64,000 bases of DNA from Chiloscyllium plagiosum. Lineage: Eukaryota. Positions within the stretch are counted from its first letter, which is position 1. Each line of letters begins with the position of its first letter. Below the pieces are notes generated by a model, which did not search any database, had not been told where the DNA came from, and was given only the letters and a program-made list of their open reading frames with translations. The stretch is taken from NCBI RefSeq assembly GCF_004010195.1, contig NC_057718.1, positions 39,798,579 to 39,862,578 of the forward strand. Reading direction: 5' to 3'. Positions 1-64,000 of this stretch are shown here, one piece after another. The position numbers and the translations under genes are program-made.

Positions 1-244
1 ATGGAAAAGGAAGGGGGGGGGGTGGTTTAGAGAATCAAGAGACAGAGAATGATCATGGTGGGGGGTTTGTCCTGAAGCTGCTCTTATTTGATAAGAAAGA
101 TTTTCACAAGAACTCAAGCTTCATGTCTCTATTAATCTTACTCTTCTATTCATTTCTACTCTGTGCTCATCACTTTTTCTCCACTCTTTTGTCTTTTTGA
201 CAGAGGCCCAACGCAAAGTATAAAAAATATTCCAACACTTTTTC

Positions 245-915
245 ATCAGTAAAGTGACGGAGGGGTAATCAACAGTGCTATCAAGCAGCACCTGTTCAGC
301 AATAACCTGCTCAGTGACTCCCAGTTTAGGTTCCGCCAGGGTCACTCAGCTCCTGACCTCATTATGGCCTTGGTTCAAAACATGGACAAAAAGAGCTGAA
401 TTCAAGAGGTGAGAGTGACAGCGACATCCCTTGAGATCAAAGCTGCGTTTGACTGAGTGTGGCATCAAGGAGCCCTAACAAAACTGGAATCAATGGGTAT
501 TAGGGGACAAACTCTCCGGTGACTGGAATCATACCTAACACACAGCAAGATGGTCTTGGTTGTTGTCATCTCAGCTCCTGGACATCTTGGCAAGAGTTTC
601 TCAGGGTGGCTTCCTAAGCTCACCACCTTCAACTGCTTCATTAATGACCTTCCCTCCATAAAGGTCAGTAGTGGGAATGTCCATAATGTTCAGTGCCATT
701 CGCAATTCCTCAGATACTGAAACAATTCATGTACAAATGCAACAAGATCTGGACAACATCCAGGTTTGGGCCGAAAAGTGGCAAACAACATTCAGCCTTC
801 AAAAATGCCTGACAATGACCATCTTCAATAAGAGACATCTAACCACCTCCTCTGTCATTTAATTGTGTTGCTATCATTGAATCATCCACTAACAACACTC
901 TGGGGGTTACCATTA
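245..915 (+). mobile_element. Decayed CR1/L2-group LINE (family 2), RT region; 5' part of an interrupted copy
   Basis: Frameshifted translation resembles non-LTR RT (INSAIKQHL..NNLLSDSQF.FRQGHSAPDLI..LV; IKAAFD.VWHQGAL.KLESMGI.G; MQQDLDNIQVWAEKWQ). Same family as 19320-20795 and 63480-64000. Confidence 0.8.
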
Positions 916-1260
916 CAGTGATACAGAATAGAAACATATTCTTCGGTCCAACTCATCCATGCCAAGCAGGTTCCCCAAACTAAACTAGTCCCACTCACCT
1001 GTGTTTGACCCACATCCCTCTAACCTTTCCTATTCATGCACCTGTCCAAATGTCTTTTAAGTATTGCAGCTGTATCTGCACTTACCAGTTCATCTGGCAA
1101 TTCGCTCACCACCCTCTGTGTGAAAAGGTTGATCCTCAGGTCCCTTTTAAATATTTCCCCTCTCACCTTAAACATATGCCTTCTTGTTTGGACTCCCCTA
1201 CCCTAGGGGAAATACCTTGGCTATTCACCTTATCCATGCCTCTAATGATTTTATAAACCT

Positions 1261-1854
1261 GGATGTAGGTTTGTTCACTGAGGTGGAAAGTTCATTTTCA
1301 GAAGTTTCATCAACATACAAGGTTACATCTTCAGTGAGCCGCCAGACGAATCACTGCTGATGATTCCTTCTTTCTATTTATATGTTTGGGTTTCTTTGGG
1401 CTGGTGATGTAATTTCCTGATCTTTTTCTCAGGGAGTGGTAAATGGGATCCAAGTCAATGTGTTTGTTGAAAGAGTTTCGGTTGGAATGCCATGCTTCTA
1501 GGAGTTCTGATGCATCTTTCTGTTTGGCTTGACTTAGGATAGATATGTTGTCCCAGTCAAAGTGGTGTCCTTCCTTACCTGTCTGTAAGGATACTAGTGA
1601 GAGAGGGTCATGTCGTTTTGTAGCTAGTTGGTGTTCATGTATCTTGGTGGCTAGTTTTCTGCCTGTTTGTCCAATGTAGTGTTTGTTACAGTTCTTGCAC
1701 GGTATTTTGTAAATTAGTTTTGCTTGTTGTCTGTATACGGTTTTTCAAGTTCATTAGTTGCTGTTTTAGTATATTAGTGGGCGACCATGATTCCAGCAAG
1801 CAAACCCACATCCAGAACCTCAATCCGAGCTATAAATTTTCTCAAAACTTGCTA
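1261..1854 (-). mobile_element. Penelope-like element (family C), GIY-YIG end plus terminal repeat, with a short inverted end
   Basis: Minus-strand translation YKIPCKNCNKHYIGQTGRKLATKIHEHQLATKRHD is GIY-YIG-like. 13-bp TSD attttataaacct at 1248-1260 and 1855-1867. 1796-1853 is terminal sequence in opposite orientation. Confidence 0.85.
1298..1337 (-). ncRNA. Degenerate minimal hammerhead ribozyme motif (PLE family C)
   Basis: Minus strand: UCA CUGAAGA U GUAAC..GUUGAU GAA ACUU C UGA. Helix I UCA/UGA; the helix III palindrome is mutated (ACUU). Confidence 0.55.
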
Positions 1855-2234
1855 ATTTTATAAACCTCTACAAGGTCACCTCTCAACTTCCAATGCTCCA
1901 AAGTAAACTGTCCCAGCTTATCCAGCCTCTCCTTACAACTCAAATCTTCGAGTCAGGTAACATCCTTGAACCCTTTTCTGTATCCTTTCCAGTTTAATAA
2001 CGTCCTTCCTATGAGCAGAAACTTAACTGATCCTGCCATATATATATGGCTACAAGAGCAGGTCAGAGGCTAAGAATGCTGCAGCAAATACTTCACATTC
2101 TGACTCCCCAAACCTTGTCCACCATTCACGAGGCACAAGTCAGGAGTGTGATGAATATTCCCCACTTATCTGCATGGGTGCAACTCAAACACACTCATGA
2201 ATGTTAACACCATCAGGACAAAGCAGCCTACTTG

Positions 2235-2354
2235 GAAAAAAAAATTGTTAATCACCCTGTTCAGACATGTTATTACACATTTCTGGTGCAGGTGGGACCT
2301 GAACCCAGGTCACCTGGCTCAGTGCAGGGTCACTACCACTGTGCTACAAGAATA
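2235..2354 (-). mobile_element. Short (~120 bp) tRNA-derived SINE
   Basis: Minus strand has an A box (tagcacagtgg) and a B-box-like gggttcaggtccc; 8-bp TSD cctacttg at 2227-2234 and 2355-2362. Confidence 0.65.
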
Positions 2355-2431
2355 CCTACTTGATTGGCACCACATCTACAAGCATCCCCTCCCTCTTCCA
2401 CTGATGCTCCTTGGTTTCAGTGTACCTAGTG

Positions 2432-2479
2432 ATATACTGCAGACATTCACCACTAATATACTGCAGACATTCACCACTA
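2432..2479. repeat. Perfect 24-bp tandem duplication
   Basis: atatactgcagacattcaccacta x2. Confidence 0.9.
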
Positions 2480-2809
2480 ATTCTTAGACGGCATCTTCCA
2501 AACTCATGATCAGTTCCATCGAGAAGGACGAGGGCAGCAGATAGATGGGAACACCAGCTGCAAGTTCCCCTTCAAGCCATTCACCATCTTGATCTGAAAA
2601 TATATCACCATTCCTTCAATGCTGCTGGGCAAAAATCCTGGAATTTCCTCCCTCATGGCATTGTGGGTCTACCTCCAGCATATGGACTGCAGTAGTCAAG
2701 GCTGTAGCTCACCATCACCTTCTCAAGGGCAACTAAGGACTGACAATAGATGCTAGCCCAGTCAGCGATGCCCACGTTGCACAGTGAATAAAATAAATTC
2801 AGGCTGAAT

Positions 2810-4160
2810 GAAGGTTCCTCAAATGCCAGTTTTGGGACCTGCTTTTCCTGATTTATATATGCAGGAATTCAAAAGGACATTGACAACTTGGTGAAGTGGA
2901 GGGTTAGGTGCCAGATGAAATTCAATATGGTTAAGTACAAGGTAATGCACTTTAGGAGAAGTAACATGGTGAGACAGTATAAAATGTAAGATAGTGCTCT
3001 TAATGATATACAGGAGCAGAGAGACCTGAGAGTTTAAGTATCTAAGTATTTAAAGATGGCAGGATAAGTAGAGGGCACTGTTTATAACACATACAGTATT
3101 GTAGGTTTCATTAACAGGGGAATATAGTACAAGCTCAGGGAGGTTATGATGAACTTATATCAAACACTGATTAGGCCTTAGCTGGAGTATTATGTACAGT
3201 CACAGTGCCACAGAGTCATAGAGAAGTTCAGCATGGACACAGACTCTTCGGTCCAAATCATCCATGCCAATCAGATATCCTAAATTAATCTAGTCCCATT
3301 TACCAGCACTTGGTCCATGTCTTCTAAACCCTTCCTATTCATGTACCTATCCAGATGCCTTTTAAATGTTGTAACTGTACCTTCCACCACTTCCTTTGTC
3401 AGCCCATTCCATACAAGCATCACCTTCTGCGTGAAAATGTTACCTCTCAGGTCCCTTTTAAATCTTTCCCCTTGCACCCAAATCTATGCCCTCTAGCTCT
3501 GGACTCCCCCATCCCAGGGAAAAGACCTTGTCTATATACCCTGTTCATGCCCCTCATAATTTTATGAACTGCTATAAAGTCAGCCTATAGCCTCTGACGC
3601 TCCAGGGAAAACAGCCCCAGCCTATTCAGTCACTCCCTATAGCTCAAACCCTCCAACCCTGGCAACATTCTTGTAAATCTTTTCTGAACTCTGTCAAGTT
3701 TGATAGGAAGGTTGTGAATATACTGCAGAAAGTTCAGAAGAGGTTCACAAAATAGTTCCAGAGATGAGGACCATCAGTTGAGGATAGATCAGAGCTCTGT
3801 TCCTTGGACAGGAGAAAGCCGAGGGGAAATTGTGAGGACTCTCGGCAGAGCAGATGGGGAGAAACAGCTCTTGTTCGGACAAAGATTGTGAACCAAAGGG
3901 CACATCATTCAAGTGTTTTGTAAAAAGAAGCAAACTGTGAAGCAGGGAAAAAAAAACTTTTTCAGACAGCCCGTGGTTTCACTGCCTGGGAATGTGATGG
4001 AGGCAATTTCAGTTGAGACTTTCTGGAGGGCAATTGATGATTATTTAAATCAAAACAAAGTGCAGGGTTAAAGGGGAAAGGGCAGTAGATTGGCACTAAG
4101 TCAGAATCATCAGTGCCAGTACAGACAGGAAAGGCACAATGGCAGCCTTCAGGGATTCTG
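2810..4160 (+). mobile_element. Old CR1 LINE 3' fragment, interrupted at 3211-3701
   Basis: Decayed CR1 motifs (WQMKFN..K.KVMHFRR; LYQTLIRP.LEYYVQ; KVQKRFTK.VP). Confidence 0.7.
3211..3701 (-). mobile_element. HER1-like CR1 3' end
   Basis: ORF 3280-3477 (GERFKRDLRGNIFTQKV..VWNGL...FKRHLDRYM); tail seen as agagtcatagag on the + strand. Confidence 0.9.
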
Positions 4161-4429
4161 AGATTCCAGTTGCTTGATTAAGAATACAAAAACTCTAACT
4201 TACATTTTTAGTATTATAAAGTCACCAACAACCAGTTTATTTTACAGTAGCATTACAACAATCATTCTCCTTATAAACTGGTGTACTTTCAGATGAATAC
4301 TCAAATACCTCCTACTTTGTATCTCATTGGGACGCCATTAAAGTCCCATAGGCCTCCTGTCTCTCAGCATTTATCCACTTTTTGGAAGCTTCACTTACTA
4401 ATAAAAATCTTCACTGGCTGTCTCTCTTT

Positions 4430-4610
4430 GCAACACAGTGATGTCAAGAGTATGGGTTTAGTTCCATACTGGGCGAGATTCCATCTTCTCAACTTTGATC
4501 CCTGCCTGAGGCATGATAACCCTCAGGTTGACCTCACCACCACTTGTCTCTCTCTGATGAGAGCGCAGATCTATGGTCCTCTGGGGCTGCGGCAACTTTA
4601 TCTTTTATTA
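4430..4610 (+). mobile_element. Body of an old tRNA-derived SINE (core cctgaggc..accctcaggtt..caccacca; possibly MetaSINE-type)
   Basis: Related sequence at 45735-45920 (-) and a head-only copy at 14820-14940. Confidence 0.55.
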
Positions 4611-5727
4611 CCATGTATCATCTTGGAGGCTATTCAAAATTGATAGCCTTATCTCCTAATAAGCTACAAAGAATTACAGACAGCAAACCTGGATTACATC
4701 AAACACATATTTCCTCAGCGAACTCATTATGCATCAATCATTTCGCGAGAATAACAAATGCCAACCAGTACAAGTAGAAGAACGTCTTGGGTTACCGAGG
4801 TACAATAGTTAAGCATACAGTGCTAACAGGGGAACATTCAGAAAAGTAGTGAAGAAATGGATATCTGGGAGCAGACTGACAAGTTTCATACAAGAGAAGA
4901 ATGAATCTCACCCCATAATCTCAACCTAGAAACTACATTGTTGTTTACAGTGGAGAAAAACAGCTATTGAATGACAAACACAATTGGGATTTTGACTTTT
5001 AAAAAATTATTCCAATTAAAAGGATTTAAGTTGCAAATAGTTGGTTCATATGAGAGGATTAAATTTTGAGAGGCGCATCATGATCTATTGCCACAATTCA
5101 CTTATAACAGGAAAAGTCCCACCATCAAGATTCCTTGCATTTTTACAAATGATTGATGTGTGTGTCATACGCCTGGTGCAACATTCCACTGCAGTTATCA
5201 TGCAATCATATTCCATGCCAAATTTAATCTAGCTCCTGGGATAAGATCAAAATAATTTGCCAAATATATACCATTGAAAGACCAGCTACAGTGTTTATGT
5301 CAAATGTATTCATTTTAACAGGCACATTTTGTTTTACTAATTATTAGAGAAGCAAGATGTTGGAATTCCCCCATTACATAACCACTAATTTCAGAATACT
5401 GCCTTTTGCAAAGTGTAGTTTTGACAGAGCTCTTCACGAAACACAACATACTTTTACTGATCACAACTGTATATTTCAGTTTCCTCAATTCTATCACTTT
5501 GCACTATCCAAACAGTCTTCATTCAGGTAACTTTAAGCTAATGTAGAATATGTTGAAGTAACATTATGATCATTGAATGTTTAATAACTGAAAGAAAATC
5601 ACCAAAATGCATGAAATTTTTCATCGGACATGCAGAATTGAAAATTAATCTCACTTTCTCCCTTCACAATAGCATTACACTTCACAACGTTAGCAGTGTT
5701 GTAATGACAGCTAGCTATGGCAAACAT

Positions 5728-6579
5728 AGCTAAGTTCGGTACCCATAGGGAGGGCCTCAACCGGGACCTTGGGTTATTGTCACATTACAGGTGACCACCA
5801 TTGCATTATACACACACACACAGACACTCCTACATGCACACAGACACACACACACAGGCATCCTCTCAGAGACTTAGACCACTCTACATTCATGCACACA
5901 CATACGCACTCTCTCTCACAGGCACTCACAACCCCCCACCCCAGACACGCGCACACACTCCCATACGCACCCCCTCACAGACTTAAGACACTCTACACTC
6001 ACTACACACACATATACACCCTCTCTCACACTCACAACCCCCAACCCAGACAGACAGACAAAGACCCACATGCACACACATATTTTGTGGGGTGAATTTG
6101 TACTTGCAGAGTTACATTGTACTTTGCTCAAAAACTGCATGAATTCATGTAAAACTCTGTTATCTCACTTTATAGATTAGAATCAATCTAAACATCATGG
6201 CATAGGCAGAGAACACAGAGTGCTAACACCTTCAACATATTGTCTAGCTGTCACCATTGTTACAGCTAACCTGAGAATGCAACTTTTAAAAAAAGGTTTT
6301 GTGATTTACACATGAAAGAAGTGAAACCATCATGGTATTCGAACAGATGAAAGACTCAATAGACAATCAAGGTATTTTTCAATTTATAATTTCAGTTACA
6401 TCACACGGTAAATTTTTTCTATAAATTCTGTGCCTTAGAATTGTGTCCTCCACTATCACTTGATGAAGGAGCAGCGCTCCGAAAGCTAGTGTGCTTCCAA
6501 TTTAACCTGTTGGACTATAACCTGGTGTCGTGTGATTTTTAACTTTGTACACCCCAGTCCAACACTGGCATCTCCAAAT
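5728..6579 (+). mobile_element. Penelope-like element (family B), 5'-truncated, with CA-rich 3' region
   Basis: Starts at the ORF end (AKFGTHREGLNRDLG); carries a hammerhead-type terminal motif; 12-bp TSD tatggcaaacat at 5716-5727 and 6580-6591. Confidence 0.8.
6457..6491 (+). ncRNA. Minimal hammerhead motif (family B), core C3 mutated to U
   Basis: CAC uUGAUGA A GGAGC agc GCUCC GAA AGCU A GUG. Confidence 0.65.
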
Positions 6580-6866
6580 TATGGCAAACATGATGGATAT
6601 TGTTGGTTTGTGCACAGGGAAAGATAACATCCATACAATTAAATTGGTTTTCAGAATTTTAAAAAGACGTTTCGAACAATACTAGCCTTTGGCAGCGAGG
6701 TGGCCTCAAGATTCATCAAGATATCTATACAAATGATATCTATACAAAATTAACTATAGTCTAAATACAAATTGTCTTCTGTTTAGCAAAATAATCTATT
6801 ATTGAAACCAACCAAAGCTACTCTGCCACAATCAGAATTTGATCTCAAGAGCTGCCCTTTGTTTCT

Positions 6867-6947
6867 TCATATTGGTCTTGTTTCTGTAGGTTTTCTTTTC
6901 TTTACGCTGCTGAGCAGAACACCACATTCAAGCAAGGCATCCCACTT
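6867..6947 (-). other. Candidate terminal exon of an unidentified minus-strand gene (segment up to the most distal stop)
   Basis: Strong acceptor tttctgttgtattcttacag|; all three frames stop within 81 nt; preceded by an 87-nt GT-AG intron candidate at 6948-7034. Confidence 0.35.
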
Positions 6948-7034
6948 CTGTAAGAATACAACAGAAACCAATCTCATGTGGTTTGGCCAATTGATCAGAT
7001 TAGCAGCCAGTTGTGAAGTCACACTAATGGTTAC

Positions 7035-7047
7035 CTTGGAGATTCTC
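7035..7047 (-). other. Candidate 13-nt microexon
   Basis: ...tctgctccaactgctaag|GAGAATCTCCAAG|gtaacc, with about 78 nt free of AG upstream and two UGC motifs next to the acceptor. Confidence 0.3.
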
Positions 7048-8557
7048 CTTAGCAGTTGGAGCAGAATAAATTGTATTGTGTAAAAGGGTGTAGGGAGAAA
7101 GTATATGAAATTTAGCAATTGAATGTACTTTTATATGTGCCTTAAATTCTTCAAGAACTAGGATTACCCAAAAGTAATTGGAATTTAATTGCATCTTGCA
7201 ATGACATTGTAAAGATTCTAAAGTATTAATTGCATAGGCAGCAAGGCATGAAATCTCGGCAAACCAACCAGACTCTTCTGACCCCAGCTGACTTTAAAAA
7301 AAAAGCTATCAACAAGACAAGCAAAGTCAAATGATAGGCTTTTCTGGTTGTAGAAATCAATCTGTGCAGTCAGGATGAACAGGACTATAAAACATAATGG
7401 CTGTTCCTGTATGTTGCCTTACTTTTCTGCTACTAACAACAGTACTGGAGCAGTAGACTAAGAAATGCATAAGGCCATTTTATTTCGGTGTTCAATGTCA
7501 ACGCTAGCACGGTTCATCGCCTCAATCAAGGTAACTACATCTGTTACTGCTGAAAATGCACTTCTGGTAATCACTAACACTGGCTGCTGACCGAACTGAT
7601 CTCGTCCCCCAACAATTGAGTAAAGAGGTTGCACAAGATGCCTTCCCCCTGTTCATGTAAACCAATGTGGTGGTGTAGCTAGCTCAACTGGATGCAGATG
7701 TCTTTTAAATTTCTCTGATCATGATAAATTTATTTAAGAACCTGCAGGTCAACAAGTGCCTTAATTCTGAGTGTCCTTATTTTTTTCAGCCTAGATGAAT
7801 TCTTCAACATATGGATCCATCATACTGAATTCATGTTGATTTTTAAACAGATTTAAAACTGAAGAGCAGTACAGAAATAATGTTGAGGTGCAAATGGTAT
7901 CATGGAACTGTTAGTGCATTTGTTGGGACTGTGGTGACTGGACAGAATTGGTTGCTGATCAATAGAGTTCTAATGAACAATTTTTCAGTATCCATTTTGT
8001 CATATTCTTCAGCATATACACAGCTGTCTACATTCAATTACACAATACTTAGCTTAAATCAAATCAGTAGTGACCTGGTACTTGTATTTTAAAAGTACAA
8101 CCTGCAAAAGATTTAAAGGAAGCTTGTATCTAGCTGCAAAAAATGGATGTATTGATCTCAATTGTTTTTTAAAATTGAAGAACTGGTTTTTGGTCATGAC
8201 TTTCAAATTTCAACTTTTCAAGTATTCCTAATAAAAACATATTTACTCTCTCCTTAAGCTTATGCAGGATTTCCAAACTGAGAGTGCGAACCCAATATGT
8301 GATCAAGGATTAACAACTGGCTTTCAAACTCTCCCCTTCCCCAAAGGCAACAGTCACCACGACAGAGTTGGAACAAGACCTTAATAGAACTCTTGCAATG
8401 GGTCACTTCATAAAATCAACTCACTCAAAATAGATGTACGGAGGAATATTCTCAAGGCTCAGGAGACGGAAGACAAGTGGGAAGGAAGTGTCAAGTAGGA
8501 GATCTGGAGAGTTGGGAAGGGAAGCAGTGAGGAGGAGGTAAACTGAAAAAGCTAGAT

Positions 8558-9301
8558 AGAGTCATAGAGATGTACAGCATGGAAACAGACCCTTCGGTCC
8601 AACCCGTATCCCAGCCCAATCTAGTCCCACCTGCCAGCACCTGGCCCATATCCCTCCAAACCCTTCCTATTCATATACCCATCCAAATGCCTCTTAAATG
8701 TTACAATTGTACCAGCGTCCACCACTTCCTCTGACAGCTCATTCCATACACGTACCACTCTCTGTGTGAAAAAGTTGCCCTTTGTCTCTTCTATATCTTT
8801 CCCCTCTCACCCTAAAACTATACCCTCTAGTTCTGGACTCCCCGATCCCAGGGAAAAGACTTTGCCTATTTATCCTATCCATGCACCTCATAATTTTGTA
8901 AACCTCTATCAGGTCACCCCTCAGCCTCCGGTGCTCCAGGGAAAACAGCCCCAGCCTGTTCAGCCTCTCCCTACAGCTCAAATTCCCAACCCTGGCAACA
9001 TCCTTGTAAATCTTTTCTGAACCCTTTCAAGTTTCACAACATCTTTCTGATAGGAAGGAGACCAGAATTGCATGCAATATTCCAACAGTGGCCTAACTAA
9101 TGTCTTGTACAGCTGCAACATGACCTCCCAAGTTCTGTACTCAATACACTGATCAATAAAGAAAAGCATACCAAATGCCTTCTTCACTATCCTATCTATC
9201 TGCAACTCCTCTTTCAAGGAGCTATGAACCTGCACTCCAAGGTCTTTTTGTTCAGCAACGCTCCCTAGGACCTTACCATTAGGTGTATAAGTCCTGCTAA
9301 G
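8558..9301 (-). mobile_element. HER1-like CR1 3' fragment
   Basis: ORFs 8978-9235 and 8739-8981 (LYKTLVRPLLEYCMQFWSP; ERLNRLGLFSLEHRRLRGDLIEVYKIM). Confidence 0.95.
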
Positions 9302-11029
9302 AAGATGATGAGGATTTTTGAGTTGGTCTTCAAATGCATAAACTTACAAGTCAGGAATGTAACCCACCCATTATTACATGCTTTGTTTTGGGAAAGTGAC
9401 TTTCATTGCACATCTAGTATTTTGTATTTTAGGAATACATTAGGAGTGCTACTTGATATATATCGAAGCTTAGTTGGATCACCCTTGTCATACTGCATAC
9501 AAATATGCTTCGCTTTCATAATCAATATCTGCATTTAAGTCCCAAAATATCTTTCAGAATAATTGCATCATAAAGAATCTATAGCTATCTTTTAAAATTC
9601 AATACATGGCCAAATTAAAACTTTCAAACATCCCAAGTGGCTCTCACTATCTTCTGGTGCATACCATTAGTTTGATTGATTCCTGTGACTTGGGATCAGG
9701 CGGGTATTATTGTATGTATTGTTCTAGAAGTTTTAAGGAGGAAGAGTGAGATTGTCACAGAATCATGCTATCAGCTTTGTTGCCAAATAAGGGAGAGACT
9801 TCATTGTCACAGAGAAAGTGAAGGAATTCTGCATTGCTGGCGATGAATCCAGACAAAGTTTAGAGCAGCAAACCCTCCCATGCCCTGCTCTCACATCTCT
9901 CTTCCCCTCCTCAGCACCCTGCTCTCCCTGAATCACCAACTCTCAAATCTCTCTGTCCCAGCTCCCCCAATTCTCACAACTCTCCCCCACCAATCCTTCA
10001 CCCTCTCATTGATGCCACAGCAATTGAACAATATTGAAATTGAGTCACTGTGAAGCACAAATGAAAGTTTCCAGCACCAGATTTGCAAGCATACAGCCGG
10101 CATGGCTGTGCTGAATATTTTTTCTAATGCCCTGAAGAGAATTTTAGCTTCCAGTAAGCAATGTGAGAAAGTATTAACACAAATACCTATTGCACACTTG
10201 GTGCCATTGGACTCATTGAAATATTGCAATGTAACTGAAGACAGACGAACACTAAACTTTCCCCAGTTGCTGAGTCCTTTAGCAGAAGAAACCTCCAGCG
10301 TATATTAATGTTTGAACACTCATCTTGGTCACCCTGATATCGTTATAGGTCCATTGGAAATTATTCAAATTCTTCAACCAGAGGACAGATAGCACTGTGG
10401 GTAAACATTTAGACAGATTAGGAAGGCTGGAGAAAAAAACTTCATGTTAAGTCAAAAATGAGAGAAAGGGGACCAACAGGGCAAATAACTGGGACATTTA
10501 ACTAGATACAAGCTCTAAATCATGACTTAGAAACCAATTCTGCTGCAGAGATACAGTGTCATTGCTATTACAAAGAAGGGATTTCAGTGCAGCTTGTCTG
10601 ACAGTAAATGTCATAGGTTAAGGAATGTAGAAGAATACAAGACTAATTCAGTCCAAGAAATTGGGCCTTTTAAAAAAAATTTCTTCTTAGAATTAGTAAA
10701 ATCAACTCATTCAAAATTAATACGCATAAGGCAAACTCAGCAGAGAAAGAGTTTTAATCTCTAGAAACTAACACAGACAGTCTTGGAAACACACAATTCT
10801 CTTGGCTCAGGCTTCCATTTCCACATCACTAAGTTGGTAAGAGCAGTTCCTTTCTGAACAATTACATAGATAAATGGGTATAAAGAATCAAAACTTCACT
10901 CAACTGGAATAGACTCGAGAGGGAGTTGACTGTTCTGATATCCTGAGTACCGGTCCTGTATTCATCAATTAGAAAAGATGATTGACATAGGGCACATTAA
11001 CAGTCCTAGATATTAAGTCCACATTGGGG

Positions 11030-11095
11030 TGAGTGTGTGTGTAAGTACGAGTGTGAGTGTTGTGTGTGTGTGCATGCAAATGCGTGCGTGTGTGG
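11030..11095. repeat. Imperfect (TG)n microsatellite
   Basis: gtgtgtgtgt...gcgtgtgtg, immediately intronic to the candidate donor at 11110. Confidence 0.85.
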
Positions 11096-11110
11096 GGGGC
11101 AGGTTCTTAC

Positions 11111-11184
11111 TTTGGGTGGCATTGTTCGACAGACAGCTGCTTTCTTCAGATGGACTTGGAAAGATGGAGCAAGAGCCAGGGAAG
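11111..11184 (-). other. Candidate 74-nt exon of an unidentified minus-strand gene
   Basis: tttgtgtaattttcaacag|CTTCCC...ATGCCACCCAAA|gtaaga. Two frames are open (FPGSCSIFPSPSEESSCLSNNATQ and SLALAPSFQVHLKKAAVCRTMPPK); sequence does not match any repeat in the window. Confidence 0.45.
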
Positions 11185-12336
11185 CTGTTGAAAATTACAC
11201 AAACTTAAGCCAACTGTCCCATCCTCTGAGATCAATGAACTGCCTTTTACTATCATGGCCTATAAACGTTCCTGTCTAATTAATGAATGCATCATATCTA
11301 AACTCCTCTTTAATAAATTTAAACCCTAACTGATGAAGAATCGTCTCCCTGTTTTAGCAATCAGTGGGCCCGGAATCCCAAACCTACAGGGTGTTTTGCC
11401 TCTAAATTTTGAAAGTTATGGAGTAGTGAGTCATGTAGCATACAAATATTGAGGTCTGAGAAACCTGTAGTAAAATTAAAGTGGTAACAATAGAACCTTA
11501 TTTTAATTTTTTATAGATGAGGAGAAGTAGATTAGATTATGTAGTAAAGGCAATGAATTTTTACAATGTGTACTGGATTGTTTTCTAGATCTAGAAACTC
11601 AACCAGTGTGTTTTGGCTCTGAGGTGGGCAGGCCATATTGAATTTAATGCTGTGTAATGAGCATAATTAGTTAACAATCTCATGATAAAAGTGCATCTTA
11701 CAAATAGTTTCATTACATTGTACTACGATCATTATGTTTTAAAAGGAAAAGGAAGAATTATAAATCGAGGTTTTACATTTAAGCAAGGCAATGTTTTGAA
11801 GGTAAACTGGGTTGAACAATTAGTGGGCTAAAGCTACAAACAATGTGAGGTATTCATTGAGGATTTGGCATGACACAAAACTAGTCCACACCCTAAAAGG
11901 CAACTGGCTTCACTTGTCTAGTTAAGCAACCACAGCCAACAAAAGAAGAAAGAGAGAATATCAATAAAAAAAGGTTAATATCGAGGGAAGGAAAAGGGGC
12001 CATCGAACAGTTGAAACAGCTATTGAAAGTAACAATGTTAGAAAGAATGTAATTAGGAACCAAAAGCAAACATGTAAAAATCTTCAAAGGACATAAAAAC
12101 TGAAAGCAGAAGTTTTTTGAATAGATAAATAAAGAGGAAGTGAGGCTTGTAATTGGAAATGTCAGTCCATTAAAGATTGATGCAGCATGTCAACCATGTG
12201 CGTGAAGAAAACAGCAGATTCAATAGATTAGTACTATTCTCATAACTGAAGAAGATGGCAAAACACAAGGATTAAAGCAGAAGTGAACCAAAATAAATAA
12301 GCAACTGTTATGATCCGGCTGATGTTATTACTGGAC

Positions 12337-13487
12337 AAGAGGTCAGGCAGCATTCCAGGAGCAGGAAAATCGACGTTTTGGGCAAAAGCCCTTCAATGGG
12401 AATGAGGCTGGAAGCCTAGGAGGTGGAGAGGTAAATGGAAGAAGGTGGGGCTGGGGGGAAAAGATGCTTATGGTGCGCCAGGTGGATAAAGGTGAGGGTA
12501 AAGGCGATATATCGGAGGGGAGGGTGGAGCGGATAGGTGGAAGGAAGGTGGACAGGTAGAATAGGTCATGAAGGCAGTGCTGAGCTGTAAGGTTGGAAGT
12601 GGATATGGTGGGGGGGGGGGGGTGCGAAGAGGGGAAATGAGGAAACTAGTGAAATCCACATTGATGCTATGGTGTTGGAGTGTCCGGAGGCAGAAGATCA
12701 GGCATTCTTCCTCCAAGCGTTGGCTGGTAAGGGAGTGGCGATGGAGGCAGCCCAGGACCTGCACGTCCTTGGTGGAGTGGGAGGGGGAGTTGAAGTGCTC
12801 AGCCACGGGGCAATGGGGTTGGCTGGTGTGGGTGTCCCGGAGATGTTCTCTCAAGTGCTCTGCAAGTAGGCATCCTGTCTCCCCACTTCCACACGTCATT
12901 TACCGTAGCCGTTGCTCCTGCTATGGTCTCCTCTACATTGGGGACACAGGATGCCTAGCGCTTCACAAAACATTTCCGGGACACCCACACCAACCAACCC
13001 CTCTGCCTCGTGGCTGAACATTTCAACTCTCCCTCCAACTCTGCCAAGGACATGCAGGTGCTGGGCCTCCTCCATCGCCACTCCCTTACCGCCGACACCT
13101 GGAGCAAGAACGCCTCATCCTCATGGCATCAATGTGGATTTTGCCAGTTTCCTCACTTCCCCTCCCCCAGCTTATCTCAGTTCCAACTTTCCAGTTCAGC
13201 ACCGCCCTCATGACCTGTCCATCTTCCTTCCCACCTATCCGCTCCACCCTGCCCTCTGACCGATCACCTTTACCCCCACATCCACCCACCTATTGCACTC
13301 TCCGCTACCTTCTCCCCAGCCCCACCCCCTCCCATTTATTTCTCCACCCCAGAGGCTACCTGCCTCATTCCTGATGAAGGGCTTTTGCCCGAAACATCGA
13401 TTCCTCGGATGCTGCCTGACCTGCTGTGCTTTTCCAGCACCACACCCTTTACTCAAATCTCCAGCATCTGTAGTCCTCACTTTCCTC
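12337..13487. mobile_element. Penelope-like element (family A), inverted two-arm structure
   Basis: Minus arm about 12340-12885 (GETGCLLAEHLREHLRDTHTSQPHCPVAEHFNSPSHS) and plus arm about 12886-13487 (VIY..RCSCYGLLYIGDTG, GIY-YIG). 12-bp TSD ttattactggac at 12325-12336 and 13488-13499. Confidence 0.9.
13369..13400 (+). ncRNA. Minimal hammerhead motif (family A), helix III CpG-decayed
   Basis: UC CUGAUGA A GGGC uuuu GCCC GAA ACAU C GA. Confidence 0.65.
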
Positions 13488-14819
13488 TTATTACTGGACT
13501 AGTCAGATCCCAGAATGAAATCTAGATTGATAGGTAATATCACTGTTGTTTGTTTTTAACGGGGTGGTCTTTCACTGAAACATGCTGCAGATTTAGTTTT
13601 GAAAATAAAACAGAAGTTTGTCAAAGAAATGAGGATAAACTAGAATAAGCTAAATTATTCACAAATAACACAAGTTTGAAGATTTCAAACTAAAATACAA
13701 TCTTATTATTTCCAACAGCCTCCCTTTATAGTACTCTCATCACAGATAATTCATCTCTATCATCTCGAAAGGGTTTAATTTAACTGTAACTTCAAGTCCC
13801 AGTCTTAAGAATCTATTGTCTGACCCCTGATTTAACATAGTTTTGACTTCCCCAGCTTCAAATAATGTCTTCAGGGTTTCAGCCAAACACATCTGGTCCA
13901 GAATTTTAAAACTAAAACTCTTACAGTGAGATGATCTGTTTCCTAACAGTACCAGTCCATCTCCTTTCATTAGGAGCAGATGTTTTACATGTGCAGCTTC
14001 AACCAAGATTTCTGCAAATCCTGAAACTAAAAAAGCTTTATTTAAGTCATGGATGTTAGGTCAAGCTAAAATAAAGTTCAGAATCTTCTAACAAAAGCTT
14101 GAAACACATCCCTGTTTATTCAGTTTGTTGGTAGAACTCTCCAACAGTAAATAAACCCCATTATTCTCCAGAAAATAATTCTCTAATACTATTCTTTTAA
14201 AACCAATCATTACAGCTACAGAAATGCTGACAAGTTAATCATTGAACCCCTTTATAGACACAGAGCAAACTAACATACCACTATTCAGATTCTGGAATCT
14301 AAAATTATATTAAAATCACATGGTGATTTAAGTTTGATCGAAGGGACTCCATATGGGTATATAAAAGACAGGATGTATTTGATTAATCTGGTCAAATTTT
14401 CAAGGCGACTAGGAGCATATGGGTTTGACTAGCCAATAGACAAGATAATGATTTCATGCTGAATACAGAATTGTTCCCATGTCAGTATCTTTAAGTCCAC
14501 AGTATTTTTCTTGCATTCAAGAAAAAAATCCACATACTTCACAATTTCTTATCTGATATCGTCCACAATTTTTCATAAAGACTTTGTTTGAAAGAAAAAA
14601 TGTTCTACCTAGCTAGATGCATTAAAAACTCCTGCATACTTGAGTCAGAATCAGAATTTGTATGCTCTGTTTACTACCCATAAGCAGTATGTTTTGTATG
14701 AAGCAAGTATCTGTTTTCACACCCTCAGAATATGGGAATCAACTAAATAGTTTGAGCAGCAGGATTTTTTAGCATTTAAAACAAACCAAGAAAGTATGTT
14801 ATTTTTTCTCACTCATTTA

Positions 14820-14940
14820 CCCGATTTAGTTGGCTCAGTTGAATGGATGGTTGGTTTATGATGCAGAGTGATGCCAATAGCATCAGTTCAATTCCCATGC
14901 CTAATGACATCCCCATGTAGGTCCTGAAGAGTCTTCACAA
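14820..14940 (+). mobile_element. tRNA-derived SINE head
   Basis: A box tggctcagttg and B-box-like agttcaattcc; related to 45735-45920. Confidence 0.5.
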
Positions 14941-14959
14941 GGCGTACATGGAAAAGCTG

Positions 14960-15270
14960 CTTTCTTTAGTGGGCACATAGACAACTTGGGGAAGGGGGGG
15001 GCGGCGGTTGTGGGCACTGTTCTAAAATTAGGGCTTGCCCTTTTAGAACTTCGATGAGGAGAATTTTCCCTCAACTTTGGAACACACTGTCTCAGAAATG
15101 GTGGTGGCGGGGTCACTGAATAGTTTTAAGGTGGAGTAGGTAGATTGTTGTTAGACAAGGGATTCAAAGGAATTATCAGGGATAGATGGGAATGTGGAAT
15201 TTGGAATCCAGGATCTCACTGAATGGCAGAACAGTTCTGAAGGGCTTATTTTTGTTCCTTATTTCTGTGT
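14960..15270 (+). mobile_element. Old CR1 3' end
   Basis: Decayed CR1 3' motifs (aggagaattttc...tggaa; gaatggcagaacagttctgaagggc). Confidence 0.55.
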
Positions 15271-15964
15271 TTGCATGCGAATGGTATTGGTAAAGAGTGC
15301 TGAGGAAGATCTTAGCTATTATTCAACAATGTTCAACGCTGTGCAATTAGAAGGCATAGGTTGCAATATGAAGCTCAAAGATGGGAAGACTTGTATAAAA
15401 TTCAAGTTAAATCATCATAGTATCTGACACAACTTGCTCTAGAAACAAGTGTGTGGATTTCATTTTCGACCAGAAAGCCACGACACCCAAAAAATAACAA
15501 TGGCTACATATCCAAACTTTGCACTGATACAATTTAACAAATTATTTATAGCACTGGACAAAACTTATGTCTGAATGGAGGGAATCTGCTATATAGCAGA
15601 ACCTAGAATTTAGGAAGATTAGAGTTGCCATTACCATTTCAGTTATACTAGGTCGTTGCCAACACAGCATACCAGCCACTGTTTTGCAAGAATAAAAATA
15701 AAAATAATTGATAGGTTGGGGAGGACCATGCCCTTAAGTTATCCAAATGTGAGAGATTAAGCAGTTCTTTCCACTGCATTCCTTCTTCTGTCCTGACACT
15801 GATGAACCCAGGGAGTATGATGCCAGCTTCTGTGGTGGTACTGATTTTCTGTACAACTTCAAAAGGAAGCTGGGATCATTTTGTGGCTAGTACAGAGAAG
15901 TGTTTCAACATTTAACACAGAGTGACCGCCTGGGAACTGGGACTGTTTTAATTATCCAAGGGAT

Positions 15965-16756
15965 ATAATTTAGATAAATGTGAGGTGCTGCATTTTGGAA
16001 AGGCAGATCAGGGCAGGACTTATACATTTAATGGTATAGGTCCTGGGGAGTGCCCCTGAACAAAGAGACTTTGGAGTGCAGGTTTATAATTCCTTGAAAG
16101 TGGAGTCACCGGAAGATACGATAGTGAAGAAGGCATTTAGTACGTTTTCCTTTACTGGTCACAGCATCAAGTATAGGAGTTCAGAGGTCATGTTGCGGGT
16201 GTACAGGAAATTTGTTAGGCTACTTTTGAAATACTGTGTACAATTCTGGTCTCTTTTCTATCAGAAGGATGTTGATAAGATAAGGCTCAAAACAGATTCA
16301 CAAGGATTTTTCCAGGGTTGGAGAGTTTGAGCTATAAAGAGAGGCTGAATAGGCTGGGGATGATTTCCCTGGAGCATCGGAGGCTGAGGGGTTTTAGAGG
16401 TTTATAAAACCATGAGGAGCATGGACAGGCTAAATAGACAAGATCTTTTCCCTGGATTGGAGGAGTCCAGAACTAGAGGGCAAACGTTTAGGGTAAAAGG
16501 GGAAAGATATAAAAAGGGACCGAAGGGGCAACTATTTCACACAGTGTGGTAGGTGTTTGGAATGAGTTGCCAGAAGACGTGGTGGAGGCTGGTGCAATTA
16601 CAACATTTAAAAGGCATCTGGATGGGTATATGAATAGGAAGGATTTAGAAGAGATATGAGCCAAGTGCTGGCAAATTGGACAAGATTAGTTTAAGATATC
16701 TGGTCTGCACGGATGAGTTGGACCAAAGTTTTTGTTTCCGTACATCTCTATGACTG
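15965..16756 (+). mobile_element. HER1-like CR1 3' fragment
   Basis: DKCEVLHFGK; ORF 16076-16330; tail tctctatgact. Confidence 0.92.
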
Positions 16757-18271
16757 TAAATAGATTTTCCAACTTTGCCCATGCTTTTCCCCACTGAGGC
16801 ATTTGGCCTTCCCGAGGAATCCCCAGGCCACTGTGTGGATAGGTTGTGTCTTGTCATGGTTGTCCAAGCATCAATTAATACTAGACAGGAAAAAAAACAA
16901 GGTGGTATATCCATTTTGAATGTTCGTACAACGGGGGAACCAATTATTTTCTTGACTTTTATGCGATGGGAATCTTCCCACAGAATGCAAACGAACCTGT
17001 CACTGCTTTTGAATTCTTATGACTGATACAATTAGAATTACTGTCATATTTATGGCACTGTAAATATATTGAATAGTTTAAAAAATCCTAAGACTTCAAC
17101 CTGTAAAAAAATTATTTCTAATAGAATGCTCGATCATAATTAATCGTGAAACCACTGTGTATTACAGATACTTTAACATAGTTTTTTGACAAATATTTCA
17201 CATTGATTTGTGACCATCTGTGCAATGTGACACTGCACCCCACTAATCCCCTTTGTTTCTTGTCCAATATACAAAACCAATATACCGCTTATCTCACACG
17301 GATGACTGCAGGTCATATAATTTAAAAAGAAAACTTGCATTTATATAGTGCACTGGTACAGCAAGACACTGGGTGCATTTAAAAGGCCATCAGATTATTT
17401 GCTCCTTCTACTGTGGCCTATCAGAACCAATATACTTCAAATGCTTGATGACATTACGGCATTATTTCCACTGTAGCCTCTTGCACAATTTCTTTTCCTC
17501 TTGAATCAACCTAGATTCATGGATGGTTTCGCAAAACAAAATCCCTTTCACACCTAAAATAACTGGCAGTTTCAAAAAGGCAACCAGCTCAATGAAGCAG
17601 GGAAGGCACACACCAACAGATGCTCTACAAGTTAGTTTGCTGAAAATTCAACACGCCAATTGCAGTAGAATTGCCTCTGTACCTGGATACTGTAGTACTT
17701 AAGTGACACTTAAGAAAACAATATCCAAAACTGTTCAATTACCCAGAATTGCCAATTCTTTACACGTCAAGATAAAATACAAATTTGGAAACATTTGCTG
17801 ATAAATGAGTAACTATGTTCATATATTTACATTTACTACAAAATGTGTTCCAGCAAAATTCATTTTGTAAATGTTCACAGCCTTGGAATGCACAAAACAT
17901 GATTTGCATTATTGCTTCCTGGTCAGTACTTAATGAGTCAGGCTGGTGAGCAGCTTTGTGTACTGGCATTCCAGTTCATTGAGTGGTAAAAAATACATTT
18001 ATGGCCAAGGTTGCACAGAATCAGGTGAATAGTAGTGGCCGGAGACTCACTGACTAATACAGGTGGGTCATAAACAATGTATTTAGTTTTGTCCATGCCG
18101 TTTCAAAGAGCAAACCCCATAACTGACACATTCAGATTTGCTGCATTTGGAACAGTCCGCCCAAATTAACAATGATCTCTCAATTGCAGTAATTGCCTCT
18201 GGAAATCACATCTTTCTGTCGCACAGTGACAGACCAATGTTGACATTGCGATGATGCTGCTCTTGCAACAA

Positions 18272-18574
18272 GGTTATGCTGTCCTTGGCTTTCTTTTTTC
18301 CCCCAAAGGGGTTGTAAAAGATTCTGAAAAGTCGAGGTTTGAAGGGTTTTAGGGCCATTTTGATTATAGCTAACAGATGCTGCCTCAGGAAAAAAGGCTT
18401 TCAAGATTTAAAAAAATTATACAATGAAAGCTGAGTGGCCAGTTCTCCCAGCTCAGCTTTTCTCTGGTTTGGTTTGGTTTTAGCAGTCTGGCTGTTCACT
18501 GAAAGCAGTCAGTTTTGATGCTGCTGGCCCAAGAGCGAACTACATGGAAGGAGGTGTTCCATGCTGGATCTCTC

Positions 18575-18605
<31 letters not shown>

Positions 18606-18916
18606 CCCTGCAAGACCCTGTCTTTTGTTTTATCTTTTTTGCCAAGAGGATTGTTGCAGGATTTAGGAATATCAACATTCAGTTGTGGCAGTTGGTTGGA
18701 TTTTCAGACAGGTTAAGTTATTCTATATTCTGTTCTCTTCTGTTTGCGTTTCATTCGGTAATCTTGTAAATAAATTCTGTATTGTTTAAAACTAATTGGT
18801 TTGGCCAGCTGCATCATTCTTGGAATATCCACTTTATACATGCTTAAAACTACCAAAGTTAGGGTCTAGGCTAGTTTCTTGAAATGTTTTAAGGGGGTCT
18901 GGCCTGGTCTATAACA
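18272..18916 (+). mobile_element. Probable solo LTR (~645 bp) containing (CT)n at 18580-18604
   Basis: Ends ...ggcctggtctataaca; internal aataaa; shares blocks with 56819-57467 (acaatgaaag..gagtgg.cag; aataaattc; ggcct.gtc.at.aca). Confidence 0.55.
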
Positions 18917-18964
18917 ACATGCATAACCTAAACGCCAGACAAAAAGGTCAAATAATAGAACAAG

Positions 18965-19087
18965 GAGAAAGTGAGGGCTGCAGATGCTGGAGATCAGAGC
19001 TGAAAAGGGCTTATGCCTGAAACGTCAATTCTCCTGTTCCTTGGATGCTGCCTGACCTGCTGCGCTTTTCCAGCAACACATTTTCAG
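18965..19087. mobile_element. 123-bp non-coding derivative of the PLE family A terminal repeat
   Basis: Two oppositely oriented terminal pieces with half a hammerhead (agggcttatgcctgaaacgtc); 16-bp TSD caaataatagaacaag at 18949-18964 and 19088-19103. Confidence 0.8.
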
Positions 19088-19319
19088 CAAATAATAGAAC
19101 AAGCAATGCACCACCTACTGAATCAGGTAATTGCTAAAATACCTAAATACCAGTACCTAAATAGGATTGAACTGAATCTAGAAAGTACGTGTGTGTCACT
19201 GTGTGGGAGAGCGGGGGTGGGGGTGTGCACAGTTACAAAATATTTATCATTTCATGTGATATGATCATTTTTAATGTGCACTTGTGATATGCAATCCAGT
19301 AACTTATTGACATTGTAAC

Positions 19320-20795
19320 ATTCACATGATATCAAGAAACAGCCAGAGGCATTGGAAACCGCAAATGCTATGGGTCCTGACAATATTTTGGCAATTGTAC
19401 TGAAGATGTGTGCTCCAGAACAGGTCGTTCCCTTAGCCAAGTTCTTCCAGTATAATTACAACTCTGGCATCTACCGTCAATGTGGAAAGCTACCAGGTAT
19501 GTCCTATACACAAGGCATAATGAACCCAACTGGATCAACTATCACTCTCTCAGTCTAATCTCCATCATCAGTAAAGTGATGGAAGGTGCCTTCAACAGTG
19601 CTACCAAGCAGCATCTGCTCAACAGTAACCTGCTCAGTGACATCCAGTTAGGGTTCTGCTAGGGCCACTCCGTGACTGACTTCATTAGAGTCTTGGTCTG
19701 AACATGAGCAAAAGGATTGAATTCTAAAGGTGAGGCCAGAGTGGTGCTTCTTGACATCAAGATCGCATCTAGAAAAAAAACTGGAGCCAATGGGAATCGG
19801 GACAAAACTCTTTGCTGGTTGGAGTTGTACCCAGCACAAAGGAAGGCAGTTGTTGGAGATCAGTCACTGAGCTCCAGGACATCTTTGCAAAGATCCTCAG
19901 GATAGCATCCCATGCCCCCTCACACCTTAAAGGGAATCACCAATGACCTGCCCTCTATCATAAGGTCAAAAGTGGGGATATTTAATAATGATTGCACAAT
20001 GTTCAGCACCATTCACCACTCCTCAGAAAATGAAGCAGTCCATGTCCACACAGCATGACTTGGGACAATATCCAAAAAATGCCAAGTAATGTCCATGTCA
20101 CACAAATGCCAGGCAACGATAATCTCCGATAAGAGACAGTCACTCTAATCACTGCCCCTTGATATTCAATGGCATTGCTATCTCTGAATTCCCCACTATC
20201 ACTGAGGATTACCAGTGACTTGCCATATAAATACAGTGTTGACAAGAGCAGGTCCAGTGGCGAGGAATACTGCAGAGCCACATACCTCCTGACTCCCCAA
20301 AGTCTGTTTACCATCTACAAGGCACAAGTCAGGATGGAATACTCTTTCTTGCTGATGAGTGCAGCTCCAACAACACTTCTGAAACTTGACATGATTCAGG
20401 ACACAGCAGCCCACTGGATTGACACCATTTCTACTAAATTTCAGTCACTCCACCACTTATGCACAGTAGGAACAGTACGTAAAATATTTAAGATAGACTG
20501 CAGAGTTCACCAAAGATCATTAGTCAGTACGTTGTATTACCATTTGAACAGACAAGGGTAGTTGATATATTCCTGTCCAAGCCACTCACCATTCTCACTT
20601 GGATATATAACTACCATTCCTTCACTGTCACTGGGTCAAAATCCTGGAATTCCCTCCCTGATGGAATTGTAGGTCAACCTACAGCACACAGACTGCAGCA
20701 GTTCAAGAAGGCAGCCCACTACCACCTTAAGGGCAACCAGGGATGGACAATAAATCCTCACCAAGCCAGAAGCACCCACTTCCACAAGTGAAAAA
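19320..20795 (+). mobile_element. Decayed CR1/L2-group LINE (family 2), RT to 3' tail
   Basis: AMGPDNILAIVLKMCAPE; SLISIISKVMEG; YLLTPQSLFTIYKAQVR. Confidence 0.85.
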
Positions 20796-20799
20796 CCTT

Positions 20800-21822
20800 T
20801 AGCAACAGGATTGATGCTTGGAAAGTTTGGTCTTGCCTAGTAATAAGGGTAGGACTCTCTAGACACAGTTGATTGGTTACCTGATCAACATGTGGGCCAA
20901 TGGATAGCAATTGTTAAAGAGTCAGTCAGTTTCCATGAAGGTGTGTTAGGAGCAGGGCGAGAGAGATTCACAAAGTTAAGATGCTATGTGAGAAGGCTCC
21001 ATGCTGTTGGACAGTTAGGGGTCTGAAACCTGAGTGCACTTAACAGTTCAGTAGAGCTGAAGTGATGTAGTTTTGTAGTGACAATGGTGGTTCAGTGCAG
21101 CTGAGAGGGGTGGTGAAGGAAGCCCACAAGCAGTATTATTTGGTACAATTCTGGAAATGGGAGTTCTGAGCAAACTACGGATGTTGCCAGCCTATTCACG
21201 CAGAATCATTCATCTGTTCCCTGTTGCCGGGCTGCTACCATGTTAATGTAGTGAGATGCACTCTCAGGAGGAGAGATTGAGCAGGTAGATGTGAGCAGCC
21301 AATGGGGTATTTTATGTTTTAGAAACCTGACAATCAAAGAGACTTGCAGCCAAAGAAGGAGGAGGAATTCACGTCATTAGGTATTGTTGAAGAGTACTAA
21401 TGATACATATTTGAAAATGCAGATTGGAAGTCTTGTCAAGTGGGAAAGATTTTAATGAGATTGATAATTCAGCATCAATAATGTTTGGTGGGTTGCTGAT
21501 AAATCCATGGGGTCCATCTTGACCACATCTGCCACATGATGTGCTCTGTGGGGTGTTTGACTGAAGTTTGTCTTTAGCTTACATTCACATCATGTTAATT
21601 GTAGATGTTAGAATATGTATTGTATACAAATATAGTGAATTGTTTTAGTTTTGTGATCTTGTATCGTAAAGCTGACTTTTCTTGTTTAAAAACATGAAAT
21701 TGAGGTTCTCTTTTCTTATTAAGTACCTTGGATTTCAAATTTCATGTAATTTAAAACAACAAAAGCTCTTGGCCCCTAACCAAATTTTAACATAATTTGG
21801 AAGTTGCATCAGGAAATGTAAC
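20800..21822 (+). mobile_element. Possible old LTR-like repeat
   Basis: Purine-rich body, T-rich distal part, ends ...aatgtaaca; no TSD confirmed. Confidence 0.25.
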
Positions 21823-22319
21823 ACTTAGTAGACTTTACAGATACTAAATGGTATATAGACAATACAGATCCAAGTTCAATGGATTCAGATTTCCTGTCAG
21901 AACCAAATCCAATGGAGCACCATCACGTAAATTAATAAATCTGTCGAGAAGCTTCTGAATTCAAATTGTTCAAACATCCATAATTAAAGGCGCAACTGTG
22001 TGATCCATGGACTTGCATATTTGGCTGGTGAGTATTTGTAATTTAAATTGCACAGAATAAACAATGCCATTGATTTTACATTCACAAATCAACTTAAGTG
22101 GCCAAGACAGTAAAACATTTATCTTTTGAGGTTGTTACAGCAAGATTGCTTCCATTTTAATATTAATGATTGCAGGACCATGGGATAAAAAGCATAATTT
22201 TCCCTATTTCTGAGGGAAAGAATGGCACATAATGTTTAGGAGGATAAAACTTGATATCGAAATTGAGGATTTGACATGAAGTTGGAGGTGATAATCAATG
22301 ATCTCCAAAGGTTCTACCT

Positions 22320-22680
22320 TTCTTTTGTTTATTCATTCACAGGAAGAGGGGATCACTGGCTAGGCAGCATTTATTACCCATCCCCAATTATCCAGAGGAC
22401 AGTTCAAAGTCAACCACACTGCTGTGGGTCTGGAATCACATGTAGATCAGACCAGATAAGGATGGCAGTTTCTTTCCCTAAAGGACATTAGAGAACTAGA
22501 TGGGTTTCCCCAACAATCGACAATGGATTCATGGTCACCATTAGATTCTTAATTCCAGGCTTTTTTTTTAAATTGAATTCAAATTTCCTGCTCTGACAGG
22601 TTTTGAATCCAGGTCCCCAGAATATTATCTGGGTTTCTGGATTAACAGTCCAGCGATAATACCACTATACCATCACCTTC
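22320..22680 (-). mobile_element. tRNA-derived SINE with family-2 LINE tail
   Basis: Minus strand has a B-box-like ggattcaaaacc, body atgtgattccagaccc and tail gggatgggtaataaatgctg; homologous to 39410-39960. Confidence 0.7.
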
Positions 22681-23409
22681 CATTGTTTATTAATGGAATT
22701 TCTCTGGTACATATCTCTGGTATCAAATTTGAAGTAAATATTATCCACTCCCCAATTCATTATTTCCTGAGTGGAGAATATGTGATACACTTATTTATCA
22801 TATATAATATGAATGATTACTAACAGGAGGTTACTTTCATGAATTCAGACTGCCATATATTTGCATTCTCTAAGTGGAACGAGGGCTTTGTTTTTATGGG
22901 ACTTGGCTCAGTGTTCTAATCTTACTTCTATGTCACCAGGCCACAATAATAACATGATCAAGACTGAATCTTTTAAATTTCTGAAGATGGGAGAAGTTAA
23001 CATAAGTTAACAAAAGAAAGACTTGCATTTATCTAGCAAGGATAGATCTAGCAAAATCCAAGGACATTGCAAAATATTTTACAATGAATGAAGTGCCTTT
23101 GTAGTGTAGTCACTACTGTGAGAAAGAACATACAAGGTGTAGTTTGGGTCAGATTGGTTCCACAGTAATCTGAAACATGTACAGTAACCAATGTGATCAG
23201 AGCCTAGAGTTCAAAACAAAGGCCATCCACAACAATCCCATTTGAGTGGGTTGACTTGCTTAATTTCTGCCTTATATTCCAGGAACAAAACCACTTTCCC
23301 TCTGCTGCTTTCTACAGCTGGGCACTGTGTGCAGCTCCATGGAAAAGAGAGAAGTTGTCTCGTTTTTTGACTATATCAGTTGTATATATCAGAATTGACA
23401 AACAAAATC

Positions 23410-23900
23410 TACTCTACACAGCAGCTCCGACACCATCTGTGGAGAACATGATTTGAAAGAACTGAAACCAACATGCGCATTCTAAAAGATGAGAGACAGT
23501 AAACAATCCAGGTAGTTTTCGATACATAATTTCAGTTACATCACACTGTAAACTGTTGCTATAAATTCTGTGTCTTAACAATCTTATACTCCACAACCAC
23601 CTGATGAAGGAGCAGCACTCCGAAAGCCAGTGCTTCCAAATGAACCTGTTGGACTATAACTTGTGATGTTTAAATCTGTGGAGAAAGAGTTAATATTTCA
23701 GGTCTGTGACCTTTTATCTAGAAAACTAGAAATGCAGTAGGTTTTGTGTAGGTTAAAATGATAGGGCGAGGACAAGGGAAAAAAGGGAACATCAATGATA
23801 GGATGGAGGACAGAAGAGATTATGGTGCAAGATCAAAGGGAATGGCAATGGGGCACGTAAGGAAACCAGAGAAGCGTGCAGACGTTGTGTGAATTGCAGG
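23410..23900 (-). mobile_element. Old PLE family D terminal fragment hosting a family B insertion
   Basis: atctgtggaga..gagttaatatttcaggtctgtgacctt resembles 33150-33227 joined to 34761-34790; degenerate hammerhead at about 23688-23727. Confidence 0.5.
23447..23673 (+). mobile_element. Short PLE family B terminal repeat with hammerhead motif (23598-23632)
   Basis: Homologous to 6310-6545; CAC CUGAUGA A GGAG..CUCC GAA AGCC A GUG; 12-bp TSD atctgtggagaa at 23435-23446 and 23674-23685. Confidence 0.8.
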
Positions 23901-24489
23901 AACCTGAAAAACTGTCTTGAAATCCTGAAAAACGTAACACAGACTTTCCCTTTTACTTTTTGCTAAATACAACTATATTAGTTACTTTTTCAATTTCCAA
24001 TAAAAGATCACAAATCATATTTGTTAACTTGGTTTCTCTGTCCACAGTTTGTGTCCAACCCATTAAACATTTTCAGCTTTCACAATACTTGGCTTTGGTG
24101 CATGAAAGACAGTTTTTGTTTGGTCATGTGCTCACTTTATTCGACTGTTCATTCAATGGATGCTTTTTCCTCACGAAACAGTCCACCAAACTGTTTATCA
24201 CTTGCTCTCTGGGGAAGTGCACAAGGAGTATCCGATTACCATATGAACCACTTTGCATCTGATTTTGGATTCACAGTGCAATATTGGATTTCCTAAGGAA
24301 AAAAAGGGTCCTGAAATGTGACAAATGATAAGATTGCTGCAAATACCTGTTACATTAAAACAAAACTGCACAATGAGGTGCCATTTTTGTTGAATCTCAT
24401 CAGATCCCAAAAAAATGGATGGATCATAAACTTAGGTAATAAAGAAAACCTTGGACTAGTCACAAAAAGTAAATTTTGTAACAAAAATA

Positions 24490-24745
24490 TAGAACTGTAA
24501 AGAAAGACTGGATTCGCGTGTCTATATTCACTGGAGCTTTGAAGAATGAAGGATGATCTCCTGGAAGCCTGTAAACTTCTAATACGATTTCATGTTTTCA
24601 ACAAGGAAATAGATATAGTCCTAGGGATCAAAGGTATGTGAGAACAGGGTACTGACTTGGATGCTGAGCGTGATTGTATTAAATGGCGGAAGAGGATCAG
24701 AGGGCTGAATGGCCTACGTCTGCTCCTGTTTTCCATGTTTCTACA
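24490..24745 (+). mobile_element. Old CR1 3' end
   Basis: YSLEL.RMKDDLLEA.K; tail agggctgaatggcctac..ctgctcct. Confidence 0.65.
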
Positions 24746-25229
24746 TTCATGTGCTTTAAAAGTTTCTATATATATTTTCTACCAATACTGTTACTGTCTT
24801 CTATTGCAACCAGTTTAACTGCTGTCCTGAAACAATTTGCTGATTTAAATTTTTACTGTTAGAAGTATTTCTTTTATAGTTTATTGCTTTATTCTAATTA
24901 GATTATCACATAAAATTTTGGAAACATGCAAGATTTAAGAAACTATTTTTACTCTTTAATTCACTGTATTTAGCATCTACTTCACTTGCCTTTAATAATA
25001 CTTGGTTTGTATTATCCTTGAAAAGCAAACATCACATCACTTTTTCACTGTGGAAATTTCAAAATCATAATTATTCACAAAAATACACTCCCTGACTTCA
25101 AGAATCAGAATTATACAGCGGTTATGTGGGCTGCAAGCCGTGACCAATGAAATAATGCCAACACAGCTGATTCTGGTGTTTCCCAACAGTCCTCAGTGGA
25201 CTCCAGGCTGCAGTGCAACAGTCCTGAAA

Positions 25230-25970
25230 TAATGTGTGTTATGATAACATTTCTTGGTACTCATCTCTATCTCTGGACATATCGGAGGTTGATACAGACT
25301 GCTTACTACCTTGATGTTGTATTTCACCTCGAGATCAGTTTCTGACCACATATCCACACCATCACTAAGACTATCAATTGTATTTCTGTGAAACAGCCTG
25401 CCTTCACCATGTCTCCACTCTTCTGAAACACTCATTCATATCTTGGTTACCTTGAGATATGACTATTCCAATGGATTCCTTATCATTATCCATCCTGCAA
25501 TAAACCTAACATGCCTAACTTGCACCAAGTTCTCCTCACCCTTCAGACGTGTGCACGCACATCTCTTGGTTGAGCAATACCTCAAATTGAATCCTCATCC
25601 TTGTTTTCAAATTGCTCCATGTGTAATGCTCTCCTTATGTCTGTAACTTCCTCCAGCCCAAGAACCCAGAGTTATCTCCACATTCCCAGCTTCAGCCCCT
25701 TCAGCATCTTCAATTTCAATTGTTTCACCAAAGGCTCAGCCTTCAGCTGCGGATACCCCAAGCTGTGACATTCCTTTGCTAAACCTCTCCACCTCCATTT
25801 AATCCTTTAAAGATTCTTTGAAAACTTTACCTCTTTGATCAAGCATTGAGTCATCTGTCCTAATATCTCCTTGTTTGACTCTGTCAATTTTTGTTCTATA
25901 TTGCTATGGTGCAATCTGGGATGTCTTATAAAGTTAAAGGTGCTACATAAATACAATTTGCTGTTGTTGC
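25230..25970 (+). mobile_element. Old L2 LINE 3' fragment
   Basis: ETLIHILVTLRYDYSN resembles the L2 motif LIHAFVTSRLDYCN; tail gttaaaggtgctacataaatacaa..tgttgttg. Confidence 0.65.
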
Positions 25971-27089
25971 TGATGTTTGACTTACATGAACAGAAGTAAT
26001 TTTAGGATTATAGTTTTTCAACTTCTTTCTAAATAATGTGGATGGCGGACATGAGCTAATATCACCTCACATTATTTTACTTAGTTTGGCACAGTATGTT
26101 ACAAGAAAATCAGAAAAAATGGCTTCTGAGTGTTTCTATAGCACTCTTTTATCTTGAGTCTGAGCTTCAACCTGTCACAGTTCAGGAAGTTTCCAATAGC
26201 AATCTATCTTGAAGCTGTCACAAATAGCATTAGGTAATAAAAGGCAAGCACAATAGGTGACAGGCCAATACCATCATTTGAAGACTGAGAACAGTTGTTC
26301 ACAGATCGAAAGTAAAGACAATAGCACTGATCATCCACTCTCCTTTTGCTTTGAATTGGAATATGGCTTTCTTTTTAGCTACCAAAATAATGCAACCCAA
26401 AAAACTGATCCCATTGAATTCCCTCATACCTATTAACACTTTCCTTGGTTACAATTGTGCAGTTTAAAATATTGTGTTATGCCCTGAAATTTCAGGTAAA
26501 ATCAAGGGGTCACGTAACCTGAACTGAAGTTTGCCTGACAGGAAGGATGGAAGGCTTGATTATTAGAGATTAAAGGAAAGCTCAGCTTGTTTTACCTGGG
26601 AAAAAGTGCAAAGCATATGTACTTATGGGTCAATGGCAGGTTTCTCCACTGGTAACACACAGATTGAGGTTCCAAAGTCCCAGAAAAAACTGAAAAGGTA
26701 AAATTCTAGTCAGTTGCGCTTTACACTATGCATTTAGTTCCAAAATGAATGAGTGGTCAGGATAGCTAATCAGCATTTTAACCGAAATACATGGCCTGAG
26801 AGAATCACTTTTCCATGGAGAAGATTTGAAGGGGGAGCCACTGTAGAGATCAAGCTGCAGGTTTTTCCAGAATAGACGTTTGCATGTGGGAGAGCAGGAG
26901 CAGTTCGAGGTCAAAAAAGAAAGTCTCTGCAGTTCATCACACAGGAATGTGGGTGGACACTCACTCTTTGATTAATTAAGACTAAAATCTTTTTTTGTGG
27001 GGGTGGTGGGGAAGCATGAAAACAAAGTAAACAAAGTTGGAATAAAAAAAAATCACTGAGTTTGGGTAAGAGGGTAATCTCCAGTGAAA

Positions 27090-27300
27090 GAAATCCTCAC
27101 TTTAAAAAACAGTTCCAAATCTCAAGTTATCTCGCGGAGAAAAGAGGAGGAATAAGCCCTTGGGAACTAAGAATTATTTTGGATTGATCTGGGAGAAGGA
27201 CAGTGGAAAGTAAACCTGTAAATGTGCTTTTTCAGTTAGGTTAAGAATAAGAAAGGGGGGAGGGGGCATTTCATGTGATGATTTAAAGTATACAAATCTA
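27090..27300 (+). repeat. Diverged ~200-bp direct repeat, copy 1 (copy 2 at ~32209-32415)
   Basis: Shared blocks aaaaacagtt, gagaaaagaggag, ctaagaattattt.ggattgatctggga, aagtaaacctg and ttttcagttagg. Confidence 0.85.
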
Positions 27301-28249
27301 AAAAAAGGTAAATAGGGTTTGGTCACTGGTGCTTTTTAGAGTAGTAAGTATTTAGTAAGTGAAATGTTATCATATCATTATTTCAGCAACTATTTTTAAA
27401 AATAATTCTTGATCTCAATAAAGATCATAACACTGTGCTGTGCCAGGAATCCCAAAGAAATTCATAAATGTAAGTCATGACTGTAACCATGGACTTCTTC
27501 ATTGTGCACTTGGGAAAGGATAGAAAGAAAATTATAAGCATGTCCAATGCCAGGACCAAGGAAACAGGTGCACGCTTGGAGTTTGAGTTCACCAAGCCAG
27601 TAGAGTTGAGTTTTTAAGGCCAGCTTTATCGATACCATGCACCAAGTGGCATTCCAATACCACTTCTGGATTTGCTTCTCTCAATTTCCTAAGGTCTGAA
27701 AACCCTGGTAAATATTTAAATCACACTGCTACAGGCCATGAAGACGTCTTTGGAGCAGTTTTGGGCATACCCAATAAGCCATTCCCTTATGCTGGTATGG
27801 TGGAGGAGCAGAATGAACAGAAAAAGATACAAGAGAATAAGACCTCACTAGATGCATCATTTAATAAATCAAGTCAGTCACTATGTGCAAGAATTTGGAA
27901 ATAAATCTGGCAAATGCAGAGATTAGAAGCATCGGTTGATCTGACTTAGCACAAGCTAGATGCACAGCTTCATCTATGTCAGCAGGTGAAATGACAAAAT
28001 TCTAAAGCTTAAGACAAGACAAGGAGCTCCTTTTAAAATAAAAAAAATCATATTTCTTTAATCTTTATGCCATGTTCTTGTCTGCTTTCTGGTTATCCAA
28101 ATGATTTGCTAGTAGTCAGAGTCATAGAGCTGCACAGCACAGAAACAGTCCCTTCGGTCCAACTTGACCATGCCGACCAGATATCCTCAAACTAATCTAG
28201 TCCCATTTGCCAGCACTTGACCCATATCCCTCCAAATCCTTCCTATTCA

Positions 28250-30950
28250 TACATCCATCAGATGCCTTTTAAATACTGCAATTGTACCAGCGTCCACCAC
28301 TTCCTCTGGCAGCTCATTCTATACACGTACCATACTTGGCGTCAAAATGTTGCCCCCTTGGGTTCCTTTGATATCTTTCGCCTCTCACTCTAAACCTATG
28401 CCCTCTAGCTCTGGACTCCCCAACGCCAGGGAAAAGACTTTATCTATTTATCTTATCCATGCCCCTCATGATTTTATAAACCTCTATCAGGTCACCCGTC
28501 AACCTCCAACGCTCCAGGGAAAACAGCCCCACCCTATTTAGCCTCTCCCTATGGCTCAAATCCTCCAACTCTGGCAACATCCTTGGAAATCTTTTCTGAA
28601 CACTTTCAAGTTTCACAACATCTTTCCAATAGGAAGGAGAGCAGAATTGCATGCAATACTCCAAGAGTGACCTAACCAACATCCTGTATAGCCACAACAT
28701 GACCTCTCAACTCCTGTACTCAATGTTCTGACCAATAAAGGAAAGCATACCAAATGCCTTCTTCACTATCCTGTCTACCTGCGACTCCACTTTCAAGGAG
28801 CTATGAACCTGCACTCCAAGGTCTCTTTGTTTAGCCACATTCCTTAGGACCTTGCCATCAAGCGTATAAGTCCTGCTAAGATTTGCTTTTCCAAAATGCA
28901 GTATCTTGCATTGGTCTAAGTTAAACTTCATCTGCCACTCCTCAGCCCATTGGCCCTCTGATCAAGATCCTGAAGAAACCTTCTTTCCTGTCTACTACAC
29001 CACCAATTTTGGTGTCATCTGTAAACTTACTAACTATATCTCCTATGTTCATATCCAAATCGTTTAGATAAATGACGAAAAGTAGTGGACCCAGCACCGA
29101 TCCTTGTACTGGAGGTCACAGGCCTCCAGTCTGAAAAACAGCCCTCCACCATCACCCTCTGTCTTCCACCTTTCAGCCAGTTCTGTATCCAAATGGCTAG
29201 TTCTCCCTGTATTCCATGAGCTCTAATCTTGCTAACTAGTCTCCCATGAGGAGCCTTGTCGAATGTCTTACTGAAGTCCATATAGATCACATCTACCGCT
29301 CTTCCCCCATCAATCCTCTTTGTTATTTCTGCAAAAAACTCAATCAAGTTTGTGAGACATGATTTCCCACACATAAAGCCATGTTGACTGTCCCTAATCA
29401 GACCTTGCTTTTCCAAATACGTCTAAATCCTGTCCCTCAGGATTCCCTCCAACAACCTGCCCACCGCCGATGTCAGACTCACTGGTCTATAGTTCCCTGG
29501 CTTGTCCTTACCACCTTTCTTAAATAATAGTACCATGTTAGCCAACCACCAGTCCTCCGGCACCTCACCTGTGACTATCAATGACACAACTATCTCAGCA
29601 AGGGGCCCAGTATTCACTTCCTTAACTTCCCACAGAGTTCTAGGGTACACCATTTAGATCCAAACGATTTATCTACCTTAATGCTTTTCAAGACATCCAG
29701 CACTTCCTCCTCTGTAATATGGACATCTTTCAAGATGTCACCATCTATTTCCCCACATTCTATATCTTCCAATGTCCTTCTCCACAGTAAAAACACAGCT
29801 GCAGTATACTTGTTTAGTATCTCCTCCATCTCCTGCGGCTCCACACAAAGGCTGCCTTGCTGATCTTTGAGGGGCCCTATTCATCCCTAGTTAAACTTTT
29901 GTCCTTAATGTATTTGTAAAAACCCTTTGGATTCTTCTTAACTTGATTTGCCAAAGCTATCTAATGTCTCCTTTTTGCCCTCCTGATTTCCCTCTTAAGT
30001 ATACGCCTACTGCCTTTGTACTCTTCTCAGGATTCAATTGAATTCTCCTGTCTATACTTGACATATGCTTCCTACTTTTTCTTAACCAAACCCTCAGTTT
30101 CTCTAGTCATCCAGCATTCCCTATACCTACCAGCCTTTCCTCTCACCCGAACAGACATTTGCTGTCTCTGGACTCTTGTTATCTCATTTTTGGAGGCATC
30201 CCATTTTCCAGTCATCCCTTTACTTGCAAACATCTGCACCCAATCAGCTTTTGAAAGTTCTTGCCTAATACCATCAAAATTAGCCTTCATCCAATTTAGA
30301 ACTTCAACTGTTAGATCTGGTCTATCCTTTTCCATCACTATTTTGAAACTAATAGAATTCTGTTCACTGGCCCCAATGTGCTCCCCCACTACACCTCAGT
30401 CACCTGCCCTGCCCTATTTCCCAAGTGCAGGTCAAGTTTTGCACCTTCTCTAGTAGGTTTCTTGGACACACTTAACAAATTCCTCTCCATATAAACCCTT
30501 AACACTATGGCAGTCCCAGTCGATGTTTGGAAAGTTAAAATCATCTTCCATAACCACCATATAATTCTTACAGATAACTGAAATCTCCTTACAAATTTGT
30601 TTCTCAATTTGCTGTTGAGTACTAGGGGGTCTATAATTCAATTCCAATAAGGTGATCATCCCTTTCTCATTTCTCAGTTCCACCCAAATAACTTCACTGG
30701 ATATATTCCTAGGAATATCCTCCCCAATTACAGCAGTAATGCTATCCCTTAACAAAAAGGCCACTCCCCTTCCTCTCTTGCCCCTCTTTCTATCCATCCT
30801 GTAGCATTTGTATCCTGGAACATTTAGCTGCTAGTCCTATCCATCCCTGAGCCAAATGCGATGATATCCAAGTCCATTGTTCCCTGACTTCATCTGCCTT
30901 CTCTGTTTGGCCTCTTGCATTGAAGTAAATACAGTTTAATTTATCAGTTC
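28250..30950 (-). pseudogene. CR1 ORF2 (AP endonuclease + reverse transcriptase), disrupted
   Basis: ORF-track fragments 30450-30797, 30072-30389, 29423-29653, 29030-29416, 28707-28931 and 28440-28700 are in collinear order. Confidence 0.92.
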
Positions 30951-30956
30951 CCTACC

Positions 30957-31900
30957 TTATTTTCTGCTTTGTTTCTGCCTGCCCTGACTGTTTGACTTGC
31001 TCTTTTTCCCAACTGTATCAGTCTCAGATTGATCTATTTCCCAAGCAGTTCTGGCAAATCTCCCTGCTAGTATATTAGTCCCCTTCCAATTCTGGTGCAA
31101 TCTGTACTTCTTGTCCAGGTCACTTCTACCCCAGAACAGATTCCAATGATCCGAAAACATAAATCATTCTCCCCTGCACCAGCTCCTCAGCCACACATTC
31201 ATCTACTCTATCCTCCTAATCCTAATCTCACTACCTCATAGCGCTGTGAGTAATTCACATATTATTACCCTAGAGGATCTCCTTTTTAAATTCCTGCCTA
31301 ACTTTCTATACCCCCTCTTTAGAATCTCATCCTTTTCCTTCGCTATGTCATCAGTTCCAATGTGTACAATGACCTCCTGCTGGTCCCTCTCCCCTTTCTG
31401 TACCCTCTGTGAGACAACCTTGATTCTGGCACCAGAGAAGCAACACACCATTCTGATTTTTCACTGCTGGCTGCAGAGGTGTGTCTCTCTGTGCCTCGGA
31501 CTACAGAGTCCCCTAACACAATTGATCACTTGGAACCTGATGCACTCATTACATTCAAGCCAGTCTTGATACCAGAAAATTGGCTGTTTGTGCTACATTC
31601 CCCTGAAAGTCCATCACCCCTTCCATTTTCCAAAATAGTATACTTGTTGAAATGGGGTTAGCCACAGAAGACTCCTGTACTACCCACCTACCTCTTCTAT
31701 CTTTCTTGAAGTTAACCCTTTACCTGACCATATTTGCAGCTAGGGGATGTTTAGCTGTTGTAAATTCCTCATTGCCGCTTACCGTCGCTCCAACCGATCC
31801 ATTCGATTTGACAGAATTCACAACCAACAACATTTATTGCAGATATAATCCTCAGTAACCCTCAACTTCTACTGAAACGCCCACATCCGACAAGAGCATA
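30957..31900 (-). pseudogene. CR1 ORF1 (CxxC/zipper + SGNH esterase-like), disrupted
   Basis: EDYICNKCCWL..LSNRMDRLE; VCCFSGARI..VS..V...EVIVHIGTDDI; LHQNWKGTNILAGRFA. Confidence 0.8.
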
Positions 31901-32208
31901 TCAGTCTACTAAAGGCCATTTTGCTCTTTCCAATCTACGCACCCAGAAAATATCACCGTCGTATTGCTCTACCAAACATTGCTCCAGGTTAACTTAATAC
32001 TTATGGCATTTTATTAAAAAAAATTTAATCAAGAGACAAATCACAATAAAAACATGTAATCAAGAAAGAACCTTCTACAGTGGGTCTACAACCAAGAACA
32101 TTTTGCATTTTTAAGTTTTTCTTATTAAGACAAAATGTAATTATTTTCCTCAGAATTGAGCCCTTGTGGTACTCAAGGGTCTTAAAAGTAAGTGCAATTC
32201 CAAAAATC

Positions 32209-32415
32209 AATCCTTACTTTTAAAAACAGTTCTAAGATTTCAAGCTACCTGGTTGAGAAAAGAGGAGAAATAATCCCTTGGACGCTAAGAATTATTTCGG
32301 ATTGATCTGGGAAAAGGACAGTATTAAGTAAACCTGAAAAGTATGTTTTTTCAGTTAGGCTAGGAACAAGAAGTGGCTGTGGGTATCTCATGGGCTTATT
32401 TAAATTATAAAGATC
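32209..32415 (+). repeat. Diverged ~200-bp direct repeat, copy 2
   Basis: See 27090-27300. Confidence 0.85.
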
Positions 32416-33149
32416 CTTTAAAATCTTGGAAATTAAAACATAACATTTTGGCGTCTAAATTGTGCTGTTTATATAGTTTATATTAGCAATTCTTCAGTAA
32501 CCAAATATGTTTTGTTTTAAATATGTTAACAGTTGAGGAAGTATGTCAATTTACATATACACCACTTTCCATCTTTATGTTTATGAATATCTGAGTAAAA
32601 AAGTTCAATTTGCAATTTCACTTAGAAGAAAAGCAACATAATTAAAAGCCAAGATTAAAAGCTTTGTCAATTGACTCCACCTGAACAATGAAACATTTTG
32701 CCATTCATTTATTTACAATTTCTTTTGGCTTGATTTAAAGGCTGAAAGATTTACAACAATGCACACAAAGAAACTATGTCAGCTGTCTTTTTAAAAAGGT
32801 GGTGTTCAGCTACTTTGCATATTACAAGGATTGAAGAATTCAGTTCTTAATCGACTATCCTGGCCAGAAATAGGGGTGGCACAAGTCATAGGGTCAAGTG
32901 ATGATGGTGACATTGCACACATTCAAAAAAACCTAATAGAATTTCCTTTTGCCTCAACATCTGCTACAATGTAAAACTCTAACAGAGACGGTGTTAACTA
33001 GATCTCTCAGTTTATAACTTCAATGCTGGATGTTTTTAAGTGAACAACTTTGGCCACAATCCTCTGATGGCTTAACCACAATGAATCATCTGCAGGTTCA
33101 CCATAGAATGGATCCTTTTGATTCAGCCCATCTCCATGGGAGATAGTCA

Positions 33150-35270
33150 ACCACAGACAAAAACAGAAATTGCTGGAAAACCTAGCAGGTCTGAAGCATT
33201 TGTGGATAGAAATCAGAGTTAACATTTAGAGTCACAGAGATGTACAGCATGGAAACAGACCCTTCGGTCCAACCCGTCCATGCCAACCAGATATCCCAAC
33301 CCAATCTAGTCCCACCTGCCAGCTCCCGACCCATATCCCTCCAAACCCTTCTTATTCATATACCCATCCTAATGCCTCTTAAATGTTGCAATTGTACCAG
33401 CCACCACCACTTCCTCTGACAGCTCATTCCATACACGTACCACTCTCTGTGTGAAAAAGTGGCCCCTGAGGTCTCTTTTATATCTTTCCCCTCTCACCCT
33501 AAACCTATGCCCTGTAGTTCTAGACTCCCTGACCCCAGGAAAAAGACGATTTACACTATCCATGCCCCTCATAATTTTGTAAACCTCTATCAGGTCACCC
33601 CTCAGCCTCTGACACTCCAGGGAAAACAGCCCCAGCGTGTTCAGCCTCTCCCTATAGCTCAAATCCTCTAACCCTGGCAACATCCTTGTAAATCTTTTCT
33701 GAACACTTTCAAGTTTCACAACATCTTTCCGATAGGAAGGAGACCAGAATTGCACGCAATATTCCAACAGTGGCCTAACCAATGTCCTGTACAGCCACAA
33801 TATGACCTCCCAACTCCTGCACTCAATACTCTGACCAATAAAGGAAAGCATACCAAACGCCTTCTTCACTATCCTATCTACCTGTGACTCCACTTTCAAG
33901 GAGCTATGAACCTGCATTCCAAGGTCTCTTTGTTCAGTAACACTAACTAGGACCTTACCATTCAGTGTATAAGTCCTGCTAAGATTTGGTTTCACAAAAT
34001 GCAGCACCTCGCATTTATCTGAATTAAACTCCATCTGCCACTTCTCAACCCATTGGCCCATCTGGTCAAGATCCTGTTGTAATTCAAGGTAACCCTCTTC
34101 GCTGTCCACTACACCTCCAATTTTGGTGTCATCTGTCAACTTACTAACTGTACCTCTTATGCTCGCATCCAAATCATTTATGTAAATGACAAAAAGTAGA
34201 GGACCTAGCAGAGGACCTTGTGGCATTCCACTAGTCACAGGCCTCTAGTCTGAAAAACAATCTTCCACCACCACCCTCAGTCTTCTTCCTTTGAGCCAGT
34301 TCTATATCCAAATAGCTAGTTCTCCCTGTATTCCGTGAGATCTAATCTTGCTAATAGTCTCCCATGGGGAACCTTGTCAAATGCCTTACTGAAGTCCATT
34401 TAGATCACACCTACCTCTCTGCCCTCATCAATCCTCTTTGTTGCTTCTTCAAAAAACTCAATCAAGTTTGTGAGACATGATTTCCCACGCACAAAGCCAT
34501 GTTGACTATCCCTAATCAGTCCCTGCCTTTCCAAATACATGTACATCCTGTCCCTCAGGATTCCCTCCAACAACTTGCCCACCACCGAGGTCAGGTTCAC
34601 CGGTCTATAGTTCCCTAGCTTGTCCTTACTGCCCTTCTTAAATAGTGGCACCACGTTTGCCAACCTCCAGTCTTCCGGCACCTCACCTGTGACTATCGAT
34701 GATACAAATATCTCTGCAAGAGGCCCAGCAATCACTTCTCTAGCTTCCCACAGAGTTCTAGGGTTCAGTGACTCTTCCTCAGAACTAATGGTAGCGAGGG
34801 AAAAGAGATGCAGAACATAGAGTGGGGAGGAGGGGATAAGGGGCAAATGGATCATGGAAATGCAACCCAAACAGAGAAAAATAGTTGGATAGAAAATGGT
34901 GTGAATAACCATCAGCAAACGAAAATTAATAGCTACAAATGGGGGCAATTAGTGGCTAACAATGGGTTGTGTATAGTAGCAGACCATGTGATAACAAGGA
35001 CTAATGTGTAGGTGTTGGGTTAAGGACAAGGGAGAAGGCGCCTCAAGCCCCTAAAATTGCTGAAGTCAATAATGAGTCCATAATGCTGTAGAGTTCCCAA
35101 GCGGAATATAAGGTATTGTTCATCTAGGCTGCACTGAGCTTCACTAGAGCACTGCAGCAAGCCTGAGACAGAGATGTGGGACAGGGGCCAAAGTGGTGCG
35201 TTGAAGTGACAGGCAACAGTAAGTTTAGAGACAGAATGTAGGAATTCTGCAAAGCGATCAGAGATAATCA
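33150..35270 (-). mobile_element. Penelope-like element (family D), split by a CR1 insertion
   Basis: ORF 35020-35271 (DRFAE.L...VACHFN...EQYLIFRLGTLQ..G..IDFSNF) is the GIY-YIG C-terminal part; terminal repeat lies at 33150-33227 and from 34761 onward. Confidence 0.8.
33228..34764 (-). mobile_element. HER1-like CR1, 1.5-kb 5'-truncated and relatively young
   Basis: 289-aa ORF 33369-34238 (SGMPQG..LGPLLFVIYINDLD...TDDTK) plus ORF 34400-34760. Confidence 0.97.
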
Positions 35271-36703
35271 AGCCACTGGAAAATATTCTATTTGAGGAAA
35301 AATTGCCCTCTTATCAAATTTAAGCTAAAGTTCCTCAGTACCAGAAACACACAAGAACAACAATGTGAAATTTCACAGCACTGTTTAATTGTGACAAAAT
35401 ATTCTAAAATGTTTCACAGGAGGGGAAACAAAACTCTTCTTGCTTTGGGCCAATGTAATTTTAAAAAAGGGTGGTTAAATGTTTATTTAAAAAGGTAGAG
35501 ATTAAGACTCTTAAGAGAGGAAGAGTCATTCAGTAAATAATAATTGGTTTTGAATATGGAATTGAAACCAAACAAAACGCAGATGTTGCAAACTGTGTTA
35601 AACTCTCTAATCTTGATATTCTAATATACCAATAATAATGCTGAGTCATCTACTTAGACATTTATAGCACAGAACAAAGGCTTTTGGTCATGTTGATGCC
35701 AGTCAACAAGGATCTGACTGCACTAATCCCATTTTCCAATTACTGTTCCACAGCTCTGGATACTGCAGCAATGCAAGTGAATATCTAACTACTGCTTAAA
35801 ATGTTGAGAGTTTCTGACCCGGCCATTCTTTCAGGCATCGAGTTCCAATCTCCACCACCTTCTGGGTGAAACATTTCTCCTAACACTCTTCCCAGCTTTC
35901 TACCTCTTCCATGACTGACCCCTCTACGGAGGGAAAAAGTGCTTTCCTCGGCACCCTATCATAATCTTATACATACCTATCAGGTCCTTATTCAGCTTTG
36001 CTGCTCCAAAGAAAACAACCCCAGTCTATACAATTTTTCCTCGTAGGTCGGACCCTTCAGCCCAGGCAGCATCCTGGTAAATTGCCTCAGCACCCTCTCT
36101 GGTGCAGTCCCATGCTATGAAGTACATGCAGGAATCCAATTATAGCCTAAGCAGCATTTTATGCAGTTTCAGCATTTCCTCCTTGCTTCTTGTATTCTCC
36201 CCCTCAGCTAAAGGCAACTATCCTGCAGGCCTTCGTAACCACCGCCATTCTATGCTCAGGAATCTGTGGATGTACACACACAAGATCCCTCTGACCTTTA
36301 GTACCTTCTAGGGTGCCACCATTCATAGCATAATCCTTTGCCTTATTCGACCTCCCCAAGTCCATTACCTCACACTTATTCATTTGTTCCACAATTCCAT
36401 TTGTCACTGCTCTGTCCACCTGACCAGTCTCTGTCTACATCCTCCTGCAGGTTACCATCATTCTCCTCACTATTTTCATGTCACCCGCAAACCTCTTGAT
36501 CATCCCCCTTGCATTCAAGTCTAAATCATTAATGAATTCCAAAAACAGCAAAGGTCCCAGCATTTAGCCTTGCGGAGCCCCATTGGAAAACAGACTTCCC
36601 ATCACAGAAACATCCTCAACTACCATCCTTAGCTTCCTGCTTCTTGGCTAATTTTGGATCCATTGTACTACTTCGCTTTGAATCTCATGACTCTTATTTT
36701 CTT

Positions 36704-37196
36704 GGTAAAAACAATGACTGCAGATGCTGGAAACCAGATTCTGGATTAGTGGTGCTGGAAGAGCACAGCAGTTCAGGCAGCATCCAAGGAGCAGTGAAAT
36801 CGACGTTTCGGGCAAAAGCCCTTCATCAGGAATAAAGGCAGTGAGCCTGAAGCGTGGAGAGATAAGCTAGAGGAGGGTGGGGGTGGGGAGTAAGTAGCAT
36901 AGAGTACAATGGGTGAGTGGGGGAGGGGATGAAGGTGATAGGTCAGGCAGGAGAGGGTGGAGTGGATAGGTGGAAAAGGAGATAGGCAGGTAGGACAGGT
37001 CTGGACAAGTCATGGGGACAGTGCTGAGCTGGAAGTTTGGAACTAGGGTGAGGTGGGGGAAGGGGAAATGAGGACGGAGGCAGGCACTGAGGAAGCAAAT
37101 GCGGCTGTGGTAGCGAGTTTGTTTCACGACATGGTTGAAGAGCTTCAGGGCAGAGGAAATGACCTGTGAGTTGCAGTGGGAGAGGGACTCCCAGAG
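36704..37196 (-). mobile_element. PLE family A terminal repeat plus adjacent sequence
   Basis: Nearly identical to parts of 48087-48624; contains an intact hammerhead motif. Confidence 0.85.
36800..36831 (-). ncRNA. Minimal hammerhead ribozyme motif, intact core (family A)
   Basis: UC CUGAUGA A GGGC uuuu GCCC GAA ACGU C GA; predicted cleavage after GUC. Confidence 0.75.
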
Positions 37197-38696
37197 ATTC
37201 TTGACCAGTGTGTCATCAGAGATCTCGTTAAACCCTTGCAAGTCCACTATAGACCACATCAAATGCATTACCTTCATCAACATGTCTGATTACTGCCTCA
37301 AAAATTAACAAGTTTATCAAACACAATCTTCCTTTAATAAATCCATATTGACTATCTGTCATAAATCCCACTCTCTCCAAATGCAGATTTATTCTATCAT
37401 TCAAAATTCTTTCTAATAAATTTCTTACAACAGAGGTTAAACTGACTGGCCTGACATTTTCTGGTCTATCCCTCCCTCCCTTTTTTGGTAGAGGGACAAT
37501 GTTAGCAACCTTCCAGTCCTCCACCCTGATGACTACATCTACATCATGCTTTTCTACTGTGAGGACTGATGCAAAGTATTCATTGAAGACTCGGCTCATG
37601 TCTTCTGGATCCACATATACAGACTACTTCTCTGGTCTCTAATGGGCCCTACCCTTTCCCTCGTCAATCTCTTGATCTTCATACATTTAAAAGACTTCTT
37701 TGTTCTACATCACACCACTCCCCAACTCCCACCTCAACACTTTTTCATGTACTGTCTTAGCTTTCCTTAGTTCCTTTTTAAGTTCCCTTCTGCAATTTCA
37801 ATCCTCTCAGGGCTCTGTGCTATTAAGTCTTCAAAATCTGCTGTAAGATTCTCTGATTCAAATGTTTTACTCAGTAAGTTTAAATCATCTTGCAGCATGT
37901 TTTCAAATCATTTGGAAAAACAAATTGATACTGTTATGCCCAAAACAAAAGGATTATTCCACTTTTATATTGGGAAGAATAAATATATTTTACCTCAATA
38001 ATGTTTCACAATTTATCAGTATGAGCAGCAGAAAGGATAACCACTCTTGTTTCTGATGTGATGTTTCTTCTTCAAATATTATGAAAACTAGCTTTCAGTT
38101 TTCATTCTGGTTTTCAAATAGTTTGGAAAAATTACCATAAAATTCTGTCAAAATATTAAGGAGGATACATTTTCGTATGTAATGAGTCATGCTTAAGTTC
38201 TCCAATAAAAAAAAGAATGTTATATGTCGGCTCTTTGACAAAAATAAGGTGTGTTTAATTATAATAGTGACATATGTAATGTTGTTGTAACAATAAACTG
38301 CCTTTACATTTAGTTCCTCTGAGAAAATCCCATGATGCTTCACAAATCAGCAATAGGAAAATAAATGCAGATTAAGCAAGGTACAGATTGGGAGCAGTGA
38401 CAGAAAGCTTGACCAAAATAAAGCATCATGCGATTGTTAAGATTAAGGATGGAGAGGCTTATTGAGGAAGATAAGGACTTTGAATGCTTTGTGGTCTGGG
38501 AACTTCACATTACAGCATAGATTAGAGACCTCCCAGAGGAAAAATCCAGTAATAAAAGGGGAAATGAATTTACTGTCATACTAGATATCCATTTTTAGAT
38601 GTATGAGTCAAACCAGAATGTGCAATTTGCTAGTTTTGCTGGTTCTTCCTTCTGGGTAGACAGGTCTGTACCTACAGAAATCAGCTAAGTGCTATC

Positions 38697-39325
38697 ATAA
38701 GAACTTAAGAAATAGGAGCAGGTGTAGGCCATCTGGCCCATCAAGCCTGTTCCGCCATTCAACCAGATCATGGCTGACCTTTTCATGGACTCAACTCCAC
38801 TTCCCCGCCGCCGCGCTGCCCTGCCGCCACTGCCCCCCCTCCACCCACCCACCCACCAATTACTGTAACCCTCAATTCCTTTACTGTTTAAAAATCTATC
38901 TTTGCCTTAAAAACACTCAAGGTAGCCTCAACTGCTCCACTCGGCACAGAATTGCACAGATTCACAACCCTTCAGGTGAAGAAGTTCCTCCTTCACTCGG
39001 TCAAAAATCTGCTCCCCCTTATTCTGAGGCTATGTCCCCTAGTTCTAGTTTCATCCGCCCGTGGAAACAACCTCCCTGCTTCTATTTTATCCAGTGCCTT
39101 CATAATTTTATGTTTTGATAAGATCTCCCCTCATTCTTCTAAATTCCAATGTGTATAGTCCCAGTCTACTCAGTTTCTCCTCATAAGGCAACCCTCTCAG
39201 TTCCTGAATCAACCTAGTGAACCTCCTCTGCAACCCCTCCAGTGCCAGTATATCCCTTCTCAAGTAAGGAGACCAAAACTACACACAATATTCCAGGTGA
39301 GCCCTCAGCAGCACCCTATACAGCA
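38697..39325 (-). mobile_element. CR1 3' fragment of a different subfamily (cataagaac-type tail)
   Basis: cataagaacttaagaaataggagcagg...; gtgaagaagttcctcc; aaggagaccaaaact; GC-rich expansion at 38804-38856. Confidence 0.8.
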
Positions 39326-39627
39326 TATATCACAACATCTGACATCGTAGTCTAAAAGGTATGCACTTGCCATCAGTCAATCTCTGTGTAATGCAGTCAG
39401 TGCCATTTGTTGGAAGTGGTGCCATGTCAGTATTACTGGACTAGCAAGTCAGAGGCACAGGCTAATGCTCAGGTGATATGTATTTGAATCCCATCATAGC
39501 AGATGGTAACATTTTAATTCAATAAAATCTGGAATTGAATTAGTGTAATAGCAGCCATTTAACGATTTTTGATTCTTGTTTAAAAAAAAATCTAGTTCAC
39601 TAACACCCTCCAGCTAGACCAGCTTAT

Positions 39628-39674
39628 TAGATTAGATTACTTACAGTGTGGAAACAGGCCCTTCGGCCCAACAA
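39628..39674 (-). mobile_element. 47-bp extreme 3' tip of an HE1/HER1 retroposon
   Basis: Minus strand ttgttgggccgaagggcctgtttccacactgtaagtaatctaatcta matches the tails at 43670-43718 and 49626-49660. Confidence 0.85.
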
Positions 39675-39762
39675 CAGCCATTTAACGATTTTTGATTCTT
39701 GTTTAAAAAAAAATCTAGTTCACTAACACCCTCCAGCTAGACCAGCTTATGTGACTCCAGAC

Positions 39763-39856
39763 TTGAAAAATGTGGCATTGGAAAAGCACAGCAGGTCAGG
39801 CAGCATCCAAGGTTCAGGAGAGTCGACGTTTCGGACATAAGTCCTTCATCAGGAAT
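39763..39856 (-). mobile_element. ~94-bp PLE family A terminal derivative
   Basis: Only the hammerhead and downstream terminal sequence; flanked by tgactccagac / tgaccccagac. Confidence 0.8.
39823..39854 (-). ncRNA. Minimal hammerhead ribozyme motif, intact core with compensatory helix II
   Basis: UC CUGAUGA A GGAC uuau GUCC GAA ACGU C GA. Confidence 0.75.
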
Positions 39857-41686
39857 ATGACCCCAGACCAACAGAAATTTGATCATTTCAGGGCAATAAA
39901 CGATGGGCAACAAATGCTAGCCTTTCCACCAACGCCAACAACCATTGCAAGAATTAAAAATGTTACGTGCATAACATACAATAACATCTGTAAGGAAAGA
40001 ACAGTGTGCAAATCTGTTTTAAATTAACTATTTAGCATTGTAAATAAGATATCTGATATAAAAAAAATTGTACTCTGTGATATGCAGATATCCACAGTGC
40101 ATCAGTCTGCAAGACAGTGAGCTAACAAGGAGAATAGAACAGTATTTATGTCAGTGATGAAAAATGGACATTTAAACATTTAGTAGCAGAGGGACCATCT
40201 TAGGAATAGAAAAAGATAAAAACAAGTGATCTTGCTGGTGAATTTCCTCTTTTGCAAAAAGTTCTGATTCAGCCAGAACAAGTGACTGGAGTGGAATACA
40301 AGATCAGTGACAACAGTGCAAACTCCGACAAAGCCAATGGATTATAATGTTGATGTTCCCAAAGTTTCTTTTTAAACCTTATTTGATGTCCAGCCCAAAA
40401 TCGGCATGGAAATGGACAAAACAAAAAGCCTGGTTACATTTCTTTTAATCAACAAGATTGGGAAAATTCTACTGGTTTATCATCCTTTCTTTAATAGGTT
40501 GGTTCATCTAGTGAGACTGGTGTATTTCAACAGTCCTTCCCATTGGTACATTCAAATCACTTCTTTCCCTTGCTTTAGGTTTATAGATCCTTTAATCGCT
40601 CCCACCTAATTGTGTAAAGTACATTTCCATTGCTCAAGTTAAACTGTTTTCCACTAAAAACAGAATGCCTAAATGCTGTTAATGACACCTGGGCATGTTC
40701 TGCAGCTTATCAAGCAGAATGTACAACCCTAACTCTCCTTCTCTGGACATGAATCGTTTACTCCATTGACTAAATTTTTGGCTGCCTCATGAAATGAATG
40801 CTTTTGTTATAGTTATGCTCTGACAGGTGATGATTCAAATTTGACAATTCATGTTAGACAAACGTTTTAAAGAAGATGAGGGCAGAAACATAATGCATTT
40901 GGAATTTTTATTTTAGCAGCAGAATAACACAATTGGTGCCACAAAGTTGAACTGGTGAGACTGAGGTCCTGTTGGTGCTGGGAGTGAGGGAGGGGCAAGC
41001 ACAGGTGTGGTCCCAAAATACTAACCCTTGGCTAATTTTGCAGAAATGCAATGGGATGTGGTGGTGAGAGGTATTGTATCAACAGGACTACAAAACATAG
41101 TAGTTAGTAGCCACCCCGACTTGTAAAGAGATTTATAGGGCCAACTTAAGGATGCCAATTGGAATTCTCATCATTAATCTTCATATTCTTGCAGGGGGTA
41201 AGGCGGTCAGTTTGGCTGCCAGGAAACAGCCTCTTAAAAAAGTTGGCCAGGGCTACTGAGTCAACACTTCAGAGAATCCGAGGTGCTCTTCATGCATGCT
41301 GCAGAAATCGGCCTAAAAAGGTACCACCATGTGGCCTGCCTGTAAAATCTTACCTATTGAGATTAAATTTTATAGCATTGGAGTGAGGACGCCTCCATTT
41401 TGTTGCAGCAGCAACACCTTACCTTCAATAGCAAGCTGCTGCTCTTTTTAAAGACTCTAATTGGCACCTCCAGCTTCGAAGGCCCGCTCACGGTCCTCAA
41501 ATAGATGGCAAACCCACCTTCTAACAGAAAATGGCTGAATCAGAGAAAAATCACATTTCAGTCTGTGGTTAGTGTTCAAAAGCCCGCAGGAAAATATTGA
41601 CCTGTGGCTTTGTTATTTTTATATTGCTGAGAATTTCCCTATATATTCCAAACGTTCATTAGCCCGAGATTGACACAGGAACTTAC

Positions 41687-41723
41687 CTTGGATCCTGATA
41701 GATGAACAAGAAGTTTCACACAG
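41687..41723 (-). other. Candidate 37-nt exon (or 3' end of a longer first exon)
   Basis: ttttattgtgtatttattttcacttag|CTGTGTG...ATCCAAG|gtaagt; near-consensus donor in non-repetitive sequence. Confidence 0.4.
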
Positions 41724-41917
41724 CTAAGTGAAAATAAATACACAATAAAACCAGTAATTCACTTTTAAACTTTGTCTAAAACTTAAGAGGCTGAAGTTTT
41801 GACTGATTCAGTGAGTAACTGGAATTCTGAGGTATTAGAGACTTCAGTGATCCCAATGCAGAAAAGAAAGTGAGAAGGAAAATGAAAGGCTTGCTTTCTA
41901 TCCAGTAAATATGCACG

Positions 41918-41919
<2 letters not shown>

Positions 41920-41978
<59 letters not shown>

Positions 41979-42005
41979 TGTGTGAGAGAGAGAGAGAGAG
42001 AGAGA
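41920..42005. repeat. Compound (GT)n(GA)n microsatellite
   Basis: About 25 TG units followed by GA units. Confidence 0.97.
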
Positions 42006-42199
42006 GGGGGATTAGAGCATGCTGAAATGCAGTTTTTGACCAATTGCTTGTAAGAGGTACTGAGACAACAAGTCACAGTCGAAAATTTTCTTCCTCATTT
42101 TCAAATTCATCCATAGCCTCACTCCAACTTTGGTTCCACTATCCACCGAGATGTCTGTGGCCTCGAATTATCGACTCTTATATTTCCCAGATTTTCACT

Positions 42200-42435
42200 A
42201 CTTCACCAAAAGCCAAGACCCTAAGATTTGGAATGCCATTACTAGACCTCCAAATATCCCACCAATTGTCTTTTTTTTAAAATGGCAAGCTAAAATTCCA
42301 ACCACTTCAATCACATTTTTTAATCCAAAAATCTCCTCCAATTATTGGTGTCAAGTCTGTTTGATAAACGGATGTGAAACACTTTGGGACCTTTCACTCA
42401 ATTAAACGGTACTGTGTAAATACAAGTAGTTGTCG
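42200..42435 (+). mobile_element. L2-type 3' tail fragment
   Basis: Similar to 25740-25970 (gtgaaacactttggga...taaatacaagtagttg). Confidence 0.5.
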
Positions 42436-43443
42436 TTTCCCCAAGGTCAACATATTTCCCAAGATTAGGGAGAAAACTGATCAGAACATTATTCTGCCAT
42501 AACAAAACCTGTGCATAACAGTTACCCATAGGCATACTTCCATGTTTTGTGTTTCTGACAATTTCACAAACAAGAGAATTGGAAACAATTTATTTTGTGG
42601 TGAAACGTATGTGTGTATTATCCAAGTTCACAGAGTGCTTTAGATGCCATCTAGGATCTTATCACAGACCACTTCATGATAAAATGATCATAGTTTAACT
42701 GTTTTGATTCATGTGATAAAAGCTGGTTCACATGGTATGAAAACTGAAAGCTTTTTTTTAAAAATTAATTTGACTTGGAATATGTTTAAGTGTACAATCA
42801 AGACAGGCCTCGCTGACATTGACAAGTCATCTTCCTGGCTGGAATTCTCAAACCAATCATCTTTGCTCCTCCAGAGAATTTACTACAAAAATACAAAGTC
42901 ACATGAAACTGTTTCCTTCAAAATCTATTATGCTGCAAATCAGTCCAACATGAATGCGTTAAATGGTATGATAAACAATACTGAAGTAATATTAAAAATA
43001 CAACATGTAACAGGCAAAGTAACATTTCCAAAAAAAAACTTTCCTGCACTTTCAACATATTCTCTGTAACTTCCCCCATTAATTTTGTTGGTTGACCACC
43101 CTGTGAATCAGATTATTTTCTGACAACATTGCAAACAGTTTTAGTTCCTAAACAATAAATTATTAAATATATCACAACATTCTTGTCTAATGTAAGTAAC
43201 ATACTGTTTTAAAAATAGATACCATTTTCCACAAATCTTTATGATTTATCCAGCATCTGGATAGTTTGAAATGCATGATGAGAAACACATCAGAGGAAAA
43301 CTCTCTAAAAGGAACAGCCGATGTTCAGAGCAGACTTAGAAGCTTGACTCAGTAAGACTCTTTCATTCTTCACAACTTGAAACAAAGCAAAGGTGAATTT
43401 TCAGGATTACTTTTGATTTCAGTACTTAATTATAATGACCTGT

Positions 43444-43718
43444 GTGGCACGGTAGCTCAGTGGTTAGCACTACTGCCTCACAGCGCCAGGGAACCGGGTT
43501 CAATTCCCGCCTCGGGCAACTGTCTGCATGGGTTTCCTCCCACAGTCCGAAGATGTGCATATGAGGTGAATTGGGCATGCTAAATTGTCCGTAGTGTTAG
43601 GTGGATTGGTCAGGGGTAAATATAGGGGAGCAGGTCTGGGTGGGTTTCTCTTCGGAGAATCAGTGTGGACTTGTTGGGGCGAAGGACCTGTTTCCACACT
43701 GTAGGGAATCTAATCTAA
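43444..43718 (+). mobile_element. HE1-type V-SINE with internal deletions
   Basis: A box tagctcagtgg, B box ggttcaattcc, and CR1-derived tail cctgtttccacactgtagggaatctaatctaa. Confidence 0.9.
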
Positions 43719-44559
43719 GTAGGGGTTTCACAATTCACAAATTTAAAAGGTTCCAGCATAATCATGAGATGACACTACCAAATGTAGATATTTTACTTGT
43801 GTCTGATTTTGTACAGTCAGTCAGTCACTCCTTCTGAAATGTTGTCAGGAGATGTTTTTCCAGTTTGCCTCATTCAGACACAATTCTTACTGCATTGTCA
43901 TGGATGGCTTTGTCCCTGTTGAGGATGTCTGATTTTCTGATCTGCACCTCCCCCACCCCATGAAGTGTTAACCAAATATAAGTCTTCCTCAGAAGTCTCT
44001 GAACCCACGTGCATAATGGCAAGAATGAAAGTAGAAGTAATGTGCTTGGTTCTTTATACATCATATGACAATGTAGTCTGTCAGCTGATGGTCACCAATT
44101 CAGGGCAGATTCCTTCTTAGCTCGGAGGTGAAATAAATACATGCAATTTAAATGTAAATAATTGAAAGAAACACATTCACATCTATCGCTCTGTGAAGCA
44201 CTGGTCTTACGGTTTGGCTGTCTTTTGTCTCACTTCTGACCAATGAAAGACATTCCAGCTGTAAACCACACTGTAGATTAGTAACTTGAGGCAACCAATT
44301 TAGGCCAGGCCTCAACGTTAAATAATCTCAAACCGAGTTACCAGATCTCAGCCATTTTTTTGGACAAACTAGTGATGGGCAATAAGGAATAACGTCACTG
44401 CAAACAAATGAGAACTCACTTCAATCAACAAAAAGGTACCCCGCACCATTCAAAGAAAATTCAAGCTACAAAATTTTTAATATTCTAAATCTTACTAGGG
44501 TTAAGTTCAGAATTATTTGGAATTGGGGGCCATATAAAGTAAAGCTAGGATTAACTCGG

Positions 44560-44820
44560 TATATCAGTAAACGAATTTGGCCAATATGTTATTTTTCCAC
44601 ACGCCGAGTCATTATGATTGGGAATGGTCTGCTTGAAAACCCTGGTGGAGACAGATTCAATCATGGCTCTCATAAGGGAATTCAATTAGCGCCTGAAGAA
44701 ATGCTTGTCACTCCGACAGGGAAAGGGCACGGAGTGAAACCAATTAATTTATTCTTGCAGAGAATCTGCACAAGCATAAGAGGCCTAATAACCTCCTCCT
44801 GTTCTGTAACCGTTCAATGA
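44560..44820 (+). mobile_element. Very old CR1-like 3' end
   Basis: ttttccacacgccgagtc...tggaa/gggaatggtctgc...; tail aggcctaataacctcctcctgttctgtaacc. Confidence 0.4.
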
Positions 44821-45734
44821 ACATATAATTTCTCTAAAAGGTTTGATGTCTGTTGGACTAGTGCAGTAATAGGAGGAGCACCAATCAACCAATCAAAGTG
44901 AAGATGCAGCAAAGATAATCTGCAGTGATGTTTCTGCCGGGAGTATACCTTCCCCATTGCTCTGTGCCCAAGAATCAGATCCAGGACATCTCCCCAGACA
45001 GCACATTGCTTTTCAGCTGCATCAAACCTGCCTGCTTGATTTGAATGAAATTAGCTTCTCAAATCTGATCCAGAGCAGTAGGTCTCTCTGTTTGACCCTT
45101 TCACTCGTTTTACAAGAACCAGTGCCGTGCAATTGGTGATTACGATAAAATCTTATTTGGTCCTGTTGTGGACTTGATTTTCAAAACTGGACCTGCCGTC
45201 CTGTTTATCAAAGCTACTGCAGTACCATCTTTTAAACAGCCCTCAGTACAGTTGTTGTCCTTTTTACCCCACCCCCATTGTTAGACTTAATGTTTTTTGC
45301 AACAATGGCTTTAGTTCTTTTAAAAAACTGCACAAATAGACACAAGTTCTGCTTTTATTTCCATTACTCCAGTTAAGGTCCTTTTTGAAGTTAGCCTCAT
45401 TTCTCTTTATTTTCAATATCTCAGTGCTGCTCACATATGTTTCAAGTAGTCAGTTCCACACATTTACTTTTGATCAACGCAATGAAGCACTGAACAATCC
45501 ACATAAAAATATTAAAATGCTGCAAATTGTCTTTTTTTCTGTATAAAACTTAGCCACCTGTTTTCATGAATTGCTAAACAAGCCAAAAACGCACTACTCA
45601 CAAAAACATAACCCCAGAGAAATGGATGGCTGATATCAAGACCAGACAGTTTAAAGACAGCTTTTAAAAAAGACAGTTCTATCATTAGGAGTAGCTCGTT
45701 AACGGCAAAATGCTATAAGAGTATTTCAAGATGG

Positions 45735-45920
45735 TAAAGTTACCATAGTCTTACCATAGGGCTGCTCTCACACTAGAGACACATGACTCAATGTCACCAC
45801 ATCTCACCTGAGGTTTAGAAGCTCTTCATGGTAATCTCAGTCAGTGCAGAAATTTAACCCATACTGCTGGAATTACATTGCATTGCAAATCAGCTGTCAA
45901 GCCAACTGAGCTAACTGACT
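45735..45920 (-). mobile_element. tRNA-derived SINE (same family as 4430 and 14820)
   Basis: Minus strand gtcagttagctcagttggc...gggttaaattt...; tail actatggtaactttacc. Confidence 0.6.
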
Positions 45921-46191
45921 CCTATCTACACACATTTAAGCAGGCACACCCCACATTCGCCCTAATGTTAAATGGCTGGACCTGACTGTAACTTACTGAA
46001 GTTGACTACAGTTATATCTGGAGACAGTAATCTATCAATAAATAATTACAATAAAAGACATTAAAAATCTTATTTCTGGTTAACTCTTTACCACAGCATA
46101 GGTTTCCTCGCAAAGCTTCTGTTATAAGTATGAACACAGTACTTCAAAAAGGAGGAAAATAGCTACAGTCATTAAAAAAAGGACTAAATTA

Positions 46192-46988
46192 CATAGAGTC
46201 ATAGAGATGTGCAGCATGGAAACAGACCCGTCGATCCAACACGTCCTTGCTGACCAGATATCCCAACCCAATCTAGTCCCACCTGCCAGCACTCAGCCCA
46301 TATCCCTCCAAACCCTTCTTATTCATATACTCATCCAAATGCCTCTTAAATGTTGCAATTGTACCAGCCTCCACCACTTCCTCTGGTAGCTCATTCCATT
46401 CACGTACCACACTCTGTGTCAAAAAGTTGCCCCTTAGGTCTCTTTTATATCTTTTCCTTCTCACCCTAAACCTCTGTCCTCTAGTTCTGGACTCCCTGAC
46501 CCCAGGGAAAAGACTTTGCCTATTTATCCTATCCATGCCCCTCATAATTTTTTAAACCTCTAAGGTCACCCCTCAGCCTCCGACGGTCCAGAGAAAACAG
46601 CCCCAGCCTGTTCAGCCTCTCCCTATAGCTCAAATCCTCCAACCCTGGCAACATCCTTGTAAATCTTTTCTGAACCCTTTCAAGTTTCACAACATCTTTC
46701 TGATAGGAAAACCAGAATTGCATGCAATATTCCAACAGTGGCCTAACCAATGTCCTGTACAGCCGCAACATGACCTCCCAACTCCTGTAATCAATACTCT
46801 GACCAATAAAGGCAAGCATATCAAACGCCTTTTTCACTATCCAATCTACCTGTGACTCCACTTTCAAGGAGCTATGAACCTGCTCTCCAAGGTCTCTTTG
46901 TTCAGTAACACTCCCTAGGACCTTACCATTAAATGTATAAGTCCTGCTAAGATTTGGTTTCCCAAAATGCAGCACCTCACATTTATCT
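46192..46988 (-). mobile_element. HER1-like CR1 3' fragment
   Basis: ORFs 46529-46975 and 46273-46545; tail repeats (catagagtcatagag on +). Confidence 0.95.
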
Positions 46989-47336
46989 TCACATCCTTGT
47001 CCAATTGCCGCAACCTCTGACGCTACGTCACCTAAATACTACATGGTCTTCACCATGGGATGCCAATCAACTGTTTTATAAATGTACAAGCATTGTTTAG
47101 CATGGCATTAGTTTATATGCTATCACTCCATAATTTACTGTTGCCTGAATTACCCCTAAAACGTCTTTCCTGCAAGATACACTTGAACACCCGTCTGTTT
47201 TTCAACTGCTATGTTCCTTAACACAGTTTCTTAACTGTCAAAACTGCTTTGTGCAAATGACACTGTGATTTTGTACTTTGTGAGCATCCATTACTTTGTT
47301 TGAAACACTGATGCACAAATTAAAATGACAAAGGGT

Positions 47337-47692
47337 TAGAGTCATAGAGCATGGAAACAGACCCTTTGGTCTAACTAATTCACGCCGACCATGTTCCCAA
47401 ACTAAATTAGTCCCAGCTGCCTATGTTTGACCCATATCCCTCCAAACCTTTCCTATTCATGTAACTATCCAAATGTCTTTTAAATGTTATAACTGTACCT
47501 GTATCTATCACTTCCTCTGGAAGTTCATTCACACATGAACCATTCTCTGTGTAAAAACATTGCCCCTCATGTCCTTTTAAGAACTTTTCCTATCACCTTA
47601 AAAATATACCCCCGAGCTTTGAAATCCCCCATCATTGGGAAAAGACTCATGTCATTCATCTTATCTGTGCCCCTCATGATTTTGTAAACCTC
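47337..47692 (-). mobile_element. CR1 3' end
   Basis: Same tail and 3' region as 920-1260. Confidence 0.85.
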
Positions 47693-48086
47693 TCAGGAGC
47701 TTTCTGTCAAAGAAACCATGGTGCTCATTGCAGAGCTCTAAGAAAACAGCCCGCAAATATCTGGTGATCTGTGACATGTAATTTTCTTCAGTAGGAGTTT
47801 AAACCTGATGCATGCCAACAAGCAGGGTAAGCAGCCTATCGTACTGGAGTATTCAGACAGACAGCAAATCTGTCCTTTATTTTTGATTTGATTTGCAGAT
47901 AGCAAATAAAGTTTAATTGGATATAGATTGCAGCTGAAATACCAATCACGATAAAAAATGTTTTAAAAATTAAACATGGAATTTATCACACTCGTCTCAG
48001 ATGACATTCAACAAATGAAGAAAATGCTCAAAAGGGCCATTGTGATTATTTTGTTTTAACAATAAAGTTAGTACATGGTTTTAAAA

Positions 48087-48624
48087 GGTAAAAACAATAA
48101 CTACAGATGCTGGAAACCAGATTCTGGATTAGTGGTGCTGGAAGAGCACAGCAGTTCAGACAGCATCACATCCACTAATATCATTTACTGTATCCGTTGC
48201 TCCCGATGCAATCTCCTCTACATTGGGGAGACTGGGCGCCTCCCAGCAGAGCGCTTTAGGGAACATCTCCGGGACACCCGCACCAATCAACCACACCGCC
48301 CTGTGGCCCAACATTTCAACTCCCCCTCCCACTCTGCCGAGGACATGGAGGTCCTGAGCCCGGACTTGTCCTACCTGCCTAGCTCCTTTTCCACCTATCC
48401 ACTCCAACCTCTCCTCCCTGACCTATCACCTTCATCCCCTCCCCCACTCACCCATTGTACTCTATGCTACTTGCTCCCCACCCCCACCCTCCTCTAGCTT
48501 ATCTCTCCACACTTCAGGCTCACTGCCTTTATTCCTGAAGAAGGGCTTTTGCCTGAAACGTCGATTTCGAAGCTCCTTGGATGCTGCCTGAACTGCTGTG
48601 CTCTTCCAGCACCACTAATCCAGA
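48087..48624 (+). mobile_element. PLE family A, internally deleted, with inverted ends
   Basis: TSTNIIYCIRCSRCNLLYIGETGRLPAERFREHL (GIY-YIG); inverted repeat about 48123-48158 / 48588-48624; 14-bp TSD acatggttttaaaa at 48073-48086 and 48625-48638. Confidence 0.92.
48533..48564 (+). ncRNA. Minimal hammerhead ribozyme motif, core intact (family A)
   Basis: UC CUGAAGA A GGGC uuuu GCCU GAA ACGU C GA. Confidence 0.7.
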
Positions 48625-49338
48625 ACATGGTTTTAAAAGACCTAGTTATATTCCATTCAATACGGTCCAACATTTTCCAAGAAATTTTACAGTGAAAATT
48701 TCACTGAAAAAGTGCAAGTCACCAATTTCTTACACATTGAGACACACACATACAACCCCCTTTCAATGGTGTATCTTCTGAAGGACAAAGAATCACTGAC
48801 AGCAATGGATTTCTGCAATGACCCACGTGTATGGATTCCCCAAGTTCTTATCCAATCTCAGGGGAATATTGACAGATTCACTGTTCCTAACATCAGAAGA
48901 CCTAAGCCAAAGTGCTATTTGTTGAGACGAGAATGCAGTCTAAGATTAAATAATCTGGATCAGTCTGCCAGTTCAGACTGCAATTTGAGGAATCATAGCT
49001 GTTATTCAGTTCAGAGTTAGTTGACTAGCAAAATAAACTTCCATTCAAGGAACTTAAACGCGGCAGTCAAGAGTTTCAAAATGGTGGCTACATTAATTTG
49101 TGAACAACTAAACAAATCATTAGAAATCAAGGAAAGTCAACTTGGTTCAAACAATAAATATCTTGAACAAACTGATAGCTAGTAGGTGATCCAACTGTAT
49201 GAAAATAGCTAGAACAAAAAAAAAGAAAATTGTTGTCTTAAAGAAATTTCAAACAAATGCTAGGGTACTCCTTAATGGAGCCAAAGGCAATTCAATTTGA
49301 ATATAGCCAACTTGTGTGGGTATTGGTTCCTTGAGATA

Positions 49339-49673
49339 GGGCGGCACAGTGACTCAGTGGTTAGCACTGCTGCCTCACAAAACCAGGGACCTGGGTTCGA
49401 TTCCAGCCCTGGGTGACTGTCTGTGTGGAGGTTGCACATTCTCGTGTCTGCGTGGGTTTCTTCCAGGTGTTCCGGTTTCTTCCCACAGTCCAAAGATGGG
49501 CAGATTAGGTAAATTGCACAGTGTTCAGAGATCTGTAGGTTAGGTGCATTAGTCAGGGGAAATGTAGAACAATAGTGTTGGGGAATGGATCTAGGTGGGA
49601 TTATCTTCAGAGTGTCGGTGTGGACTTGTTGGGCCAAGTGACCTGTTTCCACACTGTAGGAATTCTATGATTC
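49339..49673 (+). mobile_element. HE1-type V-SINE, full length
   Basis: gggcggcacagtgactcagtggttagcac; B box ggttcgattcc; V-domain-like tggaggttgcacattctc..gtgggtttc; CR1 tail. Confidence 0.92.
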
Positions 49674-49849
49674 AAAATCAGAACAGGTACTAGAAATGTC
49701 AGCTGCATTGAACAGACAAGAAAAAGACTATGTTTAGGATGGCACTCACCATCAGAACTGAAACCTAAAGTGTACAAGTGTGAAGGAGTGCTGTACGAAG
49801 TTTGAATAAAAACAAGAGTGCAAATGGTTAAGCAAAAAAGAATCAACAT

Positions 49850-50245
49850 AATCCAATCACAAAGAGCACAATGGTAGCAGTGGGTTCCATTGACAAGGTG
49901 CACCATAGCAACTCATCAAGGCTCCTTTGGCAGCACCTTCCAACCTGCACATTATACCACCAAGAAAACAAGGGCAGCAGATGCATGGCTATACCACCAC
50001 CCACAACGTCCTCTCCAAGCCACACAACATCCAACTTGAAGTTATATAGACATTCCTTTAATGTTGCTTAGTCTAAATCCTGGAGCTTATTCATCACTCT
50101 TACGGTGATGCACCTACATCATGTGGACTGCAGCCATTCAACAGTCATGAACACCTTCTCAATGGTAATGAGAGATAGACAACAAATGGTGGCTTTCACA
50201 TACCATAACAGTGATGTTCACATCCCACAACAGCATGAAAAAAAT
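49850..50245 (+). mobile_element. Family-2 LINE 3' end
   Basis: Collinear with 2400-2795 (cagcaccttccaa; aagggcagcagatgcatgg; atgtggactgcagc). Confidence 0.7.
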
Positions 50246-51642
50246 GTTGCTTGTTTAACTAATTTAAAACTACTTAGCAGAATGTTTTAAAAAGACATTA
50301 ACAAAGGCTGGCAAATACGTGTACATACAGAAAATACACAACAGTTATCAAATCGGATAAAGGGACAAGATGCCAGTGGATTAGTCCAAGTGAACAAAAT
50401 GAAAAATGGAGCAGTGATGGTGGTGTAAGGAAAACAAATTTAAATATGGCACCATTCAGGCACTTAACTGGACACCAGTGGGTCTTTACCAAGATAAAAG
50501 AGGCCATAGGTGTTAGCTCCGCCTGCTGCTTAGGTGAATAACAGTCAAAGAAACATTAGTTGCTGCTGGTATAACACATTCGCGAGGACCAGTGCTATTG
50601 CTGGATCATAGGCCACAGGTGAGTGATGGTAGGAAGAGAATGTCAAGATGGGAGTCTCAGGGAAAAGGGGCATCAGTCACAAGGGCAGGAAAGCTAATTC
50701 TCAGTAGGCCTTCACTTCCCAGTGCCAGGTTCTCAAACAGACATTGTGTCCTTGAACATAGGACAACCACCACCATGGAACACAAAACAAGCACCCTCAC
50801 GTTCGTTTGTTATGCTGTTCAGACAGGAAGCGCCCAGCACATCACGAGGTTAATACCAATGAAGACAGCATTACATCCTTGAGTAGGAATTGCCCACAGT
50901 TAGCAATGGGGAAGCAATATTCTTCACAAACCATCCTGCCATGGACTTAATTTGGGGTTGAGGTAGGAAGGTGGTGGGGCTCCCATTTGCCACCTTCCTG
51001 ATGGATTAGATGTCCTCTTGTTACCATACTCACGATGGGGTCAGGGATGGGGTTGGGGTAATTAAAGTTTTGTCCAATGGATCTGATGGTCATGGAAATA
51101 CAAAAAGGTATTATGTCTTGGCTCATGCCCTATCAATGCTGACAGACAAACTTCATCGCTGACATATGAACCATTGCACACATGTACGTAGCAACCTCAA
51201 GTTATAAAGGACACATTTTTTATGACACATGAAAAAGGTGATGTTTTAGTGCAACTTTTCCTCCTTTAGGCAAATTTACTCTATATATGCGAGTTATAAT
51301 TAATCTCAAGTGAAAATCAATTCCCGACCTTTGGCCAGAAAATCCTTAATTTTTCCTATATGTCAACACTGGTTTTTAAAGGTTTTTTTCCTTGATTTTT
51401 GACAATCACATTTTTGAACCCACATCAAAATAGACAAGACACTGCCAAGTATTCCTGATGTTATGGTAATACTACAAATGCTATTAAATCACCAACCCTT
51501 TAATCACATTATCATCCGCTACTAAGATTCACACTATGTTGTATTAAACTTTTAAAAGGGGGAACAAAATGTTGCCATTTCTGACCAGCTGTAGAGAGTG
51601 AGCTGATGGGAACAGCCTCCAACTCTGCCATCAGTTAATGTA

Positions 51643-52101
51643 GCTGAAAATCTGTTGCTGGAAAAGCGCAGCAGGTTAGGCAGCATCCAAGGAGCAGGAG
51701 AATCGACGTTTCGGGCATGAGCCCTTCTTTAGGAATGAGGAAAGTGTGTCCAGCAGGCTAAGATAAATGGTAGGGAGGAGGGACTTGGGGGAGGGGCGTT
51801 GGAAATGCGATAGGTGGAAGGAGGTTAAGGTGAGGGTGATAGGCCGGAGTGGGGGTGGNNNNNNNNNNNNNNNNNNNNNNNNNNNNNNNNNNNNNNNNNN
51901 NNNNNNNNNNNNNNNNNNNNNNNNNNNNNNNNNNNNNNNNNNNNNNNTATAGAGGAGGCCACATTGGGTGCAGCAGATGCAGTAAATTATGTGTGTGGAG
52001 GTGCAGGTGAATTTGTGGCGGATGCTGCCTGATCTGCTGCACTTTTCCAGCAACACATTTTCAGCTCTGATCTCCAGCATCTGCAGTCCTCACTTTCTCC
52101 T
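51643..52101. mobile_element. PLE family A with inverted ends, spanning an N gap
   Basis: KFTCTSTHIIYCICCTQCGLLY on the minus strand; hammerhead at 51703-51734 has a mutated core (CUAAAGA); 15-bp TSD ccatcagttaatgta at 51628-51642 and 52102-52116. Confidence 0.88.
51859..51947. other. Assembly gap (89 N)
   Basis: Run of n. Confidence 1.
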
Positions 52102-54269
52102 CCATCAGTTAATGTACCACTGTGAACAGTTAGTGAAATGAGAAAGCATGGCACTACAACAAACATAAATCAAAGTGCAAGATAAACCTTTACTCGTTGA
52201 TTCAATAGTGGAATACGGTGATTGATTGTGGTTTGCCCTTGCGATACCCGAGAAGAAATCCAGATTATAGCTATAGCTGCTTAACCTCCTGGTAATTGGT
52301 AAATATTTCAGGTTTTACAAGAACAATTATCCTTTAAACATGCATGGACGTCACCCTTCAAAAATATATTTAACTCTTGCTTACAGATCACGTCTAAACA
52401 CCTCAGTTTTCACACAAGTACAGTGTATATGGAGTAATTCTGAAAAGTGTGATTGTGCATGATGCATGAATTAAGTCTCATAACTTGCCAATTATGGTGT
52501 TTCCGGTCAAATCCAAACTAAGGTACTTATAAAAAATATCTGATTTGAGAACGATCTACTTCACTAAAAAGAGTAATGCATGAGGTATTATCATTTGTAA
52601 GGAGTTAGGTTTTACAAAGGTCAGAAATGCTAACCTTTCAGGATACCCCTGTCAAAATAAAAGACTGTTTTGCCTACTGAAAGAATTATTGCAATATGGT
52701 TGCATAAACTGTCAACAATTTTCTTTTGCAAAACAGTTAATATATTTCAGCAATTTGTAGGATATATATTATTTTACCCATAAAATATATGAATTACATG
52801 AAAAAGCAGTGTATATTTATATAATGCACACTGGCTTGGCAACTGGATGCAGTGCTTTGGTTGGCACCTGCATTAAAATAGCAACATTGAAAGAAAGCAA
52901 GCTTCAATTAAACAGATCTTTCAATGAATAAGCATGCCACAAATGTATTCCATTGAGACTTGCAATCCTTCACATGGGCATGGACATGAAAAATAGACAA
53001 CTGAAGTTCTATCAGAGTGATTCACTTGTGAAATCCTATAGTGAATAGCAAATACAATAGCTTTTTTTAATACATAAAAACAACCTTTTGGTGTCCTTGC
53101 CAACCACTCATATATAGCACCTTGCATTTAACTCTAGCTTCTAAAAAGCATTTCCTTGCAGGATGACATGTTTCACGAGAATAATGTATGAGGATGGTAG
53201 AAGTACGTATTCATAAATAGATAGCCCTTGAAGCATAATACTTTAATGGGCACCTTCAAATTGAATTTTGCTGAAGTCACCTTTTCAAGATGCCCAATGC
53301 CATGTGCTAAAGGTCATGTTCTAATATTAAACAGATACTACTATAGCCAGCAAGGAATATCATTGTTACTTTACATGTACAGTCATAGGTTCTTTACAAA
53401 CTGAATGACATACGATTAGCTTCTTTGATTTTGGCTTGCTGTTATAATTTTACTAAAAAATTTCATAAATCACATTTTGATCTTTAGTTTGTAAATTGCA
53501 TGCATTATTATTGTGCTATAGGGTGTACCAAAAGCACATTCTACAGATAACACAGCAAAACCCAAGGTTGAAATTCTGCAGCCTAAACATTTGAAAAACA
53601 TGTAAACTGACATTTCAGCTACAACCTAAATACAAACAAGCAAAGTATTAAGTCTAAGTGGTGAGTGTGTGATGAGCGATTGTGACCTTCCTTTAAAAAA
53701 AGGAAAAAATTTAATTCAAAACTTGGCGATCTGGAAAGATGCTCATTTAATTTTCAACTCTCTCTTTCTGCCTCTCAGACTTTTACACTAACCACACAGT
53801 GAAGGTTTACACAGACATTTAATAACGGAGTGGAAGAGCAGTGCTGGAAATGACCTGATATGCAGCAGTCTGAGATGACTAAAAATATAGAGTTCAATGT
53901 GGTTGTCAGCATGAACATTGAGTATCTCATAACTGGTGTGCGAGCCATCGTTGATTAGCCCTGAAAGCTTTCAAACAGACCAATATTAAGAAATATAGCT
54001 GGTCTCAGGAGTTTGTGAAAAAAATAAGTCAACCAATTAATCTGTGGACTTCGAAGTTGATTAAATACAGATTTTGTCACAAAAATCAAACACACGTCAA
54101 TTCACTACATTTCCAAGACATTTCCTTTCATTTTTCTTACAAATCTTTTACTTCCAGATTTGTAGATCACACATTGTTACATAATCAATAGTGCGACTTC
54201 CATCCCCCAGGCATGACGGTCAATACAGCACTGGAAACGCTAGCTCTGCAATGGACCTTATCTTCTACA

Positions 54270-54740
54270 TGGTCTTAATATCGTAAGGAATCTAAAATAC
54301 AAAAGCTGAAATAATACCAAGGATGAAGAATTCTGATTTTTAAAAGGCCAAAGAAGTTAGGAATTGTTCTACTTGGAGCAGAGAGATTAAAACGAGATAT
54401 TTGAAAGAGAAGAAACTGTTTCCATTGGCAGAAGAGTGAGTAACTAGAGGACACAGGTTTAAAGCGGTTGGAAAAATAACCAAGGGAAAACAAAATAATT
54501 ATGTTTTTGAACAGGACAGATTCTTGTGAACTGGAATTCATGCCTAAAAAGTGCAGTGGAAGCAGATTCAATGGTAATTTTCAAAAAGAGAATTGAATAA
54601 ATACTTGCAGAAAAATAAATGCACAGGCTTTGGAGAAACAGCAGAGAAATGAGATGAATTGAATAGCTCTACTAAATAGCCAGCACATGCCCAATGGGTT
54701 GAAGGCTGAATGGATTCTTCTGTGCGATCATTCTTTGTTT
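54270..54740 (+). mobile_element. Old CR1 3' end
   Basis: KLGIVLLGAEIKTR-like decayed segment; aactagaggacacagg; tail ggctgaatgg. Confidence 0.6.
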
Positions 54741-55101
54741 CTGTAATACATGATAAAAGAGATCTCCATTGTCACAAGTCAAACAACCTGACCCGCCCAT
54801 CAGTGAAGCTACTCTTGCTTTGTTGCAATAAAAGTGCTACCAGTTTTGGACCAGATTACCAAATGCAATGACTTCCGAATAAATCACTCCTAGAATTGTT
54901 CCTAACAGCAAGAGCAGAAGAAAGGCCTCATTCTTAAGTTGGTATTCAATGACAATGACCTGTGTGAGAGTCAGATATATGCTCTGCAACATAAATTGAG
55001 TTTAGAAGGCTCTGTGGGGAAAAAAGCAGCTCTCAGTAAAAAAACATTTGAAGTAGTTCCCCTCTTTCTGTGTCCTTTGCTTGGTGTAATTACACTTTCA
55101 G

Positions 55102-55141
55102 TATGTGTGATACATGCTGATAAGGCAGAGAATAAGACAAG
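55102..55141 (+). other. Weak candidate 40-nt plus-strand exon
   Basis: ...ttacactttcag|TATG...ACAAG|gtgagt; one open frame (CVIHADKAENKT). Confidence 0.2.
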
Positions 55142-56520
55142 GTGAGTACAAAGTAAAAAAAGTATGTGTTTTATTAATCTACTTGTGAATGTTTTTCCAT
55201 TGTCATATTTTTTATCATATTTGTCAATATTTATCACTGTAAATTACCTTAACATGTTCCACTGAAATTTTCCAGTCAGTGATTCAGTTTTGATGAGGTT
55301 CCATTTGTACATATACACACTGACACACAGAAATTTCTCATTGGAATACAGAACTTAGGAGGAGGAGTAGTAGGTCAAATTATGATTGTTCCCCAAAGGA
55401 TTAGCTTTAAAGGTATTGTAGTTTACAAGAGAAATCTTGGTTGAACTGATAAGTCAACCTAAGGGCCTAACATCTCTGAACATAAATTATAGAGTTCACT
55501 TAATCATATTTGCTTTGTTTAATTGTTCTATATAAAATAGTATTTGTATTTTGTTTAAAAGATATGAATCTTGGATTGGAGTTGGTTAAAACAGGGCATT
55601 TGAAATGTTAATGGGGCCCATAACTGTATCATATTTTGTACTTTAGCACAAAAAGGGAAACTGAAAATATTTTATTACAGGTACAATGAGCCTCCAACAG
55701 TTTGCCAGATTTTATTTTATCAAGAGTAAAATGTACCTCATGCTGTGGGCTGCTTCTTGTTTAAACTATTAACACTACTCCTTATCCAGCTGGTTCTGCC
55801 CTGTTGTAGGTCAGCTTGAGTAAATGTGATAACAGTGGCAGACCCAAGCCATCGATCATTGTCACACGCTGCCTGGTAAACAGGCCTTGCTGGGAGGCGA
55901 AACTTAGTGCTGTATCCTTCTGAACACAAGGCAAACCTGTAGCACTCTGCAACTGTGTTCACTGCAGAAACACACACTTTTGTGGTAATGCATTGCAACT
56001 TAGGGGACTCAACATCACTGATTGCATGGAACTTTAGGGGCAGGAACAGTTGCTCAGATATCATAATTACGCTATCAATTTTACACTTTTTTCAATATTG
56101 ATGGAGTTCCTATAGGCCAACAAGAGTAACATAACCAGAAGGAAGTAGCAGGTCCAACCACAAGTCATCAGTAGCTCGATTTCTTAGCAGCATCTGACCT
56201 TTAGAAGAAGGAAATGAAACCCGCTAGTGAGGTGGCCTTCCTTACAATGAAGGAAAGTTGATCATTTGTATCACAAGCCTGTTTCTGACAGTGGGAACTA
56301 TGAAATATTTACAGATTTTGGTGGTAAAAGTATGGTTACAATGACAAAGTAAAAAATTGTCTTTGAATATCTCATATAGAAAACAAACTGAAATTCAATT
56401 GAGCTAATCATAATCCCATAAATGGAAGGAGTCAATATAGTTACATCTTCATTTATTCAGCAATAATCGGATCAGTAATCACACTACACCAATTTATAGT
56501 CCAACAGGTTCATTTGAAAT

Positions 56521-56557
56521 CTCAAGCTTTTGGAGCGCTGCCCCTTCGTCAGGTGAT
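56521..56557 (-). ncRNA. Degenerate minimal hammerhead motif (G12 mutated to A)
   Basis: CAC CUGACGA A GGGGC agc GCUCC aAA AGCU U GAG. Confidence 0.55.
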
Positions 56558-56818
56558 GTGAAGAAAAGCACACTGGCATAGAATTTATAGGCAAAGAGAT
56601 CAAAAGATCACACAAATGGTGTGAGTGGTGTGTCGACAGTAATCCAAAACCGTACAAACAAATTAACGTTGTTTTCTGCAAACGATGGTCTATCCACGGT
56701 TTGACAGTTGTTTGAAGGTGAGAAGTTGCTGCATATGAATGGTGTTGGCAAGATATTTGTCATCACCAATGACATGTTGAAGAATACAAAGAACATGGAG
56801 TAGTTTCGCTGCTCCGGG

Positions 56819-57467
56819 TGTCTCAAAGCTAGTCCATTTTTTTTTCTAAAAGCTGTTCCTTGGCAAAAGGATACTCTGTCCTTGATTTTTTTCAGAGGGG
56901 TAATAAACCAGGCCAGGCTCCAATCAATCTGGTTTGGGACAGAAATGAAAAGGATTTTGAGAAGCCTTTTGTTTATATGTAACCAGATGAGACTTCAGGC
57001 CAAAGTGGTCATGTTTTAGAAGTGACCTGTACAATGAAAGGGGAGTGGTCAGCGCTTTCACTGAGCAATTTTAGTTTAGTCCTGAACTGGTTGGAAGTTC
57101 AACAGTGAGCTGTGTGGAAACTCTCCTTCTCTCCCTTTCTGCCCTTCAACTTCAACCTGTAAGCATATGTTCCATTTATACTGGTTTTTAAAAGGAGTTT
57201 GCTTATTGGGACTGTTGTATATATTCCGAACTGCATAATTAAGTCTAGTTTGTATAGGCTGAGTTTTGTAGGAGTTCTTTATTCTATTCTTTGTGTTTCA
57301 TTGTGTAATTTTGTGAATAAATTCTTGTTTGTTTTAAAATCTAGTAGACAACCTGGCTAACTTACTCCGGGTAATTTTCACTGTAAACTTACCGAAACAA
57401 ATTGCAAACATTTGCTCTGGGCTTCCTGCTTAAGAATGCTTTGAGTGATCTAGCCTAGTCCATTACA
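56819..57467 (+). mobile_element. Solo LTR (649 bp)
   Basis: TG...CA ends; 5-bp TSD ccggg / caggg (one mismatch); cleanly interrupts PLE coding sequence; internal aataaa. Confidence 0.7.
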
Positions 57468-57796
57468 CAGGGAGTACAGGACGACAAAGGGTATTCTATC
57501 GGTCATGTCCTGTATCTGTCTTCTGAGGCACAACAAACTACCCAGCCTTCAGAGCAACATCAACCACAACACCACACAACCCTGCCACAGCAAACTCTGT
57601 AAAACACACCAGATCATCGACATAGATACTACCATCACATGTGGGAACACTACCCACCATGTACACAGCAAATATTCATGTAACTCAGCCACTGTTGACT
57701 ACCTCATACGCTGCAGGCAAGGATGCCTCGAGGCATGGTAAATTGATGAGACCATGCAGATGACACAAAAACTGATGAACGGACACCGTGCAACAA

Positions 57797-58296
57797 NNNN
57801 NNNNNNNNNNNNNNNNNNNNNNNNNNNNNNNNNNNNNNNNNNNNNNNNNNNNNNNNNNNNNNNNNNNNNNNNNNNNNNNNNNNNNNNNNNNNNNNNNNNN
57901 NNNNNNNNNNNNNNNNNNNNNNNNNNNNNNNNNNNNNNNNNNNNNNNNNNNNNNNNNNNNNNNNNNNNNNNNNNNNNNNNNNNNNNNNNNNNNNNNNNNN
58001 NNNNNNNNNNNNNNNNNNNNNNNNNNNNNNNNNNNNNNNNNNNNNNNNNNNNNNNNNNNNNNNNNNNNNNNNNNNNNNNNNNNNNNNNNNNNNNNNNNNN
58101 NNNNNNNNNNNNNNNNNNNNNNNNNNNNNNNNNNNNNNNNNNNNNNNNNNNNNNNNNNNNNNNNNNNNNNNNNNNNNNNNNNNNNNNNNNNNNNNNNNNN
58201 NNNNNNNNNNNNNNNNNNNNNNNNNNNNNNNNNNNNNNNNNNNNNNNNNNNNNNNNNNNNNNNNNNNNNNNNNNNNNNNNNNNNNNNNNNNNNNNN
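57797..58296. other. Assembly gap (500 N)
   Basis: Run of n. Confidence 1.
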
Positions 58297-60121
58297 GATC
58301 ACTATACAATGTTGAGACCCTTTGGTAAACATTTGTCCAACGCCAAACCTTTCCAATGTGTAAAACAAATATGACCATTCAACCCTATCGAATGCTACTA
58401 CTCCAGGTATCTTTCCCTGATGGCAGGCTTGAATCATATTCAAAACCCTTCTAATATTATTGGATGATCTACGGCCCTTAATAAACCTCGTCTGATCCTC
58501 CTTTATGATATGTGGCAGTACCCTCTCTAGTCTCAGTGCTAACGTTTTAGAAAGGATTTTAAAATCTACATTTTGCAAGGATATTGGTCTGTATGACGTA
58601 CAATCTTCTGGATCCTTTCCTTTTTTAAGGATAAGAGAGATATTTGCCTCTTTCAGCGAAGGCGGGAGACAACCCTGACTATATGCATAGTTATACATGT
58701 CCATAAGTGGACCAGCCAATATTTCTGTAAATCCATTATAGAATTCAGATTGAAAACCATCTGGGCCAGGAGCCTTGCAGCTCTGAAGTTGCCTTATTGC
58801 ATCAAGTATTTCTTGGACTGTTAGGGGAGCATTTAAGACCGATACCTGTTCCGGAGTTAGAATAAAATTCTCTAAAGATCGCATTAATCTTTTTGTGATC
58901 ATGAGTCAAAATACCCGTACTTTCCTTGATAGACGTAATAGTTTGAGGGGCCTTTTGTTTCTTTGCAAGAAATGCTAAGTATCTACCCGGTTTGTCGCCA
59001 AATTCATATAACCATTGTTTTGCAAATAATATTTCCCTCTTAGCCGTTTGGGTAAGCGTAGTGTTTAGAGTTGTCCTAAGGGCCGTAATCCTTTGCAATT
59101 TAATAAAAGAAGGTCTATCAGCGTATGCTGTTTCAGCTGCTTTTAAGCGAGCTTCGAGCAGATGCTGTTGTTCTCCCTTTAATTTTTTCTGGGTCGCTGA
59201 GTAGGAGATGATCAAACCTCGCGCGTAAGCTTTGATGGTCTCCCACATCATTGATGGGTTGATAGCTGTACCTGAATTAATTTCTAAAAAAGTTTTAAAT
59301 TCTTGAGAGAAGTACTTTACAAATTTACTATCTTTCATTAGGAAGGGGTCCATATGCCAATGCTGAGGGGATGTCCCATTGTTCCTCTCCTTGGTTTCTA
59401 TATATACAGCAGCGTGGTCGGAAATTGCTATACTACCTGTTTTACGGATGATATGGAATTTTAAAAAAACGAGGGGGCAAAAAACATATCAATTCTGGTA
59501 TGACATTTATGTGGATTGGAGTAAAAAGAAAAATCTGCCCTGTGGATGAAGACATCTCCATACATCTACTAATCCGAATTCTTTATTCAAATCCACCAAT
59601 TGTCTAGATCTGGGAGTTACTCCTGCAGTACTCTTGGGAATCCTATCTATTTCCGGATCCATAATATAATTAAAGTCTCCCCCTATAATTATATGACGGG
59701 CATCAAAAGCCATCAATTTTGAAAAGGCTTCCGTTATAAATTTAAAGGGGTGTGCCGGGGGGCAGTACAAATTTAAAATCCCATATTCCTGTCCATTTAT
59801 GAGAGCTTTAATCAAGATATATCGTCCAGATTCGTCTTTTATCTGCTTTAGGATTTTGAAAGGGAAATTCTTCCGAATAAGAATAACAACTCCCCTGCTT
59901 TTTGAGCTAAAAGAAGAAAAAAAGGCCTGATCAAATCCACCCTGTTGTAATTTCAAGTGTTCTTTATCCAATAGGTGTGTTTCCTGTAGGAGAGCTATAT
60001 CAACTCTTTCTTTCTTAAGATTTGATAATATTTTCTTCCTTTTGACTGGCAAATTACTCCCCTTGACATTCCAGGTGCACCACTTAACCGACTGATCAAC
60101 CATAATCGTCCAGGCAAACAT
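58297..60121 (-). mobile_element. L1-clade LINE ORF2, N-terminal half (APE + start of RT), frameshifted
   Basis: TWNVKG...KRKKIL..LKK..VDIALLQETHL; IIGGDFN; LVDVWR.LHP; WETIKAYARG.II; KAPGPDGF..EFY; YRPISLQNVDFKILSKTLA.RL..VLP.II..DQ..FIKGR. Confidence 0.93.
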
Positions 60122-60141
60122 CTGACATTTTTAATCAGCTG

Positions 60142-60351
60142 GGAGAAAGTGAGGACTGCAGATGCTAGAGATCAGCATCAAAGAATGTGGTGCTGGAAAA
60201 GCACAGCTGGTCAGGCAGCATTTAAAGTGCAGGAAAATCGATGTTTCCAGCATAAAGAATCATGATGAAGAGCTTATGCTCGAAACATCGATTGTCCTGC
60301 TCCTTGGATGCTGCCTGACCAGCTGTGCTTTTCCAGCGCCATATTCTTCGA
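60142..60351. mobile_element. ~210-bp fold-back derivative of the PLE family A terminal repeat
   Basis: Arms about 60178-60255 and 60273-60351 are reverse complements; central hammerhead AUGAUGA A GAGC uuau GCUC GAA ACAU C. Confidence 0.8.
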
Positions 60352-60468
60352 CGTTTGATCACCTGCAGAGACCTATTATTTGGCCTGTTGACATTCTTCT
60401 CACACCATTTGTGTGATCTTTTGAGCTCTTTGCCTATAAATTCTGTGCCTGTGTGTTTTTCTTCACAT

Positions 60469-60503
60469 TACCTGATGAAGGAGCAATGCTCCGAAAGCTT
60501 ATG
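60469..60503 (+). ncRNA. Minimal hammerhead motif, core intact (family B-related)
   Basis: UAC CUGAUGA A GGAGC aau GCUCC GAA AGCU U AUG; first helix I pair is mismatched. Confidence 0.65.
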
Positions 60504-61679
60504 ATTTCAAATAAACCTGTCGGACCATAACCTGACGTCGTGTGACTTCTGACCTTGTCCATCCCAGTCAAACACAAGCACCTTCAATTTGGATTTTTCC
60601 AGGGACACACAGCCTAAAACTTCTTTGCAGTTTTGGTCCAAACATGAACTGAAGAGCCGGATTTCAGAGAGCAGGTGAGTGTCCCAATTATGAGGTCAAT
60701 AAAATATTATCTGGATTGAGTCTTTTTCAAGAAAATGCAGCAGGTTGTGTGATCTGTTCTGGAATCTGCCTGGAAGTAAGCCTGGGTGGTTTGATTGTTA
60801 GAGATCAAAGGAAGCCTCAGATTGTTTAACTAAGTATAAGGTGCATGTGTAGACAAGGAGTCTCCCCAAAAGGTGTTATAGGTAATGTGTTGTAAACAGT
60901 GGTGCTGTAATTTATCTATTCACTGAAGATGAAAAAGAGTTGGGATGAAAGATCACTAATTTGTACTTCCAATTAGATACAAAAGGTAATAGTTCCCATG
61001 GTTGTAGGGGAAAGAGTAAAGGAAGCTATTTTTGAAATTAGGTTACAGACCTCCCTGTCCACCTATGAATAAATCAGACAGCAGTTCCCTGTTTTCTACA
61101 GTCTGGTGTACAGCCAAGTGAGGTAGAAAGAAGCGAAAGAAACAGAGAAGGTTTACATGCTATGAAAATGTTGACCTTGTAGGTGAGATCTTGCACTCAG
61201 GATAAAGTCAACATTCATAAGAATTTAAGGGAGGCTGGTAGAGGCGCCTCTCTTGGAGCTAGAGGAAAAGATCAAGATTCATAATCCTTATGGTGAAAGA
61301 CTGTTCTGGGATTAAAAGTGGCAAAGTGGAAACAGAAGCAAGCCATTGGGAGCAGAGAATAACAGACTAGTTCTTGGGAGATCAAGTGCCCATTCAATGA
61401 TCAGTGTAATGATACCCATAGAGGTATTCACTCAGCTGCGCTCGAATTAGGGGATCTCTTTTCTGTTGTTTAAAGTCGAAATTGCCAATGGGAAGAAAAG
61501 GATATCTAATCAACAAGTTTTCTCTTTGTATTTTGTTACAGTAAAAATTTCAAATCCTGGTGTCATTTTCCTGTTACCTGAAAGTTCAATTTTTTCCTTA
61601 AAAAATATCAGCCTCTACAGAGAACACAGTAAGAGACAACCACTAATATCATTTTACAATCCTTGACAGTATTTGACTG

Positions 61680-63440
61680 AACATAAGAGCAAGTGAATTA
61701 GGATAAGGCCATTGAGTCTGCTCCACAATGGAGTAAGATCATGACTGTTCATATTGTGGCCTTAACTCCACCTTCTTGCTAACATGACACCTTTTTGTTC
61801 TGATTGGCTAAAATCAAGAAATATCAGGAAAAGACTTCTAACTTTAAAAATATTCAATAACCCTGTCGCCAAGTCTCCCTGATGAAATGAATACCAAAAC
61901 TTCATAACTTTCTGAAAGAAAACAATCTTCTCATCTCAGTCTGATATGAGACCCCTCTTATTTTCAACTGTTTTCCGTAGTTCCAGTTACTACCATAAGG
62001 GGAACCATCCTTGGAGCATCGACCCTGTCAGATCCTCTCAAAAACATGCATTTCTAAAAGATCACCCCTCATTCGTCTAAACTCCAAAACAGGCCCAACT
62101 TGTCCAAACTACCCTCACAAGATAACACCCTCCTTTGGGAATCAGTCAAGTGAACCTTCTCTGAACAGCTTGTAATGTAATTTTACTCTTTCTTAAGGAA
62201 GGAGTCAAAAATGTTTCACAGTAATTCAAATGTGTTCTCACCAATGCTCTATACAACTGTAGCAAAATGTCCCTACATCTGCTCAATTCCTTTTGCAATA
62301 AACTACATCATCGCATTTGCTTTCCTAATCACTTGCTATATCTATAAAGCAAAATTTTGATTTCTGTAGCAGGGCTAACATTCTCTCTAGGTTGTCCCCC
62401 ACCACACCCTAATCAAAGGGCCTGTGCCTGTGCCCGTGCCCCCAACCCTGCCATTTGTGTGTCCCCAGCATTGACTTCTGGTTTCAGAAACTGCTGCCAA
62501 CACATGGACCTCAGGAGTCTGTACAGAAGAAAACTGACTTAGAGGAAACATTAACCATGATACCCAAGTCTGTCTGTACATTCCAGGTTCTGCAATTTCA
62601 CTTCATGCAAATCTTATGCTCGTTTTTATTATTTTTACTCAATTGGACAATTTCAGATTTTCCCATATTATACTCCAGCTGCCAAATTTTGCCAACTCGC
62701 TGAACTATCTAAATCCTTTTGCAAACTCCTTCTGTCCTCTTCCTGCAAACTTAGTAACCATACATTTGGTCCCATCATTCAAGTCTTTCAGAGATCGTAA
62801 ATGGCTGAGACCCCAGAAGCACTCTCTGAGGCACTCCACTCGTCACATTTTGCCAACCCAAAATTGACCCATTTATGTTTACTGTTTACTGTTAACTGCC
62901 CAATACTTTACCCACTTAATATGTTACACCAAATGCAGAGAGCTCTTATTTGGTGATGTAATCTTTCATGTGGCACCTTGTCAAATGCAATCTGGAAATT
63001 TAAGTAAAGTATGCCAAAAAGTTCCCCTTTAACGAAGCTACTTGCTACTTCCTTAAATAAATTAGTCAAATATAATTTCCTCTTCACAACGCCATTCTGA
63101 TTGTGCCAAACCGCATTGAAATTTTAAAAACACCCCACTATAACCTTTTTACTCATGCATTCTAGCATTTTCTCTTTAACAAATATTAAGCTAAATGGCC
63201 CATAGCTTTCAGCTTTCTGACTCCACAGTTGCTTGGAAGAAGAGTTACACTGGCTAGTTTTCAATCTGATGATACCTTGCCAGATATCTAAGGTTTCTTT
63301 TGGAAAATTAAAATCAATTTACCCACAACATCAGAAGCCACACCTGTTAGTATCAGAGATGAAGGCATTCAGGAGCTGGGGACTCATCAGCTAACAGTTG
63401 CAATAATCTTCTCATTACCTTTCCTGAAGGAATGTGATTA
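61680..63440 (-). mobile_element. Very old CR1 fragment
   Basis: Collinear with 38697-39325 at the 3' end; RT remnants (tggcaccttgtcaaatgc..tctggaaat; aagctaaatggcccatag). Confidence 0.7.
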
Positions 63441-63479
63441 TTTTAAGTTCCTTCCTTGCTGTCACCTTTTAATGCACAC

Positions 63480-64000
63480 TAAGAAGCCCTAGGAAGACTG
63501 AGATCAATGGGAAATCGGGGGAAAATCTGCCACTGGTTCAAATCATACCGAGCACAAAAGGAAATTGGTTGTAGATTTTGGGGCCAATCACCTCAGCTCC
63601 AGCACACTGTTGCAAGAATTCCTCAGGATAGAATCTCAGGAGAAACCATCTACATTGTTTCAATGCTCTTCCCACATTAAGACCAGAAGTGAGGATGGTC
63701 ATTGGTGCTGGCACAGCACCATTTTCAACTGCTCAGATATTGAAGCAGTCCTTGACTGCATGCAAGACCTGGGCAGCATTGATGCTCAGGCTGATTTTTG
63801 ACAAGCTGTTTTCAGACCACACGTGTTTGAAACTGACTATTTTCATCAGGAGAGAGTCTCATCACCTCTCTTTGACATTAATTGTCAAATCCCATGCTAT
63901 CAACATCCTGGGGGTCAACACTAACCAGAAGCCTAACTGGACCAACAACACAATGACTGGTCACAGAAGCAGGTTAGGTGCTGGATATTCTGCAGTGAAT
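63480..64000 (+). mobile_element. Family-2 LINE RT fragment running off the window
   Basis: Homologous to 465-915 (gccctaggaagactgagatcaatggg; caacatcctgggggtca). Confidence 0.7.

Follow-up and report, generated by a model that had tools for sequence, protein, structure and literature searches.

The window, i.e. the whole 64-kb stretch of carpet-shark-like DNA analysed here, contains 15 hammerhead-like motifs in four families (A, n = 8; B, n = 4; C, n = 1; D, n = 2), together with endonuclease remnants of Penelope-like elements (PLEs). An earlier note on this DNA had listed 13 sites; a motif or its remnant is present at all 13, with the coordinates given there marking the left ends, and two further family A copies, at 12370-12401 (-) and, cut at its 5' side, at about 19003-19028 (+), extend that list.

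Family A
12370..12401, minus strand: motif with decayed core; left arm of an inverted insertion shared with 13369..13400, with a 12-bp target duplication (12325/13488)
12642..13168, strand unassigned: inverted pair of endonuclease C-terminal remnants between these two motifs (tblastn with P0001-P0004)
13369..13400, plus strand: motif with palindrome decayed to ACAU; right arm of the inverted insertion
19003..19028, plus strand: motif cut inside the core; 16-bp target duplication (18949/19088)
36800..36831, minus strand: intact minimal hammerhead, 0 deviations; helix I 2 bp, helix II GGGC/GCCC, helix III ACGU; predicted cut between 36802 and 36801
39823..39854, minus strand: intact minimal hammerhead; helix II GGAC/GUCC, a compensatory pair
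48168..48359, plus strand: remnant of a GIY-YIG endonuclease, lying 5' of the 48535 motif; it passes the Pfam cut-off (PF01541, E 8e-6) and has 91% identity to shark protein P0001
48533..48564, plus strand: minimal hammerhead, intact but with G-U at 10.1-11.1; the insertion around it is flanked by a 15-bp target duplication (48073/48625), and its 5' tail is inverted
51703..51734, minus strand: motif carrying G5A, with the start of a GIY-YIG at 51949-52038 and a target duplication of 15 bp
60260..60291, plus strand: motif with C3A and ACAU; helix II GAGC/GCUC; inverted tail copy before the motif (60179-60255)

Family B
5729..5791, plus strand: last ORF codons (endonuclease C-terminus), 83% identity over 23 aa to P0019, E 6e-6
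6457..6491, plus strand: motif with C3U; the insertion around it, 5728-6579, is flanked by a 12-bp target duplication (5716/6580)
23598..23632, plus strand: motif with AGCC and one helix II mismatch; its insertion lies within the tail of a D copy and has a 12-bp duplication (23435/23674); predicted cut 23629/23630
56521..56555, minus strand: motif with G12A and damaged helix I
60469..60503, plus strand: motif with broken helix I; intact AATAAA at 60510-60515

Families C and D
1298..1337, minus strand: family C remnant motif with extra U, mismatched helix II and ACUU
1340..1829, minus strand: family C GIY-YIG remnant with 70-77% identity to P0005, a shark RT/GIY-YIG protein; its GIY-YIG match in Pfam (E 0.0095) stays below cut-off
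23688..23727, minus strand: family D remnant motif with core insertion, AGGUC/GACCU and AUAU
33216..33234, minus strand: 3' half of a second family D motif, separated from the 5' half by an inserted CR1-type LINE; its stem letters could also belong to the 3' end of that LINE
34762..34786, minus strand: 5' half of that motif (helix I strand, CUGAGGA, extra A)
35053..35286, minus strand: family D endonuclease C-terminal remnant; tblastn E 3e-16 with P0004 and 3e-7 with P0001

Integrity of the motifs

The motifs were scored by their deviations from a relaxed hammerhead descriptor, with 150 dinucleotide shuffles as control. At zero, at most one and at most two deviations the window yields 3, 7 and 10 matches, against shuffle means of 0, 0.03 and 0.6 (maxima 0, 1 and 4), and because of this excess the ten family A and B motifs are not chance matches. 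At up to three deviations the 15 matches stand against a shuffle mean of 5.3 and a maximum of 15, i.e. the same count is reached, and the family C copy and both family D copies do not match even at this level; the C and D motifs are putative hammerheads, read from remnants. An Rfam search returned no hammerhead family, its five matches (E 2-4.4) being without meaning.

The earlier note had overstated how intact the motifs are, since only three of the 15 (36829, 39852 and 48535) are undamaged and C and D survive here as remnants only. In the other 12 the core is changed (G5A at 51732, C3A at 60262, C3U at 6460, G12A at 56552), the palindrome is broken (ACAU twice, AGCC, ACUU) or helix I is disrupted. 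A complete core, CUGANGA ... GAAA ... UH, is found at 36829, 39852, 48535, 13371, 23601 and 60472. The extra nucleotide after A9 is constant, as had been claimed: A in all eight A, all four B and both D copies, and U in C. The opening pair of helix II, 10.1-11.1, is G-C in six and G-U in two of the eight A copies, G-C in 4/4 B copies and A-U in the D motif at 23721 (a single decayed copy), while the loopless palindromic helix III reads ACGU in 6/8 A and AGCU in 3/4 B copies and is decayed in C and D.

Penelope-like insertions as carriers

These motifs are very probably type I hammerheads of the minimal kind (min-HHRs), carried in the 3' pseudo-LTRs of decayed, 5'-truncated Penelope-like copies from four families, an explanation of which the motif, the PLE context, the decay and the family B consensus are the observed part. 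The same identification had been made in the earlier note, and core, extra nucleotide, palindrome and endonuclease context all fit it. GIY-YIG or C-terminal ORF remnants were found for all four families, with at least one copy per family lying downstream of an endonuclease remnant. Target duplications of 12-16 bp flank 7 of the 12 insertions tested, the other five having no clear duplication, and the window copies display 5' truncation, inverted 5' pieces and a tail beyond the hammerhead, as described for PLE insertions (PMC8557442). Only endonuclease ends are present: the window contains no match to a PLE RT, and no motif in it lies within a complete element. The family C insertion is nested in a CR1 copy and has a 13-bp duplication (1248/1855). 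The LINE that splits the D motif at 34782/33216 is itself of CR1 type (RVT_1 match at 33369-34241), and the apparent 3' strand of helix II in this split motif is letter for letter what four other CR1 copies have at their 3' end.

The protein relatives P0001 (family A) and P0005 (family C) each contain an RT and a GIY-YIG part that score below the Pfam cut-offs. A CX5CXXC stretch precedes the GIY-YIG part in P0001 and is absent from P0005; an additional Cys-rich motif in the RT-EN linker is described as distinguishing, alongside RT phylogeny, Neptune from Penelope/Poseidon elements (PMC8557442), and the sequences fit a Neptune-type family A and a Poseidon-type family C. With the family B C-terminus, a word-index protein search yielded no relative among 11 candidates and an exhaustive one gave two, in neither of which Pfam names a domain; P0019 aligns with P0004 over the latter's endonuclease end (E 1e-8). 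The family D endonuclease C-terminus is homologous to that of family A, and as judged from these alignments A, B and D appear related at the endonuclease end, with C distinct.

Conservation and covariation

Stem pairing in family A is nearly complete (60 of 62 cells), compared with 12-41% in slid controls. Two helix II pairs are changed on both sides, in one copy each, which was matched by 5 of 500 shuffles (a weak control); stems differ between A and B, and C and D add few intact copies. For the proposal that pairing is kept while sequence changes, family A offers these two double changes, each in a single copy; the covariation that one window can show was overstated. Conservation of the core relative to the flanking repeat, which the earlier note had made a touchstone, is not seen within families: the family A core is no better conserved than the downstream tail (77/85 versus 211/232). 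The terminal repeats had also been called otherwise unalignable, which is borne out for most pairs (tail alignments with B or C, p 0.04-0.96) but not for A and D, whose tails align in all four comparisons with the D copy at 33216 (p 0.001-0.015); with homologous ORF C-termini as well, the independence of these two families was overstated.

Reads from family B paralogs restore both defects of the 23598 copy, the helix II pair by 23617 A>G (1356/1782 reads, main strand) and the palindrome by 23628 C>T (1734/1855 reads), so that AGCU is present in 93% of paralog reads. Among the variants listed, the remaining substitutions within the motif fall in loop II only and none affects the core. For family D the reads yielded no usable consensus. 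A covariance model built from family A finds 11 family A pieces, one chance match and L001, and picks up no B, C or D motif. L001, the sole match of a metagenome pattern scan, lies antisense to a long bacterial-looking ORF and was rejected as a chance match.

Folding and the proposed cleavage mechanism

In an active parent element, a transcript across both pseudo-LTRs would contain two hammerhead copies, whose ACGU or AGCU palindromes could pair into a shared 4-bp helix III with helix I formed crosswise; each core would then cut behind GUC or CUA, probably not without assistance from the element's protein, to give unit-length RNA. That a loopless helix III needs two copies, as the earlier note had reasoned, is a published model (Cervera and de la Pena 2014, PMC4209133), and both the dimer and the protein help are carried over to the shark by analogy with the literature. 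For a vertebrate PLE hammerhead, that of the anole, cleavage is reported to need the element's protein; elements with a mutated hammerhead nevertheless insert in vitro, and RNA-seq ends do not mark the cut (PMC11167929). Eight of nine Xenopus dimers did not cleave.

The nearest-neighbour model places family A in an inactive rod, not in the dimer: for 36829, ViennaRNA gives -11.7 kcal/mol for the active dimer against -24.6 kcal/mol for the best co-fold, in a model that ignores the tertiary energy of the core. RNAalifold, applied to seven of the eight family A copies (leaving aside the 5'-cut copy at 19000), likewise returns the rod with helix II and not the hammerhead. This predicted preference speaks against the dimer and is also consistent with a need for help. 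The solo copies of the window would be dead-on-arrival insertions in neutral decay; with damage in 12 of the 15 and no complete element around any of them, they are most likely inert. We infer this inertness, as we do activity in the shark parent elements.

A poly(A) site behind the predicted family B cut

Two further features accompany the family B motif at 23598.

23560..23565, plus strand: TATAAA, a putative box some 40 nt before the core, invariant in 4/4 B copies
23639..23659, plus strand: position of the family B poly(A) signal, AATAAA/ATTAAA in paralogs and AATGAA in this copy

The poly(A) site lies at 23656-23659, about 28 nt beyond the predicted cut, and roughly 1,300 reads from family B paralogs end in poly(A) there with the ribozyme uncut (one poly(A) library, perhaps few loci); among the read ends listed for the same library there is no pile at the cut site. 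The poly(A)-site reads are sense-biased by about 6:1. The reads as a whole come from paralogs, 2218 of 3149 being less than 90% alike to the window copy. A 2-nt insertion variant common in the reads (380/2165) is nearly absent from DNA contigs, which suggests that few loci supply many of them. For the family A stretch no RNA data set was among the matches listed. Three of the four window B copies have lost the hexamer, and in all four the genomic sequence continues beyond the poly(A) site without an A-tract. Among the matches listed in a literature search, no report of a poly(A) signal in PLE repeats was found; the D. virilis promoter paper describes a TATA-less promoter and contains no 'polyadenylation' passage.

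A tentative and rather unlikely reading of these data is that the family B pseudo-LTR resembles the R region of a genuine LTR, with a TATA-like box and the hammerhead followed, 10 nt beyond the cut, by a selected AAUAAA/AUUAAA and then by a GU-rich downstream element. A full-length mRNA would then have hammerheads near its cap and 28 nt from its poly(A) tail, and dimer cleavage would strip both mRNA ends to leave unit-length, ligatable RNA, which would also account for the way in which the B copies continue beyond that site without an A-tract. If so, there would be a concrete job for the PLE ribozyme, whose role remains open (PMC8557442; PMC11167929): were the poly(A) site the element's own 3' end, cleavage would remove tail and cap together. 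If host genes use the site instead, an abundant repeat seeds poly(A) sites that each have an uncut ribozyme shortly before them. Either way the family B site offers a testable handle.

Alternative explanations

The rival to be taken most seriously, unlikely though far from negligible, shares the ancestry proposed above and holds that the shark motif rarely or never cuts; its role in the pseudo-LTR would be structural or one of protein binding, or it would be a mere passenger. An inactive rod as predicted ground state and a helix I of only 2 bp in family A would suit it, as would the poly(A) reads that span an uncut family B motif with no listed pile of ends, the insertion of the anole element in vitro without cleavage (PMC11167929) and the success of Naiad PLEs, which thrive without canonical hammerheads (PMC8557442). 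However, core letters, extra nucleotide and palindrome are common to families with unalignable flanks, catalytic mutants of the anole element behave as expected of a true ribozyme (PMC11167929), and cut products of 28 nt would presumably escape a library of this type. Host takeover of some copies is improbable; here family B would supply host poly(A) sites, or the A copies at 39852 and 36829, both on the minus strand, 3,023 nt apart and sharing helix I and palindrome, would pair in one pre-mRNA. The sense bias and the few source loci suggested by the insertion variant point that way, but the poly(A) reads come from paralogs and not from the window locus, most window B copies have lost the hexamer, the 150 of 263 stop-free stretches that were scanned contained no host exon, and two such intact copies among eight fit a young age.

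It is very improbable that the copies are non-LTR retrozymes, i.e. non-autonomous tandem repeats spread via circular RNA. Retrozymes derive from pseudo-LTRs and are reported from one chondrichthyan genome (bioRxiv 10.64898/2026.07.22.740005), and several window copies have no ORF sequence; no motif, however, lies inside a tandem array (none of the eight arrays listed), and the ORF ends, target duplications and inverted pieces are those of typical truncated PLE insertions. Chance resemblance to a short motif has a negligible probability overall, and for A and B it is refuted by the descriptor excess at two deviations. Shuffles can equal the observed count at three deviations and L001 illustrates a fortuitous match, but all the motifs lie in repeat families, each with at least one copy downstream of a PLE ORF end.

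Comparison with known systems

The architecture is already described: Cervera and de la Pena 2014 (PMC4209133) characterise the min-HHR by a loopless palindromic helix III that requires a dimer and by an extra nucleotide following A9. The shark motifs share with it the type I topology, CUGANGA plus one nucleotide, G10.1-C11.1, a loopless ACGU/AGCU helix III, a short helix I, location in pseudo-LTRs, many divergent families per genome and mostly solo truncated copies, and rows of its Fig. S3 include a 2-bp helix I and C, U or A at H17. They differ in host, no chondrichthyan being among the 56 rows or in Table S1 of that paper, and the 4-5 bp of helix II in shark A and B lie at the short end of the published range; no counterpart of the family B poly(A) site was found in its available text. 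A literature search on shark PLE hammerheads gave one irrelevant mention only. With the window motifs, cartilaginous fishes join the animals with PLE minimal hammerheads, as expected; what is new is the shark examples, and the sole unexpected extra is a poly(A) signal in use behind the family B cut site.

Other relatives are known. The PLE variants of Lunse, Weinberg and Breaker (RNA Biol 14:1499), as summarised in a review (PMC6765202), likewise have a very short palindromic stem III and cleave as dimers. Non-LTR retrozymes (bioRxiv 10.64898/2026.07.22.740005) also carry type I hammerheads from pseudo-LTRs, with one Chondrichthyes genome represented, but consist of tandem non-coding units, unlike the dispersed truncated PLE insertions of the window. 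The Anolis Poseidon element PAc has a vertebrate PLE hammerhead in its pseudo-LTR and insertions that end in a tail downstream of the cut, as in the shark; its hammerhead is protein-assisted and dispensable for insertion in vitro (PMC11167929), whereas cleavage of the shark motifs is a prediction from sequence.

Minimal hammerhead motifs and the state of the copies

The earlier note assigned minimal hammerhead ribozymes to the terminal repeats of at least four Penelope-like element (PLE) families, A to D, and this call is correct, the kind being already known; at all 13 sites that it named there is a motif or the remnant of one, its coordinates marking left ends. A relaxed descriptor (helix I, CUGANGA, 0–1 extra nucleotide, helix II of 4–6 bp, GAA, a four-letter palindrome, H, helix I) run on both strands of the window gave 3, 7 and 10 matches at 0, ≤1 and ≤2 deviations, the ten being six A and four B copies; at these three settings 150 dinucleotide shuffles averaged 0, 0.03 and 0.6 matches, with no more than 0, 1 and 4 in any one shuffle. 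At ≤3 deviations the 15 matches are within reach of the shuffles (mean 5.3, maximum 15). The descriptor picks up neither the C copy nor the two D copies, and an Rfam search of the window returned no fitting family for the hammerhead motifs. Two further family-A copies, at 12399 and 19000, came from homology search, which also found three inverted tail fragments.

Of the 15 motifs, three show no damage, namely those of the A copies 36829, 39852 and 48535, of which 48535 has a G-U at 10.1-11.1. In the others the core is altered, the palindrome broken or helix I disrupted, with several changes at CpG sites. Family A keeps its pairing in 60 of the 62 stem cells; in helix II, two pairs are changed on both sides, in one copy each, a result reached by 5 of 500 shuffles, which is a weak control. 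Core and tail of family A are equally conserved (77/85 versus 211/232 identical), as expected of copies that decay after insertion, so that the within-window conservation test proposed earlier is uninformative. The flanks had been described as otherwise unalignable, which holds for most pairs with B or C (p 0.04–0.96) but not for the tails of A and D33216, alignable in 4/4 pairs (p 0.001–0.015). D 34782/33216 is a single copy interrupted by a CR1-type LINE (RVT_1), and its stem is unreadable because four other CR1 copies carry, at their 3' ends, the very letters of the apparent second strand. P0005, a shark protein reading through a family-C repeat, includes a peptide that would fit an undamaged motif read in that frame. 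Family-C-like PLE sequence is also contained in shark gene models P0006, P0014 and P0017 (MAP3K7, CUE-domain protein 2 and ZSWIM7 isoforms), as either exonised repeats or annotation artefacts.

Other features of the window are as follows.

33216–34786: CR1-type LINE, 5'-truncated, in the middle of the family-D hammerhead
37080–37220, minus strand: short open stretch, immediately adjoining the 3' portion of element 36829
57700–60130, minus strand: LINE whose AP endonuclease and RT are spread over several frames, N gap included
31239–31460, minus strand: OSK-domain match (Pfam E 4e-7)
22609–22679, minus strand: weak resemblance to a tRNA, scoring under the Rfam cut-off

By resemblance, the stretch at 37080–37220 may be where the element's ORF begins, in a copy with an internal deletion, and the OSK match is probably ORF1, of esterase-like type, from a CR1-type LINE. 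The tRNA-like match is possibly a tRNA-derived SINE head. A CR1 copy related to the LINE in 33216–34786 lies ~5.1 kb leftward (repeat families D11, D18–D20).

Carrier elements

Upstream of 48535 lies a GIY-YIG remnant (Pfam E 8e-6, above cut-off) with 91% identity to a Chiloscyllium protein, and endonuclease ends also precede 12399/13371, 51732 and 34782. The family-C remnant shares 77% identity with a Stegostoma protein and has further matches in Chiloscyllium and Hemiscyllium, which makes a carpet-shark genome the probable source. In the B insertion at 5728, the final 23 codons match the protein P0019 at 83% (E 6e-6), and P0019 matches the endonuclease end of the protein P0004 (E 1e-8). No match to a PLE RT was found anywhere in the window.

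Target duplications of 12–16 bp flank 7 of 12 insertions tested, the other five having only 5–8 letters. Within 23435–23727, the B23601 insertion, with a 12-bp target duplication, lies inside the tail of a D copy on the opposite strand, and the family-C insertion is nested in a CR1 copy. The inverted 5' pieces and tails of the window copies agree with the PLE description in PMC8557442. None of the tandem arrays in the window contains a motif.

Mechanism and likely activity

In the parent element, one transcript spanning both repeats would contain two motifs, whose palindromes would pair into a 4-bp helix III while helix I would form crosswise between them; cuts are predicted after GUC in A and after CUA/CUU in B. 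In ViennaRNA, a model without tertiary terms, the 36829 monomer minimum is a rod with the core paired to the palindrome region (-11.4 kcal/mol), recovered again in a second folding analysis of family A, and the active dimer is not favoured (-11.7 versus -24.6 kcal/mol for the best co-fold). Such modelled energies would fit weak, protein-assisted cleavage. Solo copies have no partner motif within an element, and the families differ in helix I strands or palindromes, which makes pairing between them unlikely; the solo copies in the window are most likely inert. The undamaged A motifs 36829 and 39852 (36800–39854, both minus strand) belong to separate insertions 3,023 nt apart and could pair only if co-transcribed.

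A probable poly(A) site in family B

Four runs were mapped on 23440–23900 at 80% likeness, among them X21, a poly(A) single-cell library whose species label differs from that of the best-matching DNA runs. Nearly all of its 3149 reads are paralogous (2218 <90% alike); in these paralogs helix II and AGCU are restored, and the other substitutions within the motif, among those listed, fall in loop II only. Ten bases beyond the cut, family B has AATAAA or ATTAAA: in X21, 23642 is G>A in 1715/1740 reads and 23640 A>T in 818/1740, the T form making up 35% and 21% of contig depth in the DNA runs X17 and X15. At least 609 and 688 X21 reads end in A-runs after 23656 and 23659, so that ~1,300 have poly(A) ~28 nt beyond the predicted cut with the motif uncut, and at least 221 run on into a GU-rich stretch; the DNA contigs read on in this way too (at least 346 and 329).

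X21 depth is level across the motif with a strand ratio of ~6:1, the favoured strand probably being sense RNA for this library type, so that these RNAs contain the ribozyme in uncut form; 28-nt products of cleavage would escape X21. All four B copies in the window extend beyond the poly(A) site without an A-tract, so they were not templated by the poly(A) RNA. TATAAA, ~40 nt upstream of the core, is invariant in all four, but X21 reads reach upstream of it, and the D. virilis promoter is TATA-less.

The poly(A) evidence comes from one run and perhaps few loci, and the A-tails may possibly derive from priming on an A-run in one particular copy; a 2-nt insertion is present in 380/2165 X21 reads and almost absent from DNA. 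It is equally possible that host genes use the family-B repeat as their poly(A) site. The A and C copies that were examined lack a canonical hexamer within 70 nt, and literature searches found no report of a PLE hammerhead arranged with a poly(A) site as in family B. That the family-B hammerhead is a switch stripping cap and tail seems improbable.

Comparison with known hammerheads

A literature search for hammerhead, Penelope and shark found no relevant report. Related studies describe dimer cleavage by PLE hammerheads (Lunse et al., as cited in review PMC6765202) and tandem retrozymes, in a 2026 preprint (bioRxiv 10.64898/2026.07.22.740005) that includes one Chondrichthyes genome and in which one of nine Xenopus dimers cleaved. 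The anole PAc hammerhead (PMC11167929) required protein for cleavage and was dispensable for insertion in vitro. Chondrichthyan rows are absent from Fig. S3 of PMC4209133, which includes rows with ACGU, AGCU and a 2-bp helix I, and the core of its minimal hammerhead consensus agrees letter for letter with families A and B.
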